From positions 11,680,001 through 11,744,000 of the forward strand of contig CP086569.2 in assembly GCA_009914755.4 (NCBI GenBank): DNA of 64,000 nucleotides, given 5' to 3'. This DNA comes from the human T2T-CHM13v2.0 reference genome, Homo sapiens. Below, in pieces: positions 1-64,000 of the stretch (its first letter is position 1; every line of letters starts with the position of its first letter). Below the pieces are notes generated by a model, which saw nothing but the letters and a program-made list of their open reading frames with translations, ran no database searches and was not told the DNA's origin. Both the position numbers and the translations under genes were made by a program.

Positions 1-2096
1 AAAATCATCTCTTTCTTTAGACGGTAGCTAATGTCTCTAAACTAAGAACAATAGTATTAGCTGTATTCTCTTTCTTGTCCTCCCTATGTGATTTTTCATC
101 CCACATTTTGATTTAATCATATTAACTTTGATTCCCCTGGTACCATTAAGTATGCTTACATTTCTATAAACAATATCTTTTGACTCCCAGGCATTACAGA
201 TGAGCAGTCAGTAAAATCATTCTGTGGAATACTTTCTCTTTCCTTTTCTTCCATTTTTCTTAGTTGTATCATTTCTATATTGCCAGAGCACCTACAGTTG
301 CATTTCTTTCTGTCAGCTTTATCCAGCATTTGTTTTTGACTTTTATTTGAAGTTAAATATATTCCTTGCTCACTACAACACTGGGGGAAAGAAGGTTTCT
401 GTTGTCATTGTTGTGTTTGTACAGTTGTTTATTTAAAGACGTTGGGGAAAACAAAAACTGTATGTAGATGGAATGGAGATAAGACAGAAAATGAGAGAGA
501 CTGATGATGAGTGTGCCTATTCTAGACTGGGAGGCATGCTACACTGAGTAGTGTCTCAAGGCCGCAGGAAAGGATGGTTGATAGTGAGCAGGTGGACTTT
601 CCACTGGAGGAGAGAAGTCCTGCTCTCAACAACCTGTGCAGAACCAGAAACTGGTAATGCTTCAAATCAACTTACAGACCTGGAGGTAGAAATTTAAGAA
701 AACTCGTTTAGCACCTAGTTTCGTAGAAAATATTAGCTACTATTTGCTGAGCATCTGTCAGTCTGTCTGTAGCATGGAAGATCTGAGTGCAGGGGAAACT
801 GGATTAGTAACAGTGGGTCAGAAAATTATATAATATTCAACCAAAATTCCTGCTTTACATACACAGCACCTGATATTTCCAGAACTAGAAGGTAAAGAAA
901 TTATTTGTTCTTGAACTTGCAGACAACTGCCTTTTCCCTTCTTCTCTTGCATATTAACCTGGAGCTTCCCTTTTCTTGAGCCTCAGTGTGCTTCTCAACT
1001 CAACTTATAATTGACTTCCTGCAGCTTCTCCTTAGGACAGGGCTTTGTTTTGGGAGTGGTTAATTTGTAGGATTCATAGGAAACAGACCACTCACAGCAC
1101 CTGTTTTATGCCATCCTCACTCTCAGCTATGAGTTGAGGCCCAGGAAGCCTTCTGCCAGCCTCAACTGCTGCTCTCAGATTATCTGCTGAGTTCTTTTTG
1201 CCTAGTAAGAATCTCTGAATTTAGGAACATTGATGTTAGCGCTTGTGTTTCTAGGTTTTCCAGTTCCCAGGGCCATTAAACATTTTTTTTCCTTTCCTTT
1301 CCTTTTTCCAAAAAAATTGGTGATTCCCCTGGGTCTCTGTGGTTTAACCTTAGTCAGTTTTTGTGAGAGATTCAGGGATATTAATAAAGCCGTGCTGCTA
1401 CTGCTACTAACATCTTGAATAAAAGCCCTATTAATTAAAATGTTTATTGTGCCTGTGATTTGAACTTGTAATTTTATTCAAAGTTTTTCAACAGAGATCC
1501 AGAAAAGACCCTCCTTATATGTTTAGTTTTGTGCATTGCAACACTTTTTAGTGAAAAAAAATGAGAACAACACAAGTGATTTTAAAAGAATAAACCTACA
1601 ATCCATCAATTATAAAATGAAATACTATGCAGGTGTTAAGAATGAGGGAATCAATAAGAACTTGTGTGGGGTAATATAAACTTCTAAAAAATAAATTTAA
1701 TGTTCATGTGACCATATTATCGTTAAAAAAGTACAAACATACTTGCACACAACTTCAAGAAAAATGGGTACACGCATTTAAAAATATTTAAATTAAGTAA
1801 ATGGCCCAATAATTTAACTTTGTACAATTCTGTGTTCTCTGATTATTTTATATGCTAGAAACAGGTATTACTGTTTTGTTTATTTCATTTGAAATAATTG
1901 TAGTCACATGAGGTTTAAGTTATAATACAGAGAGGTCACATATGCCTATTTTCTAATTGGATACCTTATTTATTACAATTGAGTTTTGAGAATTTTTTAC
2001 ATATGCTAGATGTAAGTTCTTTGTCAGATATATGGTATACAAATTATTTCTCCCAGTCTGTAATTCATTTTTTCAACCTCTTTACAGGGTCTTTCT

Positions 2097-2100
<4 letters not shown>

Positions 2101-2127
<27 letters not shown>
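2101..2127. repeat. poly(A) run, 27 nt, internal to the L1 fragment
   Basis: direct read. Confidence 0.95.
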
Positions 2128-2131
<4 letters not shown>

Positions 2132-2261
2132 TTTATTTATTTTAATGAAGTCCAGTTTTATCACTTTTTCCTTTTGTAGATTTTGTTTTTGATATCAAGC
2201 CTAAAAATTATTTGCCTAGCCCAAGGTCTCAAGAGTTTTCTTATATTTTAAAAAGTTTAAT

Positions 2262-2430
2262 GAATTTATTTATTTATTAATTATTTTTGAGACGAGGTTT
2301 CGCCCAAGCTGTAGTGCAGTGGTGCCATCATTACTCACTGCAGCCACTAACTGCTGGATTGAAGTGATCCTTCCACCTCAGCCACTTGAGTAGTAGCTGG
2401 GATTACAGGCACGAGCTACCATACACAACT
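2262..2430 (-). mobile_element. Alu fragment (right arm), antisense; T-rich tail at 2262-2283
   Basis: tttttgagacgaggtttcgcccaagctgtagtgcagtggtgcc...cctcagccacttgagtagtagctgggattacaggcacgag is the reverse complement of the Alu consensus. Confidence 0.75.
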
Positions 2431-3054
2431 TTAAGTTTTATCATATTACATTTTACATTTAAGCCTGTGATTTATGTGAGCTAAATTTTATATAAAGTAT
2501 AAATTTAGATCAGTCTTAGTTTTTGTACCTGTGAATGTCCAATTGCTCTAGCACCATTTGTTGAAAAAGATATCCTTCCTTTAAACTGATTTTGCATCCT
2601 TGTTAAAAAAAAAAACTCAGTTGAATATAGTGTGGTCTGTCAGCTTTTAATAAGATAAAAACATTGGCACTCACCAGATATCGAAGTTTAGAAATTTTTT
2701 TAAAGCTAAACTTCTGAAAATTGAATAAAAACACCTTCACATGTCAAATTAGTCAATTTGTATAGGACTAATTCATTTAAATATATTAAAATACAAAATA
2801 ATTCAAACCACTAAAGTGATAATACAAGACTATAAATTTAAAGGCTAATTATTAAATCAAATTGCTGTATTCTACGTGTTAGAGTGAGCTCAAAAGATCC
2901 ATTGTATTACTGAATAGGCGAAAGTTTTAATTTCAGAGGATGAAACTGATATATTACTGCCACCTGGTGGATATTCTGTTATTACAGGCTATTATAAAAA
3001 TCAATGAGAGTATGTAATCTGTTCTAACAAGAAGCATTTCCTTTTTTGTCGTTT

Positions 3055-3290
3055 TTATTATTGTTATTATTACATTTTAAATTCTGAGATACATGTATAG
3101 AACGTGGAGATTTGTTACATAGGTATACACATGCCATGGTGGTTTACTGCACCCATCAACCCATCATCTAAGTTAGGTATTTCTCCTAATGCTATCACTC
3201 CCCCAGCCTCCCACTCCGCTGACAGGCCCCGGTATGTGATGTTCCCCTCCCTGTGTCCATGTGTTCTCATTGTTCAACTCAAAAGAAAAA
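3055..3290 (-). mobile_element. LINE-1 (L1PA/L1PB-type) extreme 3'-end fragment, antisense, 5'-truncated
   Basis: ggtatacacatgccatggtggtttactgcacccatcaacc...ggtatttctcctaatgctatcactccccc...tgtgtccatgtgttctcattgttcaa is the reverse complement of the L1 ORF2 C-terminus/3'UTR; T-rich tail remnant at 3055-3070. The plus-strand ORF 3104..3322 is an artefact of this. Confidence 0.7.
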
Positions 3291-3360
3291 CAGAAGCATT
3301 TTCTGTTTTACCAATTTCTTAAATACAATGCAACTTTATGTTTAATTTAACTAACTTAAT

Positions 3361-3651
3361 TTTTTGAGACAAGGTCTAGCTCTGCTGCCCAGGCTGGAGT
3401 GGAGTGGCGTGAATATGGTTCAGTGAAACCTCCACCTCCCTGACTCAAGTGATCCTCCTTCCTCAGTCTCTCGAGTAGCTAGGACCACAGGCACGCCACC
3501 ACCATGGCCAGCTAATTTCTTTTTGATTTTTTTAGAGATGAGGTCTCACTTTGTTGTCCACGCTGGTCTCAAACTCCTGGGCTCAAAGGATCCTCTTGCC
3601 ATGGCCTCCAACAGTGCTGGGATTTATAGGTGTGTGCCATGGCACCAGGCC
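3361..3651 (-). mobile_element. Alu, full length, antisense
   Basis: tttttgagacaaggtctagctctgctgcccaggctggagtg...gtgctgggatttataggtgtgtgccatggcaccaggcc. Confidence 0.85.
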
Positions 3652-3919
3652 TAAGCAACTGTAGAGAAGCCTTTTTTTCTTTCATAAAAGCAGTTGTAGA
3701 TATTTTCCTTATGGAATTTATTTGTGGTGAAATATTTTAATAGACAGTTTAATTTGTTAAATAACTTGTCTCAGATAATAATAATTTATTAATATTAAAA
3801 CTACAAAATAAGTCGGGTCTTCTTTTTCTATGAAAACTGAAAGTTGATTCTGACATTTATGTAAACATTTTAAATATTCAAAGTATATAAATGTGAAGTC
3901 CTATCAAGAGTAATTAGAC

Positions 3920-6134
3920 AAGAGAAAGAAATAAAGAGCATTCAAATCGGAAAGGAGGACATCAAATTGTTCATATTTGCAGATGACATGATCTTATATA
4001 TAGGAAAACCTGAAGACTCTACCAGAAAACTTTTAGAACAAACAAATTCAGTGACGTTGCAAGACACAAAACTAATACACAAAGATTGGTTGCATTTATA
4101 TGTATGAACAACAAACTCGCTGAAAAAGAAATTAAGAAGGCAAACCCATTTACAATAGTTACCAAAAGAAAACCCAGACATAAATGTAACCAAGGAGGTA
4201 AAATGAAAACTACAAAACACTAATGAAAGAAATTGAAGAGGATACAAACAAATGAAAAGACATTCACACTCATGGATCAGAAATATGAATGTTGTTAAAG
4301 TGACAGTACTACTCAAAAGCAACCTGCAGATTCAATGCAATCTCTATCAAAATACCTATGAACATTCTTCACAAAATTAAAAAAAAAATCCAAAGAGATT
4401 TTATGGAATCAAAAAATATCCTGAAGAGCCAAAGCCACCCTAAGCAAAAAAAAACAAAGCTGGATGTATCATGCTACCAGACCTCAGAATATACTACAAA
4501 ACTGTAGTAACCAAAACATCATGGTATTGGCATAAAAACAGACACATAGACCTATGGAATAGAATAAAGAACCCAGAAAATCCACATATCTCAGCCAACG
4601 GATTTTTTACAAAGATGCCAAAACACTCATTGGGGAAAGGATAGTCTCTTCAATAAATGGTGCTGGGAAAACTGGATATCCATATGCAGAAGAATGAAAC
4701 TAAACCTCTGCCTCTCACCCTATACAAAAGTCAACTCAAAGTATCTCAAATACCCAAATATAAGACCCAAAATGGTAAAGCTACTAGAAGAAAACATAGG
4801 GGAGATCCTTCAGGACATTGCTCTGGGAAAATATTTTATGAATAAGGCATCAAAAGCACAGACAACAAAAGAAAAAATAAACAAATGAGATCACATCAAG
4901 GTAAAAATCTTCTGCACAGCAAAGGAAATAATAAAGTGAGTGAAAAGACAACCTACAGAATGGGAGAAAATATAAACTCATCTGGCAGGAAATTAATAAC
5001 AAGAATATACAAGGAATTCAAACATATCAACAGCAAAGAAGCACAACAATCTAATTAAATATAAACAAATGCTCTGAACAGACATTTCTCAAAAGAAGAC
5101 ATACAAATGACCAACAAATATATGAAAAAAATGTTCAACACCACTAATCAGCAAGGAAATGTTAATCAAAGCCACAGTGAGGCATCATCTTACTCCACTT
5201 AGGATGGCTATTACAGAAGAGACAAAAATAACAAATGCTGACAAAGACGTGAAGAAAAGGGACTTTTTTTTGACAGAATCTCACTCTCCGTCCAGGCTAG
5301 AGTGCAGTGGTGGTGTAATCTGGCTCCCTCTGCCTCTAGGGTTCAAATAGTTCTCCTCCCTCAGCCTCCTGAGTAGCTGGAGAAAAAGGAACTCTTACGT
5401 ACTGTTGGTAGGAATGTAAATTAGTGCAGCCAGTATGGAGAACAATATTGAAACACCTCAAGAAATCCCACTACTGGGAATTTATCCAAAGGAAAGAAAA
5501 GCATTATATTGCAGAGACATCTGCATCCCCATGTTTATTGCAACAGTGTTCACAATAGCCAAGATATGGAATCAACCTAGGTTTCCAACAACAGATGAAT
5601 GGATTTTTTAACTATGGTATATATATATCAAGAAATGCTATTTAGCCATAAAAAAGAATAAATAAAATCCTGTCATTCTCAGCAACATGGATGGAACTGG
5701 AGGATATTATGTTAAGCAAAATAAGCCAGGAATAGAAATTTCAACACCACATGTTCTCACTCACGCAGAAGCTAAAAAAAAGTTGATCTCATAGAAGTAA
5801 AAAGTAGAACAGACGATACTGCAGGCTGAAAAGGGTAGGGAGAAAGGAGGAATAGTAAGAGATTTGTTAATGGATACAAAATTACAGCTAGGTAGGAGTA
5901 ATAAGTTCTAGTGTTCTATAGTACTGTAGATGACTATAGTTAACATACTATATTATGTAGTTTAAAATACCTAGGAGTAGTTTAAATGTTCCCAACACAA
6001 AGAAATAATAAATGTTTGAGATGATAGATATGCTAATTACCCTGATCTGATCACCATCTACATGTACTGAAACATCCCCGTATAGCCATGAATATGTATA
6101 ATCTTTGTCAATTTAAAAAGTAAAAAAAAAAAAA
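3920..6134 (+). mobile_element. LINE-1 ORF2-to-3'UTR fragment (degenerate, many stops and frameshifts), poly(A) at 6122-6134; carries a nested Alu at 5264-5380
   Basis: L1 ORF2 peptide pieces in shifting frames: ..[16 protein letters not shown].. (3960-4020); [41 protein letters not shown] (4450-4575); [76 protein letters not shown] (4650-4890); pseudo-3' end ...gtcaatttaaaaagt plus A13. The minus ORF 3942..4322 and plus ORFs 4657..5350 are artefacts. Confidence 0.75.
5264..5380 (-). mobile_element. Alu fragment nested inside the L1, antisense, flanked by a direct repeat gaaaagggac / gaaaaaggaac (candidate target-site duplication)
   Basis: ttttttttgacagaatctcactctccgtccaggctagagtgcagtggtgg...cctcagcctcctgagtagctgg; L1 ORF2 sequence resumes immediately after (agaaaaaggaactcttacgtactgttggtaggaatgtaaattag). 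Confidence 0.7.
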
Positions 6135-6240
6135 ATAATCTTGGAGAATTCATTTGAAGGACTTATACTCAAGAAATCAACTTAAGTACCTGAGTCTCCT
6201 TGGGATTTGTGTTTTCTAGACCAGTACTTCTCCAAATTAA

Positions 6241-6545
6241 AGCAAATTTAGGCTGGGCATTGTGGCCCATGTCTATAATCTCAGCACTTTGGAATGCCGA
6301 GGCGGGCAGATCACTTGAGGTCAGGAGTTCGAGACCAGCTGACCCAACATTGTGAAACCCTTTCTCTACTAAAAATACAAAAATTAGCCGGGGATGATGG
6401 CATGTGCCTGTAATCCCAGTTACTTTGGAGGCCGAGGCAAGATAATCGCTTGAACTGGAGAGGTGGATGTTGCAGTGAGCCGAGATTGCACCACTGCGCT
6501 CCAGCCTGGGCAACAGAGCAAGACTCTGTCTCAAAAAAAATAAAA
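6241..6545 (+). mobile_element. Alu, full length, sense, A-rich tail at 6532-6545
   Basis: ggctgggcattgtggcccatgtctataatctcagcactttggaatgccgaggcgggcagatcacttgaggtcaggagttcgagaccagc...gcactgcgctccagcctgggcaacagagcaagactctgtctcaaaaaaaa; the minus ORFs 6169..6577 are artefacts. Confidence 0.9.
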
Positions 6546-8278
6546 AGCGAATTTAGTTCACTTTGGTATTGTGTCAAAATGTTGATTCTTTTAAAGTAAA
6601 TCTAAAGAATTGAGATGTAGTTGAAGCTTGTCATCTGTTCTTAATTTTTTTTAATAAAAATATAATATTTAGACTCAGAATAAATCTAAAGTGAGACCTG
6701 AAGCTGCTCCCAGGTGATACTGATGCTGCTTATTTTTCCCCAGATTTTGAGTCACAAGGTTCTAAATTATTGGTTTGAAGTCCTACATGAGTAATCACTT
6801 GGGAAGCTCAATGAACACCCAGCAATAGACTATTAATAAACCAGAATCTTCAGTATTAGGCTTCAATCATTGGCAATTTTTTTTTTTGACACACAGTCTC
6901 CCACTGTCTCCCAGGCTGAAGTCCTGAGGCCAGAATGAGACTAGGACATGGTTCCTTTGCCTAAGTAAAGTGAGGCAGACAATGGAATACTTCAGACTTC
7001 AAATTAGTATGGTAAGTGCTATGAAAAGTATGATTAAAGTTCATTATTTACCCAGAAAAGTGTCACTCAGCGCAGCCTGGGAGTTAGAGAAGGTTTCCTG
7101 AAGTCTTGACATGTGAGTCATGAAAGGACATAAGGAGTTAACCCCGTGAGAAAATAAGCTAAGAGAATTCTCAACAAAAGACAAAATATTGGCAAAGTCT
7201 TTTAGGCATATACTAGCTTAGTATTATTGGGAGAATGTAATGATTTTCTCTATTTCAAAAGTGTAAAATACAAAGTGGGCCATGATATGAGATAAACCAG
7301 TAAATATGTTCTGGGAACAGATCATAGAAGGGAGTGTATGTTGTCCTAAGGAGCTTAAACTTCAGCTTCAGTTCATGGGACCCAGTGACAAGATCTGAGC
7401 AGGGGAAGGATGTGGCTAGAGGGGCATTTTAGACAGACAAGATCCTCTGTGGATTACACCTAGGCTAAGCAACTGGTTAAAGTTGTTATCTTAAGACAAT
7501 AGTCCAGGTAAAAATAATAAAGTTTTAAATTAGGATGTTAGTAAGAATGAGGAAGAGGGATGGATTTCAGAAATAGTAAGGAAATGTATTAGCAGGACTT
7601 GATTAGTGATTGACTTGGGGAAGGAGGGAAAGATAGAGTTCAGGATGACTCCGAGACTGTCTGGTGTAAGTGGCTAATGACTGAAGCTATTAATAGAGGT
7701 AGGAAATGCAGACCAAAAGCAGGCCCGGGGTGAGAGATGATAAATTTGCATTTTGACATGTTGAGTTTTCACATCCAGGATGAAATAACCACAAGACATT
7801 TAAATATAAGAATCTGAAAAGGTAAGCATCATAAGCATATTAGCTATTGGTAAAATGCTGATACTTAATGAAGTCTCGCAGGGAGGCAGTACAGAGGCAA
7901 GCAATGGGCTGGGGATAAAACATAGGGAAATATTATTTAAATAAAGATGAAAGAAAAGGAGCCCACAAAGGAAGATGAAAAGGCATAGTCAAAAAAGAGG
8001 CTTGCCAAAGTGCCACCTTTGAAGCTCTGCTGTTACACTTTATAAGGAAACTTTTGGTTACCTGGGATTGCATGCATTTATAAAAGTTTCTATTATTAGG
8101 AAGACAATAATAATGATAAGGCTCTTTCTCATTTTTGTCAGTGTAATTTATCTATTTAATTGTAGAACCGAGTTCCAGGATGCTTAATCTGAAGTATACA
8201 CTTGGGGCAAAATGAATTATATCTTAATAATAATCTGGAATTTTTCTCTCTAACTTGACATATTTTAATTCTTGCTAG

Positions 8279-8380
8279 ATTTTCAAAACGTCATACCTCG
8301 AACCACCACCAGATGGCTATGAGAATGTTACAAACATTGTGCCACCATATAATGCTTTCTCAGCCCGAGGCATGCCAGAG
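8279..8380 (+). other. candidate orphan exon of 102 nt (phase 0): AG acceptor at 8277-8278 after a T-rich tract, GTAAAA donor at 8381-8386; open frame [34 protein letters not shown]
   Basis: Splice-like boundaries seen directly (ttaattcttgctag|att... and ...ccagag|gtaaaataaa). The open frame is exactly bounded by them. No repeat signature. I could not place the peptide in a known protein. Confidence 0.15.
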
Positions 8381-8687
8381 GTAAAATAAAATACATTTGT
8401 AACCCAAGTCTTTAAATGGTTCTTTTGCTATATAAAACCTGTATAGAGGACTAAAACCAAGAAAATAAGGTGAATCATTCATGCGGATTCATTGTTTGAT
8501 ATTCAGTACTATGACAACCTCATCCCTCAAATTTAAAAAAGTATAATAAAATAGAAAAGAACACGAGAGAGACAAAAAAGAAACAAAACAAATACATTAA
8601 AAACTGACCCTGCTGAAGCAGATGCCACTCTTTGAAATAACAAAGAAGCTACTGAACACGCCTTTAATTCAGTGGGGCAGTAGGTGT

Positions 8688-9007
<320 letters not shown>

Positions 9008-9124
9008 TTAAAAAGGTAAACTTTCTATTTGCCCTCTAAAGGTTTGCAGAAAGTGAATGGACAAAACATAAATTAATAGAAGAAAGAGGCAAAAAAAAAA
9101 TTCTGTATAATGTAGCGGAAAAAT

Positions 9125-9267
9125 CACAGGGTCTCACTCAGTTACCCAGCATGAAGTGCAGTGGTGTGATCATGGCTCATTGCAACCTTGAATTCTCAGG
9201 CACAAGTGATTCTCCCCCCTAAGCCTGTGGAGTAGCTGGGATCACAGGGGCATGCCACCATGCCCAC
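9125..9267 (-). mobile_element. Alu left-arm fragment, antisense
   Basis: cacagggtctcactcagttacccagcatgaagtgcagtggtgtgatcatggctcattgcaacc...cctgtggagtagctgggatcacaggggcatgccaccatgcccac. Confidence 0.65.
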
Positions 9268-9607
9268 ATACATGGGTGTTTGCTGGAGAGGAGATGGAGA
9301 CTCTCTGTCCTGGATGTGAGACAGGTGGCTGGCATCTGGGTAAGGATGACATTCCCTCATTGCTAAAGACTAAAAGAGGAAAGTGTCATGGATAGTGCAA
9401 GCAGGGACATGCCCTGACCTAGTGAGGTCCAGAGGCTTATATTGGCCTTCATAGGGGAGTGGGAAGAAGCGAGAATAGGCAACCTAGGGGAAATAAATGA
9501 CCTAAAATCAAAGAAATAGATCATCAGAAGTGTAGATGTATTAGTCAGGGTTCTCTAGAGTGACAGAATTAAAGGACTATATACATATATATATATATAT
9601 ATATGAA

Positions 9608-10017
9608 GGGGAGTGAGATGGTTAATAATGAGTGTCAACTTGATAGGATTGAGGGATATGAAGTTTTGATCCAGGGTGTGTCTGTGAGAGTGTTGCCGAA
9701 AGAGATTAACATTTGAGTCAGCGGGCTGAGCAAGGCAGACCCACCCTTAATCTGGTGGGCACAATCTAATCTGCTGCCAGCAAATATAAAGCAGGCAGAA
9801 AAATTTGAAAAGGAGAGACTGGCCTATCCTCCCAGCCTACATCTTTCTCCCATGCTGATTTCTTCCTGCCCTCAAACATTGGACTCAATGGCTCTCCTTT
9901 CTCATCAGTTTGCAGACAGTCCATTGTGTAACTTATGATCTTGTAAGTTAATAAACTCCCCTTTATAAATAAATACATATATGTGTGTTTGCATATATAT
10001 ATGTATGTGTGTGTGTA

Positions 10018-10048
<31 letters not shown>

Positions 10049-10092
10049 GCATATATCCTGTTCTGTCCCTCTAGATGTAACTGGCTAATACA
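9608..10092 (+). mobile_element. second copy of the same LTR family inserted in inverse orientation inside the TA-rich repeat of the first LTR; carries TATAAATAAA at 9964-9973 about 120 bp before its end
   Basis: 9608-9770 is the reverse complement of the LTR end seen at 10330-10486 (ggcagacccacccttaatc versus gattaagggtgggtctgcc); 10060-10092 ccctctagatgtaactggctaataca is the reverse complement of the LTR start. Confidence 0.5.
9975..10060. repeat. (TG)n/(TA)n compound microsatellite; other (TA)n tracts at 9585-9604 and 13690-13770
   Basis: direct read. Confidence 0.9.
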
Positions 10093-10486
10093 GGAAGTTT
10101 ATTAAGTATTAACTCACACAATCACCAAGTCTCACAATAGGCCATCTGCTGGATGAGGAGCAAAAAGAGCCAGCCAGAGTTCCAAAACTGAAGAACTTGG
10201 AGTCCATGTTCGAGGGCAAGAAGCATCCAGCATAGGAGAAAGATGTAGGCTGGGAGGTGAGGCCCGTCTCTTTTCACGTTTTTCTGTCTGCTTATAGTAT
10301 GGCTGGGTTGGCAGCTGATTGGATTGTGCCCACATAGATTAAGGGTGGGTCTGCCTTTCCCAGCCCACTGACTCACATATTAATCTTTTTTTGGCAACAC
10401 CCTCACAGACACACCCAGGATGAATACTTTACATCCTTCAATCCAGTCAAGTTGACACTCATTATTAACCATCACAATCCCACCCC

Positions 10487-13400
10487 TTGTGAAATTCAAC
10501 CCACACACATCTCCTGAGATCATACATAATCTTAAAATACAGACAATAGTAAGGTCATAATTACACCTAACATAATAAACTATCCTTCCTACAGTTGGAA
10601 ATGCACCAATCCCCAACCTAAATACTATTACATAAAGCAAACAATACTTAAATGCTGATATGAGGTCAGTAAATCTATGTCACCTGATAAAGAAAAGGGA
10701 AATGAAATGAAGATATTTTCTTAGTACAAGGGCATACATGCACAAACATGTTTTTAACAAAAGAAGAAGGAAATACTCATGATAGTTCCAGTCCTCATTT
10801 CTGCAGCTGGTCAGGTGGTCGTAGCTGGTATTCATAACTACTTTCTTCCACTATCCATTCTGTATTCCCTTTGCCTTCAACAAGCACCTCAGCAGGTCGT
10901 GGCCCGGAGAGGATCTGGACCATTTGTATTCCTACCTGGATTGGGTATAATTTCCCATTTACCTTAATCAGAGTGCATGATAATACCAGGAGACGCCCTA
11001 ATGGATCTCCTATATTCCATGCATACTCTTCCTCACTTCCATTGTGGAGTAGCGGACTGACTTCATCTTGATAGTCTGGGTCAATTACTGCTGCCAACAT
11101 TGTAACTCCATTCTTAGCTTGTTGACTTAAAGGTAGGAGTACCCCAAAGCTTTTAAGTGGCCATGTTAACTTCCAGTTTAATACAATCCTTATTGTGTCT
11201 CCTGGTAGCAGCGTTCTTCCCTCTGGAGCTAAGAAGACTAATAAAGCAGAACCTAATGTTGTGGGAACAGAAAGCAAACATTTTGCTAGTGCATCATAGT
11301 GAGTGGTTCCACTTTCATATCCACCCCTTGAATCCTGGATCTGTGAATCCTGGTTATCAGAGAAACAATACCATACATTGGGCGCTGATTCAGAGCACAC
11401 ATGCTCTTCTGGAGTATGGTGCCCCAGCCCAGCAAAGTATTGTAACCTAGTTGACGTTGTAATCGCGACCTCAAAAGGCCGTCCCACCATTCTATAAATC
11501 CAGCTGCTTCAGGAAGATGGGGAATATGGTAAGACCAGTGAATTCCGTGAGCATGAGCCCACTGCCTCACTTCTTTACCTGTAAAGTGAGTGCTTGGTCA
11601 GAAGTAATGCTGTGTGGAATACCGTGATAGTGGATAAGGCATTCCTTGAGTCCATAAATTGTAGTCTTGGCAGAAGCATTGCATGCAGATAGGCAAACCC
11701 ATATCCTGAGTAAGTTCCTGTTCCAATGAGGACAAACCTCTCTCCTTTCCATGGTGGAAGACGTCCAATATAATCAACCTGCCACCGGGTAGCTCGTCGA
11801 TCACCCCAGGGAATGATGCCATACAAAGGGTTCACTGCTAGTCTCTGTTGTTGCTGGCAAATTGGGCACTCAGCAGTGGCCACAGATAGTTCGGCCTTGG
11901 TGAGTGGAAGTCCACATTGCTGAATCCATGCATAGCCTCCATCCCTGCCACCATGGCCACTATGTTCATGGGTTTATTGGACAATGACAGGGGTGTCTGA
12001 GGAAAGAGGCTGAGTGGTATCCACAGAACGGGTCATCTTATCCACTTGATTATCAAAATCCTCCTCTGCTGAAGTCACTTGTTGGTCAACACTCACACAG
12101 GGTACAAATATCTTCAGTTTTTGACCACTCAGAGATGTCCATCTACATACTCTTTTTCCAATTTTCTTTGTCACCAATTTTCCAATCATGCTTCTTCCAA
12201 GTCCCTGACCATCCAGCCAAACCATTGGCTACAGCCCATGAATCAGTATATAACCGCATATCTGGAAATTTCTCCTTCCATGCAAAGTGCACAATCAGGT
12301 GCACTGCTGAATGTTCTGCCCACTGGGAAGATTGTCCTTCACCACTGTCCTTCAGGGATGTCCTAGAAAGGGGCTGTAGTGCTTCAGCTGTCCACTTTTG
12401 GGCAGTACCTGCCTATTGTGGAGAACCATCTCTGAGCCAGGCCCTAGTCCTCCCTTCCTGTGTCAACTGCTCAAAGGCAAGTCCCCATGAGGTCATCAGT
12501 GCAGGCCGTGGGAGAGAAGGCAGGGTGGCAGGAGTAGAGACCATGGGCAATTGAGCCACTTCCTCATGTAACTTTCTTGTGCCCCCAGGACCTGCTTCAG
12601 CCCAACCACTTAAACATCATTTCCATTTGATGATTGAGTGCTGTTGTGCATGACCCACTTTATGGCTACATGAGTCAGAAAGCACCCAGTTCATGATAGG
12701 AAGTTCAGGTCGCATGGTGACTTGTTGACTCATAGTCAAATGTTCAGTTTCCCCAAAAGCCCAGTATAGGACAAGAGCTGTCTCTCAAAAGGAGAGTAGT
12801 TAACTGGAGAAGATGACAGGGCCTTGTTGCAAAATGAGGCCTCCACCATGATTCACCTATGGAGGCCTGCCAAAGCCTCAAAGCAGCATTCCTATCTGCC
12901 ATGGACACCTCGGGGGGACCCAGCCTCCCCTTCATTCAAGGGGTTCTGGGTCTGTAAACTGTCTCAAGGCTGGAAATTGATTGAGGGGCCATGAATCTCT
13001 GTTTTTATAGTTCCAATTAGTCTTTTATGTGTTTGACCTTAAGTTTCCTCCTTACATAAATTAAGTGGGAATACATTAGTCTTCCTGTCAGTTTCACTTC
13101 TAGGAACACTGTGATTAGTTAGCCAATGCCAGAGCTCTACATGAGTCAGACTGTTCAGATTGCTGCTTTGTCTTTTCTGCCCATTACAGTAGCTACGCCC
13201 ACCGTGCCTTTGAGGGTTGAGTGCTACCACTTGGCCCCTGCCACTTCAGGATCCAATTATTCCAAATTGTATTTAACTTCTGTAACTGAGTGACTGCAGT
13301 TCTCACCATTAGATCTGACATACAGAGAAGAGCCTTTACAGGGCTCTTCAAAGATGCAGGTGCTGTCCTCACAAATCTATTTTGCAAGGTGTTTGTCAAA

Positions 13401-23063: not shown

Positions 23064-26000
23064 TAGAAGGCCGGCACAGCTTGGCATTGCTGGAGTCTGA
23101 TGTGATAGGAAATGTGCAGCCAAAGACAAAAAAAGATGTAAGTAGGCTTGACTCATTGCAGCTAAGAACCCAGATGTTACCTTGAGGGTATTAACTTATA
23201 AGCAGTTTAAATCAGAATTGCACATTCTGATTTGTTTTTTGTATGTTCACATTTGGCAGGCATAGATACGTTTGAAGAGAGAAAAGTCAGAAGATAGAGG
23301 TAACAAACTTAATTATGTGCCAAGTCTAGAAACAAGAGACCAGGGGGATAAGGACCTTTCAAAATAAAATGCAAGATTTGAAAACTGATTGTCTGGGGGA
23401 TGAGGAAAAGTCAGCTCTTTAAGGTCAATCCTTGTTTTGCTTTAAGTTGTTAGGGGGTGGTTTTATCACATATTGTAGAATATGTCATTTCAGTTTTGAA
23501 CATCTTGAGTTAAATTGTCCTAACATATCTTATGAATTTGATTTTCTTCCCTGGGAAGCTAATATTTCAAAATCTTAAGGAGGATAGATTTCCAACTGAT
23601 ATCCAATTTATAAAACTATCTCTAGGCTGCTGATTTTAGGAGGAAGCTCATGAATATTCTCTTTGCAGAGAATATATCAGGAGTTAACAACAGCTTCAAT
23701 ATTTGTGGACGACCAGTTAACTAAGCCACCTCTTAGTGTATTTAGATGGGAAATCTTAGCCGAAGATATTCAATAATGAACCAACAGTGACTAAAATTTC
23801 AATATTGAAGTATATTTCATTGTAATTAATTTGAATTGAAGAAGCCTATACAGCTAGTATTTACTACATTGAAGAATGCAAATAAGAGGAAAAAATTAAT
23901 AACCATCTCTAATACCACATGCCAAAATCCTCATCAATTTATTCTAGCTAAAGGAGTTGATCAGAAGCAGCAGTTGAAAGCACCAACTAAACCAGCTGGG
24001 GTTAGTTCACTGTCATTCTCTCAGAACCATCTCTTCTCTGAACAAAACAAGTACAAAATTTCATTGTGAATCTGCATTCTCCTTGCCTATTTTAAGGTTT
24101 TGATGTTGACACTAATTTGTGAAATCCCTCCTGTGGTGTGATATTTCGTTTTCCTTGCTTTCTGTTAGGACAAGAATGCTTCAGCTCTTAATTTAAAATT
24201 ATGTTTCTCCCTCCTAGGTTGAGTGAACTTAGAATGCATTCTCTGACATATCCAAGTTTTTGTTAATATGAATTTGGGGAAAAAAGCATACTTAAGTAGC
24301 TAAGAGTTCTTATTCTAGGCTTGACCCTATGATTGACATCTTTTGAATTTCTAGTTGCATGGGCTGCTCTCTGACACTGGTTAGTGACCTGGAAGCTATA
24401 TTAATGTTAGGGGAGGTGGTGTATGAGCATTAGAGGTATCCTTGCAAGGAAAGACTTGTCTTATCTCAATACGTCTTTTTTTGCACACAAGAAAGTCAGT
24501 CTGAGTCATCTAAAATCTTCCTATTTCCAAGTTGCAGAGTACCATTGATTCCTAAACAAAGATCTAATTTTTGACTCAGAGACGTGACAAGGTAGTGAAT
24601 CACCATTATAATTTAACAATCTTCAAGATAAAATTATCTCTCTGATATTTAGATTTTGCCCAATTATTAAGATATTTCGGTGTTTCGCTAAGAATAGAAG
24701 ATTCTAGTCTCTTGAGCAGAGACTATAAAGGCCTCAGATGATCATTTTTAATTTTATGCTCTTTTCTTTAACACCTTCAACACAGTTGGAAGCAGCTAAT
24801 ATTCCCCAGAGTTGTTGTGTTTTTTAATGCAAATGCATGGTTCAGTGGTAGAAAACTGGGCTGATCCAAGCTGTTTTCAGTAAACACTTCATTTCAGGTG
24901 ACCTATTTCATATTAAATAATCTCTAGATCCTGTCTTCCAAACTAACTAGATCAGATAACCTGCCCTGGATTTTCTCCTTTTAGGGTCTGTGAGCTGCAG
25001 TCACTTTTGTGAAAATGATTGCAATGACAAGATAAAGTTGCAGATGGGGAAAATGTTTTGACTAATTTAAGCATAGTGGTATTTCATATGAGAATTTAAG
25101 TTACACACATGTGAAAATTATAATGGAGTCTATTGGCTGAACTTTAAAAAAATAGCGTTTATGCTAAAAAGGGAACTGCTGCCTCTCCTAAAATCAGAAA
25201 GTTGTTAACAGTAATTCTCCATTCTCTAGAATTATCAAGAAGCACCTTTGTGATGATTTACTTTTGCTCTTGGGAGTGTGAGCCCGTGTAGCCGTGGAAC
25301 CATCAATTAGAACGGTGGCTTTCTGATCCCAAAGTCATTCGTCCTGAAAACAATATTTTTCATAATTTTGAAAGTGAGAAGTTTTGAGCTTACCATTCCC
25401 AAGTAACTCTCTTAATAAGAGGTTTCAGCATGCTTCAGTGACAGCTGTCACCTTCCAGTGCTGAGAGTCATCTTTGAGTTCTCCATTTCACTCCCTACAC
25501 TCCAATTTAGCTGCAGTTCTCTTGGCCAGTCCTATGAAATACATCCATGGCCTAACGACTTCTCACCACTACTACCACTCATCCTGACAGCATTCTCACC
25601 TAAGTCATTACCTTTTTTCTCTGGATTAGAGTAACCTCCCAATTTATTTGCTCACATAACCTGTTTATTCTACACAGTGCACGAGATACACCCCTTTGAA
25701 ATGCAAACCCAATCATGTTATTCTCTGGTGAAATTATCTCATATATTCCTATCACATTTAAAATTAATTCAGAATAATCCCATGATTATCAAAACCGTAC
25801 ATGCTCTTCCACAACATGGTTTACTTCCAAGATGTCTCTTCAACTTTTTTTTCACTGTACTGAATAGGTGACTAATAGTCATATTTTTGTTTTTGCTCAA
25901 AAAGTCTTGACTTGTAAATTTTTCAGTTTCTCCTTTATCCACAGGTAACTCCTTCCTCATCAGGCGAATTGCTTGCTTACTTGAGTTCTGCTCTCAAAGA

Positions 26001-26559
26001 TACCCTTCATTTTCTACCTAATATTAATAACTTTAATCATTCATTATTCCATTACTATGCTCTATAGTGTATACAATTTCTGTTCTTTGTCATGTTATTA
26101 ACTAAATTATTTATTTGGTCCAGTAACGTATTCCATAAATACTGTACACATAAAAATTATGTTATTTTTATTGCTGTATGTTCAGCTGCCCAATAACAGT
26201 CTGAAGATTAACATATTTGTTAAATGCACAAATACATTCATTCACAAATATCAGTTTAATAATTTTATATTAAACTCCCTCTATAATTACAATATGAATT
26301 AGATAATTCAGAATAAATATTCCATTGGAAAAAACTAAACAATTTGTTATAAAACATCCTTAAAAGCATCAGAAATTTAATACAGCAATGAAGAATTACA
26401 GGACCAAATTTAGAATGGTATGGAAGCCTGTTTGTGAGGCTTATGTTTGGGTTATCTCTTTACTTAGAGTGACTATAAATCTCAAAAGAGAACTAAAGGG
26501 AGAAATAACCATATCAACTCACATGGTAAGGGTATTTAAACATCTCTTAGTAATTGAGA

Positions 26560-26700
26560 TAATTGAAAGAAAAGAGAAAGCGAGAAGGAGAAACAGAGCA
26601 AAAGGGATAATGAAGGAGAGAGAAGAAGAGAAAGGAAGAGAAAGAAAAGTAAAAAGGAGGAGGAGGGGGAGGGAGGAAGAAAGAAAGGTGAAAAGAAAGA
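26560..26700. repeat. polypurine (GA-rich) low-complexity tract
   Basis: gaaagaaaagagaaagcgagaaggagaaacagag...ggaggaggagggggagggaggaagaaagaaagg; it produces the K/R/E-rich artefact ORF 26388..26744. Confidence 0.85.
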
Positions 26701-27949
26701 ATGCTAAAGTTTTCAACAACATAATTTATCCTTTTAGAATATGAATGTTGGTCTATTTGATAATGTCCCACAGATTCATTAGTCTCTGCTCATTTTTTAT
26801 CTGTTTCTCAGAGTCAATGTTTTCCATTTTCTTATCTTCAAGCTCACGTTTTCTTCTGTGTGTGCAAATATACTCTTAAATCCCTCTGGTGATTTTAAAA
26901 TTTTTATCGTTGTAGTTTTCCGCTCCAGAATTTCCGTTATTTCTGTTGATATTCCTACTTTTTAATATTTTTTTCTGATTGCTTGATTTCTTTGTTTATG
27001 TTTTCCTTTTTACATTTGAGTATAATTAAGAGAGTTGTTTTAAAGTATTTGTCTAGTAAGTTTAATGTCTGGGTTTCCTTATATATATTCTCTGTCAATT
27101 TGTTTTGTTCCTTTGAATGAGCCATACTTTCCCGTTCTTTGTATGCCTTGTACCTTTTTTTTGAAAACTGGACATTATAATAATTATAATTACTATGTGG
27201 TTACTCTGTAAATCAGAACCCCCCCCTACAAACACAGTAATGTTTTGTGGTTTTAAATTTTCTTTACTTATTATATGGTTAAGGATTTTTTTTTAGTGAA
27301 ATTTTCCAAAGTGATTTACAAAACAGTTTGCTTTATAAGGTGTGGTCACCAAAGTTTTTTTGCTTCCTTAACAAATGTTAAGCTAATGTTTTGGCAGTGA
27401 CTTTCTTGTATGTCAGGAACTAAGCAAACAGGGAAATACAACAAAAACAAAGAAAAACAAGTAGTCATTACCCAGCAAAATATATCTCTAGGCCATGCAG
27501 ACTGGCTTTGTCCTGGGTTCTTTAAAGCCGCCACAAAGTGTGTGTTCACTCTTGCACTGAGTGAAGTTCAAGTTGACTCTTGCACAGAGCTTGCACTGAG
27601 GGGAGGTATCAACCAAGGTAAAAGTGTAGGGTCTTCTTATGACATTTGTCAGCATGTGGCTTAACCTATGCATACATGTGACTTTCTAGACTCTCCCATG
27701 TACGTGAATGATTTTTAATGTCTTAATTTTCCAAATACTCTTCTCCAACTTTTCTTCCTGTGCTGAAGGTGATCTACTATATGTGTAAACTCTAATTTAT
27801 ACCCTAAGCATCCATGGTTTGTTAGGTCTCCTTTCAGAGTTTCTTAAAAATGTCCATTCCTTATGTGTTCCTTATTCTAGCAACACAGAAAAAAACAGCC
27901 TTTCATGAGTCCTTTAGATATCCCCCAGACCTGTCTGAACAGACACTTG

Positions 27950-30900
27950 AGTCCATTCGATGATTCCACTCGATTCTATTTGATGATGATTGGATTCGAT
28001 TTCATTATATGATTGCATTCAATTCCATTGGATGATTCCATTCGATTAAATTAGATGATGATTCCATTTGATTCCATTCAATGATTCCATTCGATGATTC
28101 ATTTCGATTCCATTCGATGATTGAATTCGATTCCATTCGATGATTATTCCGTTCGATTCCATTCGATGATTCCATTTGATGCCATGCAATGTTTCCATTT
28201 GATTCCATTACATGATTCCATTCAATCATGATTCCATATGATTCCATTCGATGATTCCATTCGATTCCATTCTAAGATTTCATTCAATTCCATTCAATGA
28301 TTGTTCCATTCAATTATTTTCGATGATTCCGTTCGATTCTATTCAATGATGACTCCATTCGATTCTGTGCGATGATGATTGCGTTTGATTCCATTCGATG
28401 ATTCTTTTCGATTTCATTGGATGATGATTCCATTTGATGATTCCATTTGATTCCATTCGATGACGGTTCCATTTGATTCAATTTGATTTGTTCCATTAGA
28501 TTCCATTCGATGTTTCCTTTTGATACCATTTGATGATGATTCCATTTGATTCCATGTGATGATGATTCCATTCGATGCCATGCAATGATGATTCCATTCG
28601 ATTTAATTCCATGATTCCATTTGATGGTGATTCCATTCGATTCCATTGGATGACTCCATTTGATTCCATTGGATGATGATTCCATTCGATTCCATTCGAT
28701 GATTCCATTCGATTACATTGGATTATTCTGTTCAATGATGACGCCATTCGATTCCATTCGATGATTCCATTTGATTCCATTCGATGATTCCATTTGATTA
28801 TTATTCCATTCAATTCCATTGGATGATTCCATTCGATTCCAGTCAATGATTCCATTCAATTCCATTCGATGATGATTCCAGTAGAGTTCATTCGATGATT
28901 ACATTCGATTCCATTTGATGATTCCATTTGATTCCATTCAATGATGATTCCATTCGATTCCATTGGATGATAATTCCATTCTATGATGATTCCATTTGAT
29001 TCAATTCGATGATGATTCCATTCGATTCCATTCGATGATTCCATTCAATTCCATTCGATGATGATTCCATTTGATTCAAATCGATGATGATTCCATTCGT
29101 TTCCTTTCGAAGGTTCCATTCAATTCCATTCGATGATGATTCCACTTGATTCCATTCAATGATGATTCCATTTGACACCATTGGATGTCTCCATTCGATT
29201 CTATTTGATGATGATTCCATTCGATTCCATTCATTTATTCCATTTGATTCCATTTTATGATTCCATTTGATTCCATTCAATGATTCCATTCAATTACATG
29301 GGATGATACCATCCGATGATTCCATTCTATTCCATTCGATGATTCCATTTGATGATTATTCCATTCAATTCCATTTGATGATTCCATTTCCTTCCATGTG
29401 ATGATGTTTCCATTCGATTCTATTCCATGATTCCTTTCGATTCCATTCGAAGATGATTCCATTCAATTCAATTCGAAGATTCCATTCAATTCCAATATAT
29501 GTTTATTCCATTAGATTCATTTTGATGATTCCATTCGATTCCATTCGTTGATGCTTCCTTTTGATTCCATTCAATGATGATTGCATTTGATTCCATTCAA
29601 TGATTCCGTTCGATTCCATTCTATTATGATTCCATTTGATTCCATTCGATTATTGTATTCGATTATGTTCTATGATTCCATTCGCTTCCATTCAATGATG
29701 ATTCCATTTGATTCCATTCAATGATTCCATTTGATTCCATTCAGTGATGATTCCACTCGATTCCATTCGATGACTCCATTCGATTCCATTCGATGTTTAT
29801 TCCATTCGATTCCTTTTGATGATTCCATTCAATTCCATTCAATGATGATTCCATTTGATTCCATTCGATGATGATTCCATTCCATTCCTTTTGATGATTT
29901 TTATCAATTTCATTCAATCATGATTCCATTCAATGATTCAATTCAATTCCATTTGATGATGATTCCGTTAGGTTCCATTTGATTTATTCCATTAGATTCC
30001 ATTTGATGATTTGTTTCAATACCATTCAATGATGATTCCATTAGATTATTCCATTCAATTCCATGCGATAATGATTCTACTCAATTCCATTCAATGACTC
30101 CATTAGATTGCATTAGATGATGATTGCATTAATTCCATTTGATGATTCCATTAGATTCCATTCAATGATGATTCTATTTGATTCCATTTGATAATTCATT
30201 TCGATTCCCTTCGATGATGATTCCATTTGATTTCATTTGATGAATTCATTCGATTAAATTCGAGGATTCCATTCGATTCCATTCGATGATTATTCCATTC
30301 AATTCCATACTATTATGATTCCATTCAATGATGATTCCATTTGATTACATTCAATGATTCCATTTTATTCCATACGATGATGATTCCATTCGATTCCATT
30401 TCATGATTCTATTCGATTCCATTTGATAATAATTCCATTCAATTCCATTTGATGATACCTTTCAATTCCATTCTAGGATTTCATTTGATTCCATTTGATG
30501 ATTATTCCATTTGATTCCTTTCGAAGTTTCTATTCGATTCCACTCAATGATGATTCCATTTGATTCCATTCAATGATGATTGCATTCAATTCCATTCGAT
30601 GATTCTTTTCGATTTCATTCAATGATGATTCCATTCAATGATTCTATTTGATTCCATTCGAATATGATTCCATTCGATTCCATTCAATTTATTCCATTCG
30701 ATTCCATTTGATGGTTCCTTTTGATACTATTCAATGATGATTCCTTTCGATTCCATGTGATGATGATTCCTTTCGATTCTATGTGATGATGATTCCATTC
30801 GATTCCATTTGATGATTCCATTTGATTCCATGTGATGATGACTCAATTCGGTTCCATTGGACAATTCCATTTGATTCCATTCGATGATGATTCCATTCGA

Positions 30901-31670
30901 TGATTCCATTCAATTTCATTCAATGATTCCATTGGATGATTCCATTCCATTCCATTGGATGATTCCATTTGATGATGACACCATTCAATTCTGTTTGATG
31001 ATTCCATTCGATGATTTTAAATTTGATTCCATTGGATGATACCATTTGTAAACATTCGATGATGATTCCATTCAATTCCATTCGTTGATTCCATTTGATT
31101 ACATTCGATTATGATTCCATTCGATTCCTTTTGATGATTCCATTTGATTCTATTCAATGATTCCATTCGATTCCATTCGATGATGATTCCATTCGATTCC
31201 ATTCGATTTATTCCATTTGATTCCATTCGATGATTCCTTTTGATACCATTCAATGATGATTCCATTCGATTCCATGTGATGATGATTCCTTTCGATTCTA
31301 TGTGATGATGATTCCATTCGATTTCATTTGATGATTCCATTTGATTCCATGTGATGATGACTCAATTCGGTTCTATTGGACGACTCCATTTGATGATGAT
31401 TCCATTCGATGATTCCATTCAATTTCATTCAATGATTCCATTTGATGATTCCATTCCATTCCATTGGATGATTCCATTCGATGATGATACCATTCAATTC
31501 TGTTTGATGATTCCATATGATTCCATTTGATGATTCCATTCGATGATTTTAAATTCGATTCCATTGGATGATACCATTTGTATCCATTCGATGATGATTC
31601 CATTCAATTCCATTCGTTGATTCCATTTGATTACATTCGATTATGATTCCATTCGATTCCTTTTGATGAT
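27950..31670 (-). repeat. pentameric satellite, HSATII-like variant (ATTCC-strand on plus; frequent CATTCGATGATGATTCC units)
   Basis: Continuous attccattcgatgattccattcgattccattcaatgatgattcc...; abrupt start after unique sequence at about 27950. Confidence 0.85.
30650..31668 (-). repeat. tandem duplication of a ~510 bp satellite segment (30650-31160 approximately equals 31165-31668, high identity)
   Basis: Shared long strings, e.g. ccatgtgatgatgattcctttcgattctatgtgatgatgattccattcgat..catttgatgattccatttgattccatgtgatgatgactcaattcggtt and gattttaaat..cgattccattggatgataccatttgta..cattcgatgatgattccattcaattccattcgttgattccatttgattacattcgattatgattccattcgattccttttgatgatt, in both copies. Confidence 0.8.
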
Positions 31671-34600
31671 TGATGGAATGGCGACGAATGGAATATAACC
31701 GAATGGAATGGCATCGAATGAAATGGAATGGAACGAAATTTAATGGACTCGAATGGAATGGACTGGAATAAAAGGGAATCGAACGGACTGGAATGGAACG
31801 GAACAGAATAGAATGGAACCGAATTGAATGGAATGGAGCCGAATGGAATGGAACCGAATGGAATGGAATTGAATGGTTTGAAAAAGAATAGAATGGAATG
31901 GAGTGTAATGGAAAGATATTGAATTCTATGGGATGGAGTGGAATGGACTCGAATGGAAAGGAGTGTAATGGAATGGAATCAAATGTAATGGACTGGAGTG
32001 GATTGGACACGAGAGGAATGGAAACGAATGGAAAGGAAGAGCATGGAATTGAAAGAAATAGAGTGGAATGGAATCAGATGGTATGGAATGGAATGGAATG
32101 GTGATGAATGGAAATGAATCAAAAGCAATTGAATCGAATGGCATGGAAAGGAAAAGAATGGAATGGAATGGAATGAAATGGAATGGAATATACTTGAATG
32201 GAATAGAACAGAATGTAATGGCAAAGAATGGAATGGAATGGAATAGAATGAAATGGAATGCATTGGACCCAAATGTAATGGACTCGAGTGGAATGGAATG
32301 AAATTGAATGGACCCGAAAGGAATGGTCTCTAATGGAATTTATTCAAATAGAATTGAATCGAATGGAATGCATTATTAGGGAATGGAATCGAATGGAATG
32401 GAATCAAATGGAATTGACTGAAACCAAATGTACGTAAATAGAATGGACTCGAATGTATTGGATTGAAAAGTAATTGATTTGAATGGAAGGGAATCAAAAG
32501 TAATGTAATCAAAAGGAATGGAATGTCATGAAAAAGAATGGAATAGATTGGTATGCAATACAGTGGAACGGAGTGGAATCGACTGGAATGGAATTCCATG
32601 GAATGTAATCGAATGGAACGGAATCAAATGAAATGGACTGGAAAGGAATGGACTCGAATAGAATGAACTGGAACACAATGGAATCGACCAGATTGGAATG
32701 GAATGGAATAGAATGTACTCAAATGGCATTGAGTCGAATGAAATGGAACCAAATGGAATGGAAACGAATGTAACAGAATTGAATGGAATTGTAAAGAATA
32801 CAATGGAATGGAGTGTAATTCAAAGATATTGAATGTAATGGAATGGAATGAAACGTACTTGAATGAAATACATTCGAATGGAATGAATTGGAATTCAATG
32901 GACTCTAGTGGAATGGACTGGAATGGAATGGACTTGAATGGAAGGGACCACAGTGGAGTGGATCGAAAGGAAGGGAAACGAATGGAATGGAATGGAATAG
33001 AATGGAATGGCATCGGATTTAATGGTATCGAATGGAATGCAATTGAACAGAATCGAATCGAATGGAATGACATCAAATGGAATGGAATGGAATGGGATGG
33101 AATGGGATCGAATGGAATGGACTCGAATGGAATAGAATCAAAAGGATTGGCATGGAATGGAATGGAACTGAATGGAAAGGAATGGACCCAAATGGAATGG
33201 ACTCGAATGGAATGGACTCAAATAGAAAGGAATCGAAAAGAATGGTCTCTAACGGAATTTATTCAATAGAATGGAATCGAATGGAATGCAATAGCATGGA
33301 ATGGAATTGAAAGATATGGAAGAAAATGGATAGGAATGGAATGGACTGGACTGGACTAGAAGGGAATCGAATGTAATGGATTGCAAAGTAATTGATTCGA
33401 ATGGATTAGAATAAAATGGAATGTAATAAAACGGGAGGGAATGGAATGCAACGGATTGGAAAAGAATGGAATGCAATAAAATGGAAATGTGTGAAATCGA
33501 GTGGAATAGATTTGAATGGAATGGAGTCAAATGGAATGGAATCAAATGGAATGGACTGGAATGGAATGGACTACAATGGAATGAACTGGAACAAAATGGA
33601 ATGGAATGGATTGGAATCGAAAGGAAAGATAAGGAACGGAATGGAATGGACTCAAATGGAATTGACTCGAATGGAATGGAACCAAATGGAATGAAATTGA
33701 ATGGAATGGAAATGAATGGATTCGAAAGGAATAGAATGAAATGGAGTCTAAAGGAAAGATGCCAAATGGAAAGGAATGGAATGGAATGTAGTTGAATGGA
33801 ATGGAGTGGAATGGAATGGACTCGAATGGAATGGACTGGAGTGGAATGGACTCGAATGGAATGGAAAAGAACTGAATGGCATGGAATGGTAAGGAAAGTA
33901 ATGGAATGTTAAGTAAGAGTATGGAATGGAATCATATGGAATGGAATGAAATGGAAAGGAATGGAATGGAGTCGAATGGAATAGAATCCACAGGAATGTC
34001 TCCAAATGCAATGGAATGGAATGGAATGGAAAGAAGTCGAATGGAATGGAGTATAATGGAATGGAATGGAATGGACCCAAATGTAATGTACTCACATAGA
34101 ATGGACACACATGGAGTAAACTTGAAAGGAATTACCTTGAATGGAATTTATTCGAATAGAATGGAATCGAAAATAAAGCAATAATATGGAAGGGAATCGA
34201 ATGGAATGTAGTCGAATGGAATGGACCAGAATGGAATGGATTGGAATAGAATGGCTCGAATGTAATGGACAGCAATGTATTAGATTCGAATGGAATGGAT
34301 TCAAATGGCATCGAATAGAATGGAATATAATTAAACGGAATGGAATGGAATACATTGGAATGGAATAGAATGGAATGGAATCTAGTGGAATGGAATCAAA
34401 TGGAATGGAATTGACTGGAATGGAGTGGAATGAAATGGGCTCGAATGGATTGGACGGAAACAAAATGAAATAGAACAGATTGGAATTGAATGGAAACGAA
34501 TGGAATTGAATGGAATGGACTCGAATGGAATGGTGTCGAATGGATGGAATCAAATGGAATGGACTGGAAAGGAATGGACTCCAATGGAATGGACTGGAGT

Positions 34601-37600
34601 GGAATGGACTGAAATGGAATGGAATGGAATGTAAAGGAATGGAATGGAATGGAATGGAATGGAATGGAATGGAATGGAATGGAATTGATTAGAATGGAAT
34701 GGAATCAGATGGAACGGAATGGAATGAAAAGGAGTTGAATGGAATGGCATCAAATTCAATGGAATGGAAGGGAATCAAATTGAATGGAAATGAATGGAAT
34801 GCAAGGGTATGGAATGGAAAGGAATACAATGGAATTGAAATGGATGGAACGCATTTGAAAGGAATTGAGTCGAATGCAATATAATCGAATGGAATGGCAT
34901 CGAATGGAATTTAATGGAATGCAATGGAATGGACTCGAAAGGAAAGGATTTGAATGGAGTGGAATCGAATGTAATGGACTGGAGTGGAATGGACTCGAAT
35001 GAAATGGAAACGAATCGAATCGAAGGGAATGGAAAAAAAAAGGAATAGAATGGAATGGAATTGTATGTAGCAGAATGGAATGGAATGGAGTTGAAGAGAA
35101 TAAATTGGAATGGAATGGCACTTCGAATGGAATGGAATGAACTCTGATGGAATTGACTCGAATGGATTAAAAAGAATGGAATGCCATCGAATGAAATGGA
35201 ATGGAATTGAATGAAATGGACAGAAATATAATGGACCCAAATGTGATGGACTCGAATGGAATGGACTCAAATAGATTGGGATCGAAAAGAATGGCCTCGA
35301 ATGGAAATTATTCGAATAGAATGGAATTGAAAGGAATGGAATAGTATGGAATGGAATAGAATGGAATGGAATCAAACGGAATGGAACGTAATGGAACAGA
35401 TTGTAATAGAAAGTGCTCGAATGTAATGGATTTCAAAGCAATTGATTGGAATTGAGTGGAATAGAATGGAATGTAATCAAATGAAATGGAATGGAATGCC
35501 ATGGAATGAAATAGAATGGAATGCAATGGATTTAAATAGAAAGAAATGCAATGGAATGGAAAGGAGTGCAATCGAGTAGAATGGAATCAAATGGAATGGA
35601 ATCGAATGTAATGGACTGGAACGGAAAGGACTCCAATTGAATGCACTGCAAAAAATGCAAACGAATGGATAGGTATTGAACGGACAAGAATGGAATGGAA
35701 CTGAAAGGAATGGACTCGACTGGAATGGAGTGGAATGGAATGGAATCGAATAGAAAGGACTGGAATTGAATGGAAACTAATTGAAAGGAAATCAATGGAA
35801 TGGAAAGAATGAAATACAATGGAAAGGAATGCAATACAATGGAACAGAATGGAATGAAAAGGTATAGAATGGAATGCAATCATGTGGAATGGAATAGAAT
35901 GGAATGGAATGGACTCCAAGGGAATGGACTCAAATGGAATAGAATGGAAAGGAAGGGCATGGAATGGAATTTAAAGGAATGGAATAGAATGCAGTGCACC
36001 GAAATGTAAGGGAATCAAAAGGAAGTTACTCAAATGGAATTTATTCGAACAGAATGGAATCAAATGGAATGCAACAGTATGGAATGGCATCAAATAGATT
36101 GGAATCGAACACAGAGGACTGGAGTGGAATGGACTGGAATAGAACGGACCAGAATGCAATGAATTGCAATGTAATCGATTTGAATGGAAAGGAATCGAAT
36201 GGAATGTATTCAAATGGAATGGAATGGAATGCAATGGAATGGAATAGAATGGAATACAATGGAATGGAATGGAGAGGAAACGAGTGGAATGGAATGGAAT
36301 GGAATGGAATGGAACGGAATGGAATCTATTGGAATTGATTGAATTGGAATGGACTGGAAAAAAATGGAATTGAAATGATTGGAATCAAGCGGAATGGAAT
36401 GGAATGGAATGGAATGCAATGGAATGGAAAGGAATGGAATGGAATGGAACAGAATGGAACGGCCTAGAATGGATTGCACTGAAATGGAATGGACTGGAAC
36501 AAAATGAAATCGAACGGATTGGAATCGGGCAGAATTATATGGAATGGAAGGGAAGGGAATTGACTCGAACAGAATGTAGTCGAATGGAATGGAATCGAAT
36601 AGAATGGAATTGAATGGAATCGAAATGAATAGAATTAAATTGACTGTAATGGAAAGATATCGAATGGAAGGGAATGGAAAGGACTCGAATGGAATGGACT
36701 GGAATGGAATGGATTCAAAGGGAATGTAGTGGAATGGAATGCAGTAGAATGTAATGGAAAGGAATGGAATGGAATGGAAAGGAACGGAAAGGAATAGAAT
36801 GGAATGGAATCAGATGCAACAGAATGAGATGGAATAGATTCAAATGAAATGGACTCCAATGGAATAGAATAGAATGGAATGGCATCGAATAGTATGGCAT
36901 GAAAGGGAGTGTAGTGGAAAGATATCAAATAGAATGGAATGGACTCGAATAGAATCGACTGGATTGGAATTTACTCGAATGGAATGGAATAGATTGCAAG
37001 GGACTCGAATGGAATGGAAACGAATGGAATGGAATGGAATGGAATGGAAAGGAATAGAATGGAATGGAATCAGATGGAACGGAACAGAATTTAATGGAGT
37101 CAAATCGAATAGAATCGAATGGAATGAAACGGAATGGACTCGAATGAAATGGACTAGAATGGAAAGGAATCTAATGGAATGGCATGGAATGGAATAGAAT
37201 TTAAAGGAATAGACTGGAATGGAATCGGATGGAATGGAACGAAATTTAATGGAGCCAAATGTAATAGAATCCAACAGAATGGCAATGAATGAATGAAATG
37301 GAATGGACTCGAATGAAACGGACTAGAATGGAATATAATCGAATGGAATTCCATGGAATGGAATGGAATGGACCAAAATATAATACACTCGAATGGAATC
37401 AACTCAAATATAATGGAAACGAAAGGAATGGTCTCGAATGGAATTTATTTGAATTTAATGAAATCTAATGGAATGCAACAGTATGGAATGGTATTCAATG
37501 GAAAGGAATCGAATGGAATGTACTGGTATGGAATGGAGTGAAATGGAATGGACTCGAATGTAATGCATTGCAAAGTAATTGATTTGAATGGAATGGAATC

Positions 37601-40600
37601 GAATGGAAAGTAATCAAATGGAATGGAATGGAATGGAATAGAATGCAATTCAATGGACTGGAATCGCATGGAAAGAAGTGGAATAGATTCGAATGCAATG
37701 GAAAAGAAAGGATTGGAATCGAATGGAATGGACTCGAAAGGAATGGAGTGGAATAAAATGGAATTGAATGGATTGGAATCGAACAGAACGGAATGGAGTG
37801 GAATGGAGTGGAATGGAATGGAATGGAATGGAATGGAATGGAATGGAATGGAATGGAATGGAATGGAACCGAATGGAATGGAGTCAAATGGAATGGAAAT
37901 GAATGGAATGGAAAGGAACAGAATGGAATAGTGTGGAATGGATAAATATGGAGTGGAATGGAATGGAATGGAATGGAATCAAAAAGAATGGGCGGGGTAG
38001 TTATGGAATCCAATGGAATGGACTACAACGGAATGGACTCGAATGGAATGGAAACGAAGGGAATGGAAAGGAATAGAATGGGTACGAATAGAATAGAATG
38101 AAATAGGATTGAACAGAATGGAATGCAATGGAGTGGAATGGAATAGAATCCAATGGAATGGCATTTAATGGAATGGAATGGAAAGGAATGGACTCGAATG
38201 AAATACAACAGAATGGAATGACATAAAATTAATTGGAAAGGAATGGAAAGGACCCAAATGTAATGGACTAGATTGGAATTTACTCAAATACAGTGGACTT
38301 GAAAGGAATGGTGTCAAATGGAACTTATTCTAATAGAATGGATTCAAATGGAATGCAGTAGAATGGAATGAAATCGAATGGAATGGATTTGAATGGAATG
38401 CAGTAGTATGGAATGAAATCGAATGGAATGGAATAAAATGGAAATGAATTTAAGTGAATGGACTGGAATAGAACGCATAACAATGTAATAGATTGCAATG
38501 TAATTGGTTTGAAAGGAAAGGATTCCATTGGAATATAATCAAATGGAATGCAATGGTATGCAATGGAATGTAATAGAATGGAATGCAATAAAATGGAATG
38601 GAGTGAAATCAAATGGAATGGAATCGAATGGAATGGAATTGAATGGAATGGATTCGAATGGAATGCACTGGAATGGAATGGATTTGAATGGAAAGGAATG
38701 GAACGAAATCGAATTGAACAGTTTGGAATCGAATGCAATGTAATGGAATGGAATGGAATGGAATGAAATGGAATGGAATGGAATGGATTCGAAAGGAATT
38801 GAAGGCTAGAATAGAACTGAATGGAACTGAATGGAATAGAATGGAATGGAGGGTAATGGAAAGACATCGAAAGGAATGCAATGGAAAGGACTCGAATGGA
38901 AAGGACTGGAATGAAATGGACTCGAGTGGAATGGACTGAAATGGAATGGAGACGAATGGATTGGAATGGAATGGAATGGAAAGGATTGGAATGGAATGGA
39001 ATCTGATGGAATGGAATGGAATGAAGTGGTGTTGAATGGAAAAGAATCATATGGAATGGCATTGAATGGAACGGAATAGAATGGACAGAAATAGAATGGT
39101 ATCGAATGTAATTTATTTGAATAGAATGCAATCGAATGGAATGCAATACTATGGATTGGAATCGAATGGAATGGAACGGAATAGATAGGACTGAAATAGA
39201 ACGGACTCGAATGAAATGGATTGCAATGTAACTCATTCAAATGGAATCGAATTGAATGGAATATCATCTTATGAGATGGAATGCAATGCAAAGAAATGGA
39301 ATAGAAAGCAAAGTAAAGGAAAGGAACGGAGTTGAATCGAGTGTAATGGAATCAAATGGAATGGAATCGAAAGGAAAAGACTGGAATGGAATGGACTCGA
39401 ATGGAATGCATTTTAACAAAATGGAATTGAAAGTATTGGAATCGAACGGAAAGGAATTTAATGGAAAGGAATTGAATAGAATTGAAAGGAATAGAATGGA
39501 ATTGAGTGTAATGGAATGATATCGAATGAAATGGAATGGAAGGTAATGGACTCAAATGGAATGGACTGTAAAGGAATGGACTCGAAAGGAATGGACAGAA
39601 CTGGAAAGGACTCGAATGAAATGGAAATGAATAAAATAATTTTGAATGGAATAGAATAGAATGGAATGGAATCAGATGGAACGGAATGGAATGGAATGGA
39701 CTTGAAAGGAATGGACTCGAAAGAAATAGAATAGAATGGAATGGAAGGGAAGGAGTTTAATGGAAAGATATCGAATGAATTTAAAGGAATGGAATGGAAT
39801 CGAATGGAATAGACTGGATTGGAATTTAATGGAATGGACTGGAGTGGAATTTACTCGAATGGAATAGAATGGAGTGGAATGAACTCGAACGAAAAGTAAA
39901 CAAATGGAATGGAATGGAATGGAGTGGAATGGAATGGAATGGAACGGAAAGGAATAGAATGAAATGGAATCAGGTTGAAAATAATGGAAAGGAATGGAGT
40001 CGAATGGAATGGAATCGAATGAAATGGCATCGACTGGAATAGAATGTAATGGGCTCAAATGGAATGGACTCGAATGGAATAGAATGCAATGGAATGACAT
40101 AGAATGGAATAGAATAGAATGGATTGGAATGGAATGGAATGGACCCAAATGTAATGGACTCGAAAGCAAGGGACTCAAATAGAATGGTCTCAAAGGAATG
40201 GTCTCGAATGGAATTTATTAAAATAGAATGGAATCGAATGGAATACAATAGTATGGACTGGAATCGAATGGAATTCAATAAAGTGAAATGGAATGGAATG
40301 GAATGGAATGGAGTAAAACGGACCAGAATGTAATGGATTGCAATGTAATTTATTAAAATGGAATGGAATTGAATGAGATTTAATCAAATGTAATGGCATG
40401 GAATGCAACGGAATGGAATAAACTGGATTGCAATGGAATTGAACGGAGTGGAATCAAATGCAATGGAACCGAATGGAATGGAATCGATTGGAATTGACTG
40501 CTATTTAATGGACTGATAGGGAATGGACTCGAATGGATAGGACTGGAACAACATGGAATCGAATGCATTTGAACTGAATGGAAAGGAAAAAAATGGAATA

Positions 40601-43600
40601 GAATGGAATGAACTCGAGTAGAATGGAATCGAAAGGAATGGAACTGAATGGAATGAAACTGAATGGAATCAAAAGGAACAGAATGGAATGGAGTGTAATG
40701 GAAAGGCATTGAATGGAATAGAAAGGAATTTAATGGATTCAAATGGAATGGACAGGAATGAAAAGTGGTCGAATTGAGTGGAATAGATTGGAATGGAATA
40801 GAATAGAAAGGAATTGAATGGAATCAAAGGGAATAGAATTGAATGGAGTGTAATGGAAGATATCTAATGGAATGGAATGGAATGGAATGGGCTCAAATGG
40901 AAATGTCGGTAATGGAATGGACTCCAGTGGAATGGCCTGGAGGGGAATGGATTAGAATGGAATGGAAGCAAACGGAATGATATGGAATGGAATGGAATGG
41001 AATGGAATGGAATGGAACGGAATGGAAAGGAATAGAAAGGAATGGAATAGGTTGCAATAGAATGGAATGGAATGGAGTCCAATGGCATAGAACAGAAAGC
41101 AATGGCGTCGAAAGGAATGGAATGGAGTGGAATCGAATGGAACCGACTGGAGTGGAATTGACTCGAATGGAATGGAAACGAGTGGAATGGAAGGTACTGG
41201 AATTGAAAGGAATAGAATGGAATCGGATGGAACTTAATGGAATGCAATGGAGTCGAAAGGAATAAAATCGAAAGGAATGGCATCAAACGGAATGGAATTG
41301 AATGGAATGAACTCGAATGGAACTTATTCAAATGGAATGGAATAGAATAGAATGAAATGACTTCGAATGGAAAAGAATGGAATCTAATGGACCCAAATGA
41401 AATGGACTCGAATGGAATGGACTCAAATATATTGGACTTAAAAGGAATGGTCTCGAATGGAATTTTTTCGAATAGAATGGAATTGAAAGGAATGAAATAA
41501 TATGAAATGGAATCGAAAGGAATGGAATCAAGTGGAATGGACCGGAATGGAATGGACTGGAACGGAACGGACTCGAATGTAATGGAATGCAATGTAATTG
41601 ATTCGAATCGAATGGAACGTAAAGAAATGGAATGGAAAGGAATGCAAAGGAATGTAATAGAATGGAATGAAATGGAATGGATTTTAATGGACCCAAATGT
41701 GATGGACTCGAAAGGAACGTACGCAAATATAATACACTCATAAGGAATGGTTTCGCATGGTATCTATTAGAATTGAATCGAATCGAAAGGAATGCAATAG
41801 TATGGAAAGGAATCGAATGGAATGTGATAAAATGTAATAGACCGGAATGGAATGGACTGCAATAGAATGGACTGTATTGCAACGTAATTGATAAAAATGG
41901 AATGGAATCAAATGGAATGAAATCTAACGGTATGTAATGGAATGCAATTGAGCGGAATAGAATGGAATGCAATGTAATGGAATGGAGTGGATTCAAGTGG
42001 AATGGAATCACATGGAATGGAATCGAATGAAATGGAATTGGATGGAATGGACTGGAATGGAATGGACTCCAATGGAAAAGACTGGAACAAATGGAATAGA
42101 AGGAATTGGAATCGAATGGAAAGGAATGAAATGGAATGGAATGAACTCTATTGGAATGGAGTTCAATGGAATTATACCGAATTTAATGGAATAGAATGGA
42201 ATGGAATTGAATGTAATCAAAAGGAATATAATTGAATGGAGAGTAATGGATAGATATTGAATGGAAAGGAATGGAATGGAATGTGCTCGAATGGGATGGA
42301 TTGAAATTGAATGGATTCGAATGTAATGCAATGGAGTGGAACGGTCAGAAATGGAATGGGAAAGAAGGGAATTGAATGGAATGGAAAGGAATAGAATGGA
42401 ATTAACTCGGATGGAACAAAATGGAATAGAATGGAGTCGTATGGAATGGAATAGAATGGAACAGCATCAAATGGAATGGAGTGGAATGGAATGGACCCAA
42501 ATGTACAGGATTCAAATGAAGTGGAATCAAATAGAATGGACTTGAAAGAAATGGTATCGAATGGAATTTGTCCGAATAAAATGAAATCGAATTTAATGCA
42601 AAAATATCGAATGGAATGAAATGGAATTGAATGGAGTGAACTGGAATAGAATGGACTCAAAGGTAATGGATTTTAATGTAATTGATTCGAATGGAATGGA
42701 ATCGAATGGAACTTAATCAAATGGAATGGAATGGAATGCAATGGAAAGTAGTAGAATGGAATGCAAAGGAAAGGAACAGTGTGGCATCGAGTGGAATGGA
42801 ATCGAATGGAAAGGAATCGAACGGAATGGAATCGAACAGACTGGAGTGGAATGGAATGGACTCGCACTGGAAGAAAATGCAATGGAACGGATTTGAATCG
42901 AACAGAAAGGAATGGAATGGAACGGAATGGAATGGAATGGAATGGACTTCAACGGAATGGATATGAATGGAACGGAACCGATTGGAATGGAACCGAATAG
43001 AATGGAATTGAAAGGATTCAAAAGGAAGAGAATGGAATAGAGTGTAATGGAAAGATATTGAATGGAATGGAATGGAATGGACTCAAATGAATTGGACAGG
43101 AGTGGAATGTACGCTAATGCAAGGGACTGGAGTGGATTGGACACGAATGAATTGGAAACGAATGGAATTGAACGAAAAGGAATGCAATTGCATCCATAGG
43201 AATAGAATGGAATGGAATCGGATGGAACGGAATGGAATGGAATGCAGTAGAATGGAATAGAATACCATGCAATGGTTTCAAAAGGAATAGAATGAAATGG
43301 GACTGGATTCAAATGCAATGGACTCGAAAGGAATAGAACACAATGGACTGGTTTAGAATGGAATGCATTGAAATGGAAAATAATGGAATGGATTCGATTC
43401 AAATGCAATGGACTCAAATGGAATAGAATCGAATGGAATGGCATCGAATGGCATGGAATTGAATGGAATGGATTGGATTGAAATGCAATGGACTTGAATG
43501 GAATGGAATAGAATTGAATATACTGGCATGAAATGCAAAGGAATGGAATGGAATGGAAAGGAAAGAACGGAATGGAATGGACACAAATGTAATGTATTGA

Positions 43601-46600
43601 AATGTAATGGACTCAAATAGAATGGACTCCAAAAGGATTGGTCTCGAATGGAATTTATTCCAATAGAATGGAATCTAATGGAATGCAATACTACGGAATG
43701 GAATCAAATGGAATGGAATTGAATGAAATGTAATCAATCTGAATGGATTGGAATGCAAAGGAATGGAATTCAGTGGAATGCAAAAGAAAAGAAAGGAGTG
43801 GAATTGAGTGCAATGGAGTCGAATGGAATGGTATTAAATGGAATGAAATCGAATGGAATTGACTGGAATGTAATGGACTCGAATGGATTAAACAGGAAAA
43901 AAATGGTGTCGAACAGATTGGAATCTAATGGAATGGAATGGAACGAAATGGAATGGAATGGAATGGAATAGACTCAAAAGGAATGGAGTCGAATTTAATG
44001 GAGTCAAATGGAATGAAATCGAATGGAATGGACTGGAATGGAATTGAAAGTATAGAATGGAATAGAGTGTAATGGAAAGAAATCGAATGGAATGGAATGG
44101 AATGGACTCGAATAGAATGTATCGGAATTAAATGGACTTGAATGTCATGGACTGGAGTTGAATGGACTCGAATGCAATGGAAACGAATGGAATGGAATGG
44201 AGTAGTGTTCAAAGGAGTAGAACGGAAAGGAATAGAATGGAAGGGAAGCGGATGGAATGGAATTAAATGGAATCAAAAGGAATAGAAAGGAAAGGAGTGT
44301 AACAGAAACATATCAAATGGAATGGAATGGACTCGAAAGGAATGGACTGCAATGGAATGGACTCGAATGGAAGGGACTGGAGTAGAATGGCCCCGAGTGG
44401 AATGGAGACGAATTGAATGAAATGGAATGGAAAGGAATGGAATGGAATGGAATGAAGTGTAATGGAAAGAATTAGAATGGAATGGAATCGGATGGAACGG
44501 AATGGAATGGAATGGAGTCGAATGGAATAGAATCGAATGCAATGGCATCAAATGGAATTGAATGGACTCAAAGGGAATAGAATTGAATGGAGTGACATGG
44601 AATGAAATGGATTGTAATGGAATGGACACTAATGTAATGGGATGTAATGGAATGGACTCAAATAGAATGACCCCAAAAGAAATGGTCTCGAAAGTAATTT
44701 ATATGAATAGAATGGAATAGAATAGAATGCAATAGCATAGAATGGAAAGGAATGTAATGGAGGAGAATGTAATGGACCGGAATGGAATGTACTGGAATAG
44801 AACGGACTCGAAAGTAATGCATTGCAATGTAATTGATTTGAATGAAATGGAATCGAATGGAATGTAAACAATTGGAATGGAGTGGAAGGCAATGGGATCG
44901 AATAGAATGTAATGCAATGGAATGGAACGAAGTGGAATCGAATGGAATGGAATCGAATGGAATGTAATAGAATGGAATGGACTGGAAATTAATGATGTGG
45001 AATGGAATGGACTGGAGAGGAATGGACTCGAATTGAATGGAAACGAATGGAATGACATGGAATGGAATGGAATGCAATGGAAAGTAAAGGAATAGCATGG
45101 AATGGAATTGGATGGAACGGAATGGAATAGAATGCAGTCGATTGGAATAGAATCCAATGGAATGTGTTTGAATGGAATGGAATTTAATGGAATAGAACGC
45201 ATTCGAATGGAATGGACTAGAATGGAACAGAATATACTGGAATGGCATCGAATGGAATGGAATGGAATGGAACGGAATAGAAACAAATGTAATGTTCTCA
45301 AATGCAATGGAATCAAATAGAATGAACTTGAAAGGAATGGACTCGAATGGAATTTATTCGAATAGAATGGAATTGAATGCAATGCAATAGTATGGAATGA
45401 AATAGAATGGAATGGAGTTGAATGTAATGGACCGGAATTGAATGGACTGGAATAGAATGGACTAGAAGGTAATGTACTCCAATGTAATTGATTCAAACTG
45501 AATGGAATCAAATGGAATGTAATCAAAAGGAATGGAATTGAATGCAATTGAATGGAACAGAATGAAATGCAAAGGAATGGAAACGAGTAGAATCGAGTGG
45601 AATGGAATCGAGTGGCATGAAATTGAAAGGAATGGAATCGATTGGAATGGATTGGACAGTTGTGGACTCCAATGGATAGGAATTGAACAAAATGGAATCG
45701 AACAGATTTGATTCAAACATAACGGAATGGTATTGCATGGAATGCACTATAATGGAATGGAGTCGAATGGAATGCAGTCGAATGGAATGGAATGATATAC
45801 AACGGAATTGAATGGAATCGAAAGGAATACAATGGAATGGAGTGTATGGAAAGAAATCGAAAAGAATGGATACGAATGTAATGGACTGTTGTTGAATGGA
45901 CTCGAATGGAATGGAAACGAATGGAATGTAATGGAAAGGAGTGGAATGGAATGGAATGGAATGGAATAGAAAAGAATGGAATGTAATGGAAAGGAGTGGA
46001 ATGGAATGAAAAGGAAATCAATATAATAGAATGTAATTATATGGAACAGAATAGAATTAAAAGGATTGGAATGGAATACAATCAAATGGGATGGGATCAA
46101 ATGAAATGGAATGGAATTTAATGGAATGGACCCAAATGTAATGGACTCGAATGGAATTGACTCAAATAGAATGGACTCGAAAGGAATGGTCTTGAATGGG
46201 GTTTATACAAATAGAATGGAATCGAATGGAATGGAATAGAATGGAATTGAATGGAATGGAATGGAGTCGCTGGGAATGGACCGGAATGGAATGGACTGGA
46301 AAATAACGGACACGAATGCAATGGATTGCAAGGTAACTGATTCGAATGGAATGGAATCGAACGCAATGTAATCAAATGGAATGGAATGGAATGCAGCGGA
46401 ATGAAAGCAAATGGAAGGCATTTGAATGGAACGGAGTTAAATCGAGTGGAATGGATTCTAATGGAACGGAATCATATGGAATGGAATGTAATGGAATGGA
46501 ATAGAATGGACCTAAAGGTAATAGACTCTAATACAATGTACTCGAAAAGAATGGCAGCGAATGGAATTTATTCGAATACAATGGAATTGAATAAAATGCA

Positions 46601-49600
46601 ATAGTATGGAATGGAATAGAATGGAATGGAATTGATTGCAATCGAAAGAAATAGAATGGAATGCAGTGTAATGGAAAGATATTGAATGGAATGTAATGGA
46701 ATGGACTCAAATGGACAGGACGTTAATGGAATGGTTTTGAATGGAATGGACTAGTGTGGAATGGATTCGAATGGAAAGTAAAAGAATAGAAAGGAAATGA
46801 ATGGAATGGAATGGAAAGGAATACAATGGAAAGGAATTAGATGGAATGGAATGGAATGGAATGGAGTCGAATGGAAGAGAATAGAATGGAGTGGCATTGA
46901 ATAGAATGGAGTGGAAGGGAATAGAATGGTTATGAAAGGGATGGATTCGAATGGAATAGAATCGAATGGAATGGCATGGAATGGAATGGAATGGAATGCA
47001 ATGGAATGGAATGGAATTCAATGGAATGGAATGGAAAGGACCCAAATATATTGGACTCAAATGGAATGCACTCAAATAGAATTGATTCAAAAGGAATGGT
47101 TTCAAATGAATTTATTCTATTAGAATGTAATCGAACGGAATACAATAGAATGGAATGGAATCGAAGATAATGGAATAGAATTGAATGGAATGGAATGGAA
47201 GGGACTGTAATAGAACGGACTCGAATGTAATGGATTCCAAAGTAATTGCTTTGAATGGAATGGAATTGAATGGAATATAATAAAATGTAATGGAATGGAA
47301 GGCAATAGAATGGAATAGAGTGGAATGCAGTGGAATGGAAAGGAGTGGAATCGAGTGTAATGAAATCAAAAGGAATGGAATCGGATGGAATGGAATTGAT
47401 TGGAATGGACTGGAATGTAATGGACTCGAATGGTTTTGACTAGAAAAAAATCAAATCGTACAGACTGGAATTGAACAGAAGGGAATGGAATGGAATAGAA
47501 TTGAATGGAATTGAGTTGAATGTAATGTAGTCGAATGGAATGGAATCGAATGGAATGGAATATAATGGAATTCAATGACATAGAAAGGAATATAATGGAA
47601 TGGAGGGTAATGGAAATAAATCGAATGGAATGGAATGCAATGGACTCGGATGGAATATACTGGAATGGAATGGACTCGAATGGTATGGACTGGAGTGCAA
47701 TGGACTAGAATGGAATGCAAACGAAAGGAATGGAATGGAATGGAATGGAATGGAATGGAATGGAATGGAATTTAATGGAATGGAAACAATCGAATGGAAT
47801 GGAATCGGTTGGAATGGAATGTAATTGAATGGAGTCAAATGTAATAGAATCATTTGGAATGGCCTCGAATGGAATGGAATGTAATATAGTGGACTGAAAC
47901 GGAATGGACTCGAATGGAATGGATTGATATAGAATGGAAACAAAAGGATGGACTTGAATAGAATTTATTCGAATAGAATGGAGTTGAATGGAATGCAATA
48001 GTATGGTACGTAATCGAATGAAATAGAATCGAATGGAATTGAGAGGAATGGAATGGCCTGGAAAAGTACAGACCCGAATGCAATGTATTGCAAAGTAATT
48101 TATTCAAAAGGAATTTAGTCGAATGGAACATAATCAACGAAATGGAATGGAATAAAATGGAATGGAATAGAATGGAATGCAATGGAATTGAACAGAGTGG
48201 AATTGATTGGAATGGGAACGAATGGAATGGAATCGAATAGATTGGGCTTGAATGGAATGGACTGTAATGCAATAGACTGGAAAAAACCGGAATTGAACGG
48301 ATTGGAATCAAAGGCAAAGGAAAGGAATTGAATGGAATGGAATGGAATGGATTCAAATACAGTGGAATCAAATGGAATGGAATTGATTGGAATCAAAAGG
48401 AAAATAATTGAATAGAGTGTAATGGAAATATATCGAATGGAATGGAATGGAAAGGAATGGTCTCGAATGGAATGGACTGCAATGGAACGGATTCGAATGA
48501 AATAGAGTGGAGTGGAATGGACTCGAAAGAAAGGAAATAAATGGAATGTAAAGGAAAGGAATAGAATGGAATGGAAACCGGATGGAGCGGAAAGGAATGG
48601 AATGGAAAGGAATCAGATGGAACAGAATGGAATGGAATGGAATGGAATTCAATCTAGACAAACGGAATAAAATCAAATGGAATGACATCGAATTTAATGG
48701 AATGGAATAGAATGGACCCAAATTTAATGGAGTCAAATGGAATGGACACAAATAGAATGGATATGAAAAGAATGGTCTCGAATGTAATTAATATGAATAG
48801 ACGGGAATAGGATGGAATGCAATAGTATGGAAAGGAATCGAATGGAATGGAAACGAATGGAATGGACCGGAATGGAATGGAATGGAATAGAACGGACTCG
48901 ATTGTTACATATTGCAATGTAACGGATTCAAATGGAATCGAAAGGAATATAATCAAAAGTAATGGAATGGAATGCAATGCAATGGAATTGAAAGAAATGA
49001 AATGGAATGGAACAGAGTGGAATTAAGTTGAATGGAATCGAATGGAATGGAATCGAGTGGAATGGAACCGAGTGGAATGGAGTTGAATGGAATGGACTGG
49101 AATAAATTGGAATAGAATGGATTGGAAACGAACGGAACGAAATTGAATGGAAACGAATGGAATGGAATGGACTCGAATGGAATGGGGTCGAATGGAATGC
49201 AATTGAATGGATTGGAATTAAATGGAATTGAATCGAATGAAATGGAATTGAAAGGAATCGAAAGTTATAGAATAGAATGAGGTGCAATGGAAGGAACTGG
49301 AATTGAATGGAATGGAATGGAATGGAAACGAATGGAATGGAATGGACTCGAATGGCATAGACTGGAAAGGAATGAACTCGAATCAAATGGAGTCGAAAGG
49401 AATGGAATCGAATGTAATGAAATTGAAAGGAATGAAATTGAAAGGAATTAAAGGAATAGAAAGGAATGGAGTGAAAAAGAAATATATCATATGGAATGGA
49501 ATGGAATGGACTGGAATTGAATGGACTTGAATGGAATGGACTGGAGTGGAATGGACTCGAATGAAATGGACTGGAGTGGAATGTACTAGAATCGAATTGA

Positions 49601-52600
49601 AATGAAGGAATGGAATGGAATGGAATGGAATACTATGAAATGGAACCTTATAGAACAGAAAGGAATGGAATGCAGACGCATGGAATAGAATCTAATGGAA
49701 AGGCATAGGATGGAAAGACTAGAATGGAATGGACTCAAATGAAATGGATTCGAACAGAATATAATTGAATGGAATGGCATCGAGTGGAATGGAATGGAAT
49801 GGGATGGAAGGGAAAGGAACCAAATGTAATGGAGTCTAATGGAATGTACTTAAATAGAATGAACATGAAGGGAATGGTTTCGAACAGATTTTATTCGAAT
49901 AGAATGGAATCGAATGTAATGTAATATTATGGAATGTAATAGAATGGAATGGAATCGAATAGAATAGAATGGAATGGACTGGAATGGAATTGAACGGACT
50001 CTCATGGATTGCAATGTAATAGTTTCGAATGAAATGGAATCAAATGGAATGTAATCAAATGGAATGGAATGGAATGCAATGGAATGGAATAGAATGCAAT
50101 GCAATGGAATGAAACAGAGAATAGTGTGGAATGGAATCGAATGGAATGGAATCGAATGGAATGGACTGGAATGGAAAGGAATCCAATGGAATGGACTGCA
50201 ACAAAATGGAACTGAACAGATTGGAATCGAACTGAATGGAATGAAATAGAATAGAATGGAATGGACTCTAATGGGATGGAGTCGAATGGAACCAAATCAA
50301 ATGGAATGGAGTGGAATGGAGTGGACACGCATGGAATGCACTGGAACAAAATGGAATGGAACGGATTGGAATCGAACAGAAAGGAATGGAATGGAATGGA
50401 ATGGAATGGAATGGAATGGAATGGAATGGAATGAAATGGAATGGAAAGGACTTGAAAGTAATGGAGTTGAATGGAATGTAACCGATTGGAATGGAATCGA
50501 ATGTAATGGAATTGAGTGGATTCAAAAGGAATAGAATGGAATGGAGTGTAGTGGAAAGATATTGAATGGAATGGAATGGAATCAAATGGATTGGACAAGA
50601 GTGGAATGGACGCGAATGGAAAGGAATGGAGTGGAATGGACACGAATGAATTGGAAACGAATGGAATTGAATGAATAGGAATGAAATTGCATGCAAAGGA
50701 AAAGAATGGAACGGAAACGGATGGAACGGAATGGAATGGAATGCAGTAGAATGCAATTGAATACAATGGAATGGTTTCGCATGGGATGGAATGAAATGGA
50801 ATGGAATGGAATGGATTGGATTCCAATGCAATAGACTCGAATGGGATAAAATAAAATGGAATGGTTTCGAATGGAAGGGAATGGAATGGATTGGATTGAA
50901 ATGCAATGGACTCAAATTGAATAGAATCGAATACATCAAATGGCATGGAATTGAATGGAATGGATTGGATTGAAATGCAACGTACTCAAATGGAATAGAA
51001 TCGAATTTAATGGCATGAAATGCAATGGAATGGGATGGAATGTAAAGGAATGGAATGGAATGGACTGGACACACATGTGATGTACTCAAATAGAATGGAC
51101 TCCAAAAGGATTGGTCTCGAATGGAATTTATTCGAATGGAATGGAATCTAATGGAATGCAACACTATGGAATGGAATCAAATGGAATGGAATTAAATGGA
51201 AAGTAATCACACGGAATAGATTGTAATGCAATGGAATGGAAGTCCATGGAATGCAAAGGAAAGGAATGGAGTGGAAATGAGTGGAATGGAATTGAATGGA
51301 ATAGAATCAAATGGAATGCAATCGAGTGGAATTGACCGGAATGTAATGGACTCGAATGGATTAGACAGGGAAAAAACGGAGTAGAACAGAATGGAATAGA
51401 GTGGAATGGAATGGAATGGAATGGAATACACTGGATCCAATTTAATAGACTCAAAGAGAATGGAATCGAAAGGAAAGGTAGCGAATGGAATTTATTCAAA
51501 TACAATGGAATTGAATAAAATGCAATAGTATGGAATGGAATCGAATGGAATGAAATTGAAGGGAATCGAAAAGAATAGAATGGAATGCAGTATAATGGAA
51601 AGACATCGAATGGAATGGAATGTAATTGACTCAAATGGTCAGGAGTTGATTGGAATGGTCTTGAAGGGAATGGACTGGAGTGGAATGGACTCGAATGCAA
51701 AGTAAACGAAAGGAAAGGAATTGAATGGAATTAATGGAAAGGAATAGAATGGAACGGAATTGGATGGAATGGAATGGAGTCGAATGGAATAGAATAGAAT
51801 GGAATGGCATTGAATTGAATGGAGTGGAATGGAGTGGAGTGGAAACAAATGGGATGGATTCGTATGGAATAGAATCGAATGGAATAGCATCGAATGGAAT
51901 GGAATGGAATGGTATGGAATGGATTGGAATGGAAAGGACCCAAATATATTGGACTCAAATGGAATGCACTCAAATAGAATGGACTCAAAAGGAAGGGTTT
52001 CGAATGTATTTATTCAATTAGAATGTAATCAAATGGAAGGTAATAGAATGGATTGCAATCTAAAATAATGGAATCAAATTGAATGTACCAGAATGGAATG
52101 GATTGGTATACAACGGACTCGAATGTTATGGGTTCCAATGAAATTGATTCGAATGGAATGGAATTGAATGGAATATAATCAAATGTAATGGAATGGAAGG
52201 CAATGGAATGGAATAGAATGGAAAGCAGTGTAATGAAATGGAGTGCAATCGAGTTCAGTGGAATCAAAAGGAATGGAATCGAATGCAATGCACTGGAATG
52301 GAAAGGAATCAAATGGAATGGACTGCAACAAAATGGAATTGAACAGATTGGAATCGAACTGAATGGAATGAAATAGAATGGAATGGAATGGAGTCGAACT
52401 GTATGGGGTCGAATGGAATGGAATCGAATGGAATAGAATCGAATGGAATCGGATTGAGTGGAATGGAAGGGAGTGGAATGGAATGAAATCAAATGGAATG
52501 GATTCAAATGGAATAGAGTCGAGTAGAACGGCATCAAATGGAATGGAATGGAATATAATGGAATGGAAAGGAATGGAATGGAATGGACCCAAATGTAATG

Positions 52601-55600
52601 GACTCAAACGGAACGGACTCAAATACAATGGACTTGAAAAAAAAGGGTTTCGAATGGATTTTATTCGTAACAAATGGAATCGAAAGTATTGTAATAGGAT
52701 CGAAAAGAATTGAATGGAATGGAATCGAATGGAATGTACCAGAATGGAATGGAGAGGAAAAGAATGGGCAAGAATATAATGGATTGCAATGAAATTGATT
52801 CGAATGGAATTAAATCGAATGGAATGTAATCAAATGGAATGGAATTCAATGCAATTGAATGGAATAGAATGGAATGCAATGGAATGGAATTCAGTGGAAT
52901 CGAGTGGAATGGAATCAAATGGAAAGGAATAGAATGGAATGGACTCGAATGGAATGGACTTGAAGTAAATGGAATCGTAAGGATTGGAATCAAATGGAAC
53001 AGAACGGAATGGAATTGAATGGAGTGGACTCGAATGGGATGTACTCGAATGGAATGGAATCGAATGGAATGCAACTGAATGGAACCGAATATAATGGAAT
53101 TGAATGGAGTGTAATGGAATGATATAGAATGGAATGGAATGGAATGGAATCGAATGGACACGAATGGAATGGACTGGTCTGGAAGGGACTGGGAAGGAAT
53201 GCATTGTAGTGGAAAGAACTCAAATGGAATGGAAACGAATGTGAAGGAAGGGAATGGAATTGAATGGCAACAAAAGGAAAGGAATGGAATTGAATCGGAT
53301 GGAATGGAATGGAAGGGAATGGAGTTGAGCGGAATAGAATCTAATGGAATGGCATCGAATGGAATGGAATGGACTAGAATGGAACACACTCAGGTTGAAT
53401 AGAATCAAAAGGAATGGCATCGAATGGATTGGAATGGAATGGAATGGAATGGACCCAAAAGTAATGAACTCGAAAGCAATGGATTCAAATAGAATGGACT
53501 CGAAAGAATTGATCTCGAATGGAATATATTCGAATAGAATCTAAAAGAATGGGAAGCAATAGTATGGATTGCAATAGAAAGGAATGGAATTGAACAGAAT
53601 ATAGCGCAATGGAATGAACTGGAAAAAATGGAATCGAACAGATTGAAATCGAACTGAACAGAATGGAAGGGAATGGAATTGAGTGGAATGGAATGTAATG
53701 GAATGGTCTCAAATGGAATGGACTGGAGTGGAATGGAGACGAATGGAATGGAAACGAATGGAATGGAAAGGGATGGAATGGAATGCAAAGGAATATAATG
53801 GAATTGTTTCAGATGGAATGTAATAGAATGGCTTTGAATGGAATAGATTCAAATGGAATGGCATTGAATGGAATCGAATGGAATGGATTGGAATGGAATG
53901 GAATGAAATGGACCCAAAAGTACTAGGCTGTAATGGAAAGGACTCAAATAGAATGGACTCAAAAGGAATGGTCTTCAAAGGAATTTATGGGAACAGAATG
54001 TAATCGAATGGACTGCAATAGTATGGAACGTAATAGAATGGAGCGGAATAGAATGGAATGAAATGGAATACAATGGAATGGAATAGAAAGGACATGAATA
54101 TACTGGATTACAATGCAATTGATTGGAATGGAATGGAATCAAATGTAATGTAATCAAATGGAAAGGAAGGGTATGCAATGGAATGCAATAGAATGGAATG
54201 CATTGGAATGAAACGCAGTGGAATCAAGTGGAATGGAATCGAATGGAATGGAATCAAATGGAATGGAATCAAATGGAGTGGAAACGAATGGAATGGAATT
54301 GAACAGAATGGAATCGAATAGAAAGGACACGAATGAAATGGACAGGAAAAAAACTGGAACCGATCGGAATGGAGTAGAACAGAATTGAATGGAATGGACT
54401 CGAATCAAATCGAGTATAATGCAATGGAAAGTAATGCGATGGAATCGACTGGAAATGAATTGAATGGAAATGAAAGGAAAAGAATGGAATGGATTTTAAT
54501 GGAAATATATCGAATAGGATAGAATGGAATGAAATGGACCCTAAAGGAAAGGGCTGGAATGGATTGGATGCGAATGGAATGTACTGGAGTTAAATGGACT
54601 CTAATGGAATGGAAACGAATGGAATAGAATGGAAAGACATATAATGAAATGGAATCAGATATAATGGAATGGAATAGAATGGTGTCAAATGGAATAAAAA
54701 CGAAAGGAATGGCCTCAAATGGAATGGAATCCAATTGAATGGAATGGAATCGAATAGAATGTAAACGAATGGAATGGAATTGAATAGAATGAAATGGAAT
54801 GGAAAGGACAAGAATGAAATGGATGGGAACGAAATGGAAGAGAACGGACTGGAGTAGAACGGAAAGGAATGGAATGGAATGGAATGGAATAGAATGTAAT
54901 GGAATGGACTCGAATCAAATGGAGTCTAAAGGAATGGAAAGTAATGCAATGGAATCCAATTGAAATGAATTGAATGTAATTGAAAGAAATAGAATGGAAT
55001 GGAGTGTAAAGGAAATATATGGAATGGGATAGAATGGAATGAAATGGACCCTAAAGGAATGGGCTGCAATGGAATGGATGCGAATGGAATGGACTGGAGT
55101 GAAATGGACTCTAAAGGAATGAAAACTAATGGAATGGAATGGAAAGGCATAGAATGGAATGAAATCAGATGGAATGGAATGGAATGGAATGGAATGGAAT
55201 GGAATGGAATGGAATGGTGTCAAATGGAATAGAATTGAATGGAATGGCATCAAATGGAATGCAATGGAATGGAATGGAATGGAATGGCCCAAAATATAAT
55301 TTACTAGAAACGAATGGACTCAAAAGAATGGAGTTAAAAGTCATGGTCTCGAATGGAAGTTATTCGAATACAATGTAACTGAAAGGAATGCAATAATATG
55401 CAATGGAATCAAATAAAATGTAATTGAATGGAATGTACCAGAATGGAATGGACTGGAATAGAACGGACTCGAACGTCATGGATTGCAATGTAATTGATTC
55501 AAATGGATTGGAATCGAATGGAATGGAATCGTATGGAATGGAATTGAATGGAATGGACCGGAAAGAAAAGGACAGGAATAGAATGGAAATGAATGTAATG

Positions 55601-58600
55601 CATTGCAATGAAATTGATTCGAATTGAATGGAATTGAACGGAATATAAACCAACGGAATGGAATGGAATGGAATGCAATGGAATGGAATGGAATGGAATG
55701 CAATTAAATGGAATGGAATAGAAAGGAATCGATTGGAATGGAATCTAATTGAATGGAATTGAATAGATTGGAATTGAATAAAATGTATTGGGAAGGAATG
55801 GACTCGAATCGAATGGATTGGAACAAAACGGAATCGAACGATTGGAATTGAATGGAACGGAAAGGAATGGAATCGAATCGAATGGAATGGAGTCGAATGG
55901 AATGGAATCAATTGGAATGGAAACGAATGGAATGGAGTAGAACGGAACCAAAAGGAATAGATTGGAAAGGATTGTAATGAAATGTTATCAAATAGAATGG
56001 AGTGGAATGGAATGGAATCACATGGAATCGACTGGAATAGAATGGACACGAATGGAATGTACTGCAGTGGAATGGACTTGAAAGAATGGAAACAAAAGGA
56101 ATGGAATGGAATGGTATGCAAAGGAATTGAATGGAAAGGAATCTAATTGAGTGGAATCGAACCAAACGGAATGGAGTGAAATGGACTCGAATGGAATGGA
56201 GTTAATTGGAATGGAATTGAATGGAATGTAATTGAATGGGTTGGAATTGAATGGAATCAAAAGGAATAGATTGGAATTCAGTGTAATTGAAAGATATCGA
56301 ATGGAACGGAATGGAATGGAATGGACTCACATGGCATGGACTGGAATGGAAAGAACTCGAACGGAATGGAGTCGAAAGCTATGGAATTGAATAGAATAGC
56401 ATTGGAAGAAATGGAATTGAAAGGAATTAAAGGAATTGAATGGTATGGAGTGTAATGGAACGAAATCAAATGGAATGAAATGGAATGAAATGGACTCGAA
56501 TGGAATTGACAGGAAAAGAATGGAATCAAAAGTTATATACGTGAGTGGAATGGACTCGAATGAAATGAACTGGAGTGGAATGGACTAGAATTTAATGGAA
56601 ACGAAAGGAATGGAATGGAATGGAATGGAAATGAATGCAATAGAATGGAATGGAATCTGATAGAATGGAAAGGAATGGAATGCAGTCGTATGGAATAGAA
56701 TCTAATAGACTGACATAAAATGGAAAAATGGAATGGAATTGAATGGAATGGAATGGATTCGAATTGAATGGCCTGGAACGGAATGTAATAGAATGGAATG
56801 GCATCGAACAGAATGGAATGGAATGATATGGAAGGGAATGGAACCAAATGTAATGGAATCGAATGGAATAGACTTAAATAGAATGGACTCTAAAGGAATT
56901 GTTTCAAATGCAATTTATTCGAATAGAATGAAATAGAATGTAATGCAATAGTATGGAATAGAATTGAATGGAATAGAATCGAATGGAATGAACAGGAATG
57001 GAATAGACTGGAATAGAACAGACCCTCATGTAATGGATTGCAATGTAATTGATTCGAATGGAATGGAATCTAATGGAATGGAATCAAACGGAAAAGAGTG
57101 GAATGCAATGTAATGGAATAGAATGGAATGCACTGCAATGGAATGGAACAAAATGGAATGGACTGGAACAAAATGGAATCAAAAAGACTGGAATCGAACT
57201 GAATGGAAAGAAATGTAATGGAGTGGAATGGACTTGCATGGAATGGAGTTGAATGGAATGGAATCGAATGCAATGGAATTCAAAGGAATTGAAGAGAATG
57301 AAATGGATTTGAATGGAATGGAATGGAATAGAATAGAATGGAGTGTAATGGAAATATATCGAATGGAATGAAATGAAATGGATTGGACTCGAATGGAATG
57401 GACTGAAATGGAATGAAATTGAATGGAAAGGAGTGGAGTGGGGTGGACTCGAATGGAAAGGAAACGAATGGAATGGAATGGATTGGAGCGTAATGGAAAG
57501 GAATAGAATGGAATGGAATTCGATGGAATGGAATCGAATGGAGTGTAATGGCAAAGAATCTTATGGGATGGCATTGAATGGAATGGAAAGGTATGGAATG
57601 GAATGGACTGAAAGGAATTGATTCTAGTGGAATGGAATCGAATGGAATTGCATCGAATGCAATGGAATGGAATGGAAACGGATGGACAAAATATAATGGA
57701 CTCGAAGGGAATCGACTCAAATAGAATGGACTCGAAAAAAATAATCTCGAATGGATTTTCTTCATATAGACTGGAATCGAATGTATTGCAATAGTATCGA
57801 AAGGAATTGAATGGAATGGAATCTAATGGAATGTACCAGAATTGAATAGAGTGGAATAGAACGGACATGAATGTAATAGATTGCAATGAAATTGATTCGA
57901 ATTGAATTGAATCAAATGGGATGAAATCAAAAGGAATGGAGTGGAATGCAATGGAATAGAATAGAAACGAATGCAGTGGAAAGAACGGAATGGAATCGAT
58001 TGGAATGGACTGGATTGGAATGGACTCGAATGAAATGGAATGGAAAAATAATGGAATCGTATGGATTTGAATTCAACGGAACGGAACGGAACGGAACGGA
58101 ATGGAATGGAATGGATTCGAATGGAAAATAGTCAAATGGAAAGGAATTGAATGGAATGGAATCGAATGGAATGCAACTGAATGGAATAGAAATGAATACA
58201 ATGGAATAGAGTGTAATGGAAAGATATAGAGTGTAATGGAATGGAATAGAATGGACTGGAATGGAATGGACGGGAATTCAATGGACTTGAATGGAATTCA
58301 CTGAAGGGGAATGTACTCGAATGGAATGGAAACCAATGGGATGGAATGGAATGGAATTGAAAGGAAAGGAATACAATGTAATGGAAGCTGAAGGAATGGA
58401 ATGGAATGGAATGGAGTGGAATGGAATAAAATCGAATGTAATGGCAAATAACGGAATATAATGGAATGGAAAGGATGTGAATGGAATTGACTCGAGTGTT
58501 AACGAATCGAACGGAATGGCATAAAATGGAATGTAATATCATGGAATGTAATGGAATGGAATATACCCAAATGAAAAGGATTCAAATGCAATGGATTCAA

Positions 58601-61600
58601 ATAGAATTGACTCGAAAGAAATGGTCTCAAATGGAATTTATTCGAATAGAACAGAAAAGAATGGGATAAAATAGTATGGAATGCAATCCAATGGAATGGA
58701 ATCGAACGGATGGTAGAGCGATGGAATGGACTGGAACAAATAGGAATCAAAAGGATTGGAATCAAACTGAATGGAACAGAAGGGAATGGAATGGAGTGGA
58801 ATGGAATGGAATGTATTTGAATGGAATGGACTGGAGTGGAATGGACTCGAATGGAACGTTAACGAATGGGAAGGAATGGAATGGAATGGAATGGGATGTA
58901 ATAGAAAGGAATATAAAGGAATGGAATCAATTGGAATGGAAAGGAGTAGAATGGAATAAAATCGAATGGAATGGCATCAAATGGAATGGAATGGATTCGA
59001 ATGGAATGGAATGAAATGAACCCAAATGTACTGAGCTCTAATGGAATTGATTCATATGGAATGGACTCAAAAGGAAAGGTCTTGAAAGGAATTTATTCGA
59101 ATAGAAATCGAATGGACTGCAATAATATGGAATGTAATTGAAAGGAAATGAATGGAATGGATTGGAATGGAATGGAATGGAATAGAATGAACTCGAATGT
59201 ACTGGATTGGAATGCAATTGATTTGAATGGAATGGAATTCAAAGTAATGTAATCAAATGGAATGGAATGGTATGCAAAAAATGCAATAGAATGGAATGCA
59301 ATGCAATGGAACGGAGTGGAATCGAGTGAAATGAAATCGAATGGAATGGAATCAAATTCAACAGAATCAAATGGAATGGAAGCGAATGAAATGGAATTGA
59401 ATGAAATAGAATGGAATGGAAATGACACGAATGAAATGGAAAGGAACAAAATGGAATACAACGGATTGGAGTAGAACGGAATGGAATGGAATGGAAAGGA
59501 ACGGAATTGAAAGGAATAGAACCGACTCAAAAGGAATGGAGTCGAATGTAATGGAAACTAATGCAATGGTATTGAAAGGAATGGAATTGAATGGAATTGA
59601 AACGAATGCAATGGAATGGAGTGTAATTGAAACATATCGAATGGAATTGAATGGAAAGGAATGGACTGGAATGGAATGGATTCCAATGTAATGGACTGGA
59701 GTGAAATGTACTCTAATGGAATGGAAACCAAGGGAATGAATTAGAATGGAAAGGAAAGGCATAGAATGAAATGGAATTGCATATAACGGAATGGAATGAA
59801 ATGGAGTTGAATAGAATCAAATTCATTGGAATGACATCGAATAGAATGGAATGGAATGGAATGGAATGGAATGGAATGGAATGGAATAGTCTCGAATGAA
59901 ATGGAATAGAATGGAATAGAATAGAATGTAAAGGAAAGAATGGAATGGAATGGAATGGACCCAAATGTAATGGGCTCAAATGGAATGGACTCAAATAGAA
60001 TGGACTTGAAAGGAATGGTGTCGAATGGAATTTAATCGAATGGAATGGAAACGAATGCAATCGACCTGAACGGAATGGACTGGAATAGATAGGACTTGAA
60101 CATAATGGACTGCTGCATACTAGATTCGAATGGAATGGAATCGAATGGAATGAAATCAAAAGTAGTGAAATGGAAAGCAATGGAATGGAATATAATGGAA
60201 TGCAATGTAGTGGAACTGAGTGGAATTGAGTGGAATGGAATAGAACGGAATATAATCGAATGGAAAGGAATCAACTGGAGTGAACTGGAATTGAATGTAC
60301 TCGAATGGAACGGACTGGAACAAAATGGAATAGAACGGATTGGAATAGAATGGAACGGAATGGAATGGAATGGAATGGACTCGAGTGGAAAAAAGTCGAA
60401 TGGAATGGAATAGAATGGAATGGAATCAAATGGAATATTATTTAATGGAATCGAAAGGAATAGAATGGAATGGAATCTAATGGAATGATATCGAATGGAA
60501 TGGAATGGAATGGACTCAAATGGAATGGACTACAATGGAATGAACTCAAATGGATTAGAATGGAGTGGAATGGATTCGAATGGAATGGAAATATATGGAA
60601 TGGAATGTAATGGAAATAAATAGAATGGAATGGAATAGGATGGAAAGTAATGGAAATGAAAGGAGTGGAATGGAATGGACTCAAATGGAATGGCATGGAA
60701 TGGAATGGAATGGAATGGAATGGAATGGAATGGACACCAATGGAATTGAATCAAATGGAATGGCATGGAATGGAATGGAATGGAGTGGAATGGGCCCAAA
60801 TGTAATGGACAAGAATGGAATGGACTCACATAGAATGGACCAAAAAGGAATGGTATCAAGCGGAATTTATTCGAATAGAATGGAAAAGAATGGATTGAAA
60901 TAGTATGTAATGGAATGCAATGGAGTAGAATCAAATTGAATGTACCAGAATGGAAAGGACAGGAATAGAATGGACTCGAATGTAATTGATTGCAAAGCAG
61001 TTTATTCGAATGGAGTGGAATCGAATGGAATGAAATGAAATGGAAAGGAATGGAATGCAGTGCAAACGTATGGAACAGAATGGAATGCAATGGAATGGAA
61101 TGGAGTGGAATAGAATGGAATGGAATTGAAAGGTGTGGAATCAAATGCAATGGAATCGAATGGAATGGAATTGAATGAAATCGAAAGGAATAGAATGCAA
61201 TGGATTGTAATGCAAATATATCCAATGGATTGGAATGGAATTCACTCGAATGGAATAGACTGGAATCTAATGGACTCAAACGGAACGGACTGGAGTGGAA
61301 TGGATTCAAATGCAGTAGACTGGAGTGGAATGGACTCAAAAGGAATGTAAACGAATGGAATGGAACTGAATGGAATGGAATGGAATGAAACAGAATGGAA
61401 AAGAATAGAATGGAATGGAATCGTATGGAACGGAATGGAATGGAATGTTATCAAATGGAATAGAATCGAATGGAATGGCATCAAAAGGAATGAAAGGGAA
61501 TAGAATGGAAACAAATGGAATAGAATCGAATGGAATGACAGAGAATGGAATGGCATGAAATAGTATGGAAAGGAATGCACTCAGAAGTAAAGGACTCAAA

Positions 61601-64000
61601 TGGAATTCACTTAAATAGAACGGCATCAAAAGAAATGGACTCTAGTGGAATTCACGCGAATAGAATCAAATAGAATGGAGTGCAATAGTGTGGAAAGGAA
61701 TCGAATGGAATGGAATCGAATGGAATGGAGCTTAATGGACTGGACTGCAGGAGAATTGACTCGAATGTAATGGATTGCAAAGAAATAGTTTGGAATAGAA
61801 TGAAATCCAATGGAATGCAATCGAATGGAATGGAAAGGAATGCATTGGAATAGAATAGAATGGAATGCAATGGAATGAAAGGTAGTGGAATCGAGTGGAA
61901 TGGAATCAAATGGAATGGAATCGAATGGAATGTACTGGAATGGAATCGATTCGAGTGGAATCTACTGGAACAAAATGGAATCAAATGGATTGGAATCAAG
62001 TGGAACAGAATGGAAAGGATTGGAAAGGACTTGAATGGATTGGGGTAGAAAGAAATTGAATCTAATGGGGTGGAATAGAAAAAATAGAAAGAAAAAGAAT
62101 TTAATGGAGTGTGATGGAAACATATGGAATGGAATTGAAAGGAATGTAATGGACTAGAATGGAATGGACTGGAGTGGAATGGACTCGAATGGAATGGAAA
62201 TGAATGGAATGGAATCAATGCAATGGAAAGGGGAAGAATAAAACGGAATCGGATGGAATGAAATGTAATGTAATAGAGTCGAATGGAATAGAATAGAATG
62301 GAATGGAATCGATTGGAATGGAATGCAGTGGAATGGAATGGAATGGAATGGAATGGAATGGAATGGAATGGACTCGAATGGATGAGAATGGAATGGAATG
62401 AAATGGAATGGAAGGGACACAAATGGACCCGAACGGAATGGGCTCTACTAGAATGGAATCGAAAGGAATGGTCTCGAATGGAATTTCTTCAAATAAAATG
62501 GAATGGAATGGAATTCAAAGTATGCAACGGAATCGAATGGAATGGAATCGAATGGAATGCACAAGAATGGAATGGAATGGAATAGAACGTACACAAATAT
62601 AATGGATAGTAATCTAACTGTTTTTAATGGCATGGAATCGAATGGAATGTCGTCAAATATAATGCAATGGAATGCAATGGACTGTAATAGAATGGAATGC
62701 AAAGGAATTGACACAGTGGAATCGAGTGGAATGGAATCAAATGGAATGTAATCGATTTTAAAGGAATCGAAAGGAATGGAATCGAATGGAATGGAATTGA
62801 ATGTATGCCAAAGGAATAGAATGTTATGGAGTGTAATGGAAGTATAATGAATGTAATGTAATGGAATGGAATGGAATCGAATGGAATTGACTGGATTTGA
62901 ATGGACTCGAATGGAATGGAGTGGATTGGAATGAAATGGAATGGAATGGAATGGAATGCAATGGAATGGAATTGGATGGAACGGAATGGAATGGAATGTA
63001 GTCGAATGGCATAGAATTGAATTAAATGGCATCGAATGGATTGGAATTTAATGTAGTGGAAGGGATGTGAATGGAAAGGAATTGAGTGGAAAAGAATGAA
63101 ATGGAATGTCATGGAATGGAATGGAATGGAACGGAATGGAATGGAATGGAATGGAATGGAATAAACCCAAATGTAATGGACTCAAATGGAACGGAATCAT
63201 ATAGGATGCATTAGAAAGGTATGGCCTCGAATGGAATTTATTCGAATAGAATGGAATCAAAAGTAATGCAATAGTATGGAATGCAATCGAATGGAATGCA
63301 ATGAAATGGAATGGAACGGAATGGAATGGACTGGAATACAACAGACTGGAATATAATGGATTGCAATGTAATTGCTTTCAATAGAATGGAACGTAATCAA
63401 ATTGAGTGGAATGGAATGCAATGAAATGGACACGAATGGAATGGACACGAATGGAATGGAATCGAATGGAATGGAATTGAATGGAATCGAAAGGAATAAA
63501 ATGGAAGGGAGTGTAATGGAAATATATCAAATGGAATGGAATGGAATGGAATGGTATTGACTCGAATGGAATGGACTGGAATAAAATGGACTCGAATGAC
63601 ATAGAATCAAATGAAATGGCTTCGACTGGAATGGAAGGGAATGAAATGGAATGGAATGGACCCAAATATAATGGAGTAGAATGGAATGGACTCAAATTAA
63701 ATTGACTCTAAAGGAATGGTATCAAATGGAATTTATTCGAATAGAATGGAATCGAATGGAATGCAAAAGAATGGAATGGCATCGAATGGAATGGAATCCA
63801 ATAGAGTGGACAAGAATGGAAAGGACTGGAATAGAATGGACTCAAATGTCGAAAGTATTGGAATGAAACGTATAGGAATGGAACAGAATGGGCTCGAATG
63901 GAATGGAGTCGAATGGAATGGAATCGAAAGGAATAGAAACAAATGGAATGGAATTGAATGGAATCAAAATGAATAGAATGGAATAGAGTTTAATAAAGAT
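31671..64000 (+). repeat. pentameric (GGAAT)n satellite, HSat3-like, G-rich strand on plus; runs to the end of the window
   Basis: Continuous ggaatggaatggaatcgaatggaatggactcgaatgg...; pure (GGAAT)8-11 runs at about 34637-34685, 37811-37867, 47731-47770, 50387-50436, 55171-55215, 62331-62375. Confidence 0.9.

What the first reader, a model, noticed from the sequence alone, without database searches (positions are those of the whole stretch)
32300..64000. Cryptic ~0.9-1.1 kb higher-order periodicity in the HSat3-like block
An AT-rich landmark (GGAATTTATTCGAATAGAATGGAATCGAATGGAATGCAATAGTATGG, usually preceded by GGACCCAAATGTAATGGACTCGAATGG...GGTCTCGAATGG) recurs about 35 times. The spacing is mostly 0.8-1.2 kb, for example 32336, 33250, 34150, 35300, 36045, ... 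62490, 63240. A second landmark, GAGTGTAATGGAAAGATATCGAATGG, recurs at similar intervals. The array therefore looks like a degraded ~1 kb higher-order repeat rather than a simple pentamer. The landmark is absent from the 27.95-31.67 kb block, which supports the two blocks being different subfamilies.
Basis: seen in the sequence. Interest (0 to 1): 0.5.

Follow-up and report, generated by a model that had tools for sequence, protein, structure and literature searches.

The report
Decayed 890-bp repeat unit in HSat3
The 32-kb (GGAAT)n satellite block consists of about 38 strongly diverged, length-variable copies of an ~890-bp unit (178 pentamers), which is a real but eroded kilobase-scale "nested tandem repeat" of a kind already described for human satellite 3, so it is ordinary for this class of DNA.

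Summary
A ~122-bp landmark block recurs 38 times on the + strand between 32,264 and 63,657. It scores 37 hits of at least 79 bits plus one degenerate copy, against 0.05 hits per unit-shuffled array. It is absent from the 28.0-31.7 kb block. Spacing is quasi-periodic: median 846 bp and CV 0.35, against 0.84 for random placement.

The landmark is the head of a colinear ~890-bp module of 178 pentamers in one unbroken 5-bp register. Modules are only ~75% identical (66% for shuffled controls), and identity does not fall with distance. Lengths range from 299 to 1,554 bp through internal deletions and duplications. A few 2-3-module duplications at lags of 4.9-7.5 kb are younger (83-87%).

Global autocorrelation and a periodogram barely detect the period, so "cryptic" is apt. 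The period is 0.85-0.89 kb, not 0.9-1.1 kb. More than 110 further distinct modules with the same spacing (median 886 bp) occur in human-contaminant metagenome contigs.

Kilobase units in satellite III are long known, for example clones of 584-3,564 bp and the T2T "nested tandem repeats". The neighbouring block is HSat2-like, not another HSat3 subfamily. The finding is real and ordinary, and of low interest.

The parts
31671..64000 (+). HSat3-type (GGAAT)n array. It runs off the window end. It consists of one truncated leading module plus 38 modules.
   Evidence: GC skew +0.55 to +0.64 and GGAAT density; module profile hits tile the whole interval.
31671..32263 (+). Truncated leading module (model positions ~321-838) that abuts the HSat2 junction. 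It has no landmark.
   Evidence: 31674-32160 = model 321-822; 32127-32266 = 694-838; best landmark score here 57 bits.
32264..33181 (+). Module 1, 918 bp, full length (model 1-889).
   Evidence: (109.5 bits).
33182..34070 (+). Module 2, 889 bp, full length.
   Evidence: (113.4 bits).
34071..35230 (+). Module 3, 1160 bp: model 1-876 plus a repeated 3' part (486-889).
   Evidence: (90.6 bits).
35231..35973 (+). Module 4, 743 bp: model 1-766, 3' end missing.
   Evidence: (112.8 bits).
35974..37368 (+). Module 5, 1395 bp, with internal duplications (11-530, 330-852, 476-803, 614-884). It has two copies of landmark 2.
   Evidence: (79.1 bits).
37369..38249 (+). Module 6, 881 bp, full length.
   Evidence: (100.5 bits).
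38250..39046 (+). Module 7, 797 bp: 2-153 plus 88-818 (small duplication inside the landmark).
   Evidence: (102.0 bits).
39047..40138 (+). Module 8, 1092 bp, with a degenerate landmark: 39-814 plus a repeated 3' part.
   Evidence: (71.8 bits).
40139..41387 (+). Module 9, 1249 bp: 1-684 plus 485-824 plus 448-748.
   Evidence: (111.7 bits).
41388..41686 (+). Module 10, 299 bp: head only (1-313).
   Evidence: (111.4 bits).
41687..42491 (+). Module 11, 805 bp: 1-824.
   Evidence: (98.7 bits).
42492..43576 (+). Module 12, 1085 bp: 1-878 plus 385-675. This landmark was not in the training set.
   Evidence: (86.8 bits).
43577..44622 (+). Module 13, 1046 bp: 1-154, 219-749, 456-889. It is a paralogue of module 22 (86%).
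44623..45279 (+). Module 14, 657 bp: 1-673.
   Evidence: (93.6 bits).
45280..46125 (+). Module 15, 846 bp, full length.
   Evidence: (106.4 bits).
46126..46491 (+). Module 16, 366 bp: head only, followed directly by a new landmark.
   Evidence: (114.8 bits).
46492..47037 (+). Module 17, 546 bp, internally deleted. It is a paralogue of module 23 (84-86%).
47038..47889 (+). Module 18, 852 bp, full length. It is a paralogue of module 24 (87%).
47890..48712 (+). Module 19, 823 bp, full length.
48713..49815 (+). Module 20, 1103 bp: 1-669 plus 372-888.
49816..51050 (+). Module 21, 1235 bp: 2-494, 301-500, 426-878, 262-551.
51051..51416 (+). Module 22, 366 bp: 9-152 plus 218-480. It is a copy of the head of module 13 (lag 7.47 kb).
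51417..51935 (+). Module 23, 519 bp. It is a copy of module 17 (lag 4.9 kb).
51936..52582 (+). Module 24, 647 bp: 2-693. It is a copy of module 18. This landmark was not in the training set.
   Evidence: (92.5 bits).
52583..53448 (+). Module 25, 866 bp, full length. It is a paralogue of module 30 (84%).
53449..53907 (+). Module 26, 459 bp: 1-191 plus 559-843 (internal deletion). Module 31 has the same architecture.
53908..55284 (+). Module 27, 1377 bp: 1-819 plus 314-874. It is a paralogue of module 32 (85%).
55285..56838 (+). Module 28, 1554 bp, the longest: 1-247, 115-755, then three repeats of ~430-770.
   Evidence: (84.2 bits).
56839..57685 (+). Module 29, 847 bp, full length.
57686..58564 (+). 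Module 30, 879 bp, full length.
58565..59016 (+). Module 31, 452 bp: 4-201 plus 567-836 (same deletion as module 26, lag 5.1 kb).
59017..59954 (+). Module 32, 938 bp: 2-374 plus 328-889.
59955..60790 (+). Module 33, 836 bp, full length. This landmark was not in the landmark training set.
   Evidence: (97.1 bits).
60791..61575 (+). Module 34, 785 bp: 1-784.
61576..62409 (+). Module 35, 834 bp, full length.
62410..63164 (+). Module 36, 755 bp: 13-777.
63165..63656 (+). Module 37, 492 bp: 4-279 plus 475-709. Window 62957-63488 is 100% identical to 532 bp of metagenome contig OOQC01033765.1.
63657..64000 (+). Module 38, cut by the window end.
   Evidence: (107.3 bits).
28022..31670 (-). Neighbouring HSat2(B)-like block in the opposite orientation. 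It is context, not part of the module array. The head-to-head junction lies at about 31,670.
   Evidence: TRF periods 23/26/49/75; HSat2B 24-mer with 2 exact hits and 22 hits at 2 or fewer mismatches; junction sequence.

Best explanation
The block is an old, no-longer-homogenised array of a nested tandem repeat of HSat3-type satellite.

Inferred history:
1. A stretch of about 178 GGAAT-derived pentamers (~890 bp) accumulated a fixed pattern of variant pentamers. These include the 'landmarks'.
2. That stretch was amplified head-to-tail as a unit, by unequal crossing-over or a similar tandem-duplication process (inferred).
3. Amplification and homogenisation then stopped, and copies diverged independently to ~75% identity (shown).
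4. Slippage or unequal exchange between the pentamer-rich 3' two-thirds of the unit deleted or re-duplicated internal segments. Unit length now ranges from 0.3 to 1.55 kb (shown).
5. A few 1-3-module segments were later copied 4.9-7.5 kb away (shown).
6. An inversion or juxtaposition against an HSat2 block cut the first module (shown as anatomy; the order of events is inferred).

The structure is a relic of satellite evolution and not a device with a sequence-specific function. Length variation destroys phase after one or two units, so the period is visible through landmarks and profiles but hardly through autocorrelation.
For: - 38 landmark copies with non-random spacing.
- An 890-bp consensus of exactly 178 pentamers in a single 5-bp register. 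89 are canonical GGAAT, and 176 of the 177 pentamers read in register differ from GGAAT at 2 or fewer positions, so the landmarks are diverged pentamers and not foreign DNA.
- Colinear alignment of 17 modules at 75.3% identity, against 66.3% for unit-shuffled controls.
- The module profile reads 1->889 cyclically. 20 of 38 modules give one hit spanning at least 740 model positions, 5 of them outside the training set. Short modules are clean internal deletions and long ones are internal duplications.
- Landmark 2 is phase-locked at about +490 to +600 bp.
- Identity does not depend on module lag (lag 1: 0.735; overall mean: 0.739), so there is no ongoing local homogenisation. The exceptions are three duplicated segments at 83-87%.
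- Independent sequences confirm the unit. 117 metagenome contigs carry the landmark, giving 147 spacings with median 886 bp, 110 further non-redundant modules, and 28 near-full-length module matches of 730-901 bp.
- Literature: kilobase repeat units in satellite III clones of 584-3,564 bp (PMC4022460 Table S1). 'Nested tandem repeats' in HSat2,3, with length varying between subregions of an array (bioRxiv 10.1101/2021.07.12.452052).
Against: - Global, landmark-free tests are weak. There is no discrete peak in base autocorrelation. The periodogram peak at 808 bp has P=0.11. The k-mer interval peak reaches only z~3-4.5.
- Only about half of the modules are near full length.
- The amplification mechanism and the order of events are inferred from anatomy and were not observed.
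- Module and landmark profiles were built from the window itself, although independent contigs validate them.
Confidence: 0.9

Rival explanations
1. The landmarks are pieces of a non-satellite sequence, for example an old transposable-element fragment. It inserted into a simple (GGAAT)n tract and was then co-amplified, as described for some HSat3 arrays.
For: [quoted passage not shown] The landmark is more AT-rich than its surroundings and looks different from them.
Against: The whole 890-bp consensus, landmarks included, stays in one 5-bp register. Every landmark pentamer is 1-3 substitutions from GGAAT (GGTCT CGAAT GGAAT TTATT CGAAT AGAAT ...). No Rfam family was found in the one scan made, which covered window 1-32000 and so reached only the first ~330 bp of the array; the landmark copies were not scanned.
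Confidence: 0.03
2. There never was a ~0.9-kb unit. The recurrences come only from a few recent multi-kilobase segmental duplications within a heterogeneous pentamer array.
For: Duplicated segments exist at lags of 4.9, 5.1 and 7.5 kb, and they are the most similar pairs (83-87%, up to 90% in 200-bp windows).
Against: All 38 modules share the landmark and the colinear order at a uniform ~74% identity, whatever their distance apart. The duplications involve only 12 modules. More than 110 further modules elsewhere have the same unit length.
Confidence: 0.03
3. The landmark spacing is maintained by selection. The conserved head of the unit would be a protein-binding site or transcription start, phased at about five nucleosomes, within a satellite that acts as a transcription-factor platform or a stress-induced lncRNA source.
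For: HSat3 arrays are reported to be dense in TEAD, NFAT and HSF1 motifs and to act as binding platforms (PMC11526998). The head third of the unit keeps its diagnostic variants better than the tail aligns.
Against: Column conservation in the landmark (0.7-0.9) is no higher than in the next 200 bp. Module length varies five-fold. Copies are as diverged as neutral decay from a common ancestor would give, with no distance effect. No functional data can be obtained with these tools.
Confidence: 0.04
4. The pattern is chance recurrence, mutational convergence, or an assembly artefact in a simple pentamer repeat.
For: Pentamer arrays give many partial matches to any pentamer-derived probe. Hundreds of sites lie within 10-12 mismatches of the 47-mer.
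Against: The score distribution is bimodal, with 37 hits observed against 0.05 per shuffled array. The spacing CV is far below random. Modules differ by ~25%, which cannot arise from a collapsed or duplicated assembly. Independent contigs reproduce the structure, and one is 100% identical over 532 bp.
Confidence: 0.005

Closest known systems
Nested tandem repeats (NTRs) of HSat2/HSat3 arrays in T2T-CHM13 (Altemose et al., bioRxiv 10.1101/2021.07.12.452052)
   Same: Both are kilobase-scale units made of diverged (CATTC/GGAAT)n pentamers and repeated head to tail. Unit length is inconsistent and varies between subregions of an array. The unit is detected by the spacing of rarer k-mers.
   Different: The NTRs shown in that work give clear NTRprism peaks. 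Here the copies are ~75% identical and five-fold variable in length, so the spectrum peak is weak. I could not check whether this particular array or its period is reported there.
Cloned satellite III repeat units: pK-1 (806 bp, HSat3A2), pR-4 (1026 bp), pE-2 (584 bp), pTRS-47 (1366 bp), pW-1 (1524 bp) (PMC4022460 Table S1)
   Same: These are sub-kilobase to kilobase units of (GGAAT)n-derived satellite III. pK-1 at 806 bp is close to the unit size here. The nearest Table-1 subfamily 24-mer in the window is also the HSat3A2 one (6 hits at 1 mismatch).
   Different: Those units were defined by restriction periodicity, which implies better-conserved copies than the ones here.
DYZ1 (HSat3A6), the 3.56-kb unit on Yq, and the 1.77-kb HSat2A2 unit on chromosome 1
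   Same: They show the same principle: a long unit built from diverged pentamers and amplified as a block.
   Different: Those arrays are megabase-sized and highly homogeneous, with 24-mer 'fold compression' of 82-127 against 6-8 for HSat3A1/A2/A4. The present array is small-scale, old and heterogeneous.
Divergent alpha-satellite HORs (dHOR) and monomeric layers flanking active centromeric arrays
   Same: [quoted passage not shown] Both lie next to other pericentromeric satellites.
   Different: The monomer differs (171 bp against 5 bp), as do the family and origin. Alpha HORs consist of a discrete number of equal-length monomers.

Membership tests
HSat3 / classical satellite III (broad sense: (GGAAT)n-derived pentameric satellite) | The sequence derives from tandem GGAAT/ATTCC pentamers. 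| tested here: met
   The consensus unit is 178 pentamers in one register, 89 of them canonical GGAAT, and 176 of the 177 pentamers read in register differ at 2 or fewer positions. Autocorrelation peaks at multiples of 5. TRF periods are 5/10/15.
HSat3 / classical satellite III (strict sense) | The pentamers are interspersed with the specific 10-bp motif A(T/C)TCGGGTTG. The review PMC8125562 mentions 'a specific 10 bp sequence'; the motif sequence itself is from my own knowledge of Prosser et al. 1986. | tested here: not met
   There are no exact matches and one 1-mismatch match in 64 kb, fewer than the 4.7 expected by chance.
HSat3 / classical satellite III | Pericentromeric or acrocentric short-arm location in a hominoid genome. 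| tested here: inconclusive
   The array is flanked by an HSat2B-like block and a primate IGKV1-type V exon. A human-associated metagenome contig shares 532 bp at 100% identity. No CHM13 cenSat entry read on chr2, chr10, chr7, chr20 or chr22 has matching block sizes. The chromosome is not determined.
HSat3 subfamilies A1-A6 / B1-B5 (Altemose 2014) | [quoted passage not shown] | tested here: inconclusive
   Only the single commonest 24-mer per subfamily (Table 1) was available. None matches exactly. The nearest is 3A2, with 6 hits at 1 mismatch and 61 at 2 or fewer; B1 and B4 have none at 3 or fewer. The full list (Dataset S2) is held only in truncated form, and the part read lists only HSat2A1 k-mers.
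Nested tandem repeat (NTR) of HSat2,3 | A repeat unit much longer than the pentamer, made of diverged pentamers, arranged head to tail with conserved internal order. | tested here: met
   and for independent contigs.
Nested tandem repeat (NTR) of HSat2,3 | A dominant peak in the k-mer nearest-neighbour interval spectrum (NTRprism). | tested here: inconclusive
   My own re-implementation with k=8-12 and rare k-mers gives a peak at 850-900 bp of z=3.2-4.5 over a shuffled null, with weaker peaks at ~1200 and ~1700 bp. The original tool and its default k=6 were not run.
Higher-order repeat in the alpha-satellite sense | A discrete number of similar-length monomers per unit, with unit copies far more similar to each other (typically >95%) than monomers within a unit. 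| tested here: not met
   Unit copies are 72-80% identical (mean 75%), against 66% background. Unit length ranges from 299 to 1554 bp.
HSat2 (for the neighbouring 28.0-31.7 kb block) | A 23/26-bp composite period derived from (CATTC)n with CGATGAT-type variants, plus subfamily 24-mers. | tested here: met
   TRF periods 23, 26, 49 and 75, with consensus TGATGATTCCATTCGATTCCATTCGA. The HSat2B 24-mer has 2 exact hits and 22 at 2 or fewer mismatches; no HSat3 24-mer matches within 2 mismatches.

The most novel reading that the evidence does not exclude
The ~890-bp unit is an undescribed, ancient HSat3A-type nested-repeat family. It is represented by at least 150 distinct modules in the human genome, possibly on several chromosomes. 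Its variant-rich 330-bp head has been kept recognisable by constraint, for example as a protein-binding or transcription-initiation module, and not by shared ancestry alone.
Probability: 0.05. Interest if true: 0.4.

Novelty: already known. Interest (0 to 1): 0.15.

Why it matters
It matters little beyond annotation. The result shows that this small, diverged HSat3 array keeps a readable ~890-bp unit structure. This gives unique, position-specific markers in what looks like simple pentamer repeat, which helps read mapping and assembly validation. It also gives a record of the array's history: one amplification, then decay, internal deletions and duplications, a few multi-module duplications, and truncation at an HSat2 junction.

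The result also corrects the reading of the neighbouring block, which is HSat2 and not an HSat3 subfamily. It does not change what is known about satellite III organisation.

Tried and rejected
- Fuzzy regex and a sensitive blastn self-alignment both timed out. I replaced them with Hamming and Sellers scans and a diagonal-window dot plot.
- Raw base autocorrelation shows only the 5-bp and 15-bp structure with a smooth decay.
- Exact k-mer lag histograms (k=14-26) are flat, apart from spikes caused by the segmental duplications.
- A landmark-free periodogram of canonical-pentamer density has its top period at 808 bp, but P=0.11.
- An Rfam gathering-threshold scan of 1-32 kb found nothing.
- A scan of GTDB genome contigs for the landmark 20-mer found nothing.
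- The exact IGKV-like ORF is not on record, so species and locus could not be fixed that way.
- The Altemose 2022 review and the Science version of the T2T centromere paper are not held.
- Dataset S2 (subfamily 24-mers) is truncated, and the part read lists only HSat2A1 k-mers, so a proper A/B subfamily classification was impossible.
- I tried to place the window by block sizes in the CHM13 cenSat table. HSat2(B)/HSat3(A1,A2,B3) junctions exist on chr2 (IGK region) and chr10p11. None read has a ~3.65-kb HSat2 block between at least 28 kb of non-satellite DNA and at least 32 kb of HSat3.
- I considered and rejected a two-type (dimeric) super-unit. Identity at module lag 2 equals that at lag 1.

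Full report
**What is in the window**

Positions 31,671-64,000 are a (GGAAT)n-type satellite on the + strand, with GC skew of about +0.6. Positions 28,022-31,670 carry pentamer-derived satellite in the opposite orientation. The first 28 kb are non-satellite.

**Checking the observation**

Hamming and edit-distance scans find it at the stated places: 32335, 33254, 34143, 35303, 36036 ... 62478, 63233, 63728. No site on the minus strand lies within 12 mismatches. Printing the hits with 85 bp of upstream sequence shows a conserved ~122-bp block. Its sequence is GGACCCAAATGTAATGGACTCGAATGGAATGGACTCAAATAGAATGGACTCGAAAGGAATGGTCTCGAATGGAATTTATTCGAATAGAATGGAATCGAATGGAATGCAATAGTATGG.

A profile HMM of this block gives a clearly bimodal result:
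- 37 hits score 79-115 bits, and one degenerate copy at 39047 scores 71.8 bits.
- The generic pentamer background scores 74 bits or less.
- The best score in the 28.0-31.7 kb block is 38.8 bits.
- Four strong hits (42492, 51936, 52583, 59955) were not in the training set.

Twenty arrays in which the pentamer-like units were shuffled gave one hit of at least 79 bits in total.

The 37 spacings have mean 848 bp, median 846 bp and CV 0.35. Hard-core random placement gives CV 0.84, and none of 20,000 simulations was as regular. The recurrence and its regularity are therefore real. The numbers need correcting:
- The modal bin is 0.8-0.9 kb (11 of 37).
- 18 of 37 spacings lie in 0.8-1.2 kb, and only 5 of 37 in 0.9-1.1 kb.
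- Eight are short (299-546 bp) and three are long (1.38-1.55 kb).

**Is it a unit or just a recurring motif?**

Seventeen inter-landmark segments of 740-945 bp align colinearly. The consensus is 890 bp with many conserved non-canonical positions. Three groups of these stand out:
- The landmark at positions 1-122.
- GGATTGCAAAGTAATTGATTC at about 195-222.

Mean pairwise identity is 75.3% (range 72-80%). The same sequences with their pentamer units shuffled and realigned give 66.3%.

Cut into fives, the consensus is exactly 178 pentamers in one unbroken register. Of these, 89 are GGAAT, 27 are CGAAT and 13 are GGACT. The 'AT-rich landmark' reads GGTCT CGAAT GGAAT TTATT CGAAT AGAAT GGAAT CGAAT GGAAT GCAAT AGTAT. 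The landmarks are therefore diverged pentamers and not inserted foreign sequence.

A profile of the whole module reads cyclically 1->889 along the array:
- 20 of 38 modules give a single hit spanning at least 740 model positions, 5 of them outside the training set.
- Short modules are clean internal deletions. Modules at 53449 and 58565 both read 1-~195 plus ~560-840.
- Long modules carry repeated copies of the pentamer-rich 3' part (35974, 53908, 55285).
- The array begins at the HSat2 junction in mid-module, at model position ~321.

The second landmark is phase-locked to the first. Of 25 good hits inside modules, 13 lie 488-602 bp after the module start, where about 4 would be expected if placement were uniform.

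**Age and dynamics**

Identity between module heads does not depend on their separation. It is 0.735 at lag 1, and the overall mean is 0.739. There is no sign of ongoing local homogenisation and no alternating super-unit.

Three younger duplications stand out at 83-87% identity, reaching 90% in 200-bp windows:
- Modules 17-18 and 23-24, at a lag of 4.9 kb.
- Modules 13 and 22, at a lag of 7.5 kb.
- Modules 25-27 and 30-32, at a lag of 5.1 kb. This pair shares the same internal deletion.

**Why global tests barely see the period**

Unit length varies five-fold, so phase is lost within one or two units. This explains the weak global signals:
- Base autocorrelation shows only the 5-bp lattice, a 15-bp sub-period and a smooth decay.
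- Exact k-mer lag histograms are flat.
- A periodogram of canonical-pentamer density peaks at 808 bp but is not significant (P=0.11).
- An NTRprism-like nearest-neighbour interval spectrum has a modest peak at 850-900 bp (z=3.2-4.5), with weaker ones near 1.2 and 1.7 kb.
- Counts of 100-bp windows with at least 80% identity show broad bumps near 0.8, 1.55, 2.35 and 3.15 kb.

'Cryptic' is a fair word for the structure.

**Related sequences elsewhere**

One record (L046) names a human gut metagenome, so I read these contigs as human contamination.
- 117 contigs carry profile-positive landmarks. The 147 intra-contig spacings have a median of 886 bp, with the bulk at 790-1000 bp.
- After removing redundancy, they add 110 distinct module heads.
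- Contigs of at least 4.4 kb give 28 near-full-length module matches of 730-901 bp in the same cyclic order.
- All contigs are only 71-84% identical to the window over their length.
- The exception is L009 (OOQC01033765.1), of which 532 bp are 100% identical to window 62957-63488. The rest of that contig diverges, probably because it is a chimeric short-read assembly.

The unit is therefore a property of a larger family of at least 150 modules. The window most probably comes from a human genome.

**The neighbouring block**

TRF finds periods of 23, 26, 49 and 75 bp in this block, with consensus TGATGATTCCATTCGATTCCATTCGA. The commonest HSat2B-specific 24-mer of Altemose 2014 has 2 exact hits there and 22 hits at 2 or fewer mismatches. 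No HSat3 24-mer comes within 2 mismatches. The block is HSat2(B)-like and joins the HSat3 array head to head at about 31,670.

**Subfamily of the HSat3 array**

None of the eleven Table-1 HSat3 24-mers matches exactly. The nearest is HSat3A2, with 6 hits at 1 mismatch. The classical 10-bp satellite III motif is absent. The complete 24-mer list is not available here. In CHM13, small diverged arrays next to HSat2B on chr2 and chr10 carry labels such as A1, A2 or the mixed '(B3,A1,A2)'. None of the entries I read matches the block sizes in the window.

**Comparison with what is known**

Kilobase units in pentameric satellites are long established:
- The 1.77-kb HSat2 unit of chromosome 1 and the 3.56-kb DYZ1 unit.
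- Satellite III clone units of 584, 806 (pK-1, HSat3A2), 1026, 1366, 1404, 1483, 1524-1556 and 1748 bp (PMC4022460 Table S1).

The T2T centromere study named such units 'nested tandem repeats' and reported new ones in several HSat2,3 arrays. It also showed that the predominant length varies widely between 100-kb subregions of one HSat3 array. HSat3A1, A2 and A4 are the least self-similar subfamilies, with 24-mer fold compression of 6-8. That fits an array of this kind.

The closest analogue in behaviour is the divergent alpha-satellite HOR, whose periodicity has been partly destroyed. The array meets the definition of an NTR. It does not meet that of a HOR in the alpha-satellite sense.

**Verdict**

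The period is 0.85-0.89 kb. The proper term is NTR. The neighbouring block is HSat2. This is a decayed example of a known kind of organisation. I could not test whether the 890-bp consensus equals a published clone such as pK-1. Interest is low.

Noticed in passing
window 15086-15424 (- strand): An open 112-codon frame encodes an apparently intact immunoglobulin kappa V-exon of the IGKV1 family ([96 protein letters not shown]). It has a Pfam V-set domain. The best database relatives are 93-95% identical and unnamed, and named relatives are primate IGKV1 genes. The exact sequence is not on record. It suggests an IGKV orphon or the IGK locus next to pericentromeric satellite.
   Followed up: partly
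It has 23/26/49/75-bp periods and exact HSat2B 24-mer hits. It lies in inverted orientation relative to the HSat3 array, with a sharp head-to-head junction (...GATTCCTTTTGATGATT|GATGGAATGGCGACGAATGG...) that truncates an HSat3 module at model position ~321.
   Followed up: yes
window 31700-64000: There is a 15-bp (three-pentamer) sub-period. Autocorrelation at lags 15, 30 and 45 exceeds that at neighbouring multiples of 5 (0.671 against 0.63). TRF reports period 15. The consensus unit is rich in GGAAT GGAAT CGAAT triplets (27 CGAAT in 178 pentamers).
   Followed up: partly
window 43.0-44.0 kb vs 50.5-51.5 kb; 46.5-47.5 vs 51.4-52.4 kb; 52.6-54.3 vs 57.7-59.4 kb: Multi-module duplications at lags of 7.5, 4.9 and 5.1 kb are 83-90% identical, younger than the basic modules. 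Region 50.4-52.4 kb is a mosaic of copies from two different source segments.
   Followed up: yes
window 10795-11490 (- strand), with neighbouring ORFs to 11883: A 231-codon ORF has a Pfam dUTPase match (E=9e-6). The adjacent ORFs look like retroviral pol fragments. This is probably an endogenous betaretrovirus-type remnant in the non-satellite flank.
   Followed up: partly
L009 (OOQC01033765.1) 609-1141 vs window 62957-63488: A public metagenome contig is 100% identical to the window over 532 bp and only ~70% identical over its remaining 600 bp. This looks like a chimeric short-read assembly of human satellite contamination. At least 120 such contigs carry this HSat3 landmark.
   Followed up: partly
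window 4001-6000: A strong AT skew (+0.39 and +0.22) stands out in the non-satellite flank. It was not examined. It could be an A-rich retroelement tail or a simple repeat.
   Followed up: no

What the first reader, a model, noticed from the sequence alone, without database searches (positions are those of the whole stretch)
42650..51440. Intra-array segmental duplication: about 42.65-43.98 kb against 50.15-51.43 kb (offset ~7.5 kb)
These two ~1.3 kb segments share long near-identical strings well above the background similarity of neighbouring modules. Examples are gagtgta.tggaaagatattgaatggaatggaatggaat..aaatg.attggaca.gagtggaatg..cgcgaatg / ...ggattggattgaaatgcaatggactcaaat.gaatagaatcgaat / ggtctcgaatggaatttattc.aat.gaatggaatctaatggaatgcaa.acta.ggaatggaatcaaatggaatggaatt.aatg. 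The offset drifts from 7503 to 7472 bp through small indels. Divergent homology continues upstream (42.3 kb against 49.8 kb). This suggests a ~7.5 kb super-repeat or a recent duplication by unequal crossing over. The long artefact ORFs 42713..43444 and 50002..51164 (both containing SIPFVSNSFVS) reflect it.
Basis: seen in the sequence. Interest (0 to 1): 0.5.

Follow-up and report, generated by a model that had tools for sequence, protein, structure and literature searches.

The report
Old patchwork duplication inside GGAAT satellite
Two ~1.15 kb stretches of a primate (GGAAT)n pericentromere-type satellite are real but old copies of each other, one of several one-off duplications in a decayed array and not a 7.5 kb repeat unit; this is ordinary satellite DNA turnover.

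Summary
Window 42804-43954 and 50314-51427 are each other's closest relatives: 12.4% mismatches, offset drifting 7510->7473. The best non-self hit of an ordinary tile is 74-78% identical. The pair shares 57% of its non-GGAAT variants, against ~25% for background pairs.

- There is no 7.5 kb periodicity. The 32 kb array has three strong off-diagonal blocks, each at a different offset (7.5, 4.9 and 5.1 kb).
- The copy is not recent: the two segments are ~12-13% diverged.
- It is not a simple tandem unequal-crossover product.

The second copy (A') abuts, inside a perfect (GGAAT)5 run, a copy (B', 51402-52324) of another segment (B, 46477-47426). B lies 2.5 kb downstream of A and is equally diverged from its copy (13.0%). 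A'+B' together form ~2 kb of extra sequence inside an older duplicated unit (49.3-54.8 kb vs 56.3-59.95 kb, 16-17% diverged).

Context: the flank carries Alu elements and a retroviral dUTPase remnant. It is followed by an HSat2B-like block, a strand switch, and then a diverged HSat3-like array (79% pure pentamer) with decayed ~1 kb modules.

This is known satellite biology (local duplication, slippage, ectopic repair). Interest is low.

The parts
31673..64000 (+). Diverged HSat3-like (GGAAT)n array that contains everything below. It is 79% identical to the pure pentamer, has few phase-breaking indels, and shows decayed ~0.8-1.2 kb modules.
   Evidence: Pentamer content. Wrap-around alignment to GGAAT gives 25480 matches, 6791 mismatches and 49 insertions. 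The landmark motif GGTCTCGAATGGAATTTATTC occurs 27 times with a typical spacing of 0.8-1.2 kb.
42804..43954 (+).
50314..51427 (+). Segment A', the paralogue of A. It has 12.4% mismatches and the offset drifts from 7510 to 7473.
   Evidence: Jaccard of shared derived variants is 0.57.
43955..46476 (+). Segment x, 2.5 kb lying between A and B. It has no counterpart in the copy and no relative in the window above background-level similarity.
   Evidence: The 300 bp tiles from 43851 to 46251 have best hits elsewhere, at ordinary scores of 77-141.
46477..47426 (+). Segment B, the source of B'. Weaker homology continues to ~47706.
   Evidence: The array's longest informative exact match (56 bp) is 47027/51925.
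51402..52324 (+). Segment B', the paralogue of B. It has 13.0% mismatches and an offset of 4925-4898. Weaker homology continues to ~52604. It directly abuts A'.
51402..51427 (+). The A'/B' junction. It is a perfect (GGAAT)5 run present at the end of A (about 43929-43954), at the start of B (about 46477-46500) and in the copy.
   Evidence: Three-way alignment. Sequences. The A/A' HSP ends at 51427 and the B/B' HSP starts at 51402.
49320..50170 (+). Segment y, the left part of the older duplicated unit. It pairs with 56299-57160.
   Evidence: Best reciprocal tile hits at offset 6980-7024, 83-85% ungapped. 16.1% mismatches. Profile.
52474..54823 (+). Segment C, the right part of the older duplicated unit. 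It pairs with 57579-59949.
   Evidence: 16.8% mismatches.
56299..59949 (+). The uninterrupted sister unit (y' + ~0.4 kb + C'). It lacks any A'/B'-like block.
52280..52399 (+). A 120 bp patch that is 93% identical to 50153-50272, 2.1 kb upstream. It is a short local conversion or duplication at the right edge of the inserted block.
   Evidence: (40 bp exact match at 50213/52340).

Best explanation
**What it is.** The flagged pair is one of a few old, one-off, dispersed duplications inside a decayed HSat3-type (GGAAT)n array of a primate genome.

**What happened (inferred).** Two segments lying 2.5 kb apart, A (42.80-43.95 kb) and B (46.48-47.43 kb), were copied as one event or two closely timed events. 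They now lie fused as a ~2 kb block, A'+B' (50.31-52.3 kb). The fusion point is a perfect (GGAAT)5 run. The block is extra sequence within an older duplicated unit (49.3-54.8 kb), whose sister copy (56.3-59.95 kb) lacks it.

**Mechanism (inferred, not shown).** The likely cause is homology-driven ectopic repair or exchange between misaligned satellite modules. Either the template switched within pure pentamer runs during copying, or a longer copy later lost the 2.5 kb between the two runs. Afterwards both copies drifted ~12-13% apart, and pentamer-sized slippage produced the offset drift.

**Function.** The block has no coding or regulatory role. The long ORFs arise because the ATTCC strand is poor in stop codons.
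For: Shown:
- A/A' is real and far above background.
- B/B' is equally strong.
- The two mismatch rates are indistinguishable: 12.4 +/- 1.0% and 13.0 +/- 1.1%.
- A' and B' abut and are collinear with A...B. The HSP ends overlap in a (GGAAT)5 run shared by all three sequences.
- The landmark-motif spacing across the junction is only 364 bp, against the usual ~1 kb. The join therefore does not preserve modules.
- The intervening donor segment x has no close relative.
- y/y' and C/C' are reciprocal best hits and collinear. They are more diverged (16.1% and 16.8%; pooled 16.6% vs 12.7% for A/A'+B/B', z about 3.9, from the counts).
- The sister unit passes from y' to C' within ~0.4 kb, where the first unit holds ~2.3 kb.
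- There is no periodic pattern.
- The net offset shifts between copies are mostly multiples of 5.

Background: HSat2/3 derive from (CATTC)n. They can form multi-kb nested tandem repeats whose periodicity varies locally (bioRxiv 10.1101/2021.07.12.452052).
Against: - Block boundaries are blurred at 12-17% divergence.
- My more specific idea, that both insert junctions lie in hybrid 'D' modules, did not hold up cleanly. Only a 120 bp 93% patch was found, and B/B' homology continues at ~81% beyond it.
- The relative ages assume clock-like divergence. Gene conversion could have lowered A/A' and B/B' divergence independently.
- Substitutions are transversion-rich (ts:tv 0.74 between A and A'; 0.53 array-wide). 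Standard dating is therefore unreliable.
- Direction (insertion in one unit or loss from the sister unit) rests on that age argument.
- No second assembly or outgroup was available.
Confidence: 0.65

Rival explanations
1. A and A' are consecutive copies of a ~7.5 kb higher-order or nested tandem repeat unit.
For: One strong diagonal lies at offset ~7.5 kb. Multi-kb nested repeats are known in HSat3.
Against: - Only 1.15 of 7.5 kb is shared.
- The array holds room for four periods, yet no other segment pairs at 7.5 kb.
- After removing kb 42-43, the 7.4-7.5 kb offset bin is at background.
- The text dot-plot shows three isolated blocks at different offsets.
- The sequence downstream of A' follows B (offset 4.9 kb), not the sequence downstream of A.
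Confidence: 0.03
2. These were two independent in-place gene-conversion events. Pre-existing modules at 50.3-51.4 and 51.4-52.3 kb were overwritten by tracts from A and B, with no net gain of DNA.
For: - The array is built of ~1 kb modules that are ~75% alike, which could support ectopic conversion.
- The identity boundaries are fairly sharp.
- A short 93% conversion-like patch exists nearby.
Against: - The two tracts have the same divergence.
- They abut exactly, in donor order and orientation.
- The landmark-motif spacing across the junction (364 bp) is not module-preserving.
- The unit is ~1.9-2.1 kb longer than its older sister copy at exactly this place.
Confidence: 0.15
3. This is a recent tandem duplication from a single unequal sister-chromatid or homologue crossover.
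For: The copies are in direct orientation, and unequal exchange is the textbook mechanism for satellites.
Against: - The copies differ by 12.4% mismatches plus 11 gap events, so the event is not recent.
- The copies are not adjacent.
- The interval 43.95-50.3 kb is not duplicated downstream of A'.
Confidence: 0.03
4. The similarity is chance or compositional (both segments unusually close to the pure pentamer), or an assembly artefact.
For: All parts of the array share 72 +/- 2% identity because of their common pentamer ancestry.
Against: - Purity of the two segments is ordinary, 0.77-0.81.
- The excess lies in shared non-consensus variants, Jaccard 0.57 vs 0.25.
- Exact matches of 50 bp carry 17 derived bases.
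- Assembly duplication artefacts would be ~100% identical, not 87.6%.
Confidence: 0.01

Closest known systems
Human satellite 3 (HSat3), A-type subfamilies, and its nested tandem repeats (Altemose et al. 2014, PMC4022460; Altemose et al. 2021, bioRxiv 10.1101/2021.07.12.452052)
   Same: - The satellite is (GGAAT)n/(CATTC)n-derived.
- It sits next to HSat2-type satellite and an Alu/ERV-bearing flank.
- There is a strand switch at the satellite boundary.
- Longer ~1 kb modules are nested on the pentamer.
- The repeat structure is locally variable.
- The HSat3A2 marker 24-mer is present with 1-2 mismatches.
- The landmark motif is shared with human-associated metagenome contigs, some of which carry HSat3A2/A3 markers.
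   Different: - No subfamily marker 24-mer matches exactly in the HSat3-like part.
- External HSat3 contigs are at most ~83% identical.
- The array is much more decayed than the homogeneous multi-megabase arrays: ~75% identity between modules and no regular period.
- Species and chromosome could not be determined.
Alpha-satellite-style higher-order repeats
   Same: Repeats are nested on a short basic unit, in direct orientation.
   Different: There is no constant period and no run of three or more copies. Inter-copy identity is 87.6%, whereas I recall well above 95% for active HORs (from memory, not checked here). The membership features were tested and not met.
Intrachromosomal segmental duplication or templated insertion by ectopic homologous repair (SDSA with template switching, unequal exchange followed by deletion)
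   Same: - The copy is dispersed and in the same orientation.
- The composite copy joins two non-contiguous donor segments.
- The junction lies in perfect short-repeat homology, (GGAAT)5.
- There is a length gain relative to the sister unit.
   Different: The mechanism is inferred from architecture only. The event is old and its edges are eroded. No experimental or population evidence is available.

Membership tests
HSat3-type pericentromeric satellite | The sequence derives from the pentamer GGAAT/CATTC. | tested here: met
   79% of bases match an in-phase (GGAAT)n model, with only 49 insertions in 32.3 kb. GGAAT is the commonest in-phase pentamer (1942 of 6356).
HSat3-type pericentromeric satellite | It occurs in a primate genome. 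| tested here: met
   Three full-length Alu copies lie in the flank (6251-6539, 8723-9007, 3360-3651). A retroviral dUTPase remnant matches PF00692 at E 9e-6.
HSat3-type pericentromeric satellite | It carries subfamily-specific 24-mers (Table 1 of PMC4022460). | tested here: inconclusive
   There are no exact matches in the HSat3-like part. The HSat3A2 marker occurs 6 times with <=1 mismatch and 61 times with <=2 mismatches. The neighbouring block has 2 exact and 10 one-mismatch matches to the HSat2B marker. Only one marker per subfamily was available.
HSat3-type pericentromeric satellite | It has a pericentromeric chromosomal location. | not testable with these tools
   No primate genome assembly is searchable here.
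Higher-order / nested tandem repeat with 7.5 kb period | Three or more successive copies occur at a constant period. | tested here: not met
   There is a single pair only, and no other 7.5 kb pairing in 32 kb.
Higher-order / nested tandem repeat with 7.5 kb period | Homology covers the whole repeat unit. | tested here: not met
   Only 1.15 kb of 7.5 kb is shared above background. The flanks are at background level or pair elsewhere.
Simple tandem duplication by one unequal crossover | Copies lie head-to-tail, with the entire interval duplicated. | tested here: not met
   The copies are separated by 6.4 kb of sequence that is not duplicated downstream of A'.
Dispersed templated insertion / ectopic repair product | Extra DNA is present relative to an unaffected sister or ancestral copy. 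| tested here: met
   The unit at 49.3-54.8 kb holds ~2.3 kb between points that are ~0.4 kb apart in the sister unit at 56.3-59.95 kb. The polarity rests on relative divergence.
Dispersed templated insertion / ectopic repair product | The junctions lie in micro- or short homology. | tested here: met
   The A'/B' junction lies within a (GGAAT)5 run shared by donor ends and copy. The outer junctions are resolved only to within ~100-200 bp.

The most novel reading that the evidence does not exclude
Three rearrangements have the same divergence (12.4-13.0%). They are the composite A'+B' block, with its internal junction in a pure pentamer run, and the 510 bp tandem duplication at 54.37-55.29 kb. 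On this reading they are fossils of one burst of template-switching repair (SDSA/MMBIR-like) inside heterochromatin. That would be a natural record of how decayed satellite edges are remodelled in discrete episodes, not continuously.
Probability: 0.15. Interest if true: 0.25.

Novelty: already known. Interest (0 to 1): 0.08.

Why it matters
It matters little beyond bookkeeping.
- A single strong diagonal in a satellite should not be read as a higher-order period.
- Long ORFs on the ATTCC strand of such arrays are artefacts.
- For satellite specialists, this is one more example of hyper-local, layered, non-periodic duplication at the decayed edge of an HSat3-type array. That fits published descriptions of HSat2/3 structure.

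Tried and rejected
- An exact or 3-mismatch search for the Alu 5' end found nothing. Alignment to a full consensus then found three old Alus.
- Rfam at gathering threshold found nothing in the window.
- A sensitive BLAST of all tiles timed out. It was replaced by Smith-Waterman tiling and a strict-scoring BLAST.
- An exact metagenome scan with a 34-mer shared by A and A' gave 0 hits.
- Exact look-ups of the two artefact ORFs in public assemblies gave nothing.
- None of the 112 metagenome contigs carrying the landmark 21-mer matches the window at >=90%. The best are 78-83%. No independent copy of this locus was found, and the species could not be pinned down.
- The pentamer-shuffle null destroys too much structure to be informative. 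The empirical within-array background was used instead.
- I proposed that the insert is bounded by a duplicated hybrid 'D' module, which would be a signature of a crossover within D. The profiles show only a 120 bp 93% patch, so I dropped that as a firm claim.
- A/A' mismatches are 86% consensus-versus-derived, exactly the share expected from random point change. This gives no evidence for directional conversion toward the pentamer (my calculation from the counts).
- I did not attempt absolute dating, because the substitution spectrum is atypical.
Full report
**Context.** The window has three parts.
- Bases 1-27.9 kb are ordinary interspersed-repeat-bearing DNA. It holds three full-length, old Alu elements (6251-6539 +, 8723-9007 -, 3360-3651 -) and an ORF with a retroviral-type dUTPase domain (10795-11490 -, PF00692). 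The source is therefore a primate genome.
- From ~27955 to 31672 lies a satellite written on the CATTC strand. It has 23/26 bp units and 2 exact plus 10 one-mismatch matches to the published HSat2B marker 24-mer (marker from PMC4022460).
- At 31672/31673 the strand switches head-to-head. A (GGAAT)n-type array then runs to the end of the window.

That array is 79% identical to a pure in-phase pentamer and has only 49 phase-breaking insertions in 32.3 kb. It has no exact HSat3 subfamily marker. The HSat3A2 marker occurs with 1-2 mismatches. A landmark motif (GGTCTCGAATGGAATTTATTC, <=3 mismatches) recurs 27 times at typical spacings of 0.8-1.2 kb. The pentamer array therefore carries decayed ~1 kb modules.

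- BLAST of 42300-44100 against the window finds 49933-51552 at 79.1% over 1668 columns (1117 bits). The next hit has 532 bits at 73%.
- With 1 kb tiles, ordinary tiles find a best non-self hit of 74-78% (score 175-310). The flagged tiles reach 83-84% (score 497).
- Segment A scores 556 against A' but only 172 against everything else.
- The core is 42804-43954 vs 50314-51427: 136 mismatches in 1098 aligned bases (12.4%) and 11 gap events.
- Similarity among (GGAAT)n segments depends on how pure they are. I therefore also counted shared non-consensus bases. The pair shares 57% of them, against 25% (maximum 28%) for sixteen best-hit control pairs and 24 +/- 5% for random in-phase pairs.
- The 50 bp exact match at 43611/51084 carries more non-GGAAT bases (17) than any other exact match in the array.

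Three details need correction. The left edge is ~150 bp further right than stated. The 'upstream divergent homology' is only at the level of general module similarity: the upstream tiles have their best hits elsewhere, although a forced alignment gives Jaccard 0.37. The ORF '50002..51164' is two ORFs in different frames.

**What else is there?** The pair is not unique. The self-comparison shows three strong off-diagonal blocks:
- A/A', at offset 7.5 kb.
- B/B', 46477-47426 vs 51402-52324, at offset 4925-4898. It has 13.0% mismatches and contains the array's longest informative exact match, 56 bp.
- C/C', 52474-54823 vs 57579-59949, at offset ~5100, with 16.8% mismatches.

There are also weaker but reciprocal matches:
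- y/y', 49320-50170 vs 56299-57160, with 16.1% mismatches.
- A 510 bp tandem duplication at 54366-54785 / 54876-55285, with 12.9% mismatches.
- A 2.1 kb-spaced pair around 50.0-50.3 / 52.15-52.45 kb.

Offsets of shared rare k-mers show no array-wide period. The peak at 7.4-7.5 kb comes from kb 42-43 alone.

**Anatomy of the copy.**
- A' ends and B' begins in the same perfect (GGAAT)5 run (51402-51427). Equivalent runs close A and open B.
- The 2.3 kb at 50.3-52.6 kb is therefore a composite of two donor segments that lie 2.5 kb apart, kept in order and orientation.
- The 2.5 kb between the donors (43955-46476) has no counterpart in the copy and no close relative anywhere in the window.
- A/A' and B/B' are equally diverged (12.4 +/- 1.0% vs 13.0 +/- 1.1%). 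This favours one event, or two closely timed events.
- The landmark-motif spacing across the junction is 364 bp, not the usual ~1 kb. This is not an in-register module exchange.
- The flanks of the composite block, y on the left and C on the right, are collinear with y' and C' in the unit at 56.3-59.95 kb. There the two are only ~0.4 kb apart.
- That older pair is more diverged (pooled 16.6% vs 12.7%, z about 3.9, from the counts). The simplest reading is that A'+B' was added to one copy of an already duplicated unit.

**Mechanism.** The following is shown directly: direct orientation, non-adjacent copies, a composite structure, a junction in pentamer homology, and offset shifts that are mostly multiples of 5.

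The following is inferred. The cause was an ectopic homology-driven event between misaligned modules. One possibility is synthesis-dependent repair with a template switch in the pure pentamer run. Another is a longer duplication followed by deletion between the two runs. Point substitutions and pentamer slippage followed.

I tested a sharper version, in which both outer junctions lie in a hybrid 'D' module. It was not cleanly supported. Only a 120 bp stretch (52280-52399) is 93% identical to 50153-50272, and B/B' homology continues beyond it at ~81%.

I give no absolute age. Differences are transversion-rich (ts:tv 0.74 between A and A'; 0.53 for all derived bases), and CpG is not depleted (observed 763 vs expected 721). 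A standard neutral clock is therefore unsafe. At 12-13% divergence the event is certainly not recent.

**Related sequences elsewhere.**
- An exact 34-mer shared by A and A' is absent from the metagenome collection.
- The landmark 21-mer finds 112 contigs, and at least one contig name identifies a human gut metagenome. I infer host contamination. Some of the contigs carry HSat3A2/A3/A4/B5 marker 24-mers.
- None matches the window at >=90%. The best matches are 78-83% and fall on the most consensus-like modules (33.0-34.1, 45.1-45.9 and 60.1-61.2 kb). A and A' find only 74-75%.
- Within the data available, A and A' are therefore each other's closest relatives. The array belongs to the same broad module family as human A-type HSat3, but the locus and species remain unidentified.

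**Comparison with what is known.** Everything seen here fits published descriptions of HSat2/3:
- descent from (CATTC)n and division into subfamilies (PMC4022460);
- strand switches at and within satellite blocks;
- multi-kb nested repeats whose periodicity varies locally, 'evolving and expanding hyper-locally'.

The specific claim of a 7.5 kb higher-order unit fails its defining tests. The claim of a simple recent unequal-crossover duplication fails on age and on adjacency.

**Verdict.** This is a correct observation of an ordinary phenomenon. It is an old, dispersed, composite duplication in a decayed primate (GGAAT)n satellite, and it has no evident function. Interest is low and it represents nothing new in kind.

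Noticed in passing
window 31672/31673: There is a head-to-head strand switch. The HSat2-like satellite on the CATTC strand ends (...CATTCGATTCCTTTTGATGATTGA) and the GGAAT-strand array begins (TGGAATGGCGACGAATGG...) with no spacer.
   Followed up: partly
window 27955-31672: This is an HSat2B-like block with 23/26 bp units. It has 2 exact and 10 one-mismatch hits to the HSat2B marker 24-mer. It holds the youngest duplication in the window, 30626-31139 vs 31145-31671 (period ~520-530 bp, 92.7-97.9% identical). The second copy ends at 31671, one base short of the strand switch.
   Followed up: partly
window 46477-47426 vs 51402-52324: A second duplication (B/B') is as strong as the flagged one. 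It has 13.0% mismatches and a 56 bp exact match, and it directly abuts A'.
   Followed up: yes
window 49320-50170 + 52474-54823 vs 56299-59949: This is an older duplicated unit of ~3.6 kb, with 16-17% mismatches. The first copy is interrupted by the A'+B' block.
   Followed up: yes
window 54366-54785 vs 54876-55285: This is a 510 bp tandem duplication with 12.9% mismatches, the same divergence as A/A' and B/B'. It is present in only one of the two older sister units.
   Followed up: partly
window 31.7-64 kb (e.g. 32325, 33244, 35293, 36191, 43640, 51113, 51477, 58623): The landmark motif GGTCTCGAATGGAATTTATTC (<=3 mismatches) recurs 27 times with a common spacing of 0.8-1.2 kb. This indicates a decayed ~1 kb nested repeat. 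The modules at 33.0-34.1, 45.1-45.9, 46.9-47.8 and 60.1-61.2 kb act as consensus-like hubs that many tiles, or the external contigs, hit best.
   Followed up: partly
window 31681-64000: The substitution pattern is unusual. Derived bases relative to GGAAT have ts:tv 0.53, and CpG is not depleted (763 observed vs 721 expected). All C on this strand is derived, and CGAAT is the commonest variant pentamer.
   Followed up: no
window 1-27900: The non-satellite flank holds three old Alus (3360-3651, 6251-6539, 8723-9007) and a retroviral dUTPase-domain ORF (10795-11490, minus strand). It also has a GC-richer stretch at 8-22 kb and a 23 bp GC-rich minisatellite at 22925-23049 (5.4 copies).
   Followed up: partly
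loci L001-L112 (metagenome contigs): 112 metagenome contigs carry the landmark 21-mer; at least one contig name identifies a human gut metagenome. Several have the motif at a 1485 bp spacing (L004, L063, L072), which suggests a regular nested repeat in a related array. None is closer than ~83% to this window.
   Followed up: partly
window 43850-44560 vs 47400-47880: The sequence following A resembles the sequence following B (81-86% in 250-300 bp pieces, offset 3547-3313). This hints at a still older ~3.5 kb relationship between the A and B neighbourhoods.
   Followed up: no
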